From Oscillospiraceae bacterium (GTDB taxonomy: Bacteria; Bacillota; Clostridia; Oscillospirales; Ruminococcaceae), in the NCBI GenBank assembly GCA_040766825.1, contig JAXGPS010000001.1, positions 13,411 to 77,410 on the forward strand: a stretch of DNA of 64,000 nt. The letters are read 5' to 3'. Made by a program: the position numbers and the translations under genes. Under the pieces are notes generated by a model. The model searched no databases and had not been told where the DNA came from. It was given only the letters and a program-made list of their open reading frames with translations. How positions within the stretch are numbered: the stretch's first letter is position 1; each line of letters begins with the position of its first letter. Positions 1 through 64,000 of the stretch are shown here, in pieces.

Positions 1-240
1 GCACTCCTGTCAGAGCTGTCCGAGGTTATGCGTGAGATTGAAACGGCTTCAAGGCTTTCTCTTTTGGGTATAATAAACAACTCAAATCTTGGCGAAGAAA
101 CGAACTTAGACACTGTAAACAGCTCGCTTTCCTTTGCAAGAGAATTTCTGAGTTGAGTGGACTTCCTCTCGTTTCACGGCGTATTCCGAAGAAATATGCC
201 CTAAATCAGAAAATGCAATGCCAATTAAAATATACGTAAA
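1..240 (+). CDS. 3' end of an unidentified upstream gene (partial; frame change near 170)
   Basis: An open frame runs in from the window edge (…VMREIETASRLSLLGIINNSNLGEETNLDTVNSSLSFAREFLS). After one frame change it continues (…LSGLPLVSRRIPKKYALNQKMQCQLKYT*) and ends near 240. No family was recognised. Confidence 0.3.
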
Positions 241-294
241 ACAAATTTGGCAGGAATAAACCTGCTCACAATAAACAGAAAGGACTTAAATCTA

Positions 295-501
295 ATGGCT
301 AAAATAACTATCGCTTTTGAAAAATGTAAGGGCTGTGGTCTTTGTACAACCGTTTGCCCAAAAAACATTTGCTAATACGAGAAAAATTCCCGTAATTCTA
401 AAGGCTATTTCACCGCTGAATGTACCGATTTAGAAAAATGTATCGGTTGCGCAATGTGTGCTAAAATGTGTCGGAATTGCGTAATTACAGTTGAAAAATA
501 G
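295..501 (+). CDS. korD: 4Fe-4S ferredoxin-type delta subunit of 2-oxoacid:ferredoxin oxidoreductase (frameshifted)
   Basis: ATG at 295 gives MAKITIAFEKCKGCGLCTTVCPKNIC* (one CxxCxxCxxxCP cluster). A second cluster, EKCIGCAMCAKMCRNC…VEK*, is read in another frame and ends at 501. It lies directly upstream of korA. Confidence 0.6.
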
Positions 502-550
502 CCCTATTTCCAAGAGTAAAAAAACATATTTTATATAAGGAGTGAGTTTT

Positions 551-1606
551 TTGGAAAGAAACCTTATGAAAGGTAACGAAGCCCTCGCAGAAGCTGCAAT
601 ACGTGCAGGTTGCAAGTGCTTTTGGATACCTATTACCTCAGACAGAAATCTCTGCTTACATGGCGAAGAGAATGGCCGAAAGCTGGTGGCGTGTTCCTAC
701 AAACGGAATCGGAAATCGCTGCTATTAACATGGTTCTAGGCGCTGCATCTACCGGCGTTCGTGTTATGACGTCCTCTTCTTCACCTGGAATTAGCCTAAA
801 GGCTGAGGGTATCTCATATTGTGCTGCAAGCGATTTACCTTGCGTAATTATTAACGTACAACGTGGTGGGCCTGGTCTTGGTGGTATTCAGCCTTCTCAG
901 TCTGACTATTGGCGAATACAAGGGCGTTAGGACATGGGGATTTTCATGTTCTGGTATTCGCACCTTCCTCCGTGCAGGAGATGAAGGTCGACATGATCAC
1001 AAAGCTTTCGACCTCGCCGACAAGTACAGAATGCCTGCAGCCAAATTCTTGCTGACGGACTTCTCGGGCAGATGATGGAACCTGTAACATTCCCACAAGG
1101 ACTAGACTGAACTTCCAGAAAAGACTTGGGCTGCTAATGGACACGGTAAGAAAAGAAACCACAACATTATCAACAGCCTTATTCTAAAGCCAGAGGACCT
1201 TTACAGACTTAACGTTGAACGTTTTGAAAAGTACGCTGAAATCTGCAAGACGGAAACTATTGCTGAGAGCTATCTTTGCGATGATGCCGATATAGTAATT
1301 ACTGCATTCGGAGCTACTGCTAGAATTGCAAAATCTGCTGTAAATTCAGCTAGAGAACTTGGTATAAAGGCTGGTCTTTTCCGCCCTGTTACAGTTTGGC
1401 CATTCCCTGCTAATGAGCTTAATGAAGCAGTTAAGAATGCCAGCGAAATCCTTTGCGTTGAAATGAGCATGGGACAGATGATTGACGACGTTAAGCTTGC
1501 AATCAACTGCTCAAAGCCTGTGTCTTTCTTTGGAAGAACCGGCGGAGTTATACCAAAGCCATCTGAAATTCTTGAAGAAATCAAAAAGCTTGGAGGTGCA
1601 AAGTAA
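551..1606 (+). pseudogene. korA: 2-oxoglutarate/2-oxoacid:ferredoxin oxidoreductase alpha subunit KorA, at least 5 frame disruptions
   Basis: The N-terminus [16 protein letters not shown] is typical of KorA/PorA. Further KorA segments ([41 protein letters not shown]) are spread over frames 2, 1 and 2. Fragments between 1075 and 1606 are each shorter than 60 aa. The terminal …IKKLGGAK* overlaps the korB ATG at 1606. Confidence 0.8.
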
Positions 1607-2364
1607 TGGCTGTTGTATTTGAAAGACCTAAGTCACTTTGTGATGTTCCTATGCACTACTGCCCCGGCTGTACACACGGTATAATCCACCGTCTTATCTG
1701 CGAAGTTATGGACGAAATGGATATTGAGGGCGAAACAATCGGCGTTTGCCCTGTTGGTTGTTCGGTTATGGCTTATGACTATTTTGGCTGTGACATGATT
1801 GAGGCTCCTCACGGACGTGCACCGGCTGTTGCAACCGGCGTAAAGCGTGCAAATCCTGATAAATTCGTATTCTCATATCAAGGTGACGGCGACCTCGCTG
1901 CTATTGGTACTGCTGAAACAGTTCATAGCGCAACAAGAGGCGAAAACATCACTATAATATTTGTAAACAACGGTACATATGGTATGACTGGCGGTCAAAT
2001 GGCTCCAACTACTTTGCCTGGACAAGTTACTCAAACCACTCCTTTCGGACGTGATGTTACTGTTCAAGGCTACCCTGTAAGAGTTTGTGAAATGCTTTCT
2101 CAGCTTGACGGTGTTGCGCTTGCTCAAAGAACTTCCGTTGACAGCATTCCTCATATCAATGAAACTAAAAAGGCTATTAGAAAAGCTTTTGAAAATCAGC
2201 GTGATAAGAAAGGCTTCTCTATTGTGGAAGTGCTTTCAACTTGTCCTACAAACTGGGGACTTTCTCCTATCGAATCCCTTGAGAGAGTAAGAAACGAAGT
2301 AATTCCTTACTACCCTCTTGGCGTAATTAAGGACAAATATGCGGAGGTGAAGGAAAATGACTAA
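1606..2364 (+). CDS. korB: 2-oxoacid:ferredoxin oxidoreductase beta subunit (TPP-binding)
   Basis: An intact 252-aa ORF. It has the CPGCTHG motif, the TPP-binding GDGD region and the start MAVVFERPKSLCDVPMHYC. The ATG overlaps the korA stop. Confidence 0.9.
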   Translation: MAVVFERPKSLCDVPMHYCPGCTHGIIHRLICEVMDEMDIEGETIGVCPVGCSVMAYDYFGCDMIEAPHGRAPAVATGVKRANPDKFVFSYQGDGDLAAIGTAETVHSATRGENITIIFVNNGTYGMTGGQMAPTTLPGQVTQTTPFGRDVTVQGYPVRVCEMLSQLDGVALAQRTSVDSIPHINETKKAIRKAFENQRDKKGFSIVEVLSTCPTNWGLSPIESLERVRNEVIPYYPLGVIKDKYAEVKEND

Positions 2365-2887
2365 TGAAGTAATTTTCGCAGGATTTGGCGGTCAAGGTAT
2401 TCTTTTCTCCGGCAAGGTTTTGGCTTACACAGGCCTTATTGATGAGCGTGAGGTTTCATGGCTTCCGTCATATGGCCCTGAAATGCGTGGCGGAACTGCA
2501 AACTGTTCTGTCTGCCTTTCTGATAAGCCTATTGGCTCACCTTTGATACTTGAGCCATCAACCTTGGTTGTAATGAACGGCCCATCTTACGCTAAATTCA
2601 TCGACACTGTTCAGCCTAATGGTAAGGTTTTTATCGATTCTACGCTAATTTCTGATAAATGTGAGCGTTCGGATATTTCCTGCTACTACATTCCATGCAC
2701 CGAGCTTGCTCTTTCAAACGATATGAACGGAATGGCAAACATGATTATGCTAGGAAAACTCATTAAGGAAACTAATATGACAAGCCTTGAGTCTGTTAAA
2801 AAGGCTATGGAAAAATGTATTCCTCCTAAAAAAGCTCACCTTGTTGAGCTAAACATGAAAGCAATACAAATCGGATACGACTACTAA
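2357..2887 (+). CDS. korC: 2-oxoacid:ferredoxin oxidoreductase gamma subunit
   Basis: An intact 176-aa ORF starting MTNEVIFAGFGGQGILFSGKVLAYTG, the characteristic gamma-subunit start. It overlaps the korB stop. Confidence 0.85.
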   Translation: MTNEVIFAGFGGQGILFSGKVLAYTGLIDEREVSWLPSYGPEMRGGTANCSVCLSDKPIGSPLILEPSTLVVMNGPSYAKFIDTVQPNGKVFIDSTLISDKCERSDISCYYIPCTELALSNDMNGMANMIMLGKLIKETNMTSLESVKKAMEKCIPPKKAHLVELNMKAIQIGYDY

Positions 2888-2894
2888 AATAAAT

Positions 2895-2929
2895 GCGAGA
2901 AGCTCTTTGATGAGTTTTCTCGCATTTTT
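2895..2929. terminator. Rho-independent terminator (bidirectional) after korC and after the small minus-strand gene
   Basis: Hairpin gcgagaa…ttctcgc followed by TTTTTG. It lies between the convergent ends of korC and the 63-aa gene. Confidence 0.6.
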
Positions 2930-2956
2930 GGTTTGCTTGACTAGAAGTTTTGCTCC

Positions 2957-3148
2957 TTAACGACCTTTGTCATTTTCAGGCATTTGTGGAACGGAAAACG
3001 GATATACTTCTTTATAGTCAATAAATTCCTCTTCGGTTAAGTTTCCGCCTTCCGGAATTAGTCCCGTGCAATCTCCGGAGCTTGCCGTTGTGAAGAAAGT
3101 ATCGTCGTATTGTTCTTCATTAATGAGTGGTCTTTTATCGTTTTTCAT
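2957..3148 (-). CDS. small acidic hypothetical protein (63 aa)
   Basis: A perfect Shine-Dalgarno sequence AAGGAGAAG lies 8 nt before the ATG. It has its own AT-rich upstream region and a shared terminator. No family was recognised (MKNDKRPLINEEQYDDTFFTTASSGD…). Confidence 0.5.
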   Translation of the reverse strand: MKNDKRPLINEEQYDDTFFTTASSGDCTGLIPEGGNLTEEEFIDYKEVYPFSVPQMPENDKGR

Positions 3149-3498
3149 TTTACTTCTCCTTATAGTTTTAAGTTTGTCGTGAAATTATTGTTCGCCAAAA
3201 GTGGTTATTTTATTACATCGTTGCGCATCATATTTTAAGGAATGTTTTTGTTGTATATGCAAACTGCACAAATGTTTTTGTAATAATAAAGTACATTTCA
3301 CGATTTTGATATTTCTTCCTTAAATTTTCTTTAATTTTTAATTGATTTGTGGTAATATAATAAATGATACTATAGTTTTGTCGTGAGTGGTATTTATATA
3401 CTAATTTTATAATACAACCAGTGATTTTTTGATTACAAGATAGGGCTATATTAAATACAATTAATGCGATGTCACGGTTCGCATTGGAAGGAGCTTAT

Positions 3499-4233
3499 AT
3501 GTCTAAAATTATTGCAGTTACGTCTGGTAAAGGCGGTACAGGTAAATCTTCGATATGTGCCGGTTTAGGATATGCACTTGCAAAGCAAGGCAACAGAACA
3601 CTTATTATCGAGCTCGACTTTGGACTTAGATGTATGGACATCATGCTCGGAGTTAGAGATGTTATCCAGCACGACTTGGGAAATGTACTTAACGGGGATT
3701 GTGACATTTACAAGGCTACTACACAAGTTAAAATGGCATCTAACCTCAGCATCGTTTGTGCTCCGAGGATCCATTTGCTCAACTTAACGCTACTCTCATT
3801 CACGAAATTTGTGAAGAAATGCGTAAATATTATGAATATATCATCATCGACACTTCCGCTGGTATTAACTCAGCGTATTTGACATCGTTGAACAGTCCGA
3901 CCTCATCTTAGTTGTTACAACTCCGGACGCTATCTGTGTTCGTGATGCAAGAACAATGTCCGATGAGTTCTATAAGAGAGGCAACAAGAAACAACGTCTC
4001 ATCATCAACAAAGTAAACCTTAAACTCCTCAGCTATGACCTAGTGGCTGACCTTGACCAGATCATTGACACGGTAGGAGTTCAGCTTATTGGCGTAATTC
4101 CTGAAGATATGGCAATTACTGTTGCTACTTCAAAGGTGAAGCTATTCCGTCATCATCTGCTGGATTTAAGGCTTTCGAAGCTATTTCCAAACGTGTTAAG
4201 GGCCAAGAGATGTGCCACTTACAATCAACCTAA
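3499..4233 (+). pseudogene. MinD/ParA-family P-loop ATPase (septum-site-determining-like), at least 2 frameshifts
   Basis: RBS GGAAGGAG then ATG. The deviant Walker A is MSKIIAVTSGKGGTGKSS, and the sequence runs on to …IIELDFGLRCMDIMLGV. The C-terminal MinD-like segments ([13 protein letters not shown]…, [23 protein letters not shown]…KRVKGQE) are in other frames. The stop is at 4231-4233. Confidence 0.7.
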
Positions 4234-4255
4234 AATAAGTATTGGGGGGTTAACC

Positions 4256-4660
4256 ATGAATATCGCACTTATAGCTCACGATTCCAAAAAAGAATTGATG
4301 GTTCAATTCTGCATAGCTTATTGTGGGATTTTGAGCAGACATAATCTTTGCGCAACAGGGACTACTGGAAAGCAAGTTGCAGAGTCAACCGGACTTAGAA
4401 TCCAGCGTTATCTTAGCGGTGTTCAAGGCGGGGATCAGCAGATCAGCGCTCGCATCTCATGCAATGAAATTGACTTGTTGCTATATTTCCGTGACCCAAT
4501 CACACCAAAGCCTCATGAACCTAATGAGCTGAATTTGCTTCGTCTTTGTGACGTTCATAATATACCTCTTGCAACAAACATTGCAACTGCTGAGGCTCTA
4601 ATTCATGCGCTTGAAAGAGGAGATCTTGATTGGCGTGAGATTATCAATCCACGTGACTAA
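4256..4660 (+). CDS. mgsA: methylglyoxal synthase
   Basis: [19 protein letters not shown]…ATGTTG…[11 protein letters not shown]…[15 protein letters not shown] is the canonical MgsA motif set. The ORF is intact at 134 aa. Confidence 0.9.
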
Positions 4661-4697
4661 TCTATATAGCAGCTGCTGAAATTCTTATCGACGCACT

Positions 4698-4726
4698 TGA
4701 CAAAACTACATTTATGTAGTAAAATC
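4698..4726 (+). promoter_or_regulatory. sigma-A-type promoter for the T-box leader
   Basis: TTGACA, a 17-bp spacer, then TAAAAT. Confidence 0.45.
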
Positions 4727-4732
4727 ACCTTA

Positions 4733-4984
4733 ATATATTATCTGCTTTGAAAAGTAGAGTACCCTTTTTTTAATTCGCAAAGAGAATGACGGGTGTTTCA
4801 ACTGAAACTCTTCTGTGACCGTCACGGCTTATTATTGGTGAAGGACACCTTGGAGCTTTTGTACGATTAAGTACAAACGTTATTTCACGTTACGAAATTT
4901 AAGAGCAGTTATTTGCTGAATCAGGGTGGTACCACGGCTAATCTTGTCGTCCCTTACATTTTGTGTAAGAGGACGGCTTTTTAT
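4733..4984 (+). promoter_or_regulatory. T-box leader (tRNA-sensing riboswitch) controlling the methyltransferase-hisS-aspS unit
   Basis: The conserved T-box sequence AATCAGGGTGGTACCACGG is at 4919-4937 and carries the UGGU antiterminator bulge. The terminator hairpin cgtccctta…taagaggacg plus a T-run lies at 4946-4984. Upstream there is a GA-motif/AGTAGAG stem-I region. Confidence 0.65.
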
Positions 4985-5003
4985 TTTCAGAAAGGATTTT
5001 ACT

Positions 5004-5799
5004 ATGTCAAAAAATATAGATAATTCTACACGTTTCACTGGTTTTAGTGAACTTTATGACGGCTCACGTCCGACATTTGACGATTTCCCGATTGTTCTTC
5101 TTCAAAAGTATTTGAAAAGTGAAATCGACGTTATCGCCGATTTCGGCTGTGGGACAGGTCTTTCAACGGAAGTGCTGTCCAAACACTGCCGTTCTGTAAT
5201 CGGAGTTGAACCTAGTGAAGATATGCTTGAAATTGCCAAGTCTAAGGGGATTTCAAACGCTACTTTCTTGCATGAATATTCGCATTCTACAAGCATTCCT
5301 AGTGACTCTGTTGACTTGGTTATATGCTCTCAATCTTTTCACTGGATGGAGCCTAAGTCTACATTAGCGGAAGTGAACCGTATTCTCAAAAAGGGCGGAA
5401 TATTTGCCATTGACTATGACAGGACACCTTTGCTCGGAATTGAGTGAACTTAAGTATGCTAATTTATTCTCCCATTCGTTAAATGGTGCGAAGATAATCT
5501 TGCAAATTTAAAGGACACTTTCAGACGCTTCAGCAAAGATGAACACCTGAAAAACACATAACAGAGCGGGTATTTTGAAGTATTCTCGTGAAGTGGTTTT
5601 CCATAAGCAAACAGCTTTCAACGCTGAACAGCTCATCGGACTTGCAATTAGCAGTGGCGGTATTCAGAATATCCTTAAAAAACGCCCTGACCTCATTGAG
5701 CGCAGACTTAATGAGTTTGCCGATGCTGTCCATCATGACTTTGAGGATAAGGAAATCGACATTTATCTGTTTTATAGAATGAGATTTGGAATTAAGTAA
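5004..5799 (+). CDS. class I SAM-dependent methyltransferase (one frameshift between 5447 and 5575)
   Basis: Motif I is DFGCGTGLST and the protein starts MSKNID. The C-terminal part (…LIGLAISSGGIQNILKKRPDLIERRLNEFADAV…) is read in another frame and ends at 5799. Confidence 0.75.
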
Positions 5800-5818
5800 C
5801 TGAAAGGAATTCAAAAAT

Positions 5819-7127
5819 ATGGCACTTTTAACACAACGACCTAAGGGACTCAAGACGTAGTCCCTTCTGAAAGTTACAAGTGGCAAACTGTTGAAAAAGC
5901 TTGCTGCTGAAACTGCTGAAAAAATACGGATTTCGTGAAATACGCTTTCCGACTTTTGAACATACTGAACTTTTCACCCGCTCAGTTGGCGATACAACTG
6001 ACGTTGTTCAAAAAGAAATGTACACATTCACCGACAAGGGCGACCGTTCAATCACTCTAAGACCTGGGGACTGCCGGCACTGTTCGTGCCATGCTTGAAA
6101 ATGGGCTTCTTAATGAGCGTCTGCCACAAAAAGTGTTCTACTTCCCTTCCTGCTTTAGATATGAAAAGCCACAAGCCGGCAGACTTCGTGAGTTCCACCA
6201 GTTCGGCTGCGAAATGTTCGGCAGTGCTTCCCCTTGTGCAGATGCTGACGTTATCGCTCTTGCGAAAACTTTTATTGATAGAATTGGACTTAAGGACGTT
6301 AAGCTTTACATTAATTCTATCGGCTGTCCGACTTGCAGAAAGGAATATCACGACGCTCTCCGCAAATATTTTGAAGAACGTAAGGGCGAACTTTGCGAAA
6401 CCTGTCTTGGAAGATTAGGGAAAAATCCTATGCGCATTCTCGACTGTAAGAGCCCTGTTTGCTCTGAAATTGCGAAAGATGCGCCGATTATCCTTGATTA
6501 TCTTTGTGAGGAATGCGATCTGCATCACTTCCTGTACATAACCTCAATGCAATGAACATTGAGTTTGAAATTAACCCTAAAATCGTAAGGGGACTTGATT
6601 ACTACACAAAGACTGTTTTTGAGTTTATAACAACCTCCATTGGTGCGCAAGGCACTGTTTGTGGCGGTGGACGTTATGACGGACTTATCGAGCAACTCGG
6701 TGGTAAGCCACTCCCTGCTCTTGGTTTTGCGATGGGAATTGAAAGACTTATTCTTACTATGGAAAATCAGGGCTGCGATTTTATATACCTGCTAAGAAGT
6801 GCGACCTTTATATCGCATCTATGGGCGAGGCTGCTCTTTCTCGTGCAATTGTTCTTACAAAGGCTTTTGCGTGATGAGGGATTTTTGGGTGGAATACGAC
6901 GTTATGGGTAGAGGGCTTAAGCCTCAGATGAATATGCTGATAAGCTAAATTCTCAATTTGTACTTGTGCTTGGTGAGACTGAACTTGAAAGCGGCAACGC
7001 AAACCTCAAGAACATGACTACCGGTACTCAGACGCCTATCACTCTTGGAGATGGATTTGTAGAACAATTCTCTAATATTTCCGTTTCAAATATGTTCAGT
7101 GGCGTACTTGAGGATTTTAATATTTAA
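5819..7127 (+). pseudogene. hisS: histidine--tRNA ligase HisS, at least 4 frame disruptions
   Basis: MALLTQRPKG|[17 protein letters not shown]|…[47 protein letters not shown]…FPSCFRYEKPQAGRLREFHQFG…[12 protein letters not shown]…GGGRYDGL… are HisS segments spread over all three frames. The end, …SGVLEDFNI*, is at 7127. Confidence 0.85.
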
Positions 7128-7167
7128 TCTAAACTTGGAGGAAAAATAATGGCAATCAATCAAAGGA

Positions 7168-8930
7168 ATGAAACGCACCCATTACTGCGGCAAAGTCGAG
7201 GAATTGGCAATGTCGTAACAGTAGGTGGTTTTGTTCAGAAAATACGTGACCTTGGCAACCTTATATTTATAGACCTTCGTGACTCAACAGGAATTGTTCA
7301 GCTTGCTTTCAACGACACGACTTCTCGTGAAATCTTTGAAAAAGCTTCCTCTTGTCATAGCGAATACGTCCTTATGGCAACGGGTACAGTTTGCGCAAGA
7401 GAGAGCGTAAATGCTGAAATTTCCACCGGAAGTGTTGAAATCATGGTAACTGAGCTGCGCATTCTTGCAAAGGCTCAAACGCCTCCTTTTGAAATCACAA
7501 ATGAAACTAAGGTTAACGAAAATCTACGACTAAAGCACCGTTACCTTGACTTGCGCAGAGCGCCACTTCAGCAAAATATAATCAAGCGCCATCATATTGC
7601 AAGAGTAACTCGTGAATATTTCTATGAAAACGGCTTTATCGAAATCGAAACACCTATGCTGATTAAATCAACTCCTGAGGGCGCTCGTGACTATCTTGTG
7701 CCATCAAGAGTTCATAAGGGCAACTTCTACGCTCTCCACAATCACCTCAAATTTACAAGCAACTTCTCAGTGGTTTCTGGCTATGACAGATATATTCAGC
7801 TTGCAGATGTTTCCGTGATGAGGACTTACGTGCTGACAGACAGCCCGAATTTACTCAAATCGACTTAGAGATGGCTTTTTGTTGACATTGATGATGTTCT
7901 TGAAATGATTGAGGGCTATATTCACCGTCTTTTCAAAGATGTAATGAATATTGAACTTGCGCAAAAGCTTCCAAGACTTACATTTACTGACGCAATGAAC
8001 CGCTATGGCTCGGACAAGCCTGACACTCGTTTTGAAATGGAAATTCAAGATATTTCCTCTCTTGTTAAGGACTGTGGATTTGGAGTTTTCACCTCTGCAA
8101 TTGAGGCTGGAGGTAGTGTTCGCTGTATCGTTGCTAAAAACGCTGCTGCTACTCTCACTCGTAAGGAAATCGACAAGCTAACTGAAATGGTCCGTGGAAT
8201 TGGCGCTAAAGGACTTGCTTACGTTAGATGGGTGGACGATGCACCTAGCTGTTCTTTTGGCAAGTTCATGGGCGAGGGCGAACTTGATGCTATCCTTAAT
8301 GCTACTAACTGCGAAAAGGGTGACGTTATGCTTATCGTTGCCGATAAAAACAGCGTTACATTGCCTGTTCTTGGTGCTTTGCGTCTTAAAGTTGCAAAAC
8401 AGCTTGACATTATTCCTGAGGGTTGGAACTTCCTCTGGATTACAGAAATGCCATTCTTTGAATGGGACGAAGATAATCAAAAGTGGCTTGCTATGCACCA
8501 CCCGTTCACAATGCCTATGGAAGAATGTCTTGAATATTTGGATACTGAACCGGGTAAGGTTCGTGCTAAGGCTTATGACCTTGTTCTTAACGGTATTGAG
8601 CTTTCAAGTGGCTCAATCCGTATTACAGACTACGAACTTCAGCAGAAAATGTTTGAGGCACTCGGTCTTGAGGCTGAAGAAATTGAGGCTAAATTCGGTT
8701 TCTTAGTTGATGCTTATAAGTACGGCGCTCCTCCTCATGGTGGTGCTGGAATTGGTCTTGACCGTCTTGCGATGTTGCTATGCGGTGAGGAAAGTTTACG
8801 TGATGTTACTGCATTCCCTAAAATGCAGAACGCTTCAGAACTTATGTCCTCCTGCCCTGCTACTGTGGACGATGAAAGCCTTGAAGTTCTAGGAATAAGC
8901 ATCGTTCCTGAAGAAAAAACCGAAGACTAA
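7168..8930 (+). pseudogene. aspS: aspartate--tRNA ligase AspS, about 3 frameshifts
   Basis: The true start, MKRTHYCGKVEELAMS, is in a different frame from the track ORF. It continues …LIFIDLRDSTGIVQ…FYALHNHLKF…RYIQLA|[25 protein letters not shown]|…GAPPHGGAGIGLDRLAMLL…. Confidence 0.85.
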
Positions 8931-8956
8931 ATTTCTAAGCTTGTTACGGAGGCCTT

Positions 8957-9760
8957 ATGTACATAGATTTTCACACGCATGGTTTTGCTGATAAAATCGC
9001 TGAAAAAGCCATTGCCGCTCTTGAGGCTAACAGCGGTTTTCCTGCACTTACGGACGGAACTATTTCTGATTTAAAAAGGATACTTCTGTGAGGACGGAGT
9101 TGACAAGGGCGTTTTACTGCCGATTGCGACAAAACCAACTCAACAAACAATAATTAACAACCTCTCAGCAGAACAAAACCCGATGAACTCATATGTTTTG
9201 GCAGCGTTCACCCCGATGCTGAGGACGCTTTAGATGAGCTTAACAGAATAAAATCTCTCGGTCTGAAGGGTGTGAAATTCCATCCGGATTATCAGGAATT
9301 CTTCATCAATGATGAGAAAATGCACCCTATATATGAGCGTTGTCAAGAACTAGGATTAATCGTAGTTTTTCATGCGGGGTATGATCCTCTTCACCAGACT
9401 TAATCCACGCACAGCCTCCCGAATCGGAAAAGGTCGCAAGGAAGTTCCCTAACTTAAAAATCGTTCTTGCCCATCTCGGCGGAATGATGCAGTTCGATTT
9501 AGTGGAAAAGCACCTTGTCGGACTTAGGAATGTGTGGCTTGATACTGGATTTCTTGCCCCTCAACACGAGGACGCTCGAGCATATTGAGCAGTCTCAGCT
9601 TGAACGCATTATCAAAAATCACGGCGCTGACTGTGTTATGTTTGGTAGCGACTTGCCGTGGCAGAGGCCTATTCACGGTATCCAGCAAATCCACAACCTA
9701 AATTAAGCGATAACGAAAAAGAGCAGATTTTCCACAAGACAGCAGAAGATCTACTTGAAT
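8957..9760 (+). pseudogene. amidohydrolase-family (TIM-barrel metal-dependent hydrolase) protein, multiple frameshifts
   Basis: It starts MYIDFHTHGF. Segments …GLKGVKFHPDYQEF…, …KIVLAHLGGMMQF… and …VMFGSDLPWQ… lie in three frames. The C-terminal segment LSDNEKEQIFHKTAEDLLEF runs into the terminator hairpin. Confidence 0.6.
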
Positions 9761-9769
9761 TTAAAAAAC

Positions 9770-9812
9770 ACCGTACAAAGAGCGTTTATAGCTTTTGTAC
9801 GGTGTTTTTTAG
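9770..9812. terminator. intrinsic terminator hairpin (bidirectional)
   Basis: Hairpin caccgtacaaa…tttgtacggtg followed by a T-run. It lies between the convergent ends of the amidohydrolase and peptidase genes. Confidence 0.55.
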
Positions 9813-10694
9813 TAGTCTAAAATCATTGAGCATTCGCCCTTGATATAGTAAATATCGGCAAAATCGTATATATTGTACTCGCTAAACCCACTATCCGAAA
9901 GTGGATCACAAACTGTAATTGTTTCATTGTGCAAGTCATAGCCACAAATCAAGACTGCATGATGCCCCCTGTACCAATGAATTTCCGTTCCGTCAGGTGC
10001 GAACCATGAAACGTTGTACTTCGCTCAACTAGATCCTGCGTTGTGATTGCAAAACGGGGTGTCCTCTGCTATGTACGGAAGTAATTCCTGCAACGGTGTG
10101 CCTGTTAAATCGTAAGCTTTTAGCCTGCTCCCCACCTGTTTAAGATACTTATCTGCTGCACCTTGAATGCACGGTATAAAGCAGCCTAGCCCATAGTCTG
10201 TGAAAGCGGGTCGCCTGCGAAAACATATTGTGTATCCTCGCCGTAAAGTATCCCCTTTATCGCTTGTAATTATCTTATATGGCACGTAATCTTTAGCTAT
10301 TTCGCTCTTGTCAACTTTCCAGCCGTTATAGTTTAGCAGCAGCGTGAGCATTGTAGCCTCGCACCCCGAGGGAAGCTCCGGCAGCTGCAACAACGGCTCA
10401 ATATCAATCATGTGCTTTAGCGAATTCTCAAATTCTCAAGCTCATATGCCTTCAGGACTTCTTTTCTTTGTGGGATTGCTATGCCGTTTGACTCCATTAA
10501 CGGATCATAGTCACCTATCGGACCGTAAGGATCTTCGGTGGTGACGGTAGTTTCAACGGTTACAAGAACTTCTTCTGCTTGCTTGGTAGTTTTTCAGGCT
10601 CATCAATTTCTTGACAGCCGACTAATGCAAGCGCTGATAACAACGCAATCACTCGCAACGATATTCGCATACCACCCGCTGTTCCTTTTCTCAT
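9809..10694 (-). pseudogene. lipoprotein with C39-like papain-fold cysteine peptidase domain, at least 2 frameshifts
   Basis: The N-terminus MRKGTAGGMRISLRVIALLSALALVGC has a lipobox. Segments …LPELPSGCEATMLTLLLNYNGW… (catalytic Cys) and …WYRGHHAVLICGYDL.N.TITVCDP… (His) are in different frames. Confidence 0.55.
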
Positions 10695-10897
10695 TCTCTT
10701 TGCCTCTTTCTTGTTCTTTTTCTCTATATATAACCTTATTCGTCTATAAAATCAGCCGCAAACTGATTTTATGAACAATTCCGTTGAAAACGGAATTGTT
10801 CACTACGCATTAATTAAGAATATACCTTACTTTTTAACAAATGTCAACATTACACATGGTTTTATGTTGCCTCGACTTGTAAATAAAAAATGCGTCC

Positions 10898-11347
10898 CTA
10901 ATAGGAACGCATTTTAAGTCTTAGTGGTAAGTAAGCCTCACACTCGCCGATTTCGCCGACTATTGGAAGCGGATCAATTCCCTGTCTTGAATAGTAGTCG
11001 GAAAGTGCCGATTTAATTGCCTGTTCTGCAAGAACTGAACAGTGAAGCTTTACAGCTGGAAGTCCGTCAAGCGCCTCAACAACAGCTTTGTTTGTAAGCT
11101 TTAGAGCCTCCTCGATTGGCTTGCCCTTGATAAGCTCTGTTGCGATTGAAGATGTTGCAACCGCTGCGCCGCAGCCAAATGTCTTAAACTTAACATCGCA
11201 AATAATTCCGTTGTCAACTTTAATGTACATCTTCATAATGTCGCCGCACTTTGCATTTCCTACTTCGCCGATGCCGTCTGCATCAGTAATTTCCCCAACA
11301 TTTCTTGGGTTTGAAAAATGGTCTAAAACCTTTTCACTATATAGCAT
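10898..11347 (-). CDS. nifU: Fe-S cluster assembly scaffold protein NifU/IscU
   Basis: MLYSEKVLDHFSNPRNVGE…GNAKCGDIMKMY…FKTFGCGAAVATSS…LHCSVLAEQAIKSAL. An RBS AGAGAGGA precedes the second ATG. The terminator hairpin overlaps the stop. Confidence 0.85.
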   Translation of the reverse strand: MLYSEKVLDHFSNPRNVGEITDADGIGEVGNAKCGDIMKMYIKVDNGIICDVKFKTFGCGAAVATSSIATELIKGKPIEEALKLTNKAVVEALDGLPAVKLHCSVLAEQAIKSALSDYYSRQGIDPLPIVGEIGECEAYLPLRLKMRSY

Positions 11348-11414
11348 TTTAATTATCCTCTCTTTCAATAGGTGACTTTAGCCACGTTACTCAACAAACG
11401 GGCATAGGTCGTAA

Positions 11415-12596
11415 TTATATGTTTTCTTTGCACATTCTCTCCCATAGCGGCGACATCGCACGAAGTCTTTCAACTATTGGAGGTAGTTTTTCGAGAATAT
11501 AGTCAACATCTTCATCAGTGCTGTCCTCTGAAAGACTAAGTCTTAGAGAGCCATGAGCAACCTCATGCTTTAGCCCTAATGATAGCAGCACGTGCGATGG
11601 ATCAAGCGAACCTGATGTACAAGCCGAACCACTTGAAGCGCAAATCCCTGCTAAGTCAAGCATTAGCAAGAGTGACTCGCCCTCAATTCCCTCGATTGAA
11701 GTGTTGCAATTTCCGCAAAGACGAAGCTCACGGTCGCCGTTAAGACGAGTTCTCTCCATCTTCAAAATCCCATCAACAAGGCGATTTCGGAGTTTTGTTA
11801 TCCTCTCAACCTTTGCCGGAATATTCTCTGTTGCATCCTCAAGAGCCTTTGCAAGCCCCATTATTCCCGCAACATTTTCAGTACCTGCTCTCTTGCCTCT
11901 CTCCTGCGCTCCCCCATGAATGAGGTTAGGAAGTGCTATTCCTTTCCTACAGTAAAGAATGCCTACTCCCTTTTGAGCGTGGATTTTATGCCCCGAAATT
12001 GACATCATGTCAATTCCTTGCTCCTTAACATTTATCTCCACATTCCCGATAGCTTGCACAGCATCGGTGTGGAAAACAACGCCGTTTTCGTGACAAACCT
12101 TAGCTATTTCCTCAATCGGCTGAATTGTTCCGATTTCGTTGTTTGCGTACATAATCGTAACAAGTGCGGTGTCAGGTCGAATTGCGTTCTTCACGTCCTC
12201 GACACTAACAATTCCCTTTTCGCTTACAGGAAGATATGTTATCTCGAAGCCTTTCTTTGCAAGGTCCTCACAAACATGAAGAACCGCATGATGCTCAAAA
12301 ACAGTAGTGATTACGTGCTTTTTGCCCTTTGAAGAAAGACTTTGTGCTACTCCCTTAATCGCCCAGTTGTCAGCCTCTGAGCCGCCGCTTGTGAAATATA
12401 TTTCGCTAGGCTCACATCCGATAACCTTTGCACAACGCTCCCTTGCTGTTTCAAGCGCACGTTTAGCATTTCTGCCCATAGAATATATGCTTGAAGCATT
12501 ACCATATTGTTCTGTAAAATACGGCATCATTTCTTCAAGAACACTATTAGAAACTTTAGTAGTTGCCGCATTGTCAGCGTATATAAACTTGTCCAT
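11415..12596 (-). CDS. nifS: cysteine desulfurase NifS
   Basis: An intact 393-aa ORF. It contains …[12 protein letters not shown]… (PLP-binding Lys) and …[17 protein letters not shown]… (active-site Cys). Confidence 0.9.
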
Positions 12597-12825
12597 CTCT
12601 TTATGACCAGCCCTTTCTGATTTTCGGGACAGCTTTAAAATGCCGAAATTTCACCATCAAAGCGCCTTTTTGTATTTAAGTATATTATTACCTTTTACGC
12701 AGTATTTATCCTGCTGATTTATTATATACCTTTTTAGTGTAAATTGCAATACCTCATATAAAAAATTATAATATTATCTAAAAAACTTTCAATTCTTTTC
12801 ACTTATTCTAATTTTCTCTCAAAAA

Positions 12826-12862
12826 AGCGTTTACCCAAGAATTTTAGGTAAACGCTTTTTTA
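12826..12862. terminator. bidirectional intrinsic terminator (rnhA 3' end)
   Basis: A 10-bp perfect stem agcgtttacc…ggtaaacgct, flanked by an A6 run and a T6 run. Confidence 0.6.
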
Positions 12863-12908
12863 TCTTAAATTTTGTTTGTTACGGCAAGAAAAAAGCAAAC
12901 GCCCGACT

Positions 12909-13354
12909 TTAATTTGAATTAATATCCCTTTGTATAACTGCAAGCTCATCACAACGCTCATTTTCAGGGTGACCTGCGTGACCCTTAACCCAATTAAATG
13001 TGACATTATGCGTATCTAAAAGATTAAGTAAAATCTCCCACAAGTCTGAGTTCAGCGCCGGCTTTTTGTCGGCTTTTTTCCAGCCGTTTTTCTTCCAAGA
13101 CCTTGCCCAGCCTTTTTCCACGCTGTCAACTACATACTTGCTGTCGGTAGTCAATATAACATCGCAAGGATACTTTAGCACCGAAAGTGCCGAAATAACA
13201 CCCATAAGTTCCATTCTATTGTTGGTTGTATGAGCCTCTCCACCTGAAAGCTCCTTGATGTGTGAGCCAAGTCTTAGTATCGCTCCCCATCCACCGGTCC
13301 GGGGTTGCCTGAACACGCTCCATCGGTGAAAATTTCTACGGTTTGTTTGGACAT
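12909..13354 (-). CDS. rnhA: ribonuclease HI (one frameshift near 13315)
   Basis: The N-terminus [20 protein letters not shown]| is in one frame and GGWGAIL…HTTNNRMEL…TDSKYV…WKKNGWK… is in another. The active-site residues D, E and D are present. Confidence 0.8.
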
Positions 13355-13373
13355 ATCTTTTCCTTTCGTGTTG

Positions 13374-15659
13374 CTATAATGAGTACGATTTTCCTGCTTC
13401 TGTTTCAAATTCTAATATATCATCGCCTGTTTTCACACGGCATATTCCACCGTTTTTAGAGAGGATTTCAATCCTTTCAATCTCGCCGTCTGACCATTCG
13501 CAGGATACTTCAAACCCGCCTCTTGCACAAAGTCCGCTAAAGCTGCCGTGACCTTTCCATGCAAACGGAAGTGATGGCAGAATATGAATATACCCCTCGT
13601 GACTTTGAATAAGCATTTCAGCAATTCCGGCAGTACCGCCGAAGTTGCCGTCAATTTGGAATGGCGGATGTACGTCCCAAAGATTAGGGAAAGTGCTTCC
13701 TGAAATAAGTCCGTTTAGCAGCTTATACGCACGATTACCGTCACCGGTTCTTGCCCATAAATTCAGCTTATACGCCCTTGCCCAACCCGTTGACTCGTCA
13801 CCACGCTCATTAAGTGTAACAACTGCTGCACGGAGAAGCTCAGGTGTGCTTTGTGAGATTGCCTTGCCCGGATAAAGCCCTAGCAGGTGCGATATATGTC
13901 TGTGGTTCGGCTGAATTTCGGAGGTGTCAAACCCGTCCGTATCCTCCTCAAACCATTCTTTTAGCTGCCCCCTTATTCCAACGTGGTAAGGGTTTAGCTT
14001 CGGCTTTATTTCCTCTGCTTTTTCACGAAGTTCCTCGTCAAGTTCAAGCACCTTTGATGCTTCGATGAAATCGGAAAGGAACTGCTGAATTAGCGATTGC
14101 TCGTAAGTGTTTCCTATTGTAACCGGGCCATGTTCCGGCGAGTAAGAAGGTGATGAAACCATTCTATCCTGCTTTTGATCATAAATCAGCCACTGAAGAT
14201 AGAACCTTGCACTCTCACGCATTATCGGATAAATCTTCTCTCCTAAGAGCTCCTTATCCCCTGTGAACTCATAATATTCCCATATATTCTGGCATAGCCA
14301 AGCAACTGCTGCGCACGACCAGCCCCAATAAAAATCCCAACCCGGACAAGTCCAGCCAAAAGGCGTGCTTTGTGTATGCGCAATCCAACCATTTTCGGGA
14401 TTTTCTTCGTCACTTACGATGTTGAAGTACTCAGCAGCAGTAACTCTGCCCGGCGCCCTAAGGCTTTCCATATAGTCAATCAACGGAATTGCCGTCTGCG
14501 CAAGATTTGTCACATATGCCGGCCAATAGTTCATTTGAAGATTTACGTTTATGTGGTAATCTGAACTCCACGGAGGCGTGTTGGTATTGTTCCAAACTCC
14601 CTGCAAGTTCGCCGGTAAAGTATCCCCACGTGATGAAGATATGAGCAAGTACCTGCCGTAATTGAAATACATTTCCTCAAGCAAAAGTTTTTCATTCTTA
14701 TCTGCTTCGTCGGATTTGTATTTTTCAAGCAAAACGTCGGTAGGTATTTCAATAATTTCTGCGCCAAGGTCGATACTCGCCCTGTCGATTAATCGAACAA
14801 AATCAGCCTGATGCTCAAGCCACACTGCGCCGTATCTGGTTTCCTCTGCTGCTGAAATTCTGTCATAAACAATATCTGATGGACGTTTTCCGCTCCTATA
14901 ATTCGGATAAACATTAGCATAATCCGTTGCAGCACAGATGTATATAATTGTTTTAGTTGCATTTTTTACTCCAACCGGATTTATAGTAAGCTCCCCATCG
15001 GTATGAAGTTTAACTGTCATGTAATACTCTAGCCCATTGTCAGCAAGTTTTCCGAACATGGCGAATTCGCCCTCAGTATTTAGGAATTCTGCCCCCTCCG
15101 GCGCATTATCCATAGAAACTGAAAAACTGTGAGTTCCACCTTCGGTTATAAATTTAGATGCAATAATCGCTGACGGATGACTCGCAAAATACTCACGTCT
15201 GTGGTATTCCCCGCCGTTCTTAAAGCAAACAGATGCAGAGCCGTTTGCAAGATTAAGCTTGCGTTTATAGTCAACTGTTTCGTCAATTCCATCGAAAGTG
15301 AAATACATATTGCCAAGCGTTTGGAACGCTCCATATCCATCGCCGCCACCCGTAAGAGCCGAAAGAAGTTCCTTCACCTTATCCTTCTCGCCGTTAGCAA
15401 GTGCTTCTTGCACGGCTTTAGTTGACTTATAGCTTTGTTCGTTCCTGTTGCCGCCACGATAATCAGGGCGCAGCTCAGACGGCCCACCCGTCCAAAACGT
15501 TTTTTCGGTCAATGTGAGCTTTTCCCTGTGTTTGTTTTCGTATATAGCGCCTCCAAAAATAGACGCTCCCATATAGCTGTTTCCTATGGGTAGAGATTTA
15601 CTCTCCCACTCGTCGTCCTTTGCGGGAGTAGAGTACCATAACACAAGTTCTTTAGGCAT
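13374..15659 (-). CDS. glycoside hydrolase family 95 (alpha-L-fucosidase-type)
   Basis: An intact 761-aa ORF. The GH95 N-terminus is LWYSTPAKDDEWESKSLPIGNSYMGASIFGG…TFWTGGP, and the C-terminus has the typical six-hairpin (alpha/alpha)6 region. Confidence 0.8.
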   Translation of the reverse strand: MPKELVLWYSTPAKDDEWESKSLPIGNSYMGASIFGGAIYENKHREKLTLTEKTFWTGGPSELRPDYRGGNRNEQSYKSTKAVQEALANGEKDKVKELLSALTGGGDGYGAFQTLGNMYFTFDGIDETVDYKRKLNLANGSASVCFKNGGEYHRREYFASHPSAIIASKFITEGGTHSFSVSMDNAPEGAEFLNTEGEFAMFGKLADNGLEYYMTVKLHTDGELTINPVGVKNATKTIIYICAATDYANVYPNYRSGKRPSDIVYDRISAAEETRYGAVWLEHQADFVRLIDRASIDLGAEIIEIPTDVLLEKYKSDEADKNEKLLLEEMYFNYGRYLLISSSRGDTLPANLQGVWNNTNTPPWSSDYHINVNLQMNYWPAYVTNLAQTAIPLIDYMESLRAPGRVTAAEYFNIVSDEENPENGWIAHTQSTPFGWTCPGWDFYWGWSCAAVAWLCQNIWEYYEFTGDKELLGEKIYPIMRESARFYLQWLIYDQKQDRMVSSPSYSPEHGPVTIGNTYEQSLIQQFLSDFIEASKVLELDEELREKAEEIKPKLNPYHVGIRGQLKEWFEEDTDGFDTSEIQPNHRHISHLLGLYPGKAISQSTPELLRAAVVTLNERGDESTGWARAYKLNLWARTGDGNRAYKLLNGLISGSTFPNLWDVHPPFQIDGNFGGTAGIAEMLIQSHEGYIHILPSLPFAWKGHGSFSGLCARGGFEVSCEWSDGEIERIEILSKNGGICRVKTGDDILEFETEAGKSYSL

Positions 15660-15835
15660 ACAGCGCCTCCTTAAAATATGAGTTTGCTATTGTTCACTAT
15701 ATTTTATACCAAAGTTGCCATTTTTGCAAGCTTTTTAACTGTTTTCTTGTCGTTTTGAAATCTTTTTAACTTATTATCAACAATTTATTTTTTATATAGC
15801 TAAAAAGTACAACGCAAACTAAAGCCCACGAAAAA

Positions 15836-15870
15836 GGCTTATGCAAACCATTGATAGTTTGCATAAGCCT
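15836..15870. terminator. intrinsic terminator of serA (minus strand)
   Basis: A 12-13-bp perfect inverted repeat ggcttatgcaaac…gtttgcataagcc with an adjacent A5 run (a T-run on the minus strand). Confidence 0.65.
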
Positions 15871-15888
15871 TTTAGTTTTCATTTGAAG

Positions 15889-17049
15889 TTAAAGAATAAC
15901 TCTAACCTTAATAACATCTGCAATTGCAGAAAGCTTTGCAACAACGTCAGTTGTAACATCGCCAATTGCATCAATTAATGTGTAAGCAAAATCCTTCTTG
16001 GATTTGTTAAGCATATTTTCAATGTTAAGTCCAGCTTCAGCGCAAGTTGTTGAAATCTGTGAGATTACAGCAGGAACGTTCTTGTGGATAATACAAATCT
16101 TTGTTCCGCTTGCTACCATTTCAGCATCAGGAAGATTAACAGAATTCTTAATGTTTCCGTTTTCGATGTAGTCGATAAGCTCATTAGCAGCCATAACTGC
16201 ACAGTTATCTTCTGATTCTGGAGAAGATGCGCCAAGGTGAGGAATAGCAACTACTCCGTCAACTCCAAGAACTGCATCTGTTGGGAAGTCTGTTACATAA
16301 CAAGCAACCTTGCCGCTAGCTAGAGCTTCAATAATGTCCTCGTCCTTAACAAGTTCAGCTCTTGCAAAGTTAAGAATACGAACATCGTCCTTCATTAGAG
16401 CGATTGTGCTTTTGTTAATCATGTGCTTTGTTTCAGCATTGCATGGAACGTGGATTGTGATGTAGTCACATTCTTCAAAGATTTCCTTTGTGGATTTGCA
16501 ATTCTTAACGCCTGGTGTGAGGTTAAGTGCTGCGTTTACTGAAAGGAATGGGTCAAAGCCGTAAACCTTCATACCAAGCGCTGCTGCTGCATTAGCTGTC
16601 ATAACGCCGATTGCGCCAAGACCGATAACGCCAAGCTTCTTGCCCATGATTTCTGGTCCTACAAACTGTCCCTTGCCTTTTTCAACAAGCTTTCCAACAG
16701 CGTCGCCCTCGCCCTTTAGTCCTTGTGCCCACTGCATAGCAGCCGGAACTTTTCTTGATGAAAGAAGAAGTCCTGCAATTACAAGTTCCTTAACAGCGTT
16801 TGCGTTTGCGCCCGGTGTGTTGAATACACAAATTCCCTGTTCAGCGCACTTTTCAACTGGAATGTTGTTTACGCCAGCACCTGCTCTTGCAATAGCAAGA
16901 AGGTTTGAGCCGAATTCCATATCGTGCATTGATGCAGAACGCACCATTATTGCGTCTGGATTTTCGTGTTCGTCAACAATTGTGTACTTTGCATCAAAAT
17001 TATCTGTGCCGATTTTTGCAATCTTATTTAATGTTTGAATTGTATACAT
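15889..17049 (-). CDS. serA: D-3-phosphoglycerate dehydrogenase
   Basis: An intact 386-aa ORF. It has the NAD-binding motif GVIGLGAIG, a catalytic HxxxxxE/R/H region and a C-terminal ACT-like domain. Confidence 0.9.
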   Translation of the reverse strand: MYTIQTLNKIAKIGTDNFDAKYTIVDEHENPDAIMVRSASMHDMEFGSNLLAIARAGAGVNNIPVEKCAEQGICVFNTPGANANAVKELVIAGLLLSSRKVPAAMQWAQGLKGEGDAVGKLVEKGKGQFVGPEIMGKKLGVIGLGAIGVMTANAAAALGMKVYGFDPFLSVNAALNLTPGVKNCKSTKEIFEECDYITIHVPCNAETKHMINKSTIALMKDDVRILNFARAELVKDEDIIEALASGKVACYVTDFPTDAVLGVDGVVAIPHLGASSPESEDNCAVMAANELIDYIENGNIKNSVNLPDAEMVASGTKICIIHKNVPAVISQISTTCAEAGLNIENMLNKSKKDFAYTLIDAIGDVTTDVVAKLSAIADVIKVRVIL

Positions 17050-17097
17050 TAAAGTTCCTCCTAGAATAGTATTTTAGTTTAATATGAGCAAAAGAAA

Positions 17098-18178
17098 TTA
17101 AGCGTTTTCAGCTTCAAACTTCTTCATGAATTCTACAAGCTTTTCTACGCCCTCGATTGGCATTGCGTTGTAGATAGATGCTCTCATACCGCCAACTGAA
17201 CGGTGTCCCTTAAGGTTTTCAAAACCAGCAGCCTTTGCTTCCTTAACGAACTTAGCATCAAGCTCATCGTTTCCTGTTACGAAAGGTACGTTCATAAGTG
17301 AACGGTCTTCCTTAACAACTGTGCCCTTGAACATATTTGAGGAATCAAGGAAGTTGTAGAGAACAGCAGCCTTCTTTTCGTTGTAAGCCTTCATAGCCTC
17401 AAGTCCGCCCATCTTCTTGATCCACTTGAATACCTTGCCGCAAATGTAAATACCATATGCAGGAGGTGTGTTATACATAGAACCGTTGTCGCTGTGTGTC
17501 TTATACTTAAGCATTGTTGGTGTGCCAGGAAGTGTGTCATCAGTGATAAGGTCTTCCCTAACGATTGCAATAACTACACCAGCAGGGCCGATATTCTTCT
17601 GAACACCGCCGTATACGATTGCGTACTTAGAAACATCAATTGGCTCAGAAAGGAAGCATGACGAAACGTCAGCAACAAGATCCTTGCCCTTTGTGTTAGG
17701 AAGTTCATTGAACTTTGTACCGTAAATTGTGTTGTTTTGACAGATGTAAACATAGTCTGCATCTTCGCTGATTGAAGATCAGAACAATCAGGTATGTATG
17801 AGAAAGTCTTGTCAGCACTTGATGCAATTGCATTAGCCTTTCCGTAAAGCTGTGCTTCTGCGTAAGCTTTCTTTGCCCACATACCAGTAATGATGTAGTC
17901 AGCAACCTTATTCTTCATAAGATTCAGTGAATCATTTCAAATTGCTGTGAAGCGCCGCCCTGAAGGAAAAGAACCTTGTAGTTTTCAGTGATATTCATAA
18001 GCTCTCTAAGATCCTGTTCAGCTGCATTGATGATTTCCTCATATGCTTTTGAACGGTGTGACATTTCCATAACGGACATTCCTGTGCCTTTGTAATCAAG
18101 CATTTCTGCTGCTGCCTCATTAAGTACTTCCTCTGGGAGTACTGCAGGACCTGCACTAAAATTATAAACTCTGCTCAT
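17098..18178 (-). pseudogene. serC: phosphoserine aminotransferase SerC, at least 3 frameshifts
   Basis: The N-terminus [19 protein letters not shown], the middle …KAYAEAQLYGK…, and the C-terminus …FKGHRSVGGMRASIYNAMP… are in three frames. Confidence 0.85.
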
Positions 18179-18486
18179 TATAATAATTCCTCCAAATTGA
18201 AATAAAAGATACTTTATATTATACCAACTTTAAATCTACAAGTCAATTGATTTTAAACTTTGTTTGCCGATTTTTTAACAATGTTTTTGTGTATTTTCTC
18301 TAAAAGTGTAAAATTCAATATTTTTATGAAGCATTCTAAATCTTTAGAAAGTATAAAGACTTAAAGAATTCTTAAATATTTGTTAAATACTATTGTCAAT
18401 GAAATATTTTTATGCTAGTGTAGTAGTATGTTAAATTTTAAAATATAAAAAGCATCTCAACGCTACTTAAAAAGGGGAACAACACC

Positions 18487-19188
18487 ATGTTATCAGTATT
18501 TGAAGTAACAAAAAAATACGGCAAACTAATAGCTAATGACAATATCACATTCAAAGTTAATGACGGTCAAATTGCTGTCTTAATGGGTCCTAATGGCGCC
18601 GGTAAGTCTACTATTATTAAATGCATATGCGGACTTCTTCGATTTAATGGTTCAATTGGAATAAATAATATGTCCAACAAGTCCATTGAGGCTAAAGCTC
18701 TTATGGGATATATTCCGGAAGTTCCTGCGATTTACGAGCTTTTAACTGTTCAAGAACATCTTGAATTTATGCGTAGAGCTTATAAGCTTGAACCTAACAG
18801 CGAATTAGAACAAAAAATTCTTGAACGTTTTGAACTTTGGGACAAGAAAGACAAACTCGGCAAGGAGCTTTCAAAGGGTATGAAGCAAAAGCTATCTATC
18901 TGCTGCGCTCTTGTACATGAGCCTAAAGTTATAATTTTTGATGAACCTATGATAGGGCTTGATCCTCATGCTATTAAGGAACTTAAGACTGTGTTTGCAG
19001 AACTTCGTGAGCAAGGCTGTTCTGTTCTTATCAGCACCCATATGATTGACAGCGTTGAAAACTGCTGGGATATTGCTCATATTATGATGAACGGCAAATT
19101 CGCTGCTACAATGGAGAATAACTCCACCGATACTGACGGTAAATCACTGGAAGATCTCTTCTTTGAAATCACTGAGGGAAGGGGCTAA
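18487..19188 (+). CDS. ABC transporter ATP-binding protein
   Basis: An intact 233-aa ORF with Walker A GPNGAGKST, signature LSKGMKQKLSI and Walker B IIFDEP. Confidence 0.9.
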   Translation: MLSVFEVTKKYGKLIANDNITFKVNDGQIAVLMGPNGAGKSTIIKCICGLLRFNGSIGINNMSNKSIEAKALMGYIPEVPAIYELLTVQEHLEFMRRAYKLEPNSELEQKILERFELWDKKDKLGKELSKGMKQKLSICCALVHEPKVIIFDEPMIGLDPHAIKELKTVFAELREQGCSVLISTHMIDSVENCWDIAHIMMNGKFAATMENNSTDTDGKSLEDLFFEITEGRG

Positions 19189-19193
19189 GCTAA

Positions 19194-20802
19194 ATGGGAG
19201 CAATTATTTATCTAACCCTTACTCAACTCAAAAATAGACTTTTGGGTATGTTTAGAACCAAAAGAGGCATCATTCTCTTCGTTTGCCTGATTTTATTTAT
19301 TGCATTTATGGTATTCGCCTCTGTCACGGCTACTCAAGTTGACGTTGATCCTTCTGTGGCTTTGGATGATGTGGAAGATTTTCGTTTTCCTGCAACCTCA
19401 GTTCTAACCTTTTCTCATGGGCTAATGCTGTTGACTTTTCTGGCAACTGTGTTTTCCGGGTTTGTTTCAGGCGGCTCAATGTTTTCAATGCAGGAAGTGA
19501 ACTTGATGTTCACCTCCCCTATTCGTTCTAACACCGTGCTTTTTTACGGAATTATAAGGCAGCTTGGCGTTTCTGCTCTTGCTGGTGTTTACTTCGCTTT
19601 CCAAATTCCTAATCTTATAAGCATCTCCGATTTAAGCCTGTTCTCTATGATATTTCTAATTTTCGGTTATATATTAACGCTTTTAGCAAGCTCTTTGTTA
19701 GGTATGCTTATATATTTGGCTATTGATGGAGAGGAAAAACGACGTTTTATAGCAAAATTTATTTTCGGCGCTTATATTGTTGCTATTATTGCAATCCTCG
19801 GCTTCAAAGCACTTAATAGTGCTGAAATGCTGCCGACATTATTAGCTTCCGGCTCATCAGATGTTATGCTTTTCTTACCTTTCACGGGCTGGGTAACGGC
19901 TGGTGTTCTAGGTATTCACACCGGCAATATTCTAATGGCTGCGCTTGGATTTGGTGCTTGTTTAGTCGCTGTTGTGGGGCTAGCTATTGCAACATACAAC
20001 ATTCATAGCGACTACTACGAGGACGTTATGGCTACTGCCGAAATTAAATTCACTGTTGCTACTGCTGTTAATCAAGGCGCAATGGTAGAGGCAACTCCTA
20101 AAAAGGTTAAGGTTGGGGAAACCGGACTCGGCAAAGGGTTTGGTGCAAACTCAATTTTCTATAAAATCAACTTGGAAAACAGACGTGCAAAAACTCAAAT
20201 TCTTTCAACTATGCAAATCATATCTCTCATCATTTCTGCTATTGTTGCTTTTGCCATTTTCAAAGCAGAACCCGATGCAGACTTCGCTGTACTGATGTCG
20301 TTTATGCTTGGAGCGTATATACAAATTTTCGCCGTTTCTGCTGCACGTTGGGCTAGAGAGCTTATGTACCATACCATCTATGATTCCGGACAGTGCTTTT
20401 AAAAAGTTACTCCACTGCATAAGGGAAGCTATTCCATCAGCAATTGCAGAAAGTGTGGCTATGGCAGTAATTCTTGGCGTAATGCTAAAACTTAGCCCTC
20501 TGCTTATGATTGGGATTTTCGTCGCTAAATTCAGTTTCTCGATGCTTATTGTCGGAGCGAACTTATTCTGTGAAAGAGTTTTCGGGTTTATTCATTCCAA
20601 GCTTATCCTTGTTATGTTATACATGATTACAATTTTTGTTTCGGCAATTCCACCACTATTAATTGCGATATTTGCTTCAGCTTTCTTAGAGCTTGAAATG
20701 TATTTTGGGTTGATTATTTTCGGTGCAGTGTCACTGCTTATAACTCTTTTGTACGTATTCATTGCCAGAAATGTTCTTGAGTATCCGGAAATTAATTCGT
20801 AA
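19194..20802 (+). CDS. large polytopic ABC exporter permease (putative ABC-exporter family), one frameshift near 20390
   Basis: A highly hydrophobic protein of about 535 aa with multiple TM segments. It directly follows the ATPase. The C-terminal portion (20308-20802) is in another frame. Confidence 0.6.
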
Positions 20803-20917
20803 TTATTGAAGACAACCACCTGCCTGCATCGTTAATTAAATATAGAAAGAAATTAACAAGAAAGCACTTTACAATATGAAAAGTGCGATGCTGCAAGACA
20901 AAAGGAGGACAACTAAA

Positions 20918-21121
20918 ATGAAATCACACTTCGACAAGCCTATCGCTTTAGGTATGTTCATTGTCGCTGTAACGCTGCTTATGCAACGATTTTTTAACAT
21001 TCCGGACTTCGTTGCCGGACTTCTGTTCGGTCTGTCTCTCACAATATCACTTGTAGGATTTTTCTCCTGCAAGAAAAATAATGAGGAAAAACTGCTCGGA
21101 ACAGGAACTCCAACCGAATAA
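20918..21121 (+). CDS. small two-TM membrane protein (67 aa)
   Basis: MKSHFDKPIALGMFIVAVTLLMQ…LLFGLSLTISLVGFF. A hairpin and T-run follow. Confidence 0.4.
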   Translation: MKSHFDKPIALGMFIVAVTLLMQRFFNIPDFVAGLLFGLSLTISLVGFFSCKKNNEEKLLGTGTPTE

Positions 21122-21342
21122 GAAAAAATGTCGCACTAAAACGGTGCGGCTTTTTTTGTGCGGATGTTCTTTTGCGAAAAATCCTTCCGAATAATTCCGT
21201 CAGTTTAAATTTGAATAATTCAAATTGCCAATTATGCGATTTTGTGATGGAATTATTGAATTTGTTACTAATTTTATGCAAAAATGCAATTTCAATCATC
21301 AATTCTTGCAAAAAACTTATGATTGTTCAAAAAATAACTATT

Positions 21343-21371
21343 GACACATTGCATTTATCAAGGTATAATAA
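21343..21371 (+). promoter_or_regulatory. strong sigma-A promoter for pckG
   Basis: TTGACA, a 17-bp spacer, then TATAAT, about 65 nt upstream of the pckG RBS GGAGGA. Confidence 0.5.
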
Positions 21372-21437
21372 TATTTGTGAGAAGTTTGAAATTTATTTGA
21401 ATTTCATTAAACTTAAAATAATAGGAGGACACCAATA

Positions 21438-23250
21438 ATGGCAAGTTTGACAAACAACCCTAACGTAAACAAATGGGTAGACGAAATGATTGCACTTACA
21501 AAGCCTGCTAATGTTGTTTGGATCGATGGATCTGACGAACAGCTAAAGGCTCTCACCGAAGAAGTATGTGCGCTACCTGAAGGAAATAAGGATAAGCTTT
21601 ATAAGCTTAACCAAGAAAAGCTTCCTGGCTGCCTTTACCACAGAACTCTACCTAACGACGTTGCTCGTGTAGAAGACAGAACATTCATCTGTTCTAAAGA
21701 AAAGAAAAATGCAGGTCCTACAAACAACTGGTGTGACCCTGCTGAAATGTATGCAAAGCTTACACCTCTTTACGATGGCGTAATGGCTGGCAGAACAATG
21801 TACGTTATCCCTTACTCAATGGGACCTCTCGGCTCCCCTCTTGCTAAGGTAGGCGTTGAAGTTACCGACTCTATCTATGTTGTTCTTAACATGGACATCA
21901 TGACAAGAATGGGCAAGGGTGCTCTTGACAACCTTGGCGATACATCTAACGACTTCGTTAGAGGACTTCACTCTAAGGCTGACGTTGACCCTGAAAACAG
22001 ATACATCGTTCACTTCCCTGAAGATAACACAATCTGGTCTATCAACTCCGCTTACGGCGGTAACGTTCTTCTTGGTAAAAAGTGCTTCGCTCTTAGAATT
22101 GCTTCATACCAAGGTTGGAAAGAAGGCTGGATGGCTGAACATATGCTTATCCTCGGCGTAGAAAAGCCTGACGGAGATGTTAAGTACATCACTGCTGCTT
22201 TCCCTTCTGCTTGCGGTAAGACAAATCTAGCTATGCTTATTCCGCCAGAATGCTACACAAGCCAAGGATACAAGGTTTATACAGTCGGTGACGACATCGC
22301 TTGGATGAAGCCGGGTGAAGATGGCAGACTTTATGCTATCAACCCTGAAAACGGATTCTTCGGCGTTGCTCCTGGTACAAATGCTAAGTCCAACTACAAC
22401 GCTCTAGCATCTACAATGAAGAACACAATCTTCACAAACGTTGCTCTTAACAACGAAGACAACACTGTTTGGTGGGAAGGTCTTGATAAGAACCCTCCTG
22501 TTGACGCAACTGAATGGAAGGGCGCTAAGGTTAACGGCGTAGAGTTTACTGCTGATAAGGCTAACAAGCTTGCTCATCCAAACAGCCGTTTCACAGCACC
22601 TGCTATCAACTGCCCATGTATTTCACCAGAATTCAACAACCCTAAGGGTGTTCCTGTTTCTGCTATTATCTTCGGCGGCAGACGTGCTAAGACAACTCCG
22701 CTCGTATATCAGTCATTTGACTGGGCTCACGGTACATTTATCGGTGCTTCTGTTTCTTCCGAAACAACTGCTGCTGCTACTGGTGCTGTTGGTGTTCTCC
22801 GTCACGACCCAATGGCTATGAAGCCATTCATCGGCTACAACGTAGGCGATTACTGGGCTCACTGGCTCGAAATGGGCGAAACACTTGGCGATAAGGCTCC
22901 TAAGATCTTTAACGTTAACTGGTTCAAGCTCGATGACAACGGTAACTTCATGTGGCCAGGTTTTGGCGACAACATGAGAGTTCTTGACTGGATCATCAAG
23001 AGATGTGAAGGCACTGTTGATGCTGTTGAAACAGCTATCGGCTACCTACCTAAGGCTGAGGACATCAACCTTACAGGTATTGAGGACGAAGTAACTCCTG
23101 AAATGCTTGATCAGCTTCTTGCTGTTGACAAGATGATCTTTGGAACGCTGAAGTTGCTGACCTTCGTGAATACTACAAGAGTCTTGGCGACACTGTTCCT
23201 GCTAAGATGTTTGAAGAACTTGATGCACTTGAAGCAAGACTTGCTAAGTA
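21438..23250 (+). CDS. pckG: phosphoenolpyruvate carboxykinase (GTP) (one frameshift near 23140 affects the last 35 aa)
   Basis: An ORF of about 603 aa. It has the GTP-PEPCK motifs …FPSACGKTNLAML…, …GDDIAWMK… and …NWFKLDDNGNFMWPGFGDN…. The true C-terminus …DLREYYKSLGDTVPAKMFEELDALEARLAK* is in another frame. Confidence 0.9.
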
Positions 23251-23266
23251 ATTACTAAATATTTAA

Positions 23267-23297
23267 CGGCACAACATTTTGTTGTGCCGTTTTTTTA
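23267..23297. terminator. bidirectional intrinsic terminator between pckG and pfk
   Basis: cggcacaaca…tgttgtgccg (a 10-bp stem) followed by T7. Confidence 0.7.
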
Positions 23298-23332
23298 TAT
23301 GCAAAACCATGTGCGTTAATTTTAATGAATTC

Positions 23333-24412
23333 TTAGTCCCCAAACGAAACGCCGAGTTTCTTAGCTGTAATTATAAGTTGGTCGTCAGTTGGAACTAGCT
23401 TTGGCTTGCCTGCAATATCCGAAAGCTTGTTAGCTTTAACAACACCATCGACCATTGCCACTGTCATTCCATATTCCTCATCAAGCAGCAGTTTTGTTGC
23501 ATGAACTCCGAATTTTGTAGCAAGAATTCTGTCATATGCTGACGGACTTCCACCACGGAGCATATGCCCCGGAACGCAAGCCCTTGTTTCAATTCCAGTG
23601 ATTTGCTCAAGCTGTTTAGCGATTGTGCTTGTAGCTGTTACAATTCCTTTTTCAGCACGTAAGGCTGCTCTCTGCTTCTTCTTGAGTTTTGCCTCGTCAA
23701 CGTCATAGCACCCTTCAGCAACGGCAATTATTGAAAAATCCTTGCCTTGAGATTTCCTCTTGAGTATTGCCTTTGCGACCTCGTTTATATTGTATGGGAT
23801 TTCAGGGATTAGTATAACATCTGCTCCACCAGCAATTCCAGCATTAAGTGTAAGCCAGCCTGCTTTATTGCCCATTATTTCTACTAGCATAACCCTGTCA
23901 TGAGAGCAAGCTGTTGTGTGAATTCTGTCTATAACTTCCGTTGCAATATCAACCGATGTGTGAAATCCGAAAGTAACGTCCGTCCCGAAAATATCGTTAT
24001 CTATTGTTTTTGGAAGTCCGATTACATTAAGCCCCTCCTCCGAGAGTAAATTCGCCGTTTTATGCGTGCCGTTGCCGCCAAGCGTTAGTAAGCAATCAAG
24101 CTTTTGCTTTTTGTAGGTTTCCTTCATCGCCTTTACTTTATTTACATTATCATCACCAATTACCTGCATCATTTTATATGGAGTACGCTTTGTGCCGAGA
24201 ATTGTGCCGCCCTGCGTAAGAATTCCCGAAAAATCAGACTGCTTCATCTCCTTGCACTCATTGTTAATAAGTCCTGAATATCCGCCAGCAATGCCGATTA
24301 TCTCAACGTCATCACCCATCTTTTCGTAGCAAGCCTTTGCAACACCACGAATTGTTGCGTTTAGACCGGGGCAATCTCCCCCGCTTGTAAGAATTCCAAT
24401 TCGTCTTTTCAT
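23333..24412 (-). CDS. pfkA: 6-phosphofructokinase
   Basis: An intact 359-aa ORF. It starts MKRRIGILTSGGDCPGLNATIRG and contains …GGNGT…, …IDNDI… and …MGNKAGW…. Confidence 0.9.
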   Translation of the reverse strand: MKRRIGILTSGGDCPGLNATIRGVAKACYEKMGDDVEIIGIAGGYSGLINNECKEMKQSDFSGILTQGGTILGTKRTPYKMMQVIGDDNVNKVKAMKETYKKQKLDCLLTLGGNGTHKTANLLSEEGLNVIGLPKTIDNDIFGTDVTFGFHTSVDIATEVIDRIHTTACSHDRVMLVEIMGNKAGWLTLNAGIAGGADVILIPEIPYNINEVAKAILKRKSQGKDFSIIAVAEGCYDVDEAKLKKKQRAALRAEKGIVTATSTIAKQLEQITGIETRACVPGHMLRGGSPSAYDRILATKFGVHATKLLLDEEYGMTVAMVDGVVKANKLSDIAGKPKLVPTDDQLIITAKKLGVSFGD

Positions 24413-24440
24413 ATTATTTTTACCTGCCTTTTTTTAAGTG

Positions 24441-25100
24441 TTAGTCAATTTGGATTAGAGCCATGAATATCGAAAAATAATGAAAAATGCTCCCCCCAAT
24501 AGTGAACAAGTGCCATATTGAGTGCATATATTTTATCTTCTTCATTGCATAAAATATTATTCCGACTGTATAGAAAGCACCGCCTATAATCAAAAATATC
24601 AACGATACTTTCGGAAGTGCCTCGACCATTGGCTTAATCGCCAAGAATATCGCCCAACCCATTACAACATAGCAAATTGTATTGAAAATTCGAAACTTCT
24701 CAAGATTTATGGAATTAAGAGTTATCCCAAGCACCGTAACGCCCCATATAATCCCGAAAATCGTCCACCCGAGCGGTCCTCTTAGCGTGACTAGGGTGTA
24801 CGGCGTATATGTTCCTGCTATTAGGAAAAATATCGTATTATGGTCCATTATCCTGAAGAATGTCTTTGCTTTAACATTTGTTATTGAATGGTACAGTGTT
24901 GACATTGTGTATAAAATTATGAGCGATGCTCCGTAAATGCTTGAACTTACCACCGCCCACGCATCAGCGTAAATCGCCGAAAACACTATCAAAACGACCG
25001 TTCCTGCTATCGCAAGCAAGCCGCCTGTGCCATGTGTTACGGCGTTGAAAATCTCCTCGCCGAGAGTATATCGCTTGTTTAGAGGTGTTTTTTCTTCCAT
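24441..25100 (-). CDS. hemolysin III / PAQR-family membrane protein
   Basis: An intact 219-aa ORF with 7 TM segments and conserved His residues (HGTG…, …HNT…, …HLF…). Confidence 0.85.
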   Translation of the reverse strand: MEEKTPLNKRYTLGEEIFNAVTHGTGGLLAIAGTVVLIVFSAIYADAWAVVSSSIYGASLIILYTMSTLYHSITNVKAKTFFRIMDHNTIFFLIAGTYTPYTLVTLRGPLGWTIFGIIWGVTVLGITLNSINLEKFRIFNTICYVVMGWAIFLAIKPMVEALPKVSLIFLIIGGAFYTVGIIFYAMKKIKYMHSIWHLFTIGGSIFHYFSIFMALIQID

Positions 25101-25223
25101 TTAAGCAAGTCCTTTCTACATCGTCTTTATTTATTATTCATTCCCAAAACTTAAATATACTACCAAGTATACCACTAAACCTATTCAAAAGCAACAAATT
25201 CCGCTCTCTGCATAAAATATTTA

Positions 25224-25252
25224 TGTTGAAAGTGCTTTGTTTATATGCTAGA
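25224..25252 (+). promoter_or_regulatory. putative sigma-A promoter of the two-component operon
   Basis: TTGAAA, a 17-bp spacer, then TAGAAT. Confidence 0.35.
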
Positions 25253-25367
25253 ATTAAAAATAACTACATTTTATCACGCTTTTTTCACAATGACGTGTTA
25301 AGGTTAGTGTGAGATTTAACGAAACACTATCACATTTCATATAAATTATTATTAGGAGGATTTGAAA

Positions 25368-26039
25368 ATGAGCCGAATTCTTATTGTTGATGACGAGGAG
25401 AGCATTCGCAACGTTGTGCGTGAATATGCCGAATACGAAGGTTATGAAATCACCGAAGCTGAAAACGGCAGAGAGGCTGTTGAGGCTTGCCGTCGCAGCG
25501 ACTTTGACTTAATTATTATGGATATTATGATGCCAAAGCTCGATGGTTTTTCTGCTTGCAAGGAAATTCGTCAGATAAAGCAGATACCTGTTATCATGCT
25601 TTCTGCTCGTGGTGAGGAATACGACAAGCTTTTTGGCTTTGAAATGGGTATTGATGACTATGTTGTAAAGCCTTTTTCCCCGAAAGAACTAATGGCAAGA
25701 ATTAAAGTCGTTATTAAGCGTAACAGCTCTAGCCATGAGGAAACCTCGTCGCTGTTTTTCGAGGGGCTTGAAGTTAATATCCCCGGCAGAGAGGTTATTG
25801 TTGACGGTGTTAAGGCATCAATGACACCTAAGGAATATGATCTGCTTTTCTACTTAATTTCAAACAAAAACATCGCTCTTACAAGGGATAAGCTTTTAGA
25901 AAAAGTATGGGGATACGATTTCTTCGGTGACGACAGGACGGTTGACACTCATATAAAAATGCTCCGTACCAGCCTTGGTCCATACCGTAAATTCATCGTT
26001 ACATTAAGAGGAATGGGGTATAAATTTGAAGCGGAGTAA
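25368..26039 (+). CDS. OmpR-family response regulator
   Basis: The receiver domain carries DD…D54…K. The winged-helix C-terminus is …LTPKEYDLLFYLISNKNIALTRDKLLEKVWGYDF…TVDTHIKMLRT…. RBS GGAGGA. Confidence 0.9.
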   Translation: MSRILIVDDEESIRNVVREYAEYEGYEITEAENGREAVEACRRSDFDLIIMDIMMPKLDGFSACKEIRQIKQIPVIMLSARGEEYDKLFGFEMGIDDYVVKPFSPKELMARIKVVIKRNSSSHEETSSLFFEGLEVNIPGREVIVDGVKASMTPKEYDLLFYLISNKNIALTRDKLLEKVWGYDFFGDDRTVDTHIKMLRTSLGPYRKFIVTLRGMGYKFEAE

Positions 26040-27506
26040 TCAAGCCCACGCAACAAGTCTGCGTTATACAATTTGGATATACTTCATGTTCTTTATCACA
26101 ATTGTTATTGTGCTTTTGTGGCTGTTTCAGGTGGTTTTGCTCCCTACTTACTACAAAAACATGAAAACGCAAAGCATCATTAAAGTTGCTATGGCAATAG
26201 CTCGTGATGCCGGAACAGAAAATTTTAACGCCAGCCTGAAAAGCCTCGCCTATGAAAATAGTATGTGCATTGAAATCATTGATAAGTACGGACGTTCAGT
26301 TTGTTCTGAGGATATGATGGGCGGTAACTGCCTGCTCCACGGTGCAAACAGTCTTGCTCTTAACGGCTATATGGCAGAGCTTAACGCTAAAGATGACGGC
26401 ACTATATACTACAACGTGCATAACGAATTGTACAACAACCAAACCTTGCTTTTCGGTTTGCGACTCGGCACTAAGGAAAGTGTTTCGGGATATTTGTTTA
26501 TAAATACCTCGCTTGAGCCGTTGGAGTCTACTGTTAAAATTATTAATGAACAGCTGCTTTGGATTTCAATAATCCTCATTGCGATAAGTGCGATAATCTC
26601 CTTTTTCGTTGCAAGGCAAATATCCCACCCAATTACTAAAATCACACAGTCTGCTAAAAAGCTCGGTGAGGGTGAGTATGGAGTAAAGTTCGAGGGTAGT
26701 GGGTATGTTGAAGTTGAAACCCTTGCAGATACCCTTAACTACGCATCTGGCGAAATTTCAAAGGTTGACTCGCTAAGACGTGACCTTATCTCAAACATCT
26801 CCCACGATTTAAGGACACCTCTCACAATAGTTAAATCATACGCTGAAATGATTGTGACCTTTCGGGTGATAATCCTGTTAAACGTGAACAGCATATTCGT
26901 GTGATTATCTCCGAATCGGATAGGCTTGCCGCTTTAGTAAACGACATTCTTGATGTTTCCAAAATGGAAAGCGGAAATGAGGAAATTAACCTCACTCAAT
27001 TCGATATATGCAACAAAATGTATGCTGTTCTTGATAGGTATAAAATCTTCTCTGAACAGCAGGATTACAAATTTATTTACAGTCCCGACGAAGAATGCAC
27101 AGTTAGTGCCGATGTAATTAAGATTGAGCAAGTCATATACAACCTTATAAACAACGCAATTAACTACACCGGTGAAGACAGAATAATATATATCAAGCAG
27201 ATAAACAAAGAAAAAACCGTGCGTATTGAAGTTACTGATACAGGTTCGGGAATTGAGGAGGAACTCCTCCCTGTTATCTTTGATAGGTATTATCGTGCTG
27301 AAAAGAGTAAACGTGAGGTTATCGGAACCGGTCTTGGTCTTTCAATTGTAAAGGGCGTTCTGAAACTTCATAACTTCCCTTTCGGTGTCCAAAGCAAACT
27401 CGGACATGGAAGTACATTTTGGTTTGAAATAACTAAATACCAACCACCAACCAACAAAAACTCACTCGGTAGCAAAATTGCTATCGCCCCAAACAAGAGC
27501 GAATAA
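26026..27506 (+). CDS. sensor histidine kinase (one frameshift near 26855)
   Basis: Two TM segments flank an extracytoplasmic domain. The H-box ISHDLRTPLT is followed by the frame change. The ATPase N, G1 and G2 boxes are …NLINNAINYT…, …VTDTGSGI… and …GTGLGLSIV…. Confidence 0.8.
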
Positions 27507-27515
27507 ATAATAAAA

Positions 27516-27571
27516 CAGTCCCATTTAGCTTGTGCAATTAAAGCACCGACTAAACGGGACTGTATTTTTTT
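27516..27571 (+). terminator. intrinsic terminator after the kinase gene
   Basis: cagtcccatttag…ctaaacgggactg followed by T9. Confidence 0.6.
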
Positions 27572-27909
27572 GTAAATTATTTCGTTGCAAAAAAAAGAGC
27601 AGGTTTTTATAACCTGCAAAAAAGAAAATAACAAGATAATAAAGATGTGTAGAACAAAAGAAAGGAGACAACAAAACGGATGTTAATAATCTAACATCGA
27701 TTATTATTATAACTGAATTCGGAGGGTTCGTCAACCGAACAAACTGTCAATCAACAAAAAGTTAATTCTTTTCGGTGGATTGCACAAACATTTCAAGAAA
27801 ATACTAGCAAATTTATACGTTTAAACATTAACTATTTGACTACAAAATATTACTAAACTTATTCTTATCTAACTTTATTTCTACACCATATTGGTTTTTG
27901 TGGCATTTT

Positions 27910-30057
27910 TTATATGAAAAGTCTTGCAACATTAGCAACTACGCCACATATAACAATACCTATGACGGTAGGAACTATAATAGAAATCGCCGTCCACTTG
28001 AAGCTTGCCGTTTCCTTTTTGATAGTCATGCAGGTGGTCGAACATGGGAAGTGCATTAGTGAGAAAAGCATTGTGCATATAGCAGTAACCCACGTCCAGC
28101 CGTTAGAAACTAGCAGTTCCCTTAATTCAGTGAGGTTACTCATTTCAACAAGCCTGCCTTGTGCCATGTATGTCATAATAATTATCGGCAATACAATTTC
28201 ATTCGCTGGAAAGCCTAAGATGAACGCTAGCAATATCACTCCGTCAAGCCCGATAAATCTTGCGAAAGGATCAAGAAACTCCGAACAATGCGAAAGAATT
28301 GTCGCATCTGCCACTGTAACGTTTGCCATAATCCAGATTAAAAGCCCACAAGGCGCTGCCACTACAACTGCCCTGCCAAGTACAAAAAGAGTCCTGTCAA
28401 AGATTGAGCGTACTATAACTTTGCCAATTTGCGGCTTGCGATATGGGGGAAGTTCTAAAGTAAAGCTTGATGGAATTCCTTTTAAAATAGTGGCTGACAA
28501 AATCCTTGATACCAGAAAAGTCATCACAATACCTAACAAAATAACCCCTACAAGAATAAGTGTTGAAAGCACCGACTGACCTGCCGAAGTGCTTGCTATT
28601 CCTGCAAAAAACATCGTAATTATCGCAATAAGCGTTGGAAATCTGCCGTTGCATGGGACAAAATTGTTCGTAATAATGGCTATGAGCCTTTCACGTGGGG
28701 AGTCTATTATTCGGCACCCGACAACGCCTGCTGCATTGCAGCCAAAACCCATACACATAGTAAGACTTTGCTTCCCGCAAGCACAAGCTTTCTTAAAATG
28801 CTTATCAAGATTAAACGCAATTCGTGGAAGATACCCCAAGTCCTCAAGGAGTGTAAACATTGGAAAGAATATCGCCATAGGCGGCAGCATTACAGATACA
28901 ACCCACGCTAAGACACGGTAAATCCCCTGAACAATAACTGCCTCAACCCACCACGGCGTACCCAGCCTTTCAAATGCTAAACTCATTTTGTCGCCAATCC
29001 AAAACAGCCCCGTTGAGAGCAGTTCGGACGGGTAATTCGCTCCTGTTATTGTTATCCAAAACACCACTGCAAGCAGTCCTATCATAATAGGCACTCCCCA
29101 CACCTTATGGGTAAGGATTTTATCTATCTTCCTATCCCGCTCGTAATAATTAGGGTTTTCACAGCTTACGGATGCATTTGCAACGGTTTGTGCGTGATTT
29201 ATTATCGTGTTTATTATGGCATCTCCTACCTCTTGACTTGAAATTCCAACGTCTGAAAGCTTTCCCTCTGCACGTGAAATCCCTCTTTTTATCTTCTTAA
29301 ATTCCGATATATCCTTGCCTATATATTGGGAAATTGCTTTTTTTATACCCTCATTCCTCTCTAATAGACGTAAGGCAACCCACCTCGGATTTATATCCTT
29401 GCCATGAGCGGAAATTGCGACACTTATGGGTGGAATAGCTTCATCAAGGGCATCTTCAATCTCTTTAGGATAGTCTATTTTCAAGGGGAATTTAGGTGCG
29501 GCAGCAACCCTTTCAATTGCCGTTTTTAGCTCATCAAGCCCCTTTTCATCTCTTGCGATTACGCCTATTACGGCCACTCCAAGCCTCTTTTCAAGTTCTA
29601 AAAGGTCAACCTTGATTTTCTTTTTCTCTGCCTCGTCAAGAAGATTTACGCAAACAAGAGTTGCCCCACTTATTTCTGCTGTTTGCAGAACAAGGTTGAG
29701 ATTTCTCTCAAGGCAGGTAGCGTCGCACACAACCACAACAGCATCAGGCTGACGGAAACATATAAAGTCCCTTGCAACCTCCTCCTCAGCGGAGTTCGCC
29801 ATTAAAGAATATGTGCCGGGTAAGTCGACCATTATATGCTTGCGTCCCTCATGAAAATACTCGCCCTTTGCAATACAAACGGTTTTACCGGGCCAATTTC
29901 CTGTATGCTGATTCATTCCGGTAAGTGCATTGAAAACTGTTGACTTCCCAACATTCGGATTGCCTGCAAGCGCAATCACTATATCGCCGTCGTTTTTCTC
30001 TATTTTAAGACTTCCGTCAACTGCTGATATTCCTGTTGAATTTGCAGTAAGCCCCAT
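27910..30057 (-). CDS. feoB: ferrous iron transport protein B
   Basis: An intact ORF of about 715 aa. The G-domain has GNPNVGKSTVFNALTG and DLPGTYSL and is followed by the gate-motif membrane domain. The likely start is the ATG of MGLTANSTG…, with RBS GAGGTG. Confidence 0.9.
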   Translation of the reverse strand: MGLTANSTGISAVDGSLKIEKNDGDIVIALAGNPNVGKSTVFNALTGMNQHTGNWPGKTVCIAKGEYFHEGRKHIMVDLPGTYSLMANSAEEEVARDFICFRQPDAVVVVCDATCLERNLNLVLQTAEISGATLVCVNLLDEAEKKKIKVDLLELEKRLGVAVIGVIARDEKGLDELKTAIERVAAAPKFPLKIDYPKEIEDALDEAIPPISVAISAHGKDINPRWVALRLLERNEGIKKAISQYIGKDISEFKKIKRGISRAEGKLSDVGISSQEVGDAIINTIINHAQTVANASVSCENPNYYERDRKIDKILTHKVWGVPIMIGLLAVVFWITITGANYPSELLSTGLFWIGDKMSLAFERLGTPWWVEAVIVQGIYRVLAWVVSVMLPPMAIFFPMFTLLEDLGYLPRIAFNLDKHFKKACACGKQSLTMCMGFGCNAAGVVGCRIIDSPRERLIAIITNNFVPCNGRFPTLIAIITMFFAGIASTSAGQSVLSTLILVGVILLGIVMTFLVSRILSATILKGIPSSFTLELPPYRKPQIGKVIVRSIFDRTLFVLGRAVVVAAPCGLLIWIMANVTVADATILSHCSEFLDPFARFIGLDGVILLAFILGFPANEIVLPIIIMTYMAQGRLVEMSNLTELRELLVSNGWTWVTAICTMLFSLMHFPCSTTCMTIKKETASFKWTAISIIVPTVIGIVICGVVANVARLFI

Positions 30058-30448
30058 ATAACACACCTCATATGCTTTTTTTAAAATGATATGTGCTTTT
30101 ATGGCGTTATATGTTTTTTATTCACCTCCAAGCCATCGCCTTTTCAGTATTTTAACAATTGTCTTTCACACGAATTTCACAAAAGAGGGTTATTATTAAA
30201 CCATACCAAAGAAAATAAAAAACCAAATAGAAAAACTTTGGTGGATAATAAAGATGGAGGTGCTGGACAAAAGAATTTTTCGTAAAAATACCCTTTAATT
30301 AAAACCATATTAAATTCCATCTTGAATTTAATATAATCTGTGAGTTTCGTCCCCAAGAACCTCACAGCTAATTTAAATCAAGTTCCCCTCTTGATTTAAA
30401 CAAAAAAACAGACAACCATAGATAAAAAGTCTGTAAACTCAAAAGTAT

Positions 30449-30490
30449 AGCCTGCAAGGACTCCCCTTCCTTGCAGGCATTTTTTTGCTT
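30449..30490. terminator. strong bidirectional hairpin/terminator (3' end of the 30545-31252 gene and feoB leader)
   Basis: A 12-bp stem gcctgcaaggac…gtccttgcaggc, followed by T7 on the plus strand and preceded by A7. Confidence 0.6.
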
Positions 30491-30544
30491 ATTTTGTTTT
30501 AAATCTTGTTTGCTGCGGCAAATTTGCTGCGGCGAACGCTTATC

Positions 30545-31252
30545 TCACTTTAATGAGTTAATAGCTTTCCACTTGAAGTCGTCGTTATCGTATTTAATAA
30601 TGATTGTTTGATTTCTATTGCCGTTAGCTTTATCAAATACTTCTACATAGCATTTATTGCTGAAATCGTATATAATTAAGTTTGCATTGTCCGTGGATTT
30701 GAAGTAAAACTCGCTCACAGTGCTGTCGTATAGTAACATATCCTTAAAGGTTGCTATTGCAAAAAAACATTGGGTTGAACCGGAATTAAATACGTTTATA
30801 TCCTCCGTTGTAGCATTTAGAACGCTGTAAGCACTATCATAATAAGTCATTGGATACTCGCCGAAGTTCTTCTCGTAAAGCTTTCTAAACTTCTGAGAGT
30901 CCTCGCCGTTGTCAAATATGCTTTGCAGATCGTTAGGATATATAACCACTATGCCGTTTGTTTCATTCTCGCCCTTAAAGAAGTCTGAACCGGCAATATT
31001 TTCAGTTGAATCTATACTCTTAGCAAGTTCTAAGTCGCTTGCTAGCGTAATATCAAAAAGCTCATAGCTTACTGTTTGACCATCAAAGGTACCTACGCTG
31101 TCGTAAACGTACTCGGACGCTGTTTGATCAACTGAACCAAAACTCCTGATTGACGGAAGAAGCACCAGCGACGGCACTAAAATAATCGCTAAAACAACCA
31201 GCACCACTACAATGGCTAATATAATAAGAACCCTCTTAAATGATTTTGTCAT
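30545..31252 (-). CDS. hypothetical membrane-anchored protein (235 aa)
   Basis: An N-terminal TM segment (ILAIVVVLVVLAIILVPSLVLLP) is followed by an extracytoplasmic domain. No family was recognised. Confidence 0.6.
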   Translation of the reverse strand: MTKSFKRVLIILAIVVVLVVLAIILVPSLVLLPSIRSFGSVDQTASEYVYDSVGTFDGQTVSYELFDITLASDLELAKSIDSTENIAGSDFFKGENETNGIVVIYPNDLQSIFDNGEDSQKFRKLYEKNFGEYPMTYYDSAYSVLNATTEDINVFNSGSTQCFFAIATFKDMLLYDSTVSEFYFKSTDNANLIIYDFSNKCYVEVFDKANGNRNQTIIIKYDNDDFKWKAINSLK

Positions 31253-31410
31253 GATTTGCTCCTTTTTCTCGCATTATATGTCATGGTATCATTTAACCTT
31301 TTATCACTGTATTTACAATAATTTAACTAAACTCACTTTATTATAGATTAATTTTAATTAAATGTCAATATATTTTTAACAAATTCAAGTGCTTTGGAAT
31401 ATAGAAAAAA

Positions 31411-31444
31411 ATGCTATTCAATCTAAAACTTGAATAGCATTTTT
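31411..31444. terminator. intrinsic terminator of the flotillin operon (bidirectional)
   Basis: atgctattcaa…ttgaatagcat flanked by an A-run and a T-run. The arms are nearly identical to the hairpin at 34847-34876. Confidence 0.6.
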
Positions 31445-31451
31445 AAATACT

Positions 31452-32875
31452 TTATGCTTCAGCATTCTCCGTAGTATCTGCGTTAATCGCCTCTGCGCCA
31501 GCAGCATCTACGTCAATGATTTCTTTAGTTTCTGTTCCAAGGAAGCTAGGAAGGTCCATTCCTGCCTGCTTAAAAACCTCATTAAGTGGAGGAATTGACT
31601 TCATCATGCCGGAAAGGAAGTTTGCTGTTGCAGTCTTGCCCTCAGAGCCGTTTCCATTATCCCAAACAGTAACCTTGTCAATCTTGATGTTCTTGATTGC
31701 GTCAACTTGAATTTGCATTAGAGCCTCAAGCTTATCTGCTACAATTAGCTTAACAGCAGCATCTGCATCTCCGCCTGCTGCTTCTACAAGCTTCTTAATA
31801 CCTTCAGCTTGCTTTAGGAGAATTTCCATTGCACCGTTAGCCTCTGCCTGCATTTTTGCAAATATCGCATCAGCCTCACCACGTGCTTTTCTTCTTGTAA
31901 CTTCAGCCTCTGCCTCAGCAGCGATTTCTGATTGCTGCTTCTGAATTTGAGCCTTAACGATAACGTCTGCTTGTTGTGTAGCAGCTTCAAGTTCAGCACG
32001 GACTTTTTCAGCTTCCTGTTGCGCCATGTAAGCCTCCTGCCTAGCTCTTGCAGCTTGAACAGCTTCTGCTGCTGTCGCTTGACGGAGTGCCTCAGCCTCT
32101 CTCTCACGGCGATCAGCGTCGGATTTCGCAACGTTTGCTTTAGATTCGTTTTCACCCTGTACTGCAAGTGCGTTTGCAGCAGCAACTTGAATTCTTTGTT
32201 CTTGAACAGCGTTTGCCTGACCAATTTCACCGTCACGGTGCTTTTCAGCAACGGATTTCTTAGCGTCATTGATAGCCTTAGCAGCTGCTTCTTTACCCAA
32301 AGCCTCGATATAGCCGGATCTGTCTGTAATATCTGTTACGTTTACGTTGATTAGACGTAAACCGATCTTTTTAAGTTCAATTTCTACGTTTTTAGAAACT
32401 GCAAGTAGGAACTTGTCACGGTCGGTATTGATTTCTTCAATATCCATTGTTGCAATGATAAGACGTAACTGTCCGAAAATAATATCCTTTGCAAGCTCCT
32501 GAATTTCAAATAGTTTAAGTCCTAAAAGTCTTTCAGCAGCGTTGTTCATGATAGATGGCTCAGTAGAGATACCTACTGTAAATCTTGATGGTACGTCAAC
32601 ACGGATATTCTGCTTTGAAAGTGCGTTTTAAGGTCAACGTTGATTGAGATAGGTGTTAAGTCCATGTACTGATACGATTGAATTACAGGAATAATAAATT
32701 CTGCACCACCGTGTATACACTTAGCACTTCTGCGCTGTCCGTTTGCGTCTTTTCCAAGCTTACCGTATATAACAAGGACCTTATCCGATGGACACTTACG
32801 GTAACGTGAAAGTATGCCGATAATCGCCACTAAAAGTACTAGCACCCCTGCGCAAATTGCAATGATTAATTCCAT
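31452..32875 (-). CDS. floT: flotillin-like SPFH/band-7 protein (one frameshift near 32620)
   Basis: The N-terminal TM segment and band-7 start (MELIIAICAGVLVLLVAIIG…VLVIYGKLG) are in one frame. The remainder, with an Ala/Glu-rich coiled coil (…EAEALRQATAAEAVQAARARQEAYMAQQEAEK…) and the C-terminal flotillin region, is in another frame. Confidence 0.8.
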
Positions 32876-32903
32876 TAAAATAATCCCCCTTTAAATTTTT
32901 GTT

Positions 32904-33560
32904 TTAGCTGTCTTTTTCTACTACAACTACATCACTTCTAATATCTATAACTCGCACCGAAGTACCCATTTTAAGAGCCTCTCCGAATGTAATTGCCGAT
33001 GATTCAATAAATCTGCCTTGAACGGTGATTGTTATTTTGCCACCGTCTTCGCCGTTTGCAGGTATGGGAATGTAAACTGTACCGACCTCGCCGATTGCGT
33101 TCTTTATATTAAGCGCCCCATTTTCTGAAAGCCTCATGGAAAGCTGAATTAATTTCGCCACGCCAAGCATTGCAATAAGCCCAAGTACTGCACCACAAAT
33201 AAGACCGACTGCCTCGTGCGTGCCGATAGCAATTAATGCAATTGAGCTCCAGCCGAACACCACCAAAAAGCTCACAATTCCTTGCAATGTAAAGAGCCTC
33301 AAAGTGCCAAAGTCAGCAGGGTTACCACCGTCGCCAACGTTAGGGTTTAACCAATTAACCTCGCCAGTATCAACGTCAAAATCAATGTCAGTGCCGTTCA
33401 TTCCAAGGCCGGAAGTGTCGCTTGAGCCAACCCCTGCCCCACTCTCGCCAAAGCCCATAAATGACATTATCATCTGAATTACAAGTATCATAGATGACGG
33501 AATTGCAACGCAATAAAGCACCTTTATTAGCGTATCTAAACTACTCCACCATTCGCCCAT
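32904..33560 (-). CDS. NfeD-family membrane protein (flotillin partner; YuaF/YqiJ-like)
   Basis: An intact 218-aa ORF with TM segments and a C-terminal OB-fold region (…GTVYIPIPANGEDGGKITITVQGRFIESSAI…), lying immediately upstream of the flotillin gene. Confidence 0.75.
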   Translation of the reverse strand: MGEWWSSLDTLIKVLYCVAIPSSMILVIQMIMSFMGFGESGAGVGSSDTSGLGMNGTDIDFDVDTGEVNWLNPNVGDGGNPADFGTLRLFTLQGIVSFLVVFGWSSIALIAIGTHEAVGLICGAVLGLIAMLGVAKLIQLSMRLSENGALNIKNAIGEVGTVYIPIPANGEDGGKITITVQGRFIESSAITFGEALKMGTSVRVIDIRSDVVVVEKDS

Positions 33561-33820
33561 TTGCCTCGCTCCTTTTTTAGTAAATATTCAGAATGTAAAC
33601 TGAATTTACATTCATTATATCTTATTCTTCATAGAATGTCAATATAGATTTCAAATTATTTATGATTTCTTTATCTTTTCTTTATGGTTCACCACCAAAA
33701 AACCTATTAAAAATAAATTTTGAATATGGTATTGCATTTTGAAAACGTATACGGTATAATATAGGTAAATGAAATTTACTTAAATGTTTGAAAATGTATT
33801 TTAAAGAAGGGAGATTATTT

Positions 33821-34080
33821 ATGAATTCATCTGATTTAGGGAAAATTATCAAGAATGCTCGACTATCCAAGAAAATGACGCAAAATGACGTTGTCGGCAC
33901 GTTTATCACAAGAAATATGTTGACCAAATTGAAAAGCTTGGCGTTGCCTGCTCCGTCGATTAAGACGCTGGTATTTGACAAGTGTGCTGGATCTTTACTC
34001 ACTTTGCAGCTCTCAGATGAGCCTGCAATGCCACAAATTGACTTGCTTTGCAAGACAAAGAAAGGATTTTGCTAACGGTG
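33821..34080 (+). pseudogene. XRE-like HTH regulator remnant
   Basis: It starts MNSSDLGKIIKNARLSKKMTQNDVVG…ITRNM, which is an HTH_3-like start. Downstream sequence has lost frame continuity. Confidence 0.35.
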
Positions 34081-34377
34081 ATTTCCTTGATGCAGTGAAG
34101 AGCTAATCTTTTAGATGAGCGCGCTTTTGATGAGAAGTGTTCCATTCTCTCTCGTGCGTATCTGCAGCTCTCCTACTCTGAGGGGATGACACTAAGGCTG
34201 TAGTATGCTAAAAATTCCGCCGAATACGCTGACAAGGGCTTTATTCAAACCCTACTGTTAAATAAACTTTAGATTCAGCTTGCAAAACTGCTTTAAAAAA
34301 TTAGTGATTACTACTCAAGTTAGGAAGAAAAAATTTAATGAAAGAGTTATTTTGAAAACGTATAAGGAGATGATTGG

Positions 34378-34800
34378 AATAATGTTTGTTTGTCACGGCA
34401 ATATCTGCCGCTCTCAGCTGGCAAGATTCGTAATGCGTGATATGATTGAAAAAATGGACTTTTTCTGATAGGATTTCCGTCTGTTCTCCGCCACATCAAC
34501 CGAAGAAATGGAAATCCCGTTTCACCCCGGCACAAGACGTAAGCTTAATGAGGTGAATATTTCCAGTAGTTGGAAAAACCTTGCCGTGCAATTGTAACCC
34601 GCTCGGATTACGATAAAGTACGATTATTTCATCGATTGTTCATGGAATATTGATAATAGCAAAATTCTTAAGCCAGCGTCCCTAAAAACGCGAAATTTAC
34701 CGCCTGCTTGATTTTACAGATAAGTCGGGGGAAATTGCCGATCCTTATTCTCAGGGGATTTTGCAGGCGCACTTATAAGGATATATGCTGGTTGCTCTGC
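34378..34800 (+). pseudogene. low-molecular-weight protein-tyrosine phosphatase / ArsC-like remnant, multiple frameshifts
   Basis: The N-terminal P-loop is MIGIMFVCHGNICRS (CX5R). The C-terminal DPY region (…DFTDKSGEIADPYSQG…) is found in other frames. Confidence 0.5.
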
Positions 34801-34846
34801 ACTTCTTCTAAAAATTAAAGAAAATGTATAGTCGTGTAAATAAAAA

Positions 34847-34881
34847 ATGCTATTCAAGTTAAGCCTTGAATAGCATTTTTC
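34847..34881. terminator. bidirectional intrinsic terminator
   Basis: atgctattcaag…cttgaatagcat followed by T5. The arms match the hairpin at 31411-31440. Confidence 0.6.
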
Positions 34882-34882
34882 T

Positions 34883-35265
34883 TTAAAATTCAGCAATATT
34901 TGCTTTTTTAGTACGGTGATACTCGTGGATACATTCACTACCACTAATAAAAGCGATAATGGCAATATTCAAAGCAGTCGCACCGACTAGTAGGTATAAA
35001 TTCATACCTAGCACAATCCCTTGATTTTGGATAACGTGCATTACTAAGCCGCCAAACATCAAAGAAAAGTCATTCAAAGTGAAAACAATCATACCGAGTC
35101 CGGCGTGAAAATCCACCTTAACTATAAACAGCGCAACCAACTGATTCCTGGACAATCCATATGTATTCCAGCAAGTAGATAAGAAATACTAACCCAAGTC
35201 CTAAAATTGCAACTCCAGCGGCGAACATTCCCTTTTTAGCATTCTTCTTTCTTTCCTCAACAGTT
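34883..35265 (-). pseudogene. small hydrophobic membrane protein (frameshifted)
   Basis: …KKGMFAAGVAILGLGLVFLIYLLEYIW… is in one frame. The C-terminus …LVALFIVKVDFHAGLGMIVFTLNDFSLMFGGLVMHVIQNQ… is in another. Confidence 0.3.
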
Positions 35266-35496
35266 TTAGGTACATCTCAGCTCTTTTTCTGGTCTACGTT
35301 GCTAGTTTGACTAAGGCTTGCCTAGTAACTTCAACAATACCTGCTTTTTTGTGCCTCTCAACGTTTGAATGATCATCTCGTCTAACGTAAGTCGCTTGAT
35401 AGTTGCTATTCATATCGTCAGCACAACGCTTGCAGGTCATCCAAGGCCTTTTTCTACGTGCTGCTTAACGTAAACCGTTGGTTCTTCAAGCAAAAG

Positions 35497-35730
35497 CCCC
35501 TCAGGCTGAAGTTCGAAATATCGTCTTCTTCGCTCCTTTGGCTAACCGTATACGTGTCTGTGTCATCAAGCACAATTCCCGACGCACTAGGTACGAAATG
35601 TCATCTTCTGCGCTCCTCTGAGTAACTGTATATGTATCTGTATCCTCAAGTGAAATCCAGACGCACTGAGATTCCCAAATGTAATCCTCTGCACTCTCTT
35701 AGTGGCGGTGTAGTCAATCTGACTAACCCA
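35497..35730 (-). repeat. three degenerate ~78-bp tandem repeats (relic of a repeat-protein gene)
   Basis: Two full copies, about 75% identical (35497-35574 and 35575-35652), and a partial third copy. On the minus strand they encode SASG(I/F)(V/H)L(D/E)DTDTYTV(S/T)QRS(E/A)EDDIS. Frames are broken between copies. Confidence 0.55.
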
Positions 35731-36045
35731 TCTAATCCGTTGCAGAAGTAATATTCTTATCCGAAGTACTCCCCAACTCTAAAAATTATTTCTGCTCATC
35801 TATCAATTATTAACCCCTATACAAAATAGCTGGAAAATAGAGTCATCTCCGCCGACGTGGAGGTTGACGTGGATTTTCCAGTAATGTTCTAGTAAAGATT
35901 AATATTGATATTATACAACTATTATAGCATGGAAATGTCTAAATATCAACAACTTTACCAAAAATGGAACTACAAAAGTCGCAATTGTTATATTTTGAAC
36001 AATTGCGACAATGTAATTTTTATTTGGTATTGTCGGCTTTTTCTA

Positions 36046-37313
<1,268 letters not shown>

Positions 37314-37449
37314 GCATTTTTCTACCTTTTCTTTACTTTGAAAGTCAACGTCTTATGTAATATTACCTTAATTATAATATCACGTTCACTTGTATAAGTA
37401 AAATTAATCTTTTTTATACAGGGTATAAGTTATTCTAATGTTAATATTT

Positions 37450-38322
37450 GCCTTTATTATGAAGCTCGCAGTTTTTCTTTTACTAGCGGCTTGTCCTCTT
37501 GATAAGTAACTCCGAACCACTCGCCAGTTGGAAATTACATCAATTGAAATTTCGCCGTCCTCCATCATTTCGCTAATCATGACAGGGAGGGGATATTCCT
37601 CCCTTAATTCGCTATCTGATAGGGAGCGCTAAGAACTCACTAAGCCTTTGTTCTGCTCTTTCAAATATCCATGGGAGCAATCCCAAAATTCGATGAAACA
37701 AGCGAATTCGGGTTTTAGCTCCACTCTCCGAGTATCTCGCCGTTATTTGAAACGCTCACTTTATAGGTTTCTGTGATGTTTTAAGCTTGCCGTCTTCATT
37801 AGCGGAACAAAGTCCTCGTGTAACCTGACCGTTTTAGGGAAACGGTATTTTCAAGGCAGTATGCCACCATTGAAGCACTGTTTTTTGCGTCCATTTTGCA
37901 AAGAGAGGCTTCCATTTTTTCAAATGCATCACGTCCGTAAAAATCATCTGCATTAATGACTTGCAAACGGCTCATTTGCCTTTTTTGCTGAAAGTATAGC
38001 GTGAACAGTGCCGTAAAGCTTCTCTGCCGATATGGGCGCTTTATAAAAGCTTGGTAAAGATGCAAACTCCTGAATTTGCGAATTCTACCTGTATTTTATC
38101 ACCAACTCTCTGCTGAACCATTGCACTAAAACTCTCAAGCATATCACGCTTAATTACAAAAACAACCTTTGTAAAGCCTGCACGAATTGCATCAGAAATT
38201 GAGTATTCCATCAATATTTCGCCGTTCGGTCCAAGCTCTGCTGTTTGCTTTCTTTCAGCAGTGCTATATCGTGAGCCCATTCCGGCTGCCATAATTAATA
38301 ATATCATTTTATCGCCTTTCAT
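37450..38322 (-). pseudogene. sugar-phosphate nucleotidyltransferase-family protein, at least 2 frameshifts
   Basis: MILLIMAAGMGSRY…KQ…LGPNGE is an NTP-transferase G-x-G-x-R motif. Downstream segments are in other frames. Confidence 0.45.
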
Positions 38323-38501
38323 CTCCTGCGGAGAATTCTCCTGTGGAGAACATTCGTTATTTCAATAAGGGGCTTTGGTCGCCTAATACAAAACCTTTAT
38401 GAATTCGAGGATATACGTCGTGATTATATTATATCTGTGGATTTTATGTTCGTCAATCTTTCAACCCCTTTTTAGGCTGTATTTATGTACATATATTTCG
38501 T

Positions 38502-39404
38502 ATGCAATTTATACATATTGCTATTTTTTATGATTTTAGGCGTGAATTTCAAGTTGTTTATAAATATTTCAGATATTTTTCAGACAAAAGTTGTATTATT
38601 AGCTTAACCGTTAAACCGACATTCCAAAACAAGCGAGGTGTAAAAAAGAAATTGAGCCAAAAAATATTCAAAAGACACGAAAAGAAATACTTTATTCCAG
38701 AGCAAACTTTTCCTGATCTGTTAAAAAAACTTGAAGAGTATATGGAGATTGACAGTTACGGCAAGCATACGATTTGTAATCTCTACTTTGATACAGATGA
38801 TTTCCAAATTATACGTACTTCTATTGAAAAACCTATTTACAAAGAAAAACTTCGCTTGCGATGCTACGGTATTCCGTCTGACGATGATACTGTTTTTCTT
38901 GAAATCAAGAAAAAGTTCAAGGGAGTTGTCTACAAGCGCCGTGTGGCAATAAAATGTTCTGAGGCAAGGTTATGGTGCGAAAACGGCACTATTCCTAAAA
39001 GCTTAGCAGACGACTATACCAACCATCAAATAATGAAAGAAATTATTTTCTTTAGGGATAGATATGGAGTTTCTCCGAAAATGTATCTAGCATACGATAG
39101 GATTGCCTTATTCGAAAAGGAAAACCCCAACTTCCGTTTGACATTCGACTCAAATATCCGAAGTCGTGAAAACGACCTTAACCTATCTCACGGTGATAAT
39201 GGTGTTCCCCTCCTAAAATCAGGCGGGCGAATTATGGAGATAAAAACGACAGAGGCTATCCCTCTTTGGCTGTCTAGTATTCTTAACGATATGAAATTGT
39301 TTCCGACTTCATTTTCAAAGTACGGGAAAACTTATGAAAATAAGTTTTTAGCCGAAAAATCTGCAACCATTAACGATAAATCTTTACAAGAAATAAATAC
39401 TTAA
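38502..39404 (+). CDS. VTC-domain (CYTH-like polyphosphate-polymerase domain) protein
   Basis: …FKRHEKKYFIPEQ…YFDTDDFQIIRTS…KLRLRCYG…EIKKKFKGVVYKRR…EIKT… follows the VTC/CYTH basic-residue pattern. The true start may be an internal TTG near 38651. Confidence 0.7.
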   Translation: MQFIHIAIFYDFRREFQVVYKYFRYFSDKSCIISLTVKPTFQNKRGVKKKLSQKIFKRHEKKYFIPEQTFPDLLKKLEEYMEIDSYGKHTICNLYFDTDDFQIIRTSIEKPIYKEKLRLRCYGIPSDDDTVFLEIKKKFKGVVYKRRVAIKCSEARLWCENGTIPKSLADDYTNHQIMKEIIFFRDRYGVSPKMYLAYDRIALFEKENPNFRLTFDSNIRSRENDLNLSHGDNGVPLLKSGGRIMEIKTTEAIPLWLSSILNDMKLFPTSFSKYGKTYENKFLAEKSATINDKSLQEINT

Positions 39405-39426
39405 CTTTAGAAAGGACATTTTTATC

Positions 39427-40024
39427 ATGTTTAACTCTATTCTCGAAAATTCTGTGTCAGGACTATCAATGACTAGTGCACTTATCTGCACAGCCGTATC
39501 CCTTGCACTTGGCGTAATTATCGCACTTACTTATATGTTCACCGGCAAATGTACAAAGGGCTTTGCTGTAACGCTAGTAGTTCTCCCTGCTGTTGTGCAG
39601 GTTGTTATCATGCTTGTAAATGGCAATCTCGGGATAGGTGTTGCTATTGTGGGAGCGTTTAACCTCGTTCGTTACCGTTCAGTACCCGGCACATCTAAAG
39701 AAATCTGCATAATCTTCTTTGCAATGGCTGCCGGTCTTGCAACGGTATCGGATACATCACATACGCTGTTATGTTCACTATAATAATATGTGCAATTTAC
39801 TTTGTTTTAATGAAAACCGATTTGCTGAAAGCAAGTCTGCTGAAAAGCAACTACGCATAGTAATTCCTGAAAGTTTAGACTACAACGGTGCTTTTGATGA
39901 CATTTTTGAGAAGTATACTTCCACTTGCTCCCTTGAGCGTGTTAAGACAACAAACCTCGGCAGTATGTTTGATTTAACATATATAGTTAAACTAAAAAAG
40001 ACATCAGCGAAAAGGAACTTATAG
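39427..40024 (+). CDS. DUF4956-family membrane protein (frameshifted near 39770)
   Basis: Three TM segments are followed by the C-terminal soluble domain …RIVIPESLDYNGAFDDIFEKYTSTCSLERVKTTNLGSMFDLTYIVKL, read in another frame. Confidence 0.6.
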
Positions 40025-40114
40025 ACGAAATTAGATGCCGTAACGGCAATCTAACAATTGCTCTTCAAAAGTTGATAATTCTGTTGAAACATTGTAAAAA
40101 AGAAAGGATTTTTC

Positions 40115-42099
40115 ATGCTAAAAAAACCTGTTATTGCTGTTATTTGTACTCTTGCTTTGTTATCAGGTTGTACAAATACTTTTCTACTGTTGACATCACA
40201 GAAGCGACATCTTCGGCAGACAGTAACACGGACAATCTAAACTCTATTTCAGCCTCTCAAAGCTCTGTAATCACACCCAAAACCATTGATATTGCAGATA
40301 CTGAAATTTCATCAGCGTCTAATGGACAGCTTATCACCTTTAACGAGTCCATCTCCTTTAATGGAAGTGGCGCAAAGGTTTCAAGCAGCACTATAACCAT
40401 ATCCTCAGCAGGAGTTTACACTCTGGAAGGAACGTCCTCAGACGCAGCTATAATCATTGATGCTTCAAAGGACGACGACATAACCTTAGTACTAAACGGA
40501 GTAAATCTTGCTTGCAAAAACTCTGCTGCAATTTATGTCAAAAAGGCTGGCAATGTAACTATCACGCTTGCCGAAAACACCACAAACACCATATCTGACG
40601 GCAATTCCTACACAATAACCCTTGACGGAGAGGAAGAAGCTGCCTCAGCAATCTTCTCAAAGTCTGACCTTCTATTCAACGGAAGTGGTACTCTCAATGT
40701 AAACGGGAACTGTAACAACGGTATCACTTCTAAAGACGGAATTAAACTTGCCGACGGAACTATAAATGTCACTTCAAACAACAACGGCATTAAGGGCAAG
40801 GACTACATTGTATGCGCTAATGTGTGCTTAAATATTTCATCCGTTGGGGATAGCTTGAAGTCCTCAAATATAGACGACCCTTCACTCGGATATATCGCAA
40901 TTTATAGCGGAGAATACTCACTTTCCTCCTCCGAGGATACCATTCAAGCCGAAACAGAGCTTATAATAGACGGCGGTACTTTTAATTTAGTAAGCGGTGG
41001 TGGCTCTGTAAACGCTCCTGCTCATTCAGCAGAGAATGATTGGAAGAATTTTTGGGGCAACAGTGACACTTCTGATACAGAAACAACAAGCACTAAGGCT
41101 ATAAAAGGCGGTACTGCGGTGTTCATTTCAAACGGCGATTTCACCATTGACAGTGCCGATGACGGTATACATTCAAACGGCGATGTTTCAATTCTTGGCG
41201 GAACTTTTAATATCTCTAGTGGCGATGATGGAATTCACGCCGACAATGACACTACAATTTCCGGCGGGAATATAAGTATCCTCAAAAGCTATGAAGGCAT
41301 TGAGGGGGCTACTATAACCTTTAACGGTGGAAATGTTGCTGTTATCGCCTCCGATGACGGACTTAACGCCTCTAGCGGTTCTACCGAAATGGGTGGCAGA
41401 GGTGGCTTCGAGGTCGATTCTTCAGCGATAATCACAATCAACGGTGGAATTATTTCCGTCAACGCTAATGGCGATGGCGTGGACTCAAACGGCAATATAA
41501 TCATGAACGGCGGAGAGCTTTATGTCGAAGGACCTACTAACAGTGGTAACGGTGCTCTTGACTATGCGGGCTCGTTTACCGTCAACGGCGGTACTGCTAT
41601 TGCAATCGGCAGCACAGGAATGGCGCAAGGTGTAAGCTCTGACTCACCTCAAGCCGGTATCATGGCAAACGTTAGTGGTAAAAGCGGCGATGTTATAACT
41701 ATTCTTAGTTCTGACGGAAATGTCCTTATGACTTATACGGCAAATAAAAACTTTTCTTCTGTGGTTGCTTGCTGCAAAGGTATGGAGAAAGATTTAACCT
41801 ATTCTATTCAAATAAACGGTGGTAACTCCGTATCCGCAACTGCCGGCACATCTTCTGGTGGCATGGGCGGTATGGGTGGAGGCTGGGGTGGCGACCGTGG
41901 CAACCGTGGTCGTGACAAAAGCAACACCCCTGAAAACTTTGAAGGAATGACTCCACCTGAGGGATTTGAAAGTATGACTCCTCCAGAAAATATGGGGGAA
42001 ATGACTCCTCCAGATGGTATGACTCCTCCAAACGGTATGGAACGTCCTAACGGAATGGGCGAGATGGCTCCTCCGAATGAAACTACCTCTTTAAGTTAA
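40115..42099 (+). CDS. Cthe_2159-like parallel beta-helix lipoprotein (N-terminal frameshift near 40185)
   Basis: The lipobox signal is MLKKPVIAVICTLALLSGC. The body is built of repeated DG(I/L)x..G..xI.GG motifs such as SGDDGIHADNDTTISGGNISI, which indicate beta-helix coils. The tail is Gly-rich and carries (E/G)MTPP(E/D/N)G repeats. Confidence 0.65.
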
Positions 42100-42242
42100 G
42101 GTTCTGGAAATTTTTCTATTATTACGTAAAGGGGAATAATCCTCCCCTTTCAAAAATAAAACCGCTCTTCAAAAAGGAGTTCGTCTTAGGGATTTACGAA
42201 AACAAGTAAATTTTGACCGACCGTCTTTAGCGGAAAATAAAT

Positions 42243-42283
42243 CGCCCACACAGGAGTTTATTGCTCTTGTGTGGGCGGTTTGC
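42243..42283 (+). terminator. intrinsic terminator
   Basis: cgcccacacaggag…ctcttgtgtgggcg followed by a T-rich stretch. Confidence 0.5.
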
Positions 42284-42399
42284 TTTGTATTTAATTAATT
42301 ACCGTCACTGTGATATCTTGCCAATCGCTTGAAGATAATTTGTAGCCAAAACACTTTCCAAATCAACATCAGCAACAATAGTCAACAGATGCTATTTTT

Positions 42400-42689
42400 T
42401 CTTTTTGGCGAAGGCTTATGCGTCAACCCATCTAATTTCCTGCTCTACCTGCCAAAAAATTTTTCCTGCAAAAATCGGAGCAGATAAAAATTCATTCTGA
42501 CATTCCTCGATCGTTGGACCATTGCATTCCTATAGATACGTTTCGCTTGGAGGATCGCATTGAAAAATTTCCATATGAACCTCACCAGTAGGAAGCCTAT
42601 AACCTTGAAACCAATACTTCACCTCTCTAAAAACAAATACAGTATCTTGGCACGAATATATTCTATCTACAAATTCATTTGTGTTTCCA
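42400..42689 (-). CDS. small hypothetical protein (frameshifted), last gene of the XRE module
   Basis: MIDGNTNEFVDRIYSCQDTVFVFREVKYWFQGYRLPTGEVHMEIFQCDPPSETYL| then …ECNGPTIEECQNEFLSAPIFAGKIFWQVEQEIRWVDA*. Confidence 0.3.
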
Positions 42690-42838
42690 TCAATCATACT
42701 TTTCTACTCCTCTAAAATACTTTTTGTAGTTTTTTATCATTTCAGTTCAATTATCCATACAATACGCATACATTTGACTCAATTTCATATGAATATGCAA
42801 CATTATTCCCAGCCGCAAAAGTTCCTCGTCCACCCATA

Positions 42839-43347
42839 TCAGCGCACCACCTTTCTTGAGGCAAGGTAGTCAACAGAAATAATATTGCCGGTCATCTCTT
42901 TGAATGGTGTGCCAAAGCATATAATAGTGGTAGGGTCTAACTTGTTAAGCATTTCGTTATATCCACGCATAAACTCTATTTTGTTGCCTTTGCACCCAAT
43001 CATACCAATCGCAACAATTGCATTGCGTTCGACTCCGTCAGCGTAAATCATAACTACTTGGGAGTGCTCCAACTGATTGTAGGAACAACGGTTAAACCTT
43101 TGCTTTGCCAATATGCCCCACACCACTCGTTTGCGGTTTTTTCAACCGAGGAACCATCTTCACTCTTTTTTGAAAGCAATTCCCTTTTTTCTATGTTAAA
43201 TGCTGAATAAGGGATAATTTTTACGCCCATTTTTTGAGCGATTTCAAATCCGCTTATTGGAATGCAAGATATGTCGTATTCGGTAAACATATCTACTACT
43301 AGCATCTTAATTTCTTCGTATCGCTCGTTTGATGGTCTAATTCCCAA
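42839..43347 (-). CDS. hypothetical protein (one frameshift near 43090), co-transcribed with the XRE regulator
   Basis: MGIRPSNERYEEIKMLVVDMFTEYDISCIPISGFEIAQKMGVKIIPYSAF…WCGAYWQSKGLTVVPTI| then …VMIYADGVERNAIVAIGMIGCKGNKIEFMRGYNEMLNKLDPTTIICFGTPFKEM…. There is no HEXXH motif. Confidence 0.45.
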
Positions 43348-43350
43348 TCG

Positions 43351-43662
43351 TTAATCCTCCCCAAACAGTGCGTTTATTAAATCTCTTTTTTCTTCTGCCG
43401 TCATTGTATTCGCACCTCTAGCAAGCATTCTTTTTACCCGTGGATAGTCAAACTCATCGTTTTCAATTCCTAAAAGATAGTCGGATGTTGTGCGTAAAGC
43501 AGTGGCAATATTTGCAATCGTATCGGGCTTTGGTTCCCTGTCACCCGAAATATACCTTGACATAACGCCCTCCGTTACACCAATTCTTTCCGCCAATTCC
43601 TTTTGAGTCATATTGCTTCTGATTAATAATCCTGATATTCGTTTTCCTAGTTCTTTACTCAT
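43351..43662 (-). CDS. XRE-family helix-turn-helix transcriptional regulator
   Basis: MSKELGKRISGLLIRSNMTQKELAERIGVTEGVMSRYISGDREPKPDTIANIATAL is a canonical HTH_3 domain. RBS AAAGGAG. Confidence 0.8.
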   Translation of the reverse strand: MSKELGKRISGLLIRSNMTQKELAERIGVTEGVMSRYISGDREPKPDTIANIATALRTTSDYLLGIENDEFDYPRVKRMLARGANTMTAEEKRDLINALFGED

Positions 43663-43885
43663 AATGAAAACTCCTTTCATAGAGTGCATTTTTGCACGCT
43701 TATATTATAACACTACACTTGCCAATTTGTCAAGTGTAGTTGCCAAAAAGACCAAACAGCCCGTTTTCCTCTGTTTGGTCTTTTTTATAATTAATAATAC
43801 CACTACCCAAAATGTTTCGAAAATTGTATAAATGATGAGTTTTCACTTGTTGTACTTAGTTTATCACAAAGAGGTGTGGTTTTGT

Positions 43886-44611
43886 TTATTCATCTACAAT
43901 ATCCTTGTCATCAATCATTGCCGCAAAGATAATCATCGGAGCACATTCAATAATTCCGTTTAAAAGCAATCCTGTTTTATTGCCAAGTAAGGAAACATAA
44001 CTAAGCAACGTGCCTAATTCAATGTTCATAAGCCTAATAACAGTAACTGCGCTAACTGTTGCATTTGCCATTGCAATAAGCACAATTCCAACTACGCAGA
44101 GCCATGCCCATGTGCGATCGGTCTTTGCCTTACCGTAAAAAAGTCTGAATATTTGAGCAAAAAACACATACCTAATGCTCATTCTAATCAAAGCGCTAAT
44201 AAATGCTACTATCGTTACTAAAATTTCTATGCTCTTTGCGCTATCGAAAACGCTTGCCATAATCATTCCGCTTGCACTCTCAAGCGCAAAATCAAGAACA
44301 ACAATAACTATGGCAACACCTATGCAAGCAAGGGATAGAAACCTTTTCTTAAGTTGGTTGACACTATTTATAATTCTTGCACACAAAAGCTCTCCAACTA
44401 TAAAGAATAAGGCTATAAACCCAACATCTAAAGCAAGTTGTGCTACAATATCGACGCTCGTTACAATGGACGAAACTGCAATAATGCAATTCAAAGCCAT
44501 TAAAATACAAAGTGCAATTAGTACACTTATTTTTCTACTAACTTTTGGCATAGCTACTCCTCCAAACATACTATTTTTATTAATTATAGCATTACTTGCT
44601 GACAATGTCAA
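43886..44611 (-). CDS. hypothetical polytopic membrane protein
   Basis: An ORF of about 220-240 aa with 6 TM segments. No family was recognised. Confidence 0.5.
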   Translation of the reverse strand: MTLSASNAIINKNSMFGGVAMPKVSRKISVLIALCILMALNCIIAVSSIVTSVDIVAQLALDVGFIALFFIVGELLCARIINSVNQLKKRFLSLACIGVAIVIVVLDFALESASGMIMASVFDSAKSIEILVTIVAFISALIRMSIRYVFFAQIFRLFYGKAKTDRTWAWLCVVGIVLIAMANATVSAVTVIRLMNIELGTLLSYVSLLGNKTGLLLNGIIECAPMIIFAAMIDDKDIVDE

Positions 44612-44662
44612 TCAATCTGTTTGTCTTCGTTTTCTTAATAATTATCAAGGAAAACGCCGTTC

Positions 44663-44905
44663 TTATGGACATTCTGCGTTTGTCAAACTTTCTGAAAATG
44701 TTGAAAACTGTTGCCTCATATATACAAAATAACCAAAAAAACCACTTTGTTCGCCCTCCTTAAACGTTTTTGATAAAATATCGGCTTTGTCTTTCCACAT
44801 TATCAACAACCTTTTCAACAGTTTGTATATGACTATAAATGGGATAAAAATTATATTGTTTTTTACGTCCTTTTTCAAGGCTTCGAAAGTTTGTTCTTTA
44901 TACAA
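44663..44905 (-). CDS. small hypothetical protein (80 aa)
   Basis: The ORF is in the same orientation as, and upstream of, the membrane protein. Support is weak. Confidence 0.25.
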   Translation of the reverse strand: MYKEQTFEALKKDVKNNIIFIPFIVIYKLLKRLLIMWKDKADILSKTFKEGEQSGFFGYFVYMRQQFSTFSESLTNAECP

Positions 44906-45085
44906 AAGGTAATATGAACTTTACAACAGTTCGACTTATACAGGATAATAAAAAATGAAAAAGATTTATTTTTTTTGCTGATAATAAAGACAAGACGAAA
45001 AAAATGTGATATAATAATTAATGATATATATTATGAGAATTGTGCGGTTTAATTCCTGCAATTTCGGAAAGGAAAAACGGTAAAT

Positions 45086-45493
45086 ATGATTTTTGAAAAA
45101 TCGTGTGGAGCTATTGTCTATCGCAAATTTCACGGAAACACTGAAATACTTCTAATCAAACACGTGAATAGCGGACATTGGTCTTTCCCTAAGGATCACG
45201 TTGAGCCTGGTGAAACAGAACTTGAAACTGCCCAGCGTGAAATCATGGAGGAAACTGGCATAGATGTTATTCTTGATCCAACTTTCCGTGAAACTGTCAC
45301 CTACTACCCGAGGAAGGATACACAAAAGGTTGTCGTTTATTTTATTGCCAAAGCCAAAAATTTTGATTTTGTCCCTCAAGAGGAGGAAATTGCCCAGATT
45401 AAATGGACAGAAATTGGACACGCTGCAACAATTCTTACCTACGAAAATGATAAGAATATCGTTGCAAAGGCAAAAGCTGCAATTAATAATTAA
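45086..45493 (+). CDS. NUDIX hydrolase
   Basis: The Nudix box is GHWSFPKDHVEPGETELETAQREIMEETGI (GX5EX7REUXEEXGU). A terminator hairpin follows at 45510-45540. Confidence 0.85.
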   Translation: MIFEKSCGAIVYRKFHGNTEILLIKHVNSGHWSFPKDHVEPGETELETAQREIMEETGIDVILDPTFRETVTYYPRKDTQKVVVYFIAKAKNFDFVPQEEEIAQIKWTEIGHAATILTYENDKNIVAKAKAAINN

Positions 45494-45553
45494 AAGGTTG
45501 ATAACCAAAAAGAGGAGCCGAATGGCTCCTCTTTTTTTGTTTGAAGTATTGTT

Positions 45554-46549
45554 TTATTCCCCAGTTGATTGCCTGTGGATTATATTAAATGAGGTTTTTA
45601 TATGGTCGGTGCATTTGTGCGTGTTGCTTATATTGTCAATAAGCTTGCTAGTAACGTCATAACCAATTTGATAGCAAGGCTGCATAACCGTTGAAACAGT
45701 TGGTATGTACATCTCACATATGGAATTGTTGTCAAATCCCATGATGCTAATATCCTTACCAACTTCAAGACCTAACTTCAACGCCCTCTTTATTGCGCCA
45801 ACGGCAAGCAAGTCAGAAACTGCAAATATTGCTGTTGGAGGCTCGTCCAATTTCATAAATTGTGACAATGCAAAGCCACCGTTGCGGTAGTCGTATGTAT
45901 GTTGATATAAATACTCGTCACGAACTTCAATCCCGTTGCTCTCTAATGCACGGAAATATCCATTTTCACGGTCAATTGCAGACTGCGCTCCGACATCAGT
46001 CGAAATCATTGCAACCCTCTTATGACCACGCTTAATCAAAGAATCAACAGCAGCAAAAGCTGCCTCTTCATCATCTACTGTTATAGTAAGTACTCCTGCT
46101 CCGTCTATTCTCTCACAAGCAAGGGCTATATTATATTCTTGATTAAGGGTATTTAGCATTTCCTTATCTAGTCTTGTGCCTAAAAGCAATGCTGCGTCAA
46201 CTGTTCTATTGAAAAGCATATTCAGCAAGTGCATTTCATTCTCAACTGTACTGTTTGTCGAGCCTGTAAGAACATCATATCCCAATTCAGTTGCCGCCGC
46301 TTGAATTCCCCTAAGCACTTCGCTGTAAAAAGTATGCTCGGTAGATGGAATTACAGCAAGAATTGTGTTTGTTTCGCATCTTCTAAGGTTTCTGCCAAGG
46401 AAGTTCGGGCTGTACCTAAGTTCCTTTATGGCTGCGTTAACCTGTTCAGCCGCCACCGCAGATACGTTTGCGCTATTGTTCAAAACTCTTGAAACGGTTG
46501 CTACTGAAACACCTGCCGCTTTTGCAACATCTTTAATTGTAACGTTCAA
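45554..46549 (-). CDS. LacI-family transcriptional regulator
   Basis: The N-terminal HTH is MNVTIKDVAKAAGVSVATVSRVLNN. It is followed by a periplasmic-binding-protein fold. Confidence 0.9.
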   Translation of the reverse strand: MNVTIKDVAKAAGVSVATVSRVLNNSANVSAVAAEQVNAAIKELRYSPNFLGRNLRRCETNTILAVIPSTEHTFYSEVLRGIQAAATELGYDVLTGSTNSTVENEMHLLNMLFNRTVDAALLLGTRLDKEMLNTLNQEYNIALACERIDGAGVLTITVDDEEAAFAAVDSLIKRGHKRVAMISTDVGAQSAIDRENGYFRALESNGIEVRDEYLYQHTYDYRNGGFALSQFMKLDEPPTAIFAVSDLLAVGAIKRALKLGLEVGKDISIMGFDNNSICEMYIPTVSTVMQPCYQIGYDVTSKLIDNISNTHKCTDHIKTSFNIIHRQSTGE

Positions 46550-46726
46550 AATAACACCTCTATTATTACCTTTCTATATTTTAATTAAATATTCAAATAA
46601 CATTGCTTAAAAAATTAACCTTTTTTAAGCACCTATAACTACAGTTTACATAAAAAAAGCATCCGTTTCAATTAGTATTTTAACCAAAAGAAACGGATGT
46701 TTGTTGTGCAATTGCCCTTATCAACG

Positions 46727-47212
46727 CTAATCATCAATAATAATTGACGGTGTTGGTGCGTTATCACGATCAAACTTCGCCTTACGCTTAGCCTTCTGCT
46801 CGTCGCTAAAGTAAGTAAGTACTGTAATTACTCCCACAAAAATCATCACTGCCATAATCGGCATATGTCTTATTAAGATTGTGTCAGGTGTTGAGGAAAT
46901 AAGCGACATCGCCCTTACAGAATACGCTGTAAAGACTGTTCCTGCAATGGCAGGAGCTACTGAGAAAACAAACATCAAAATCATATTCCTCGCCACCATG
47001 CAAACAATAACTGCAAAAAGGAACAACCCTGCTCCGATTATCATTGCTTTGCCGTAGGAAATAATATCTGATTGTACCTTTTCAGAACTGCTTGTGTTGA
47101 GTAACATTCCAACCCCGCCAAGCACATTAAGCAATGTGCCAATAACTAAATTTATAATCATAAGTACTTTCAAAAATTGTATAGTTTTTTTAATATAAAC
47201 CAAACCTTTCAA
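46727..47212 (-). CDS. hypothetical membrane protein (161 aa)
   Basis: Four TM segments. The C-terminus is …KAKRKAKFDRDNAPTPSIIIDD. Confidence 0.5.
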   Translation of the reverse strand: MKGLVYIKKTIQFLKVLMIINLVIGTLLNVLGGVGMLLNTSSSEKVQSDIISYGKAMIIGAGLFLFAVIVCMVARNMILMFVFSVAPAIAGTVFTAYSVRAMSLISSTPDTILIRHMPIMAVMIFVGVITVLTYFSDEQKAKRKAKFDRDNAPTPSIIIDD

Positions 47213-47634
47213 ATATATTTTCCCCTTGTTTTCAACTTAGTTTATTATACCATAAAATCAAATGCAGCCGTTAGATTACATTTGAGCAAGGCTAGTTGTG
47301 GTTATTTTATGCTTCAATGTTCTCACGAGAGAAAACCGTTTAGGTTTTGCACTGAAAGTGCATCGTGAAGTTATTATACCATATTTATTTTAAATATACA
47401 ATGATTAATTAGAATAATTAGTATTTATTACGACCATAATATGACATGATTCATAATGTTTTGGTATTAAAATTATCATACAAAAACAATGATATTTAAT
47501 CTCAAATTGCAAATAGTAATTTCATAGCCAAAATCAATATGGCAAGCTGCAATTTTTGGATTGAAATCTATTAAATTTGCCGTAAACCATATTTATTTTT
47601 GCAATATAATAGAGATTAAGAGGTAACTGCGGAT

Positions 47635-48856
47635 ATGAGAAAAATGGCGAGAATTACAGCATCTTTGCTAATAGGTATTAACCATGACAGTTTGCGGTAT
47701 AACTGGATATTATATGTTCAAATTGCCTGACAACTACTATGTGCAAGGTGACAGCGATTTAGTGCTTTCTTGTAATTTTGAAATTACAGCTCAAAACATG
47801 GGGAGTACTGCACAAGCGCTTTCGACACAAACTCAACCTCTATCAAAGGAGGTTGAACTTCGGCTTTTTGGTATAATTCCCATAAAAACCGTAAATATTC
47901 AATCAGTTGACAAAACAGTGCTTGTTCCGGGAGGAAATCCCTTTGGCATACTCTTGCAAACGGAGGGTGTAATGGTAGTAAGCCTTGGAGAGGTCGATAC
48001 TAGCGACGGTCTTATCTGCCCGGCTTCTGATGCAGGTATCAAAACAGGCGATATTGTCCTCAAAATTAACAATAAGAAAATCAGTTCGAACTCTGATATT
48101 CAAGAAAAAATTGCATCATCTGACGGAGAAGCTGTAACAGTTCTTCTTCGCCGTGATGAAAAGGAAATCAGTTTGCAAATGACTCCTGCATACTCTGTAA
48201 ACGCCGGCTCATACAAGGCTGGAATGTACGTTCGTGATAGTTGTGCCGGTATCGGCACCGTTACCTTTTACGATCCTGCTACGGGCATTTTCGGAGGTCT
48301 TGGACACCCTGTTTGTGACGTTGACACTGGAAATGTCATGACAATTTCAAGCGGTGAAGTCGTGGGCGTTTCAATTAATGGAGTAAATAAAGGCTCTGCT
48401 GGAAAGCCGGGGGAATTAGTCGGAAGCTTTACTTCAAGAAAAACCCTCGGAAGTCTTAATCTTAATGAATTTTGCGGGCTTTTCGGACGTTTAAGTACCT
48501 CGCTTAACTATAACTCAGCAATTCCAATGGGACTGAAACAGGAGGTAAATCTAGGAGAAGCCACTATCCTCTCAACCGTTGACGGCTCAACTCCAAAAGA
48601 ATACTCAATTGAGATTGAGAAGATAGACTACCGAGATAAAGACAACTCCAAAAACTTCGTCATACGAATAACCGATGCTGAGCTTATAGAGCTTACTGGT
48701 GGTATTGTGCAAGGTATGAGCGGAAGTCCAATTATTCAGAATGGACAACTTGTTGGTGCTGTCACTCATGTTTTTGTCAACGACCCTACTCGTGGTTACG
48801 GTATCTTCTGTGAAACTATGTATGAGAACTCAAAGAATGTAAATGCGCTTTCTTAA
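47635..48856 (+). CDS. spoIVB: stage IV sporulation protein B (S55 signalling serine peptidase), N-terminal frameshift near 47685
   Basis: The signal/TM start MRKMARITASLLIGIN| is in a different frame from the body. The PDZ domain is …GIKTGDIVLKINNKKI…. The catalytic region is …GSPIIQNGQLVGAVTHVFVNDPTRGYGIF… with the Ser in GSP. Confidence 0.85.
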
Positions 48857-48992
48857 CTAATATAAAAAACTCCGTTCTTCATTAGAAATTATTTGCATTT
48901 TTAAAATTCTGCTCAAAAATAGTAAAAACCGTTGCAAAATTTTACTAAAGAATATATAATATAAGTGTTCTATTTTTGTTTAAATATCGTTA

Positions 48993-49014
48993 AACCTCGA
49001 AAAAATCGAGGTTT
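48993..49014 (+). terminator. weak terminator hairpin after spoIVB
   Basis: aacctcga aaaaa tcgaggtt, then only a short TTT run. Confidence 0.3.
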
Positions 49015-49151
49015 GGCGATATATTAAGTGTCAACATATAAACTGTATTGGATTTTTTTGTAAAAATATTTGTAAAAACTATTGATTTTTTGGAAAAGCT
49101 ATGGTAATATATGTAAGTAGTCAATTACACAATCTTTAGGAGGAACTAAAA

Positions 49152-49924
49152 ATGAACAACAAAACAAAGGTACTTATAACAGATAACAGCGCAGAATACG
49201 GAATACTACTTGCAAACAAGCTACGTAATTTAGACGTATTTGCTATTACTTGCGCAAAAGACGGAATAGCAATTCTTTAATCTATTAAGAATGAATGCCC
49301 TGATGTAGTAATTATTGATGCTGTGCTTCCACTTTCTGATGCTTCTGATATTATCCGTAAAGCTTCTGGCACGGTTTACAAAAAGCCTAAATTTATTGTC
49401 GTATCCGCTTATGCAAGCCCTATAGTAGAGCAAAGAGCAATGGAGGCTGGCGCTGAGTTGTTTGTAACCAAGCCTTTTGATATGGATCTTATGTGCCAAC
49501 GCTTGCTCGCTTTAACCCCTGCTACCTCTACATATTCCCAGCAAGAGTCCCCTAGAAGCGACATGGATCTAAAAGTGGTAGTAACGGACATTATCCACCA
49601 AATCGGAGTCCCTGCTCATATAAAAGGATACCATTATTTAAGAGAGGCTATCATGCTTTCTGTAAAAGATGATGAAATGCTTGAGAGCGTAACAAAGCTT
49701 CTCTACCCAACAGTAGCGAAAGCTTTCTCAACAACACCTTCAAGAGTGGAAAGAGCAATACGTCATGCAATTGAAGTCGCATGGGATAGAGGCGACATTG
49801 ATACTCTAAACTCTTTCTTCGGATATACTGTAAATACTGGAAAGGGTAAGCCTACAAACTCCGAATTTATCGCCCTTATAACTGATAAGCTTAGACTTCA
49901 GTATAGCCACGCTCTTATGGCTTA
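49152..49924 (+). CDS. spo0A: sporulation master regulator Spo0A, interrupted by an in-frame TAA at 49278-49280 (codon 43)
   Basis: The receiver domain starts [12 protein letters not shown]…. Spo0A-specific C-terminal motifs are [34 protein letters not shown] and FGYTV…[11 protein letters not shown]. The stop is …[19 protein letters not shown]. The gene is adjacent to spoIVB as in other sporeformers. Confidence 0.9.
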
Positions 49925-50058
49925 AATTTGCCCCTTATATCAATTTTGCTATACAGATCTAAATTGATATATTACATTACATTCCCCCTTAAGGCAATAC
50001 TTCACAACGCACGCTTGATGGTTCTGTGCGGTATTGCCTTTCCCTTATCAAGGTTTAT

Positions 50059-50107
50059 AATGAAGAAAGCTGCAGCTTGAGCTTTTCAAGCTGCAGCTTT
50101 CTTCATT
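50059..50107. other. 49-bp near-perfect palindrome (21-bp arms)
   Basis: aatgaagaaagctgcagcttg a gctttt caagctgcagctttcttcatt. Confidence 0.6.
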
Positions 50108-50111
50108 AGTT

Positions 50112-50157
50112 AAAAAACGCTATTAGCAAAAACTCTAACAGAGTTTACTAATAGCGT
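50112..50157 (-). terminator. intrinsic terminator of ilvC
   Basis: acgctattag…ctaatagcgt (a 10-bp stem), with the T-run on the minus strand. Confidence 0.55.
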
Positions 50158-50166
50158 CATGTTTTA

Positions 50167-51201
<1,035 letters not shown>

Positions 51202-51260
51202 CTAAATAAATTGTTTGTATTTATAATAAACAGTGCATATTCCGCCCTAATTATTAGCTA

Positions 51261-51761
51261 TTATTTCTTTGTGATGTTAATTGCCTCAACACCCTTTTGG
51301 AGTGCAATTGTTCCCGTTCTAACCATTTCCTTAATCCCGTAAGGTCTTATAAGTTCCTCTAAACGAGCGACGTGAATGGCTGTATCGCTAATTTGAAGCG
51401 TCATTGTTTGAAGTGAAATATCGACAATCTTTGCGCCTGTAATTTCGGCAATTGTCATAACCTCCTGACGCTTTTCAGCTGTGCAATGAACCTTGATAAG
51501 CACAAGCTCTCTTGCAATAAAGTCACCCTGTGCGAGCGTTTTTACTTTAATAACGTCAATGAGTTTGTTAAGCTGCTTTTCAAGTTGTTCAACTGTGTAC
51601 TCATTTCCGTCAGCTACTATTGTAACTCTTGAAACTGATGGATCGTCCGTCACGCCAACTGCTAGGCTGTCGATATTAAATCCTCTGCGTGAGAAAAGCC
51701 CAGTAATTCTTGATAGCACGCCGGCATGGTTCTCCACTAAAATAGAAATTGTATGTTTCAA
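51261..51761 (-). CDS. ilvN: acetolactate synthase small (regulatory) subunit
   Basis: The ACT domain starts MKHTISILVENHAGVLSRITGLFSRRGFNIDSLAVG. Confidence 0.85.
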   Translation of the reverse strand: MKHTISILVENHAGVLSRITGLFSRRGFNIDSLAVGVTDDPSVSRVTIVADGNEYTVEQLEKQLNKLIDVIKVKTLAQGDFIARELVLIKVHCTAEKRQEVMTIAEITGAKIVDISLQTMTLQISDTAIHVARLEELIRPYGIKEMVRTGTIALQKGVEAINITKK

Positions 51762-51774
51762 AATTTTCCCCTCC

Positions 51775-53385
51775 TTACAAAGTTTTTTCTCTTGGATCTA
51801 TCGGACATTCTATGAGGTAAGGTGTCTTTGCCTCAATCATTCTTTGTATTGCCGATGATATATCCAATGGATTTTCAACCCTTTCAGACGGAATTCCGTA
51901 AGCTTTTGCAAGTGCAATAAAGTCTGGATTGCCATCTAAGGTTGTCGCTACGATATTATCGTTGTATTTATTGGTTTGAAGTTCACGCACCATTCCAAGA
52001 CGGCCGTTATTCATCACAACCATTTTAACAGGGATGTTGTGCTGTACCATTGTTGCAAGCTCCATAAACTGCATTTGGAAAGAGCCGTCACCGAAAATAG
52101 CGACTACTTCTGAATCAGGGTTTGCAAGCTTTGCCCCCTCAGCAGCAGGACAAGAATACCCCATTGTTCCCATTCCGCCCGAGGTAAGGAAACGCCCACC
52201 AGCCTTTACTTTAAAGTAGTTTGAAGTCCAAATTTGATTTTGCCCAACGTCAGCAACAACAACGGTGCCTTCTGGCATCTTCTCGGAAAGTTCACGAATG
52301 AATTTCTTAGGGTTTATTCTGTCGCCATAGTGTTCGAGCTTTTCTTCGCCCTTTTCTATGTTTAGCTGATTAATCCATTCTTCACAATCGAACTTGTCGC
52401 ACTTTTCAGTAAGCTGTTCAAGGATAATTTCTGCGCTGCCTACAATCGGAATATGCGCTTCTGCGTTCTTACCAATTTCGGCAGGGTCAATATCAATATG
52501 TATAATCTTCGTTGTTTCAGCTAGGAATGTCGGTGCAGAAACTGCTCTATCCCCACTCTTGCTCCAGCAAGAAGGATTACGTCACTCTTGTTCATTGCGT
52601 AATTCGCAACCTTGACGCCGTGCATACCAATCATTCCATAGTAAATAGGGTTGTCCGTTTGAGTAACTGAAATACCCATCATTGTTGTAACCATTGGAAT
52701 GCCTGTTTTGCTTGAAATGCTCTAAGCTCATCTTCAGCGTGTGCACCAAAAATTCCGCCGCCTGCGCAAATAAGTGGTCTTTTCGCTTCTTTAAGGGCAG
52801 CAGCAGCACGTTTAACCTGCAACATATTCCCCTTTGACGAAGGCTTATATGAGCGAATGTCAACAGTCTTTGGATAGTCAAACTCAATCATTTCGTTTTG
52901 AACATCCATCGGAACATCAACAAGTACCGGTCCCGGACGTCCACTTCCGGCAATATAAAACGCCTCATGCATGATTTTAGGTAATTCCTTCGGATCACGT
53001 ACAAGGTAGCTGTGCTTAACAAACGGCTCGCAAGCACCTGTCATGTCAGCCTCTTGGAAAACGTCACGCCCGATTTGATCACGGTTAACCTGTCCCGTGA
53101 TAACAACAAGCGGAATAAGATCTGCATAAGCAGTTGCAATTGATGTTATAAGGTTAAGAGCCCCCGGTCCCGATGTCGCTATACAAACAGCAGGCTTGCC
53201 TGTTATTCTTGCGTATCCATTAGCGGCATGACCTGCATTCTGTTCATGTCTAACAAGAATGTGACGGACATCACTTTAGCTAACGAATCATAAAATGGGC
53301 ATATTGCAGCGCCCGGATAGCCAAAGATGACCTTGATTCCCTCAATTTCTAACGACTTAACCATAGCTTCGCTTGCCTTTATCAT
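51775..53385 (-). pseudogene. ilvB: acetolactate synthase large subunit IlvB, at least 3 frameshifts
   Basis: The N-terminus MIKASEAMVKSLEIEGIKVIFGYPGAAICPFYDSL, the middle …GPVLVDVPMDVQ…, and the C-terminal TPP region …GGMGTMGYSCPAAEGAKLA…GDGSFQM… are in different frames. Confidence 0.85.
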
Positions 53386-53445
53386 TCCATCACTTCTTTC
53401 AAAATAAATTAGCGGTTTTGGCAATAATGCAAAACACTATTTTAA

Positions 53446-53475
53446 TTATATTTCATTTCTTCCCCATTCGTCAAT
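53446..53475 (-). promoter_or_regulatory. putative sigma-A promoter of ilvBNC
   Basis: On the minus strand: TTGACG, an 18-bp spacer, then TATAAT, about 60 nt upstream of ilvB. Confidence 0.4.
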
Positions 53476-53645
53476 ATCTTTTGCTCACTAATCCCCAAAA
53501 AAAAGACGTTTTTTAGTGCTTTATCGTGTTAAAAGATGTGCATTTTGTGCATAAAGCGCCTAATTAAGTCTATCCCAAGCTATTATCAGCAATTCTTTTT
53601 TGATTTTTTTGAAAAATTTAACTTAAAATAAATGCTGCATTATCT

Positions 53646-53674
53646 TGATTTTTGTAAAAAAAACTTCTATAATG
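53646..53674 (+). promoter_or_regulatory. putative sigma-A promoter of the substrate-binding protein gene
   Basis: TTGATT, a 17-bp spacer, then TATAAT. A leader hairpin cagcga…tcgctg follows. Confidence 0.4.
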
Positions 53675-53729
53675 AATAATGTGTATGAATATCAGCGATA
53701 CCAAAGTCGCTGCTTGAAAGGACTTATAA

Positions 53730-54680
53730 TGAAAAAGAAAAACAAAATTGCTGTCTTTGCAGTGATGTTGATGATTATATCAACGTTTTTTACTGCTTGT
53801 GAGGAAATCTCCTCTGCGCCTGTTATTACAGAGCCGGCGGACACGAATTACCCCGTTTCAATAGGCTCATTAGAGTTTGAAACTGCGCCACAATCGGTTG
53901 TTTCGCTATCCCCTGCGATAACGAAATTATTTTTGAACTTGGTTACAACTATTCACTTGTCGGAGTGGGTGAGTATTGTGATTTTCCAGAGCAAGCTCTA
54001 AAACTCAACGTTGCAGGAAGTGCTGCAAACCCAGATATTGACGAAATTATTAAGCTCTCACCCGAACTTCTCATTTCGCAAAGTCCTATTGCCAAAAAAG
54101 ATATTGTATCCCTTGAAGATGCCGGCATTAGGGTTTTAATCCTTGGCACACCAAAGTCATATGATGAACTCAAACAAAATTATATGGATATTTCCGCACT
54201 TTTTGGCGGCAACGATAACGCCGAAACTAAAGTAAATGCTGCGTTTGAGGCTCTTGATGAGCAAATTGAACTTGCTAAAGGTGCAGATATTTCATTTGTA
54301 TACATAATGTCCTACGGCACGGCTGCTGCAACGCCTGACACACTTGCCGGAAGTATCCTTTCAATTTTCGGGAAGAATATTGCCAAAAAATACACCGATT
54401 GCGAAATGCCGGTTGAGGAGATTATCGCTGCTGATCCTGAGTATCTTTCCTCGCTCTACCAAGAAATGCGTTAAATCTGCCTGATGGTTTGAAGGACCTT
54501 CCAGCAGTTCAAGAGGGAAGGATAGTTAGCATGTTCAAGATTTATTCGACCGTCCTACTACAAGGATTGTTGAGAGCCTTATAAACGCAAACGTGGAACT
54601 CGGCTTGTTTGACGAGCAGAAGAAACCACCTCGGAAGAACAACAAACTCCTGATGAAACTATCGAAACCCTCAGATGAAT
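53730..54680 (+). pseudogene. cobalamin/Fe-siderophore-type ABC substrate-binding lipoprotein (BtuF/FecB-like), at least 2 frameshifts
   Basis: The lipobox is MKKKNKIAVFAVMLMIISTFFTAC. Segments …SLSPAIT|EIIFELGYNYSLVGVGEYCDF…LISQSP… and the C-terminus …PAVQEGRIV|… are in three frames. Confidence 0.6.
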
Positions 54681-54688
54681 AAAAAGTA

Positions 54689-54722
54689 AGCGTTCAAGAT
54701 TTTAAGTCTTGAACGCTTTTTT
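54689..54722. terminator. bidirectional intrinsic terminator
   Basis: agcgttcaaga…tcttgaacgct flanked by an A5 run and a T6 run. Confidence 0.6.
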
Positions 54723-54778
54723 GTCGAGATTATTCTGTATATGCTATGCCGAGAATTTGAAACTCACAATCAACAGAG

Positions 54779-55972
54779 TCATCGTCCATTTTTATGCCAA
54801 CTTCCTTGTCTTAGCAACAGCATTGCTGAAACTAGCCTTTGCTGTGGGTTGTTCCAGCCATCTGGGCTGTTTGATGCTATTTTCACGTAAGGCTCTCCAT
54901 CTGATAGAATTTGTGCAGTCCCCATTTTAGCGGAGTTTGCCTCCTTGTAAATCACGAAAACATTCTTCGCTGTAATGTCAAACGTAAGCGGCTCGTTGCC
55001 CGTTCCTGCTTGATAGGTAAAACCGTTAGGGAACGGCTTAATGTTCCTCCTGCTGTAAATGAGCCTAGCGACTTAATTTGCAGGCTGTCTGAATCAAGCA
55101 AAATTGCATTTTTCGTAATCATTGCCTACAATCGGTTCGGACGGCATAGTGTAGGAAGTTTGCTGACTTGAGTAGAATTCCTCCATCTCGAAGTAATTCT
55201 CTATAAGTCCCGATACGAATTCATGCCCCTCTTTATGTGGGTGTGAACCATCATCGGAATAATCGTCCCATGTCATTTTCCCCGCCTCAAATGCCGGAGT
55301 AAGAGCATCGCCGACCGAAATCATCGGCAATTCATAATAGCTGCCCAACGTTTCCATCCAAGGTTGGCAAGTATGTCCGTTCTCAAGGATAGTGAAAAGC
55401 AGAATAACTGCCGGCTCATTCGGCTGATTGAGAATTGTTCTGATTAGACTTTCATATGACTTTTGATAGATAGCCTCGCCACCGTCATTTACTGCAAATT
55501 CGAGAAAAACAATGTCTGCATTATGCTCCAAAACATCACGCTGAACACGGAGATTTCCAAGAATAGACGGAGTTCCGCTCATTCCTGCGTTTACGTACTT
55601 TACATTTCCACCTGTTCCGTACTTTTGAGCAATCCAATTATACGAGCGTTCAGCATAACAATTCTCGCCCTTAGCGTTAAGCCCCTCTGTAATTGAGCCG
55701 CCAAGGTATGCAATAGTTACCTCCTCGCCGCTTGTCATAGCAGACAGTTTATTCATAAGACGGTATGTGTTGCCACGGCTGGTGTAGGAAAGCTGTTTCA
55801 TCGCCTCCGTCAACTCATCACCCTCAAGCGCCGATAGATTGATGTTTTCTTCTGTTTCCATCGTTACCTCTGTCGTTTCGGTCGTGGTTTCGTTTTGTGC
55901 ATCATTTGAATTGCAAGCGACTAATGAAAACACCATCGCCGCCACTGTAAGTATTGATATTATCCTTTTCAT
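54779..55972 (-). CDS. SGNH/GDSL-family hydrolase lipoprotein with C-terminal beta-sandwich extension (two closely spaced frame changes near 55070-55095)
   Basis: The lipobox is MKRIISILTVAAMVFSLVAC. The SGNH blocks are …AYLGGSITEG…, …GMSGT… and …DDGSHP…. After …CNFA* the same frame continues 6 codons later with …KPFPNGFTYQAGTGNEPLTFDI…DGWNNPQQ…. The intervening 20 nt are open in a third frame. Confidence 0.6.
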
Positions 55973-56001
55973 AGAAAATCCCTTCTATTAATTGAAAAAA
56001 A

Positions 56002-56035
56002 CAGGGGTGCAAAATGCACCCCTGTAATTTTTATT
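56002..56035. terminator. bidirectional intrinsic terminator
   Basis: caggggtgc aaaat gcacccctg flanked by an A-run and a T-run. Confidence 0.65.
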
Positions 56036-56041
56036 AGACAA

Positions 56042-57184
56042 TTAGTTGATAAGTGTCTTTTCTGTTTCCTTGTCGAAGATGTGAATCTTGTTAGGATCGA
56101 TAGCAACCTTGATTTCATCCTGTGGTCTAGCAGTAGAACGAGGTGAAACTCTAGCTGTAAGTGGGAAACCTTCACATGTGATGTAAAGATATGTTTCAGC
56201 ACCCATCATTTCTGTGATTTCAACAGAAGCATCAATGATACCTGTCTTAGCAGCAGAAAGGAACATTTCTTCGTCATGAATGTTTTCAGGACGAATACCA
56301 AGAACGATGTCCTTGTCGATATAGTCAGCAAGTACTGCTTCGTCAACCTTAGCTTCAGGAATTTCAACGTAGTACTTAACGCCTCTTGTTGTCTTAGTAT
56401 CTTCAGAGCCGAACTCAACAGTATACTTGCCGTCAACCTTGATAAGCTTAGATTCGATGAAGTTCATTTGTGGTGAACCCATAAATCCAGCTACGAACTG
56501 GTTTACTGGGGACTCGTATAGGTTCTGTGGAGAGTCAACCTGCTGAATGTAACCGTCCTTCATAACAACGATTCTATCACCCATTGTCATAGCTTCTGTC
56601 TGGTCGTGAGTTACATAGATAAATGTAGTTCCAAGTTTCTTATGGAGCTTAGAAATCTCTGTTCTCATCTGAGCACGGAGCTTAGCGTCAAGGTTTGAAA
56701 GAGGTTCGTCAAGAAGGAATACTTGTGGCTCACGTACGATAGCACGACCAAGCGCTACACGCTGTCTTTGACCGCCAGAGAGAGCCTTTGGCTTTCTGTC
56801 GAGAAGGTGAGAAATGTCAAGAATTCTTGCAGCTTCTTCAACCTTACGAGCGATTTCATCCTTTGGAGTCTTACGGAGCTTAAGTCCGAAAGCCATGTTT
56901 TCAAAAACTGTCATGTGTGGATAGAGAGCGTAGTTCTGGAAAACCATCGCAATATCTCTGTCCTTAGGCGCAACGTCATTAACGAGTCTATCGCCAATGT
57001 AAAGTTCGCCTTCTGAAATTTCTTCAAGTCCAGCGATCATACGAAGAGTTGTAGACTTACCACAACCAGATGGACCTACTAGAATGATGAATTCCTTGTC
57101 CTTGATTTCAAGATTAAAATCTGATACAGCAACAACGCCGCCTGGATATTTCTTATAAATTGAACGTAATGATAAACTTGCCAT
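56042..57184 (-). CDS. sugar ABC transporter ATP-binding protein (MsmK/MalK/UgpC type)
   Basis: An intact 380-aa ORF. It has Walker [10 protein letters not shown], signature [15 protein letters not shown], Walker [11 protein letters not shown] and a C-terminal TOBE domain. Confidence 0.9.
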
Positions 57185-57310
57185 TATGGACCTCCCAATT
57201 AAATTTATTGTGCCAATACGATTTTACATTTGGCCTCTGCTAATATAATACCAAATAACTAACCTAAATTTCAATTCACTAATTACATAAACTTCTAAAA
57301 ACTTGTTTAT

Positions 57311-58078
57311 TTATTTTGACGAAAACTTAACCAAGCTTGAAAAGCAATTATCCAAAAAGTCATTAAAAGTCCAAATTTTCAAGGTTTCTTTGTGCAGAAT
57401 TTCTCTACACTCCCCCATTGCTAAATTTTGGTCTAAAATCAATCCCCCGATTTGCAAACGCTTTAAATACACAACTTCGTTTCCGAGAGCTTTGAACATT
57501 CTTTTGACTTGATGATACATTCCTTCGTGCAGAACAACAAAAACTGCATTGTCCTTCTGCTTGTGAAAGTATATTTCTGCCGGCAAACAAACATCTCCCC
57601 CGTCAATTTCCATCCCCGACCTAAACGCTTCCTCATAGCTTTGCTCGTAATCTTTTAAAAGCTCTGCGTAATAAACTTTCGGCACATGGGATTTTGGAGA
57701 GAGCATCTTGTGAGCAAATTCCCCGTCATCTGTAATGAGCACAAAGCCCTCCGTATCCTTGTCAAGCCTCCCTGCCGGAAAAAGACCGTCCCTTTTAAAT
57801 TCATCCGGAACAAGAGATAGCACACTGTTGGCAGAACGTTCGTCTTTTGTAGAACAAACAACCCCTTTCGGCTTGTTAAGCATAAGATAGATATTCTTTT
57901 TATAATTTATCTTAACTCCTTTTACAAGAACAGTATCTCCATTTATATCTATTTTTATGTCTGAAGTTTTAGGAATTTTTCCATTAACAGTGATTTCGCC
58001 TTTTTTAACTAAGATTTTCACTTGACTTCGGGAATACTCCGTTTGTGATGAAACGAATTTATCCAGTCTTTCCTGCAT
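57311..58078 (-). CDS. rsuA: rRNA pseudouridine synthase (RsuA/RluB family)
   Basis: The S4 domain is MQERLDKFVS…SRSQVKILVKKGEITVNGK. The catalytic motif is …PAGRLDKDTEGFVLITDDGEF…. Confidence 0.8.
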   Translation of the reverse strand: MQERLDKFVSSQTEYSRSQVKILVKKGEITVNGKIPKTSDIKIDINGDTVLVKGVKINYKKNIYLMLNKPKGVVCSTKDERSANSVLSLVPDEFKRDGLFPAGRLDKDTEGFVLITDDGEFAHKMLSPKSHVPKVYYAELLKDYEQSYEEAFRSGMEIDGGDVCLPAEIYFHKQKDNAVFVVLHEGMYHQVKRMFKALGNEVVYLKRLQIGGLILDQNLAMGECREILHKETLKIWTFNDFLDNCFSSLVKFSSK

Positions 58079-58108
58079 GGGCAGCCCTTCCTTCTTGCAA
58101 AATTTTAG

Positions 58109-58690
58109 TTATTTTCGCTTTTTAACAGCAAATCCAAAGTCGCCGATTTTCCTGCCTAATTTAAAGTACTCACCATGTGCGTATGCCGAAAGTCCGCATT
58201 GCTGCAAGTTTAGTTTGCCTTTTGAGTCAATGTATCTTGCTTCAACATCGACTGCGACAATTTCAGCTAAAAACATATCGTGACTGCCAAGCGGAATTAT
58301 TTGTTTTACTTTGCATTCCATAGCGATTGGGCATTCTTCAATAATCGGTGCCGAGATTTTCGAGGCTGAAACGGCGTGAAGTCCAGTTGCTTTGAACTTG
58401 TCGATTTTTGCACCCGTTCTTGCTCCGCAAAAATCTGCTGAGGCTGTAAGGGCAGATGTCGTGAGGTTTATAGCAAACTCCCCCGACTCCTTTATAATAT
58501 CGTATGAATATCTTGACGGACGGACGGAAATATAAGTCATAGGCGGATGCGTGCAAGTTATTCCTGTCCATGCGATTGTTATTATGTTCGGATTTTCAAG
58601 AGTTCCACACGTCACCATTGCCGGTGGGCAAGGCGCTAAAAGCACCGAAGGTTTCCATTCTATTTTTTTGCTTTCTACCTGTTTTTCCAT
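58109..58690 (-). CDS. flavin reductase-like (FMN-binding split-barrel) protein
   Basis: …APCPPAMVTCGT…NIITIAWTG…. The likely start is MEKQVESKK. Confidence 0.7.
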   Translation of the reverse strand: MEKQVESKKIEWKPSVLLAPCPPAMVTCGTLENPNIITIAWTGITCTHPPMTYISVRPSRYSYDIIKESGEFAINLTTSALTASADFCGARTGAKIDKFKATGLHAVSASKISAPIIEECPIAMECKVKQIIPLGSHDMFLAEIVAVDVEARYIDSKGKLNLQQCGLSAYAHGEYFKLGRKIGDFGFAVKKRK

Positions 58691-58930
58691 GTTTAACTCC
58701 TTTTTTATACCTATATGTTTATAGTGTACCATAAAAATATTTTTTTTACAAATATAATCCTATATAAGTATAAATCAAAAAATACCGACTAAAATAAGTG
58801 CGATTATTGTTTCAAAAGAAGTATGCAAACTTTTTTTGTAAATATAAACCTGCGCTAAGTATAATTCCAAAAATATAGCCTAAAATAAGTTTACTAGCAA
58901 AGCATTATTCTATTTGAAAGGAAAATTATT

Positions 58931-59641
58931 ATGAAGGATAAGAATTCAGCATTCGGAAAAATTTGGAGTGGAAAAGGTTTTATTCTTACAGTGTGCATCT
59001 GTGCAGCTGTTGTCGGAATTGTAGGCTACGTTGCCTATTCTGCAACTGCGAACAGACTTAATAACCAACTTGAAGCTCTCAGCGAGTCAACCACGGCAAG
59101 CCAGTGGGGATATGAGGACGTTGGAATTAATCAAACTGATGTACCATTAGTAGAAGTAACCACCGCTGCCCAGACCGAAGTAACCACTGAGGCTACCTCT
59201 GCTGACAAGCCTGTCGCCGTAGCCGTTCAGCCATTTATTCGCCCTCTTGTAGGAGATATTATCAATGAGTTCAGCAACGGGGAGCTTGTTAAGTCAAAGA
59301 CTCTCAATGTTTGGCAAACTCATGATGGCGTTGATATTGCCGGGGCAAACGGCGACAAGGTTAAGTCTATGACATCTGGCACAGTTACTAAGATTTATGA
59401 AGATCCTCTATGGGGCGTTTGCGTTATTATCGACCACGGCAACGGCTACGAGGGGCATTACAGAAATCTTGGCAAGGTTGTAGTTGTGAAGCTAGACGAG
59501 CAAGTGAGTGCCGGCACTGTAATCGGAACTATCGGCGACACTGCCGAATGTGAGTTGGGAGAGGTTTCTCACCTGCACTTCGGCGTTAAGCAAAACGATC
59601 AGTGGGTAAATCCGTTAACCGTAATCACTCCTGCCGAATAA
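58931..59641 (+). CDS. M23-family metallopeptidase with N-terminal membrane anchor
   Basis: A TM segment (FILTVCICAAVVGIVGYVAY) is followed by the LytM domain motifs HDGVDIAG and HLHFGV. Confidence 0.8.
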   Translation: MKDKNSAFGKIWSGKGFILTVCICAAVVGIVGYVAYSATANRLNNQLEALSESTTASQWGYEDVGINQTDVPLVEVTTAAQTEVTTEATSADKPVAVAVQPFIRPLVGDIINEFSNGELVKSKTLNVWQTHDGVDIAGANGDKVKSMTSGTVTKIYEDPLWGVCVIIDHGNGYEGHYRNLGKVVVVKLDEQVSAGTVIGTIGDTAECELGEVSHLHFGVKQNDQWVNPLTVITPAE

Positions 59642-59653
59642 TTAAAAAGAACG

Positions 59654-59697
59654 ACAACTGACCTCCAGCCGTTTCAGGTTGGAGGTCAGTTGTTTTA
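59654..59697. terminator. bidirectional intrinsic terminator
   Basis: A 13-bp stem acaactgacctcc…ggaggtcagttgt followed by a T-run. Confidence 0.7.
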
Positions 59698-59703
59698 AAA
59701 ATG

Positions 59704-60879
59704 TTATTTATTTAAGTAAGCTAGATTTTTTCGTATCAAGTCACACCTCTGCTGTACGCAGTCAACACTCCTTAGTGCGTCATATGGGGTGTTAAAGGTA
59801 TAGTCAATAAGTTTTTCAATAGTAGTTGTCGCTACATGAACTCGTGTATCAGATGATGCGTAGTAGATGTAAACATCGCCGTTTTCTCTTGCAATTGCGC
59901 CGTTTGTGAACACCACGTTTGAAACATCTCCGACTCTTTCTTCGCCGTGTGGGGCAATGAAAACGCCCGATGGGCTTGCAATAAGCTTTGATGGATCGTT
60001 TAGGTCTGTTGCAAAGACATATATAACGTATCTTAGTCCTGCTGCTGTATTTCTCACTCCATGTGCAATATGAATCCAGCCCTTTTCAGTCTTTATCGGA
60101 ACAGCGCCTGCTCCGTTCTTTGCCTCTGTAATGGTGTGGTAAAGTCTTGGACTTACAACCACTTCCTGCTCGGTAATTACCGGATTTGTTATATCCTCGC
60201 ACTTTCCGTAGCATACCCCTCCACCGGAGCCTGTTTGAATAAAGTCGTCTTGAGGTCTTGTGTAGAAAGCATACTTCCCGTCCACAAATTCAGGGTGAAG
60301 AACTACGTTTCTTTGTTGTGGGGAGTTTGTTTTTAGGTTAGGCAACCTCTCCCATGTTTTCAAGTCGTGCGTACGCACAATGCCTGCCGCAGCCGTTGCA
60401 GCAGATAAATCCGAGGTCGAAGTGTCTTTGCTTTCCGAACAGAAAACTCCGTAAATCCAACCGTCTTGATGCTTTGTAAGACGCATATCGTATACGTTTG
60501 TTTCTTCCCTTTCAGTATCAGGAAGCTCCACCGGGAAGTCCCAAAATCTAAACCCATCAACGCCGTTGTCACTTTCAGCAACTGCAAAGAATGACTTTCT
60601 GTCGTTACCCTCAACCCTAGCTACAAGATAGAACTTGCCATCAAGCTCTATTGCCCCGGAATTAAGGACAGCATTAATCCCAAGCCTCTCCATAAAATGA
60701 GGGTTTGTTTCGGGGTTGAAGTCATATTTCCAGATGAGAGGTGCGTGGGCAGCAGTGAGAACAGGGTTTTCCCACTTTTCATATATTCCGTTGTAGAAAT
60801 CGGTTTTTGTATTCTTCTTTGAGATTAGTTCTTCGTATTTTGAAGTTTGTTCGTTATATTTTTTTATGAATTCGGACAT
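59704..60879 (-). CDS. glycoside hydrolase family 130 (beta-mannoside phosphorylase-type)
   Basis: It starts [11 protein letters not shown]…. GH130 five-bladed propeller motifs are …[33 protein letters not shown]… and …[17 protein letters not shown]…. Confidence 0.8.
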
Positions 60880-61018
60880 TTTAAATCCCTCCGTAGTTTG
60901 ATTTATATAAGTATAACATATTCTCACTTTAATTTGCAAATATATTGACGATTTATCTGCATTGTGATAAACTAAGTCTGTTCGTTTTAAAAAGCATTCT
61001 AAAAAAGGAAACTAAAAA

Positions 61019-61999
61019 ATGATTTATTTCTTATACCTTATTATAGCTGCGGTTGTTGTGGTTTTTTCTATTAAAGTCGCCGGCTACGTTGACCTTATTG
61101 AAAAAAAGTCCACCCTTTCAGGGGCATTCATCGGCGGTGTAATACTCGCTGCTGTAACAAGCTTGCCTGAATTAATAACCAGCATTTCCTCCGTTATGAT
61201 CTTGAAAACCCCTCAGCCGGGGCTTGTTCTTGGGAATATACTCGGAAGTAATGTGTTCAATCTGTTCACCTTTGGTGTTATCGGCATGATTTTCTCCAAA
61301 AAATTAGCTGGTTCTGCCATATCAAAGAGCCATAACGCTTCCGTAATAACAAGTCTTTTCGCATATTGCGCTTGCGTATTGACTATTTTCGCTGGACTAG
61401 AGTATGTTATTCCGGTGATTAATATGAGCACTCTTTCCATCGTGCTATTTATACTATATATTATTGCAATCGTTTCAATGAAAGGCGATACCGATGATGA
61501 AGAAAAAGAGGATACAAGCCCTCTTTCACTAAAACAGGTCGTTTTCAGATTTGTTCTTTGCGCTATCGGTCTTGTTGCATCAAGTATTGCAATCACTTAT
61601 GTTACAGATATTATTGCTGTAAGGCTTGATCTCGGAACTACATTTGCAGGGGCGCTATTCCTTGGTATTGCAACGTCTTTGCCGGAACTCAGCTCGTCTA
61701 TTGCGCTTGCGAAAATGGGCAATTTCAACGCTCTTACGGGCAACATCGTTGGAAGCAACATCTTCAATTTCGCAATCCTCACCTTTACAGACCTTATCTA
61801 TCGCACCGGCGGAATTTACGGGAAAAATGATCAAGCAAAGCCGCTTATCTTCTTCGGAGTTGTCGCAAGCATTGCAATGATGCTCTTTATTGCGCTTAAA
61901 AGCGGCAAGAAAAAGATTACGGCAAGAGCGCCTTTCTTCCTTTTATCGCTAATCATTTCGGGAAGTTATATTGCGTATTTGGTTTTTAGTGTAATGTAG
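61019..61999 (+). CDS. CaCA-family sodium/calcium exchanger-type membrane protein (YrbG-like)
   Basis: Two alpha-repeat regions: …GGVILAAVTSLPELITSI… and …GALFLGIATSLPELSSSIALAKMGN…. Confidence 0.85.
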   Translation: MIYFLYLIIAAVVVVFSIKVAGYVDLIEKKSTLSGAFIGGVILAAVTSLPELITSISSVMILKTPQPGLVLGNILGSNVFNLFTFGVIGMIFSKKLAGSAISKSHNASVITSLFAYCACVLTIFAGLEYVIPVINMSTLSIVLFILYIIAIVSMKGDTDDEEKEDTSPLSLKQVVFRFVLCAIGLVASSIAITYVTDIIAVRLDLGTTFAGALFLGIATSLPELSSSIALAKMGNFNALTGNIVGSNIFNFAILTFTDLIYRTGGIYGKNDQAKPLIFFGVVASIAMMLFIALKSGKKKITARAPFFLLSLIISGSYIAYLVFSVM

Positions 62000-62272
62000 T
62001 TTTGGATTATAACAGTATTTTAACATTTTTAAAATCGACTAGCGAAAAATAAACTTTTCTCAAAAATTGTTTATTTTTCGCTATTTTGCTTTTAATCTGA
62101 TGTAATCGTATTTTTGAAACGTTTAACTATCTATTTTCACTATATTAGCTATATTAAATATAGCAGATTGTTTTATTGACACAGCGATTTATTTGATATT
62201 ATTAACAACGGGATACATCTGTTTATATACAATATGAGGAGAATATTGTAATTTTTAATTTAGGAGGAAACA

Positions 62273-63679
62273 ATGAAAAACAATATTAAAAGAATTATTG
62301 CTGCTTCTCTAGCGGCAACAACAGTTTTCAGTCTTGCTGCTTGTACTGGCGGCGAAGCTGCTGAAACAACTCCGGCAACAACTATCGACAATCCTTTGGA
62401 CGAAGAGGACAAAGCTGCTCTTGAAGAAGTTGGTGTTGACCTTCTCACAGGAGAACTTGAAAACAAAACTATTAAGTGGCTTTCTAACTGGGACATCAAC
62501 CCTGACTCATCAGGTAAGAAAACTCCAGTAGAACTTGAGCTTTTCCAGACAAAGTTCGGAGGTATCGTTGAATACTATGCTTCTGACTGGGGTACTCGTT
62601 ACACAGACCTTTCAACTCACGTTCTTGGCGACACTGGTATCGATTTCTTCCCTGCCGGCGACCTTGACGGTTTCCCTATGGGTGCTATTAGCGGTATGTT
62701 CCAAGGATTTGATGATTATGTTGATTGGGACTCACAGCTTTGGAGTGAAGTTAAGCCTATCGCTGATATGTTCATGTGGGGCGATGATCACTACATAATC
62801 GCTACCGCTACTACTGACGGACCTGTTGTTATCTTCAATCAGCAAACTTTTGAAGAATACGGTCTTGATAACCCTGTTGAACTTTTCGAAAATGGTGACT
62901 GGACTTGGGACACATTTAAGCAGCTGCTTATGGATTACTGCGATCCTGACAACGGTCTTAACGGTATTGACGGTTGGTACACAGAAGCTGCTCTTATGAA
63001 GACAACTGGTGTTCCTGTTGTTGACATCAAGGACGGCAGACTTATTTCTAACATCGGCAACTCTGACGTTGAAAGAGTTATGAACTTCATGGCTGACCTT
63101 TACAACAACAACCTTGTAATTGACAAGTCACAATACGACTGGGCTGAACAGCCTCAGTTCATCGGCGAAGGTAAGGATCTATTCTATCCATGTGGTCTAT
63201 GGGCTCTTTACGGCGCTCCTGATACATGGCAGGTTAAATTCGGCGACGATGTTATGTTCGTTCCAATGCCTAGGGACCCTGAAGCTGACGCTTACTACCT
63301 ACCTGCTGGCGTTGACGGCTACTTCCTATGTAAGGGCGCTCAAAACCCAGAAGGCGTTATTAAGTTCGCTGAATGTAAAATGGTTGCTAACAAGGATGAA
63401 ACAGCTATCGCTATTGGTGAAGCTGAACTAAAATCAACATACGGCTGGACAGACGAAATGGTAGAAATGAAGCAGACTGTTCTTGATATGACTCTTGAAA
63501 ATCCTGTATTCGACTTCTACAACGGCACAAATGCTGACATCACATCTATTCTTGACAGTGGTGAAACAGGTATCCGTGCTTCCCTTCAGTCTGGTAAGTC
63601 TTGGGCTACTACAAGAGAGGAAATCGGTTCTGCTATTGCAGAATGGCTAGAGGACATCAACGTAGCTGCTGGCGTTTAA
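62273..63679 (+). CDS. extracellular solute-binding lipoprotein (family 1 sugar ABC substrate-binding protein)
   Basis: The lipobox is MKNNIKRIIAASLAATTVFSLAAC. The ORF is intact at 468 aa. RBS GGAGGA. Confidence 0.85.
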   Translation: MKNNIKRIIAASLAATTVFSLAACTGGEAAETTPATTIDNPLDEEDKAALEEVGVDLLTGELENKTIKWLSNWDINPDSSGKKTPVELELFQTKFGGIVEYYASDWGTRYTDLSTHVLGDTGIDFFPAGDLDGFPMGAISGMFQGFDDYVDWDSQLWSEVKPIADMFMWGDDHYIIATATTDGPVVIFNQQTFEEYGLDNPVELFENGDWTWDTFKQLLMDYCDPDNGLNGIDGWYTEAALMKTTGVPVVDIKDGRLISNIGNSDVERVMNFMADLYNNNLVIDKSQYDWAEQPQFIGEGKDLFYPCGLWALYGAPDTWQVKFGDDVMFVPMPRDPEADAYYLPAGVDGYFLCKGAQNPEGVIKFAECKMVANKDETAIAIGEAELKSTYGWTDEMVEMKQTVLDMTLENPVFDFYNGTNADITSILDSGETGIRASLQSGKSWATTREEIGSAIAEWLEDINVAAGV

Positions 63680-63699
63680 TTTCTATTAAAGTGTGGGCG

Positions 63700-63830
63700 A
63701 ATTCAGCGGGGGATTTAACCCCCACTGAATGAAGACCGCCTTTAATGAGGCGGGCGTTTTAACGCTCGCCCGTCGCCATCGGCGACGAGCGTTTGCTGCG
63801 GCTTTGCCGTAGCAAACAAGATTTAAGATA
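63700..63830 (+). other. GC-rich cluster of four consecutive stem-loops (multi-hairpin terminator or structured RNA)
   Basis: Four hairpins in sequence: ttcagcggggg…cccccactgaa, accgcct…aggcggg+TTTT, aacgctcgcccgtcgcc atc ggcgacgagcgtt, and tttgctgcgg…ccgtagcaaa. Local GC is about 60% against about 38% background. Confidence 0.4.
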
Positions 63831-63877
63831 AAAGGTTTTCACTTTTGAATCTATTTTAAGTAAAGGAGATTATATCA

Positions 63878-64000
63878 TGGAAAATGAATTCAACAACTTC
63901 ACTAATCCAGAAAATGACAACAACTTTGAGAGCAACATTAACACTCAGGAGAATTTCACTCCCCCGCCTATTAATGCTGTAAATAATGATAATTTAGAGT
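63878..64000 (+). CDS. 5' end of a gene encoding an Asn-rich protein (partial)
   Basis: RBS AAAGGAGA, then ATG MENEFNNFTNPENDNNFESNINTQENFTPPPINAVNNDNLE…. It runs off the window edge. Confidence 0.35.

Follow-up and report, generated by a model that had tools for sequence, protein, structure and literature searches.

Genuine gene decay is marked by nonsense substitutions, indels of many sizes, large deletions and raised substitution rates, and it spares the aminoacyl-tRNA synthetases. In the +1 frameshifting of Euplotes and in the mitochondrial editing of Physarum and the kinetoplastids, the corrections have one direction or concern one nucleotide, lie in a recognisable site context and extend over the whole gene set. 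For long-read assemblies, indels that fragment genes are a documented property (PMC12007338). The locus described here is a window of 64,000 nucleotides, the whole stretch of DNA that was analysed, on a contig from an Oscillospiraceae bacterium, one of the gut Clostridia. Broken genes in the contig total 25 to 28, essential ones among them, in agreement with the about 27 disrupted genes reported by an earlier sequence-only reading. The pattern of the lesions makes it very probable that the disruptions are a technical artefact, namely consensus error at locally poor depth or polishing on what we infer to be a long-read-type platform, and their biological interest is low.

Lesions in the densely hit genes

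Frameshift-aware protein-to-DNA alignment against orthologues placed at least 48 one-base indels across 13 genes, and in about 12 further genes the profile is split or the frame switches. The tally per gene (korA 6, minD 3, hisS 9, aspS 5, amidohydrolase 5, serC 2, purA at least 10, ilvB 3) bears out the claim of 3 to 6 or more frame changes each for korA, hisS, aspS, purA (10 to 11) and ilvB; serC has only 2. The multi-shift genes minD and amidohydrolase had not been named in that reading. The fine positions of several single shifts derive from a purpose-made Viterbi scan for frame switches based on codon usage. The densely hit features are as follows (~, approximate).

551..1605, + strand: korA, VorB-like 2-oxoacid:ferredoxin oxidoreductase alpha subunit; insertions at 620, 674 and 1103 and deletions at 917, ~1000 and ~1044, confined to 620-1110, the remainder of the gene being clean (frameshift-aware alignment with 8 homologues; NCBIfam and Pfam fragments)
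3499..4250, + strand: minD; one-base deletions at 3765, 3872 and 4132 (frameshift-aware alignment with 8 references); 4 pieces across 3 frames by tblastn
5819..7130, + strand: hisS; one-base deletions at 5848, 6536, ~6780 and 6932 and insertions at ~5902, 5924, 6069, 6869 and 6891 (frameshift-aware alignment with 5 references agreeing; NCBIfam fragments in different frames)
7120..8930, + strand: aspS; one-base deletions at 7197, 7736 and 7805 and insertions at 7770 and 7876-7880 (T5 run), all within 7197-7880 and with compensating pairs among them, 7881-8930 being clean (NCBIfam profile match; frameshift-aware alignment)
8957..9759, + strand: Amidohydro_2 family gene; insertions at ~9087 and ~9570 and deletions at ~9180, 9391 and 9702 (Pfam fragments in three frames; frameshift-aware alignment with 10 homologues)
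9974..10700, - strand: Peptidase_C39_2-like lipoprotein; approximately 3 to 6 indels (Pfam; one weak reference; Viterbi scan)
17098..18178, - strand: serC; one-base deletions at 17773 and 17928 (frameshift-aware alignment)
33821..34830, + strand: dense patch of an HTH regulator from 33821 and a low-molecular-weight protein tyrosine phosphatase (34370-34830), each with several shifts and in-frame stops (sequence reading); in the phosphatase, Pfam LMWPc covers positions 1-60 of 144 only and a PDB alignment crosses in-frame stops
34886..36000, - strand: ORF fragments with weak coding signal, for which no homologues were found; at least 3 frame switches (Viterbi scan)
36049..37325, - strand: purA; some 7 deletions and 3 to 4 insertions, each of one base, probably with further indels within the N-terminal 90 nt (NCBIfam fragments; frameshift-aware alignment)
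37400..38322, - strand: NTP-transferase-like gene; at least 3 frame switches, approximate (Viterbi scan among the bases for the call)
39427..40160, + strand: DUF4956 gene and the start of a Cthe_2159-domain gene; at least 2 to 4 frame switches, approximate (Viterbi scan); Pfam profile of DUF4956 matched at positions 4-91 of 169 only
51778..53440, - strand: ilvB; one-base deletions at 52555, 52707 and 53276 (frameshift-aware alignment)
53729..55090, + strand: Peripla_BP_2 lipoprotein gene; shift near 53889, with fragmented ORFs continuing over the next ~0.6 kb (Pfam; Viterbi scan)

All 48 of the 48 events placed by reference add or remove a single base. Among the events placed by orthologue alignment none is longer than one base, and the alignments that placed them required no in-frame stop. 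The 44 indels of the densely hit genes are accompanied by no nonsense codon, for which the probability is at most 0.005 if the ratio of substitutions to indels is 3 or higher. There are 32 deletions against 15 insertions (p = 0.019), and some indels form compensating pairs about 35 nt apart, such as 7736 and 7770 in aspS. No second copies of hisS, aspS, purA or serC were found within the window.

Genes with one lesion and clean blocks

The single shifts that the sequence-only reading had listed for rnhA, pckG, the histidine kinase, floT and the exporter permease were all recovered, one in each, and that in spoIVB is probable. The split in the DUF4417 gene is an addition to that account. Genes with one lesion are as follows.

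295..501, + strand: korD-like 4Fe-4S ferredoxin subunit; in-frame TAA at 373-375 between A6 and A5 runs, probably a compensated indel pair (Pfam Fer4 families in frame 1 of 1-560; three-frame view)
5004..5800, + strand: BioC-like methyltransferase; presumed shift near 5447 taken from the profile break, the NCBIfam profile stopping at 131 of 244 positions (NCBIfam; ORF map)
12909..13340, - strand: rnhA; single deletion at 13296, GGG to GG in the GPGGWG motif
19194..20802, + strand: ABC exporter permease; single shift near 20379 (Viterbi scan), with Pfam ABC_export 1-395 and 396-528 in two overlapping ORFs
21438..23255, + strand: pckG; single deletion near 23131 (Viterbi scan; three-frame view), the final ~40 residues lying in another frame and NCBIfam covering 17-571 of 612
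26026..27506, + strand: histidine kinase; single deletion near 26855 within the HisKA domain (Viterbi scan; three-frame view), with HisKA positions 2-27 and 43-66 in two ORFs
31452..32875, - strand: floT; single shift near 32628 (Viterbi scan), with NCBIfam FloT positions 6-81 and 112-280 in two ORFs
42751..43350, - strand: DUF4417 gene; split near 43100 (43.1 kb), with profile positions 90-113 and 112-179 in two frames
47635..48856, + strand: spoIVB; probable shift near 47675, start codon and ORF being in different frames and the NCBIfam SpoIVB match starting at profile position 29
49152..49925, + strand: spo0A; in-frame TAA at 49278-49280, no shift

Elsewhere in the window a TAA stands in frame in place of a shift in spo0A, and perhaps also in korD. 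The TAA of spo0A is the clearest nonsense-type lesion of the window, and the korD stop is the only other unexplained one.

Half of the contig's genes have no shift at all, and the family GH95 gene, feoB, nifS and serA are intact, as had been claimed. Compensated indel pairs could nevertheless be hidden in those 'clean' genes for which there is no reference. The following served as clean controls or adjoin damaged genes.

1606..2887, + strand: korB and korC; clean control without indel (NCBIfam; fused homologues align over korB without shift)
4256..4660, + strand: mgsA; clean control, 89% identity to relatives
50167-51189: ilvC; intact, in the neighbourhood of ilvB
51264-51797: ilvN; intact, adjoining ilvB
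55094..63679: GDSL lipase, ugpC, rsuA and others; clean control block, all full-length, no indel detected

Clustering and sequence context of the indels

Nine genes carry 4.8 indels per kb, whereas the other 34.5 kb checked carry 0.12 per kb, a 40-fold contrast between dirty and clean sequence (G-test p < 5e-6). The disruptions lie where they had been reported and are clustered far beyond chance, with G = 137 and the highest value of 200,000 simulations at 88.5; 28 of the 41 segments checked are free of events where 14.2 were expected. The single shifts lie outside all four of the clusters that had been named, and the cluster at 0.3-10.7 kb is really four dirty patches parted by clean sequence at 1110-2887, 4256-4660 and 7881-9080. 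Edges of dirty patches lie inside korA and aspS. At the rate of the aspS N-terminus, the probability of no events in its C-terminus is 0.001, and at the korA rate the probability that 1110-2887 is clean is 5e-9. Spacing of the indels within patches is approximately exponential, density comes in several levels, and lone events are scattered inside 'clean' blocks. The lesions disregard gene boundaries and are spread as blocks of differing depth or polishing would leave them.

Finely placed events are mostly outside long homopolymers, in runs of 1 to 3 bases, and only a few are in base runs, these being the T5 run at 7876-7880, the GGG to GG deletion in rnhA and an A6 run in purA. So few homopolymer events are unusual for a nanopore, 454 or Ion Torrent consensus of good coverage. 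Of all 256 four-base words GATC ranks first for nearness to deletions, with five deletions no more than 8 nt away where 1.1 were expected, but the association (p = 0.0055 uncorrected) fails correction for 256 words. The deletion excess and the weak GATC association are compatible with reported nanopore consensus errors (PMC6591954) and weakly suggest nanopore-like data as the source. Since the patchiness is 40-fold and homopolymer sites are few, stretches of very low depth, or ones left unpolished or filled in at gaps, would account for the errors better than systematic error of a well-covered assembly.

The disruptions are very probably errors of the deposited sequence and not features of the organism. 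The contig would be the consensus of error-prone long-read-type data with residual error almost purely of single-base indels, and poor local read depth or polishing would leave 5 to 10 errors per kb in stretches of 0.2 to 4 kb that are blind to gene boundaries, against about 0.1 per kb or none elsewhere. A gene caller would consequently read hisS, aspS, purA, serC, ilvB and korA as short ORFs in alternating frames. We infer both the technical origin and depth or polishing as what lies behind the patchiness. The sequence-only reading had already favoured local indel error in an assembly of low coverage or of long reads only, and the +1/-1 indels, the normal repaired frames and the gene-blind patch edges point the same way, as do the absence of excess substitution and of nonsense codons in the repaired genes and the damage to essential genes.

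Deliberate or synthetic corruption, in which random one-base indels were put into chosen ranges of correct sequence, is the best placed of the alternatives and still very improbable. Lesions of indels only, mostly outside homopolymers, at near-exponential spacing, between sharp and gene-blind edges and with no substitution load are what such a procedure would give. The exact truncated AspRS fragment of 341 residues is, however, already a predicted protein in an NCBI record, so the damage belongs to the public deposit and was not added to the window. Corruption had been named beside assembly error as an explanation; the 2:1 deletion bias and the weak GATC association make it the less favoured of the two, and the several density levels with scattered single events resemble variation in depth and not a switch.

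Repair and conservation of the disrupted genes

The sequence-only reading had proposed comparison with orthologues from a close relative as the means to place each indel; the orthologues aligned here gave exact or approximate positions, and full-length genes on repair. One-base repair alone restores single open frames without stops for HisRS (437 codons), AspRS (593), PurA (429), IlvB (554), KorA (355), SerC (377) and MinD (about 250). With the clean AspRS C-terminus setting the expected divergence, the residuals after repair against 32 relatives were +0.014 for HisRS, -0.013 for the AspRS N-terminus and +0.069 for MinD, the standard deviation among reference pairs being 0.04 to 0.12. There is thus no excess amino-acid divergence in these three, the residuals being within the noise of reference pairs. 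The orthologues in 160 related loci are unshifted.

Genuine pseudogenisation, by reductive decay or in a mutator with the functions supplied by paralogues elsewhere, a host or a partner, ranks below deliberate corruption. Sequence alone is no proof that the bases are wrong, spo0A does carry a true nonsense-type codon, and the lineage is uncultured-like and has been sampled just once; the collections searched contain no second assembly of this species, their closest matches being 81% identical for AspRS and 79% for PurA. The damage is nevertheless of indels only, all of exactly one base where placed, with larger deletions absent and no excess divergence once repaired, and evolutionary decay would not be expected to leave indels alone in essential genes that have no second copy in the window. 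Compensating pairs, and densities that reach about 8 indels per kb, would mean that the decay was old, but the proteins look fully constrained after repair. HisRS, AspRS, PurA and SerC are damaged beside perfect neighbours, and the patch edges cut genes. Decay had been held to be beyond dismissal from the letters only; the indel-only signature makes it very unlikely even without reads. More doubtful still is that the indels are real in another sense, in an uncultured Oscillospiraceae lineage in which hypermutation by indels alone strikes essential genes in kilobase patches and which would survive by transcript or ribosome correction, or by very recent localised mutagenesis with paralogous back-up. 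Recoding, in which pervasive programmed frameshifting or insertional RNA editing keeps the genes functional, would also leave perfectly conserved repaired frames but is the least credible of all, with shifts in both directions, up to 10 per gene and in compensating pairs 35 nt apart, no slippery or editing motif common to the sites found around them, orthologues without any of the shifts and half of the same contig's genes unaffected.

Comparison with known systems

Euplotes, Physarum and the kinetoplastids share with this contig the need for many single-base corrections to reach conserved proteins, but here both directions occur, in patches only and with no common motif. The pseudogene-rich, reductively evolving genomes of Mycobacterium leprae, Sodalis and recent obligate symbionts likewise have many frameshifted genes with several lesions per gene, whereas the contig has one-base indels only, no substitution excess and damage in essential genes. 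The technical reading finds its closest counterpart in the indel errors of long-read data (nanopore or PacBio CLR), which give the same one-base frameshifts and premature stops, false pseudogenisation and genes that are normal once corrected (PMC12007338; PMC6591954), with the same dominance of deletions and, less surely for this contig, a share of errors in short runs of one base or at methylation motifs (PMC6591954). From typical errors of this kind the contig differs in being extremely patchy, 40-fold over kilobase blocks, and in having its events mostly outside homopolymers of 3 or more bases.

Disrupted and intact genes

The window has a G+C content of about 40% and carries korDABC (2-oxoacid:ferredoxin oxidoreductase), minD, mgsA, hisS-aspS, nifU/nifS, GH95, serA/serC, pckG, pfk, feoB, floT, purA, spoIVB-spo0A and ilvCNB. 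Its ORF map shows long stretches of only short, frame-alternating ORFs adjoining stretches with normal long ORFs, and in profile searches adjacent fragments in different frames span consecutive parts of single families.

Profile positions matched by adjacent fragments in different frames
hisS: 89-231 and 239-317
purA: 102-165, 256-382 and 380-421
Amidohydro_2: 81-146, 153-221 and 222-262
ABC_export: 1-395 and 396-528
HisKA: 2-27 and 43-66
FloT: 6-81 and 112-280
DUF4417: 90-113 and 112-179

The one-base insertions and deletions that break the reading frames (events) were placed by a purpose-written frameshift-aware protein-to-DNA alignment, with references drawn from the orthologues of 160 related loci and from protein searches. 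The sequence-only reading had proposed placing the indels against orthologues, and this comparison with related loci positioned single-base events in nine genes. Our own Viterbi codon-usage frame-switch scan, over-calling at true gene boundaries and missing compensated pairs, was used as a lower-bound guide only. A chimeric bait query joining pieces of seven genes performed poorly, since its matches were dominated by long, unrelated kor fusions; it supplied usable references for korA only and, for the C39 peptidase, a single weak one.

Events placed by frameshift-aware alignment; counts are lower bounds in genes without good references
korA: 6
minD: 3
hisS: 9
aspS: 5, all upstream of 7881
amidohydrolase gene: 5
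rnhA: 1
serC: 2
purA: 10 to 11
ilvB: 3

Split profiles, the Viterbi scan and three-frame reading gave one shift each in the ABC exporter permease, pckG, the histidine kinase and floT, and spoIVB probably has an N-terminal shift. About a dozen more genes with truncated profiles or frame switches were located only roughly, among them korD, the methyltransferase, the C39-like peptidase, the HTH regulator, the low-molecular-weight phosphatase, the NTP-transferase-like gene, DUF4956, DUF4417 and the Peripla_BP_2 lipoprotein. The total of 25 to 28 disrupted genes agrees with the approximately 27 reported from the sequence alone, and GH95, feoB, nifS and serA, there called intact, are full-length together with many others, although clean genes without references could conceal compensated pairs. 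For serC the count is two shifts and not the three or more claimed. The disruption of aspS was borne out by its five events, but the C-terminal 60% of the gene is clean, and the single shifts are present but lie outside the clusters that had been named.

Two genes carry in-frame stops:
49152-49925, spo0A, with TAA at 49278-49280
295-501, korD (small ferredoxin subunit), with TAA at 373-375

The TAA in spo0A, a stop and not a shift, occupies a position that holds an ordinary residue in Spo0A receiver domains. Of all lesions in the window it most clearly resembles a nonsense mutation, and it could have arisen by a substitution error or by a deletion and an insertion beside a T run, or could represent a genuine null allele of spo0A. 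The TAA in korD lies between runs of A6 and A5, between which an alternative frame reads through, and is therefore likely to result from two homopolymer indels that compensate each other. An alternative genetic code as the cause of the in-frame stops was rejected, the disruptions being frame changes and not reassignable stop codons.

Clustering of events

Clustering was tested on the coding sequence that had been compared with a reference or profile, 43.6 kb in 41 segments with 48 events. Of these events, 44 fall in nine genes that together span 9.1 kb, a density of 4.8 per kb, versus four events in the remaining 34.5 kb, or 0.12 per kb. Heterogeneity was far beyond chance (G = 137 versus a maximum of 88.5 over 200,000 multinomial simulations), and 28 segments were event-free where 14.2 were expected. 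The edges of the dirty patches are sharp and lie inside genes: korA has six events in 620-1103 followed by zero across korB and korC (P = 5e-9 if the local rate held), and aspS has none over the 1 kb following its five events (P = 0.001). Several density levels are apparent: patches reach about 10, 6 or 2 events per kb, a level of 0.1 to 0.25 per kb is seen in blocks like 10.9-33.6 kb, and 55-64 kb has no event. The region 0.3-10.7 kb, described from the sequence alone as one cluster, is indeed disrupted but consists of four dirty patches with clean blocks between them. Over the window the dirty ranges are 0.3-1.1, 3.7-4.2, 5.4-7.9, 9.0-10.7, 33.8-38.1, 39.7-40.2 and 52.5-55.1 kb, with 1.1-2.9, 7.9-9.0, 10.9-17.0 and 55.1-64 kb as the clean blocks for comparison.

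Lesion spectrum and substitution load

All placed events are one-base insertions or deletions, and the alignments needed no stop codon. Deletions outnumber insertions by 32 to 15 (p = 0.019), and several events form compensating pairs with a few dozen bases between the partners, such as 7736 and 7770 in aspS, because of which this gene still resembles two long ORFs in one frame. Undoing the placed one-base indels, and nothing else, gave stop-free single frames for HisRS (437 codons), AspRS (593), PurA (429), IlvB (554), KorA (355), SerC (377) and MinD (about 250), and in the repaired HisRS the motifs of class II synthetases are recognisable and intact.

Repaired HisRS, AspRS N-terminus and MinD were compared with 32 related loci, the expected divergence being predicted from the clean AspRS C-terminus and calibrated on reference-genome pairs. 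The residuals were +0.014, -0.013 and +0.069, respectively, within a scatter of 0.04 to 0.12, and the patches therefore hold indels with no added load of substitutions. In genes that decay neutrally, base substitutions are normally several-fold more frequent than indels, as seen in bacterial mutation-accumulation studies, so that 44 indels predict between 5 and 17 nonsense codons, with amino-acid divergence raised by 5 to 15%. The probability of finding no nonsense codon is at most 0.005 when the substitution-to-indel ratio is 3 or more.

Sequence context of the events

A few of the finely placed events are in base runs (T5 at 7876-7880, an A6 run in purA and, in rnhA, GGG reduced to GG), and runs of one to three bases host most of them. 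An enrichment in homopolymers was suggestive with rough event positions and vanished after fine placement. GATC was found within 8 nt of five events, all deletions, where 1.1 were expected (p = 0.0055, uncorrected), and ranks top among all 256 four-base words for event proximity. Short palindromes are avoided throughout the window relative to expectation from trinucleotide counts (CGCG 3 versus 87, GGCC 22 versus 117, GATC 72 versus 163), which suggests restriction-modification pressure. Nanopore consensus errors are reported to concentrate at methylation motifs and base runs (PMC6591954), and the context of the events gives a hint of error of this type that is too weak to assign a platform.

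Relatives and neighbouring loci

The closest genomes are metagenome-assembled genomes of Oscillospiraceae/Ruminococcaceae, with identities of about 80% for AspRS and 79% for PurA. Genome and metagenome scans yielded relatives at 81% identity or less and no other assembly of this species in any collection searched. Exact-sequence searches with the GH95, MgsA and P0218 proteins for the source contig or a sister strain gave no record. The sole exact match in the collections is a truncated AspRS fragment from the same NCBI record (P0218; 341 residues; window 7905-8930, + strand; contig of 134,692 bp), a stand-alone entry and cluster of one, with source NCBI, in a collection of 15 billion proteins. 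The species appears to have been sampled just once.

Other features observed were:
4738-4957 (+), T-box leader upstream of hisS-aspS (Rfam RF00230, 94.1 bits, slightly over the gathering score)
5004-5800, BioC-like methyltransferase ORF separating the T-box leader from hisS; in some relatives mgsA and hisS are no more than about 330 nt apart
34843-34880, perfect 16-nt inverted repeat
34886-36000 (-), ORF fragments with a weak coding signal over about 1.1 kb, for which no homologues were detected
38502-42099 (+), cluster of a VTC-domain protein, a DUF4956 membrane protein and a 675-residue Cthe_2159 carbohydrate-binding-domain protein
42751-43704 (-), HTH_3 (Xre-type) regulator adjoining the split DUF4417 gene, the N-terminal part of which is unmatched by the DUF4417 profile

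The inverted repeat looks like a terminator between convergent genes. Within 34886-36000 the peptide DTDTYTV[ST]QRS[AE]EDDIS is repeated in two frames, and a homologue search with the fragment 34886-35188 (-) found none. Pfam scans of the minus strand in 33.6-36.05 kb gave no match, part of this interval being occupied by a plus-strand HTH regulator and low-molecular-weight phosphatase as read from the sequence, and Rfam and tRNA scans gave no RNA gene accounting for the low-coding stretch. The pair at 42751-43704 may be a mobile-element remnant or a toxin-antitoxin-like module.

Origin of the disruptions

The disruptions are very probably errors in the deposited consensus. Local indel error, as preferred in the sequence-only reading, is supported by the one-base-only lesions, the open repaired frames and the lack of substitution excess. 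A long-read-type consensus, the accuracy of which would follow local depth or polishing, is favoured because of the indel-only spectrum, the deletion bias and the several density levels. Single events also lie scattered through the otherwise clean blocks, which speaks against clean short-read contigs gap-filled from long reads and would instead point to a long-read backbone throughout the contig.

Synthetic corruption would be expected to leave a similar lesion spectrum, but the same truncated AspRS fragment is already a predicted protein of the public record and random editing would not predict the deletion bias and GATC association, making this origin very unlikely. Real decay of the genes is contradicted by the lesion spectrum, the absent substitution load and the choice of target genes, and is highly improbable. 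Recoding or RNA editing is extremely unlikely given mixed shift directions, no motif common to the sites, compensating pairs and unshifted orthologues.

With consensus error as the preferred explanation the biological importance is small, and the value lies in a data-quality flag. Pseudogene counts, completeness estimates and metabolic reconstructions from this assembly would mislead, and a claimed loss of HisRS, AspRS, PurA or SerC would be wrong. With the 341-residue AspRS fragment stored as a protein, the assembly artefact is already in protein databases. One-base-only lesions, an open repaired frame, the lack of a substitution excess over clean neighbours and the absence of nonsense codons can all be tested from sequence, and jointly offer a practical separation of artefactual from real pseudogenes when reads are absent. 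Gene-fragmenting indels of this kind are documented in long-read assemblies (PMC12007338).

Follow-up and report, generated by a model that had tools for sequence, protein, structure and literature searches.

We identified a three-gene operon in the window, the whole 64,000-nucleotide stretch of DNA analysed here, which encodes a VTC-domain protein, a DUF4956 membrane protein and a Cthe_2159-family beta-helix lipoprotein. The first protein is close in sequence and fold to the polyphosphate polymerase subunits of yeast, and the first two genes may specify a membrane-docked polyphosphate polymerase. The locus is an ordinary, badly sequenced member of a widespread operon, and its carrier is a spore-forming gut-type Firmicute.

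Organisation of the locus

All three genes lie on the plus strand. The VTC-domain gene (38652..39404, 250 aa) is intact and is followed after 22 nt by the DUF4956 gene (39427..40097, 224 aa after four repairs) and after a further gap of 17 nt by the lipoprotein gene (40115..42099, 661 aa after one repair). A single strong terminator-like hairpin (42238..42282, +), with 20 pairs and a T-rich tail, is located ~140 nt 3′ of the lipoprotein stop codon, where the operon probably ends. As the gaps are short, the lone strong hairpin follows the third gene and the trio recurs in relatives (see below), we consider the genes a single unit, in agreement with the sequence-only reading, which had described them as co-oriented and closely packed. 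The neighbours of the operon are housekeeping genes, based on Pfam scans of 20 large ORFs in the 64-kb window. The Rfam scan revealed no known RNA elements in or near the operon, and the promoter scan of the locus gave a score no better than shuffled controls.

The domain calls made earlier from the sequence (VTC, DUF4956 and Cthe_2159) were all recovered by our Pfam searches, and the quoted peptides FKRHEKKYFIP, EIKKKF..YKRR, RIVIPESLDYNG.., MLKKPVIAVICTLALLSGC and SGDDGIHADNDTTISGGNISI are all present. The NCBIfam search with the three proteins matched zero models. The VTC ORF remains open in the 5′ direction as far as the ATG at 38502 (300 aa), but this longer form is probably an over-extension. 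The true start is probably the TTG at 38652, because alignments of homologues begin there and a Shine-Dalgarno-like GAGGTG (38635..38640, +), read from the sequence, is located 11 nt 5′ of it.

Using tblastn with an intact homologue, we found the DUF4956 gene split over frames +1, +3, +2 and +1, with its end in a further frame. The breaks fall at GG 39744..39745 (GGG expected), TTT 39821..39823 (TTTT expected), A6 39994..39999 (A7 expected) and A4 40067..40070 (A5 expected), all on the plus strand, and repair of the last one gives back the conserved C-terminus ...VETL. Adding one base at each of the four sites results in a 224-aa protein that aligns over 100 % of its length, with up to 67 % identity, with intact homologues of 220-228 aa. 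In the lipoprotein gene, one base added at T4 40180..40183 (+; T5 expected) gives a 661-aa protein from ATG 40115. The earlier count of one frame change in each of these two genes is thus correct for the lipoprotein gene and too low for the DUF4956 gene. The five breaks are most likely assembly or sequencing errors, because all of them are −1 deletions in homopolymers and they fall in an error-rich stretch, 33.6-40.2 kb, which is full of short ORF fragments and in which the housekeeping gene purA, directly 5′ of the operon, is in at least five pieces; aspS is split as well. It is very improbable that the breaks are genuine and that the strain is losing its DUF4956 and lipoprotein genes by pseudogene decay. 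Decay would agree with five breaks within 2.7 kb, four of them in one gene, and with the VTC ORF being the only protein of the locus present in the public collection, but the pattern is that of homopolymer under-calling, it extends to the neighbouring housekeeping genes, and the repaired proteins are full length, well conserved and free of stop codons, nonsense substitutions and larger lesions. The three-gene operon is probably intact in the organism.

VTC-domain protein

The eukaryotic VTC domain, as in yeast Vtc4, polymerises polyphosphate from ATP. The ORF at 38502-39404 matched the Pfam VTC family (PF09359) with an E-value of 5.5e-47 and 160.7 bits (cut-off 23), covering model positions 1-232 of 235, and the Pfam search reported no CYTH match for it. 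A single-sequence search of PDB returned marginal matches only and a profile was required; the profile of bacterial VTC homologues matched yeast Vtc4, Vtc2 and Vtc3. The AF2 model of the window protein (pLDDT 86.3) gave a similar picture. Its best 13 PDB matches were all Vtc4, Vtc3 or Vtc2 (E 3e-13 to 1e-10, query TM-score 0.61-0.70), the closest being Vtc4 3g3r/3g3q with a best E-value of 3.4e-13, while the non-VTC TTM/CYTH enzymes that came next (CYTH cyclase-like proteins, ygiF and TTM hydrolases) reached E 3e-8 or weaker. Both the PDB profile search and the model comparison therefore place the protein nearest to the eukaryotic polyphosphate polymerase domain, as had been proposed from its sequence.

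To pair residues we used a profile alignment to Vtc4 in the author's numbering, restricted to invariant alignment columns. R8 of the window protein corresponds to R196 of Vtc4, K12 to K200, R68/R70 to R264/R266, E84/K86 to E279/K281, K95/R97 to K294/R296, Y148/R150 to Y359/R361 and R162 to R373, and all mapped tunnel residues are invariant across the bacterial VTC family. The position of Vtc4 T198 is occupied by Glu10, which is also invariant in the bacterial family and aligns with the second Glu of ExExK, a motif typical of hydrolytic CYTH/TTM enzymes. The alignment tools gave no residue-by-residue counterparts for Vtc4 E426 and K458, for which E196 and K223 are the probable candidates; a profile of the C-terminal half of VTC proteins, built to place these two residues, produced spurious DARPin matches only. 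In yeast, the Vtc4 triple mutant R264A/R266A/E426N is inactive (PMC9911596). Bacterial relatives are routinely labelled as 'polyphosphate polymerase domain-containing protein', and at least 7,000 VTC-domain relatives were scored. We found no assay of any bacterial VTC-domain protein in the searchable literature.

DUF4956 membrane protein

The unrepaired segment 39427-39783 matched Pfam DUF4956 (PF16316) with an E-value of 2.9e-10, and the repaired protein scored 52.1 bits against a threshold of 30.6. The family is large, with 5,880 representative clusters. Five transmembrane helices are predicted for the protein, instead of the three first read from the sequence, and a C-terminal ACT-like domain follows them in an MgtC-like arrangement. 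According to the positive-inside rule, the conserved basic loop VRFRSxPGxSKE and the ACT-like domain would face the cytoplasm. The predicted membrane-spanning helices contain zero conserved basic residues.

We considered whether DUF4956 could be a Vtc1-like channel and rejected the idea as unsupported, because the sequence profile had no match in PDB and Foldseek with the model found no solved structure at E <= 0.001. The Pfam MgtC model (PF02308) did not match the window protein. It was the commonest secondary Pfam match among relatives, found in 3 of 110, all sub-threshold (best E 1.2e-4), and hhalign of DUF4956 against E. coli YhiD gave E 0.23. No significant sequence relationship to MgtC/SapB/YhiD was thus found, and the shared plan, roughly five transmembrane helices and then a C-terminal ACT-like domain, suggests a likeness in architecture only. 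Two apparent VTC-DUF4956 fusions (P0443 and P0421) were not used as evidence because in each of them both domains are incomplete, as would be expected of truncated or chimeric gene calls.

The window system and the eukaryotic VTC complex both combine a membrane protein with an enzyme, which here has a Pfam VTC match, a model nearest to Vtc4 (E 3e-13, TM about 0.7) and equivalents of K200, R264, R266, K281, K294, Y359, R361 and R373. Unlike the eukaryotic complex, the window system has no SPX sensor domain. Its membrane component is a polypeptide of its own, has five helices and an ACT-like domain, and shows no relationship in either sequence or fold to the three-helix Vtc1-type channel of the yeast complex. 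Neither a Vtc1-type (DUF202) membrane channel nor coupling to an SPX sensor was found in the window VTC system.

Beta-helix lipoprotein

The segment 40072-42099 matched Pfam Cthe_2159 (PF14262) with E-values of 8e-87 to about 1e-86 and ~291 bits (cut-off 25.8). The Pfam domain (40384..41232, +) represents the N-terminal part of the beta-helix, and DG(I/L)-type coils run on past it. Residues 70-299 matched the Cthe_2159 structures 4peu/4phb in PDB (E 2.3e-31). The N-terminus MLKKPVIAVICTLALLSGC is a signal peptide with the lipobox L-S-G-C and Cys19 (40115..40171, +), scored by eye against the consensus [LVI][ASTVI][GAS]C, and a signal peptide with a lipobox Cys is likewise present in most homologues. 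The mature protein is strongly acidic, with 76 D+E vs 26 K+R, and the homologues are uniformly so (median net charge −49.5). A low-complexity, G/P/M/E-rich tail (41869..42096, +) includes GGDRGNRGR followed by four MTPP and one MAPP (41947-42075), so the MTPP-repeat tail noted earlier is real. Such G/M/P/R-rich tails, differing in sequence, are frequent among the homologues.

The window protein shares the beta-helix repeat pattern and secretion with Cthe_2159 of Clostridium (Acetivibrio) thermocellum (4PEU/4PHB). In contrast to Cthe_2159 and its close relatives, which are about 290 aa long and have their genes immediately 3′ of one for a large CotH protein, it has 661 aa, a lipid anchor, extra coils and a G/P/M-rich tail, and its gene follows VTC-DUF4956. 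According to a summary, Cthe_2159 itself binds cellulose and polygalacturonic acid (PMC6712302), and Cthe_2159 domains occur on cellulosomal proteins too (PMC7480376). The statement that no biochemical function had been demonstrated for any member of the trio was slightly too strong in view of this reported binding and of deletion effects in Streptococcus intermedius (PMC12345266).

Conservation of the gene order

The expectation that the trio recurs in relatives was borne out by the neighbourhood check. In 77 of 81 related loci, the gene directly after VTC is a same-strand DUF4956 gene, and the VTC stop and DUF4956 start overlap or lie <=30 nt apart in approximately 70 of these 77, a count derived from ORF-length heuristics. 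Such close stops and starts suggest co-translation of a VTC-DUF4956 complex. A Cthe_2159-type gene is located directly 3′ in 42 of the 81 loci, spread over many genera, and is divergent or nearby in about 10 more (~52 in total). The three-gene arrangement is far above chance, and a search started from the Cthe_2159 side independently found a relative with the same gene order. The beta-helix gene is missing from 20 of the 81 loci despite room for one, and some Cthe_2159 relatives stand alone. We found the full trio in the cultivable Anaerotruncus colihominis DSM 17241 (locus L073) and in Eubacterium limosum (locus L004, from a MAG of that species).

The genes flanking the trio are heterogeneous across the 81 relatives. 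Many homologous loci adjoin two-component systems of the generic OmpR/PhoB class, none of which reached an equivalog, so that their typing was uninformative. Several neighbour 'families' obtained by clustering turned out to be antisense shadow ORFs and were discarded.

CotH and pel-associated systems

The sequence-only reading had also expected a CotH kinase to accompany the trio frequently. This fails for the present clade: phmmer with two CotH queries found CotH in one, possibly two, of the 81 loci and none in the six-frame translation of the 64-kb window. No glycosyltransferase cluster, DUF4832 gene or pel operon was present among the 20 large ORFs scanned with Pfam. The CotH link exists elsewhere. 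CotH is reported beside pel in streptococci, clostridia and bifidobacteria, and the VTC-DUF4956 pair, accompanied by CotH and DUF4832, adjoins pel operons (PMC7112168). C. perfringens NELoc-2 is also reported to carry CotH (PMC2879425). Cthe_2159, the founding gene of its family, is directly 3′ of a CotH gene, and in Acetivibrio clariflavus a Cthe_2159-type gene lies inside an exopolysaccharide locus.

The pel-linked cotH/PPP/DUF4956/DUF4832 module of S. intermedius (SIR_1591-1594) shares with the window the adjacent VTC-domain and MgtC-like/ACT membrane pair and a surface-polymer theme. It differs from the window, where the third gene encodes a Cthe_2159-type lipoprotein and CotH is absent. 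Its membrane partner, described as an MgtC-like transmembrane domain with an ACT domain (PMC12345266), is apparently SIR_1592, which would be a DUF4956 member judging from the operon description in PMC7112168. Deletion of the membrane partner raised Pel and cut aggregation by >50 %, deletion of CotH lowered Pel, and deletion of the polyphosphate-polymerase-domain gene produced no aggregation phenotype (PMC12345266). NELoc-2 likewise has VTC-domain genes, each followed by a gene for a ~225-aa membrane protein annotated as 'tubulin/FtsZ' (PMC2879425); from their size and predicted membrane location, these proteins are putative DUF4956 members. In NELoc-2, unlike in the window, two copies of the pair flank a resolvase gene, and genes for CotH, a 685-aa protein, a HEAT-repeat protein and a GT2 synthase come after them; none of these additional genes occurs in the window. 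We did not find the arrangement of VTC-DUF4956 with Cthe_2159 and without CotH or pel described in the searchable literature.

Functional interpretation

We tentatively favour, with somewhat less than even confidence, a polyphosphate polymerase docked at the membrane and coupled to a lipoprotein that binds polyanions or cations on the cell surface; a role in making or binding a polymer at the envelope is plausible for the locus. The first gene encodes a cytoplasmic triphosphate tunnel metalloenzyme of the VTC branch, which would dock on DUF4956 as its membrane partner and polymerise inorganic polyphosphate from ATP like yeast Vtc4. The product would be kept at the membrane or passed across it. 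Export via DUF4956 is speculative, because the protein is unlike the Vtc1/3/4 channel or any solved structure and its helices lack conserved basic residues. The acidic lipoprotein, tethered to the membrane from the outside, may bind or organise a surface polyanion, which could be polyphosphate held via bridging Ca2+/Mg2+ or an acidic glycan; its net charge of about −50 speaks against polyanions being bound directly. Further observations count against this proposal, namely the invariant Glu10 kept where Vtc4 has Thr198, the failure of Vtc4 E426 and K458 to align residue by residue, the S. intermedius polymerase-domain deletion without an aggregation phenotype, unlike the deletion of the membrane partner (PMC12345266), and the 20 of 81 loci without a beta-helix gene.

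The same Glu10 is a reason to consider that the VTC protein is a TTM hydrolase or signalling enzyme (tripolyphosphatase, polyphosphatase, NTPase or cyclase) and DUF4956 an MgtC-like regulator whose ACT-like domain senses a small ligand, since this residue of the hydrolytic ExExK is lost in Vtc4. Such a regulator would also agree with the ACT-like domain, the MgtC-like architecture, the MgtC matches among relatives and the similar description of the presumed streptococcal homologue (PMC12345266), and TTM hydrolases do follow the VTC proteins in the structural comparison. However, sequence and fold are nearer to Vtc4/2/3 than to any hydrolytic TTM (E 3e-13 vs 3e-8 or weaker), Pfam gives VTC with no CYTH match, and the mapped polyphosphate-contacting residues are all conserved, so we regard a hydrolase or signalling role as rather unlikely. 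The pel associations instead raise the idea of an accessory module that controls production, phosphorylation or cross-linking of a secreted or surface glycopolymer, with the lipoprotein as its glycan-binding or -processing part and polyphosphate storage not the purpose. Here the pairing with CotH and DUF4832 beside pel (PMC7112168), the altered Pel in both S. intermedius deletions (PMC12345266), the position of Cthe_2159 genes after CotH or, in A. clariflavus, within an exopolysaccharide locus, and the summarised binding of cellulose and polygalacturonic acid (PMC6712302) all point in one direction, but the housekeeping surroundings of the window, where pel, CotH and a glycosyltransferase cluster were not seen, and the heterogeneous flanks in the relatives do not, and we judge this unlikely. 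As it is silent on the VTC chemistry, it partly overlaps with the polymerase proposal. Finally, the lipoprotein could be an independent plant-fibre-binding surface protein merely co-transcribed with VTC-DUF4956, as loci with the pair alone, solitary Cthe_2159 relatives and Cthe_2159 domains on cellulosomal proteins (PMC7480376) would allow. The co-oriented position directly 3′ in 42 loci of many genera, with ~10 more divergent or nearby, and the same order recovered when starting from Cthe_2159 make such independence distinctly improbable.

Biological significance

Bacterial polyphosphate synthesis is credited to PPK1 and PPK2, and VTC-type polymerases are regarded as eukaryotic. In its broadest form, the polymerase proposal would make VTC-DUF4956 a third bacterial route besides these kinases, with a catalytic part homologous to eukaryotic VTC, an MgtC-like membrane partner and a polymer delivered to the surface for acidic beta-helix lipoproteins or, elsewhere, secreted CotH kinases. 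This broad form is doubtful at present, and the question is directly testable because cultivable carriers of the full trio exist. If true, the eukaryotic VTC machine might have a relative or forerunner in this prokaryotic system, and gut Firmicutes would use it to supply extracellular polyphosphate. Should the pair make polyphosphate at the membrane, bacterial phosphate metabolism would gain a new enzyme class, present in Clostridia that abound in gut and rumen. Such activity would also be relevant to how the eukaryotic VTC complex arose, and it could account for the association of these genes with surface-polymer genes such as pel, CotH and Cthe_2159.

Organisation of the operon

Three reading frames lie in the same direction on the + strand between 38.5 and 42.1 kb of the window, and Pfam assigned them to VTC (PF09359, E 5.5e-47), DUF4956 (PF16316, E 2.9e-10 for the first fragment) and Cthe_2159 (PF14262, E 8e-87). 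These are the families proposed in the sequence-only reading, whose cited peptides were all found in the window. The VTC-domain gene (38652-39404), the DUF4956 membrane-protein gene (39427-40097) and the Cthe_2159-family beta-helix lipoprotein gene (40115-42099) are separated by 22 and 17 nt. The sole strong terminator-like hairpin is located 3′ of the lipoprotein gene (42238-42282). No known RNA element was found by Rfam within or near the operon; the only match in the window was a T-box leader (4738-4957, +; RF00230, 94.1 bits against a gathering score of 93).

The VTC frame is open as far as ATG 38502, where the public protein P0001 (300 aa) starts. Homologues begin at TTG 38652, which is preceded at 11 nt by GAGGTG, and therefore P0001 is probably too long by 50 N-terminal residues, a non-homologous extension encoded by 38502-38651.

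Frame breaks and assembly quality

We mapped the frames of the DUF4956 gene by tblastn, taking as queries the intact proteins encoded at the closest related locus, L001 (VTC identity 57 %). The gene falls into four successive frame segments, with the conserved C-terminus in another frame again. Adding one base at each of GG 39744-5, TTT 39821-3, A6 39994-9 and A4 40067-70 gives a 224-aa protein ending in ...VETL, which can be aligned along its entire length (100 %) to family members of 220-228 aa at up to 67 % identity and reaches 52.1 bits in Pfam (threshold 30.6). In the lipoprotein gene, one T added at 40180-3 links the signal peptide MLKKPVIAVICTLALLSGC with the beta-helix body to give 661 aa. 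One frame change per gene had been proposed; this holds for the lipoprotein gene but is wrong for the DUF4956 gene, which needs four repairs.

All five lesions in the two genes are -1 deletions in homopolymers, and no stop codons are present in the repaired ORFs. Directly upstream, purA (36046-37175, -) is broken into at least five pieces, which match one consecutive part after another of the model for adenylosuccinate synthetase. An NTP-transferase-like gene (37799-38322, -) is split in two, and another fragment (34280-34468) resembles, as judged by eye, a low-molecular-weight phosphatase. The stretch 33.6-40.2 kb (33600-40200) is locally error-rich, with nearly all genes reduced to short ORFs, while the window genes outside it are mostly intact. 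Beyond this stretch, aspS (aspartyl-tRNA synthetase; 7149-8930, +) apparently consists of two ORFs, and the family-model match of the ORF at 7905-8930 (+) begins only at position 132, a probable further frameshift in an essential gene. Because all the lesions are -1 deletions in homopolymers, stops are missing, and purA, aspS and the surrounding ORFs are broken as well, we are confident that the five breaks are assembly errors caused by homopolymer under-calling and not marks of pseudogenes.

Conservation of the gene order

The scan of species-representative genomes yielded 80 loci, 81 with L001. DUF4956 directly follows VTC on the same strand in 77 of them, and two of the remaining four stop at a contig edge. 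In approximately 70 of the 77, the VTC stop and the DUF4956 start overlap or lie at most 30 nt apart. In 42/81 loci the next gene downstream is Cthe_2159-like; 5 loci have such a gene upstream in divergent orientation, and about 5 have one elsewhere in the vicinity. The gene is missing in 20, though space is available, and the neighbours there are heterogeneous. About two dozen of the 81 loci have an OmpR-class response regulator and histidine kinase pair within about 3.5 kb, adjoining the VTC-DUF4956 genes in varying orientation (upstream of VTC in L020, L024, L028, L033, L038, L040, L044, L065, L074 and L079). Typing of this pair reached no specific equivalog, and no such pair is present near the operon in the window. 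The CotH kinase expected as a frequent companion did not materialise, as it occurs in one, possibly two, of the 81 loci and is absent from the window.

The DUF4956 family comprises 5,880 representative clusters (E <= 0.001). Two representative proteins, P0443 (337 aa) and P0421 (256 aa), carry partial VTC and partial DUF4956 domains; the truncation of both domains suggests gene calls that are chimeric or frameshifted, and not true fusions.

The founding Cthe_2159 and its Acetivibrio clariflavus orthologue each lie directly downstream of a large secreted-type CotH protein (~800 aa, LTD-Fn3_assoc-CHB_HEX_C-CotH), and the A. clariflavus pair sits within an exopolysaccharide biosynthesis locus. 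The order CotH then Cthe_2159-type gene was found at L083 (5553-8870) and L084 (5556-8861), the latter with a 99 % identical copy of the crystallised Cthe_2159. No mention of this gene link was found in the literature searched. Searching from the Cthe_2159 side, we found one relative of 384 aa downstream of VTC-DUF4956 and two further relatives standing alone. Synteny from both sides thus places the VTC, DUF4956, Cthe_2159 and CotH families in one association network, of which the clade studied here uses the CotH-less form.

The VTC-domain protein and the lipoprotein

A PDB search with profile A1, built from 28 bacterial VTC homologues, matched yeast Vtc4, Vtc2 and Vtc3, the best of them at E 7e-6. 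The AlphaFold model (pLDDT 86.3) is closest to the catalytic domain of Vtc4, the catalytic subunit of yeast polyphosphate polymerase (3g3r/3g3q, E ~3e-13 to 1e-12, TM ~0.7), followed by Vtc3 and Vtc2; CYTH-type cyclase-like proteins, ygiF and other triphosphate tunnel metalloenzyme (TTM) hydrolases match only from E 3e-8 onward. With the Vtc4 segment of the profile alignment numbered from residue 191 (8i6v numbering), the invariant bacterial residues R8, K12, R68, R70, E84, K86, K95, R97, Y148, R150 and R162 correspond to Vtc4 R196, K200, R264, R266, E279, K281, K294, R296, Y359, R361 and R373, respectively. Vtc4 E426 and K458 are probably matched by E196 and K223, both invariant, a pairing that lies outside the residue-level alignment. 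The published inactive form of Vtc4 is R264A/R266A/E426N (PMC9911596). Neither an SPX domain nor a transmembrane segment is present in the bacterial protein, and the literature searched yielded no enzyme assay on a VTC-domain protein from any bacterium.

Residues 70-299 of the lipoprotein are homologous to crystallised Cthe_2159 (4peu/4phb, E 2.3e-31), and DG(I/L)-type coils extend past the Pfam domain. The mature protein is highly acidic (D+E 76 vs K+R 26), a feature shared by the 46 homologues compared, whose net charge has a median of -49.5. A signal peptide with a lipobox Cys is found in most homologues, as is a sequence-variable, low-complexity C-terminal tail rich in G/M/P/R/E; the MTPP repeats seen here are one local form of it.

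Possible function of the operon

The analysis shows the identity of the proteins, the fold, the residue conservation and the tight, recurrent gene coupling; the chemistry, docking, export and ligand are all inferred. The best-supported explanation, which we hold tentatively, is a VTC-type polyphosphate polymerase docked to the membrane on the DUF4956 protein, with a surface beta-helix lipoprotein that would be functionally tied to this pair and would handle a polyanion or its counter-ions.

Two other explanations overlap with it. The VTC protein could be a hydrolytic or signalling TTM acting with an MgtC-like regulator, which we regard as rather unlikely. A caveat to the Vtc4 likeness is that bacterial Glu10 occupies the position of Vtc4 Thr198, where hydrolytic TTMs typically have the second Glu of ExExK. 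The DUF4956 protein has the architecture of the MgtC/SapB/YhiD type, and some relatives are labelled YhiD by JGI. At the sequence level, support for this homology is weak: the Pfam scan of the window protein gave no MgtC match, 3 of 110 relatives gave sub-threshold ones, and hhalign against E. coli YhiD returned E 0.23. Independently, a 2025 paper (PMC12345266) ascribed an ‘MgtC transmembrane domain plus intracellular ACT domain’ to SIR_1592 of S. intermedius; judging by how PMC7112168 describes the operon, we take this protein to be the streptococcal DUF4956 homologue.

An accessory module for a surface glycopolymer seems slightly less likely still. The VTC-DUF4956 pair, together with CotH and DUF4832, adjoins Gram-positive pel operons (PMC7112168), and the pair also occurs in C. 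perfringens NELoc-2 (PMC2879425). In S. intermedius, Pel levels rose and aggregation fell by more than 50 % when the membrane partner was deleted, deletion of CotH lowered Pel, and deletion of the polyphosphate-polymerase-domain gene had no visible effect (PMC12345266). Among the window ORFs examined, we saw no pel genes, CotH or glycosyltransferase cluster. Further literature mentions were transcriptome, proteome and mutation-table entries only, and the VTC-DUF4956 arrangement with a Cthe_2159 lipoprotein was not found described in the literature searched.

The host of the operon

The window is ordinary chromosome (aspS, cysteine desulfurase-like, GH95, PEPCK, PFK, feoB, purA, spoIVB, spo0A and ilvC), with no mobile elements flanking the operon. 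The presence of spoIVB (Peptidase_S55 and PDZ) and spo0A (Spo0A_C) at 47684-49925 (+), 5.6 kb downstream of the operon, identifies the host as an endospore-forming Firmicute. On the - strand just downstream of the operon (42839-43689) there is an Xre-type HTH gene at 43351-43689; the two ORFs that come after it, 43054-43347 and 42839-43126, overlap and are possibly parts of a single broken gene. A multi-pass membrane ORF of 241 aa without a Pfam match lies at 43886-44611.

The trio is real, with several details of its first description corrected; the operon is widespread, and the copy in the window is typical of it but poorly sequenced.

Follow-up and report, generated by a model that had tools for sequence, protein, structure and literature searches.

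The question raised by this locus is whether the bacterium that carries it has lost the ability to sporulate. In the window, which is the whole analysed stretch of 64,000 nucleotides, spo0A contains an in-frame TAA and the adjacent spoIVB is out of frame at its 5' end. The TAA was found in the sequence at the predicted place, so that the assembled spo0A frame is interrupted (Table 1). The gene starts with an ATG preceded by a Shine-Dalgarno sequence, AGGAGG at 49138-49143 as read from the sequence, and beyond codon 43 its frame stays open for 214 further codons up to the natural TAA. The bridged 257-residue product is Spo0A from end to end, with a best database match of E=1.5e-100. When codon 43 was taken as Glu, the product scored 270.1 bits with the TIGR02875 equivalog model against a cut-off of 200, and the match covered positions 2-259 of 262. 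Since the product matches Spo0A throughout, the locus holds a broken gene and not a chance open reading frame. The Spo0A_C domain was recognised by PF08769 with 155.1 bits over its full length (1-104 of 104), the highest score among the 10 sequences compared, and it matched the 1LQ1 chain with E=1.3e-46. Wherever a C-terminal column is invariant in 20 relatives, the product has the same residue. The original prediction had called the frame otherwise perfect, with all C-terminal motifs of Spo0A. The motifs are indeed all present; the frame is less than perfect in the receiver domain, where the acidic pocket reads TDNS instead of the [GA]DD[ST] of the relatives.

The stop had been placed between the phospho-acceptor region and the rest of the receiver domain. 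This position was slightly imprecise. The stop lies upstream of D56, between the acidic pocket (D11/N12) and D56, and the product would therefore be 42 residues long and lack the phosphorylation site. Its description as a substitution-type lesion was borne out, as it is the sole clean internal stop among the 21 genes examined at base level. The proposed comparison of codon 43 with orthologues was carried out and gave Asp in 90 and Glu in 30 of 120 sequences. Because the relatives have Asp or Glu in this column, a change of GAA to TAA by one G-to-T substitution is the simplest origin, and Glu (GAA) is likely the ancestral state. The residues on both sides of the TAA agree with the family consensus, and thus exactly one base is affected. 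A window-wide scan for stops flanked by long open stretches in the same frame gave no second convincing case; the stops inside genes at 6058, 7866 and 52582 fall within frameshifted stretches. A sigma-70-like promoter match was noted upstream of spo0A, and the number of such matches near the gene is no higher than in shuffled sequence.

Table 1. Features of the spoIVB-spo0A locus and of the split genes in the window (window positions).
Feature	Position	Strand	Remarks
spoIVB 5' segment	47635..47683	+	start and first half of the signal-anchor helix; frame 1; ATG 47635 with AAGAGG Shine-Dalgarno
spoIVB +1 insertion site	47680..47683	+	one extra base within AACC; frameshift-aware alignment puts FS+1 at about 47674
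spoIVB main ORF	47684..48856	+	PDZ and S55 peptidase; 390 codons, next frame; repaired product matches TIGR02860
sigma-70-like promoter match	48932..48960	+	TTGCAA-17-TATAAT; consensus match only
spo0A	49152..49925	+	257 codons and natural TAA stop at 49923-49925
Receiver (REC) domain	49170..49505	+	residues 7-118; Pfam Response_reg 48.7 bits
Codon 12, AAC (Asn)	49185..49187	+	second acidic-pocket Asp in 120/120 relatives and in B. subtilis Spo0A
In-frame TAA	49278..49280	+	spo0A codon 43, receiver helix alpha-2; Asp/Glu in relatives, Ser in B. subtilis
Phospho-acceptor Asp, codon 56, GAT	49317..49319	+	downstream of the stop
Spo0A_C DNA-binding domain	49581..49892	+	residues 144-247; PF08769; fully conserved; departs at 3/85 conserved columns (3/79 at columns at least 95% conserved)
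Long GC-rich inverted repeat	50063..50105		between convergent spo0A and ilvC; gaagaaagctgcagcttga...tcaagctgcagctttcttc, sequence reading
Densest error cluster	3440-9800		22 frame breaks in about 6 kb; conserved sequence regained by single-base edits
minD	3499-4235		4 frame breaks
hisS	5845-7094		8 frame breaks
aspS	7156-8915		5 frame breaks; short out-of-frame stretches between compensating shifts
Amidohydrolase-like gene	8954-9756		5 frame breaks
Stretch of short ORF fragments, 4.6 kb	33680-38320	-	three purA pieces: Adenylsucc_synt model 48-95, 104-162, 253-376
ilvB (acetolactate synthase large subunit)	51778-53382	-	four frame pieces; -1 deletions at about 52556, 52723, 53274
Further split genes	610-930, 17098-18178, 19194-20802, 26026-27506, 39427-40024, 53645-54474		consecutive Pfam-model pieces: porA POR_N fragment; serC Aminotran_5 1-77 and 237-371 with an unmatched ORF between; ABC exporter 1-395 and 396-528; histidine kinase cut within HisKA; DUF4956; Peripla_BP_2

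The predicted frameshift at the 5' end of spoIVB was confirmed by frameshift-aware alignment, which found one +1 insertion that splits the first 15-16 codons from the main ORF. The ATG opens a 31-codon frame (MRKMARITASLLIGI...), and MRKMARITASLLIGI aligns with the MKK...hydrophobic N-termini of the relatives. When one base is taken out of AACC, the sequence MRKMARITASLLIGI-TMTVCGITGYY is obtained, with the relatives' length up to GYY (26 residues) and their C-x-I-T-G-Y-Y register. The repaired SpoIVB scored 402.3 bits with TIGR02860 against a cut-off of 305.25 and covered positions 6-400 of 402. It has a normal signal anchor, and its N-terminus fits that of the relatives in length and in the GYY motif. 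The active-site motifs GMSGSP and GLGHP are also readable in the translation. The frameshift had been mentioned next to the spo0A lesion. It cannot count as corroboration of it, as the same type of single-base indel breaks hisS, aspS, minD, ilvB, purA and serC. The spoIVB shift is very probably an assembly indel artefact.

The extent of such breaks was measured by searching the ORFs of 80 related loci against the window with tblastn, followed by frameshift-aware protein-to-DNA alignment of 21 genes (about 20 kb). The base-level count refers to these 21 aligned genes; serC, purA and the 33.7-38.3 kb stretch were read from ORF and Pfam pieces. The 21 homologue-supported genes contain 27 internal frame breaks: eight in hisS, five each in aspS and the amidohydrolase-like gene, four in minD, three in ilvB, and one each in an RNase H gene and spoIVB. 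Ten are insertions and 17 are deletions, and they are strongly clustered, with 18 of the 27 between 5 and 10 kb. Pfam scans added porA, serC (3 pieces), an ABC exporter, a histidine kinase, purA (at least 3 pieces), DUF4956 and Peripla_BP_2 to the split genes. The 4.6 kb stretch of short ORF fragments with the purA pieces is probably another unpolished error cluster; a fragment at 38041-38322 is a weak match to a nucleotidyl-transferase N-terminus. The ilvN and ilvC genes beside the broken ilvB are intact. After repair, AspS, MinD, IlvB and HisS have intact motifs, with motif 2 of AspS identical to that of a relative, and the repaired AspS departs at only 13 of the 317 columns with a conservation of at least 98% (120 homologues). 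Essential single-copy genes could not truly be broken five to eight times, and their motifs are intact once repaired; therefore, the breaks are artefacts rather than decay. The lesion in spoIVB is of the type found in these essential single-copy genes of the same contig, whose repaired frames are conserved.

The error profile fits a noisy, unevenly polished long-read consensus. The link of the frame breaks to homopolymers is weak (30% versus 18% at random positions, p=0.11). A homopolymer-only chemistry (454 or Ion Torrent), which would make a substitution error very unlikely, is not supported on this basis, as only 30% of the breaks lie near runs of at least four. A miscall at a methylation motif was also considered, since GAA followed by TC forms GANTC. 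GANTC occurs 86 times in the window against 188 expected (2.2-fold, z=-7), and its depletion is as strong in the clean parts as in the error-dense ones and has its counterpart in an excess of GANTT/AANTC, not of TAATC. An even depletion that is balanced by transition neighbours indicates biological avoidance and is uninformative on the TAA; the methylation-motif miscall was therefore rejected. Other motifs are depleted as well, namely GTCTC/GAGAC (3 versus 27 and 2 versus 17.5 expected) and CCWGG (13 versus 36). From the motif counts, the depletion looks like restriction-site avoidance with HinfI-type and BsmAI-type specificities.

The account that we propose is that the window holds an ordinary spoIVB-spo0A sporulation pair of an undescribed Ruminococcus-like (Oscillospiraceae) bacterium, which looks functional and is represented here by a draft assembly in which many errors remain. 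The frameshift of spoIVB would be one spurious base within AACC, and the spo0A TAA would be a single-base change from GAA (Glu), introduced when this base was miscalled in the consensus of these noisy data. We infer the miscall with a confidence that is about evenly balanced. Noisy long-read assemblies carry substitution errors besides gene-fragmenting indels, so that mismatches are to be expected in such data, and the candidates retained for one Nanopore assembly comprised 900 read-supported substitutions and 561 indels (PMC12007338). If there are about 50-60 indels per window, if the mismatch to indel ratio is assumed to be 0.2-1 and if 3.6-4% of substitutions produce stops, then 0.3-2 error-made nonsense codons would be expected per window under these assumed ratios, and one was seen. 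On the other hand, the surroundings of spo0A are comparatively clean: the roughly 6.5 kb of coding sequence between 45 and 52 kb hold a single indel. The chance of an error-made stop in spo0A specifically would be about 0.2-0.4%. A real spo0A null allele has a similar prior, which counts against preferring a miscall. Also, no substitution-type stop was found in the densest error cluster (22 indels, 3.4-9.8 kb), which suggests that mismatches are rarer than indels here. The clean stretch of 45-52 kb contains only two lesions, and both are in sporulation genes.

It is therefore quite possible, at somewhat below an even chance, that the stop is a real and very recent spo0A null allele, produced by a G-to-T change in the clone or population that was sequenced, for instance on laboratory passage, where there is no selection for sporulation. 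Translation would then end after 42 residues and the initiation of sporulation would be abolished, with the spoIVB shift still being an assembly error. Several features fit such an event. The window has no second clean nonsense codon, the stop lies in a relatively clean region, it is of the substitution type unlike the dominant error class, and the DNA-binding domain and SpoIVB are undecayed, as expected for an allele acquired recently in culture. Sporulation loss on passage and stray lesions in core genes are documented in a survey, which reports one or two nonsense or frameshift lesions per genome among the core sporulation genes, part of them genuine and part of them due to sequencing errors (10.1101/2022.02.25.481979). 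The same survey, however, warns that such lesions are often sequencing errors (10.1101/2022.02.25.481979). The base accuracy of this assembly is demonstrably poor, and no independent genome copy was found in the collections searched (best contig matches among those listed). A miscall and a recent null allele are both ordinary events, and only the reads can decide between them.

In order to compare constraint across the locus, a departure was counted wherever a residue differs at a column that is at least 95% conserved in the relatives. The Spo0A DNA-binding domain has 3 departures in 79 columns, the repaired SpoIVB 2 in 62, and AspS of the same genome 15 in 349, so that all three lie at about 3-4%. 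The receiver domain behaves differently, with 11 of 41 (Fisher p=4e-6 against the pooled 20 of 490 of AspS, the Spo0A C-terminal domain and SpoIVB) and 17 of 54 at columns at least 90% conserved. It is about 49% identical to the relatives; at this divergence of the C-terminal domain about 64% would be usual, and the receiver is thus about 15 percentage points more divergent than expected. The Response_reg score is below the 51-60 bits of nine relatives. The TDNS pocket is unique among 121 sequences, and the canonical quintet of receiver residues is incomplete: D11, D56, S85 and K107 are kept and the second acidic residue is Asn12. The replacements in the receiver are more radical than those of the relatives (mean BLOSUM62 0.05 versus 0.64 +/- 0.25). 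Compared with non-synonymous changes of one base drawn at random (-0.33), they are still slightly more conservative (p about 0.05).

Two technical sources of the odd receiver residues were rejected. Compensated frameshifts were absent from the spo0A alignment, the receiver has no indels, and the alternative frames contain stops. Sequencing mismatches would not explain 27% departures in the receiver against about 3-4% in the C-terminal domain, SpoIVB and AspS, and several of the changes need two bases. The same asymmetry between receiver and C-terminal domain is seen in intact relatives (14/1 in P0066 and 13/1 in P0109). Moreover, this Spo0A is nearly equidistant (58-64%) from all 120 relatives, with AspS reaching 78% to its best match, and part of the receiver excess is thus an outgroup effect. 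We read the receiver as a case of lineage-specific, partly relaxed evolution, which would be no proof of function loss. Considering the partly relaxed constraint and the unique D12N, a real lesion in this domain would not be out of character.

The divergence of the receiver leads to a more radical possibility, which we consider improbable. The receiver may be degenerating, with the DNA-binding domain made by internal initiation and active independently of phosphorylation. In B. subtilis, removal of the Spo0A receiver relieves the inhibition of the C-terminal domain. The excess of departures, the unique acidic pocket, the radical replacements and the fully conserved C-terminal domain would all be compatible with such a protein. 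However, a convincing Shine-Dalgarno sequence was found at none of the in-frame starts downstream of the stop, which are GTG 49323 and the ATG codons 97, 111, 115 and 137. The domain is still recognised as Response_reg and is free of indels, its replacements remain slightly more conservative than neutral, intact relatives have the same asymmetry, and the equidistance from the 120 relatives accounts for part of the excess. If it were true, the receiver would have been lost as a phospho-switch, in line with a little-noticed tendency of Ruminococcus-type Spo0A proteins, in which Glu replaces the phospho-acceptor in 10 of 120.

These ten intact Ruminococcus/Oscillospiraceae sequences are P0005, P0007, P0013, P0025, P0030, P0043, P0063, P0066, P0077 and P0107, and one Spo0A with a Glu phospho-acceptor comes from the cultured Ruminococcus sp. 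Marseille-P6503. The conserved receiver Lys is replaced by Arg in 21 of the 120 relatives' Spo0A. The clade tolerates variation in the active site, which tempers the case against the receiver. Literature searches on acidic-pocket mutants of Spo0A and on receiver-less Spo0A gave nothing usable in the collection of papers searched.

A long-standing loss of sporulation, in which spo0A and spoIVB would be decaying pseudogenes of an asporogenous lineage, is very improbable. Two adjacent sporulation genes with one lesion each and an unusually divergent receiver could be taken in its favour. Nevertheless, each gene has exactly one single-base lesion, and the elevation of departures is confined to the receiver. 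The Spo0A C-terminal domain and SpoIVB depart at the rate of the essential AspS, both repaired proteins score above their equivalog cut-offs, and nothing sets the lesion of spoIVB apart from the artefactual indels of the essential genes. To judge from these conservation data, decay of this kind is already largely refuted. Since the sporulation genes are as conserved as AspS, they were under normal purifying selection until very recently, and any real lesion at spoIVB-spo0A would be very recent. The suggestion that the stop could mark a genuinely asporogenous lineage is accordingly left without support by the departure counts. Read-through or reassignment of the TAA, by which the gene would be intact as translated and for which the otherwise open frame is the only argument, has a negligible chance and was rejected, because TAA terminates 17 of 20 well-supported genes of the window, including spo0A and spoIVB, and the genes examined contain no further TAA in frame.

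Some neighbouring features of the window were also recorded. The inverted repeat between spo0A and ilvC is likely a bidirectional terminator, as judged from its sequence. A T-box leader (Rfam RF00230, 94.1 bits versus a gathering score of 93) is located at 4738-4957 on the plus strand upstream of hisS-aspS, and a 173-residue ORF with a methyltransferase domain lies at 4926-5447 between this leader and hisS. An intact ORF at 58931-59641 on the plus strand encodes an M23 peptidase of 236 residues. The peptidase may act in engulfment during sporulation or be an ordinary hydrolase of the cell wall; its best NCBIfam match is SpoIIQ with 64.7 bits, far below the cut-off of 250.

About 40% of the bases are GC, and the closest neighbours belong to the Ruminococcus albus group and to other Oscillospiraceae MAGs. 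The database searches gave no genus-level relative among the matches listed, with AspS 78% and Spo0A 64% identical to their best matches; for IlvC, the closest homologue within the 80 fetched loci has 82% identity. No exact protein match was obtained for IlvC, the 200-residue Spo0A fragment, the 390-residue SpoIVB ORF or PckA. In a genome-contig scan with the full Spo0A, the best locus among the matches listed was 63% identical, and in a metagenome scan with the receiver and linker the best match had 45% identity. Compared with the Spo0A proteins of the R. albus group and other Oscillospiraceae (TIGR02875 / PF00072 + PF08769), this one has the same architecture, length and spoIVB-spo0A order, shares every invariant C-terminal residue and has 85% identity in the DNA-binding domain. 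It differs from them in its overall identity of only 58-64%, its receiver identity, Asn12 and the stop at codon 43. Like atypical (aspartate-variant) receivers, it has a replacement among the five canonical active-site residues, here D12N; in contrast to them, this Spo0A keeps the phospho-acceptor Asp, the Ser/Thr and the Lys.

Both kinds of lesion have known counterparts. Uncorrected or low-coverage long-read assemblies contain, as here, dozens of clustered single-base indels that split conserved genes, including aminoacyl-tRNA synthetases. Unlike those errors, the change in spo0A is a substitution, and its surroundings are comparatively clean. The other counterpart is the spontaneous spo0A null alleles of cultured spore-formers, as a null allele acquired recently in culture would also show one early nonsense codon and no other decay. 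In contrast to them, the present case is known from sequence alone, and its host assembly is too error-prone for a single base to be taken at face value. Therefore, whether it is a long-read artefact or a classical spo0A null allele, the lesion is of a kind that is already known and is not new biology.

Neither the spo0A stop nor the spoIVB frameshift shows a loss of sporulation. The assembly is full of sequencing-type errors, even in essential genes, and asporogeny thus cannot be inferred from these lesions. Organisms are called non-sporulating on the strength of single disabling lesions in spo0A and other marker genes, a practice that is unsafe with drafts of this quality. Should the TAA prove real, it would be an ordinary one-strain null allele of spo0A, useful for reading the phenotype of the strain. 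The only elements that could lead further are the divergent receiver and the Asp-to-Glu phospho-acceptor variants in related Spo0A proteins. These receiver variants suggest, at the level of sequence comparison, that the phosphorylation control of Spo0A may be loosened in parts of the Ruminococcus clade.
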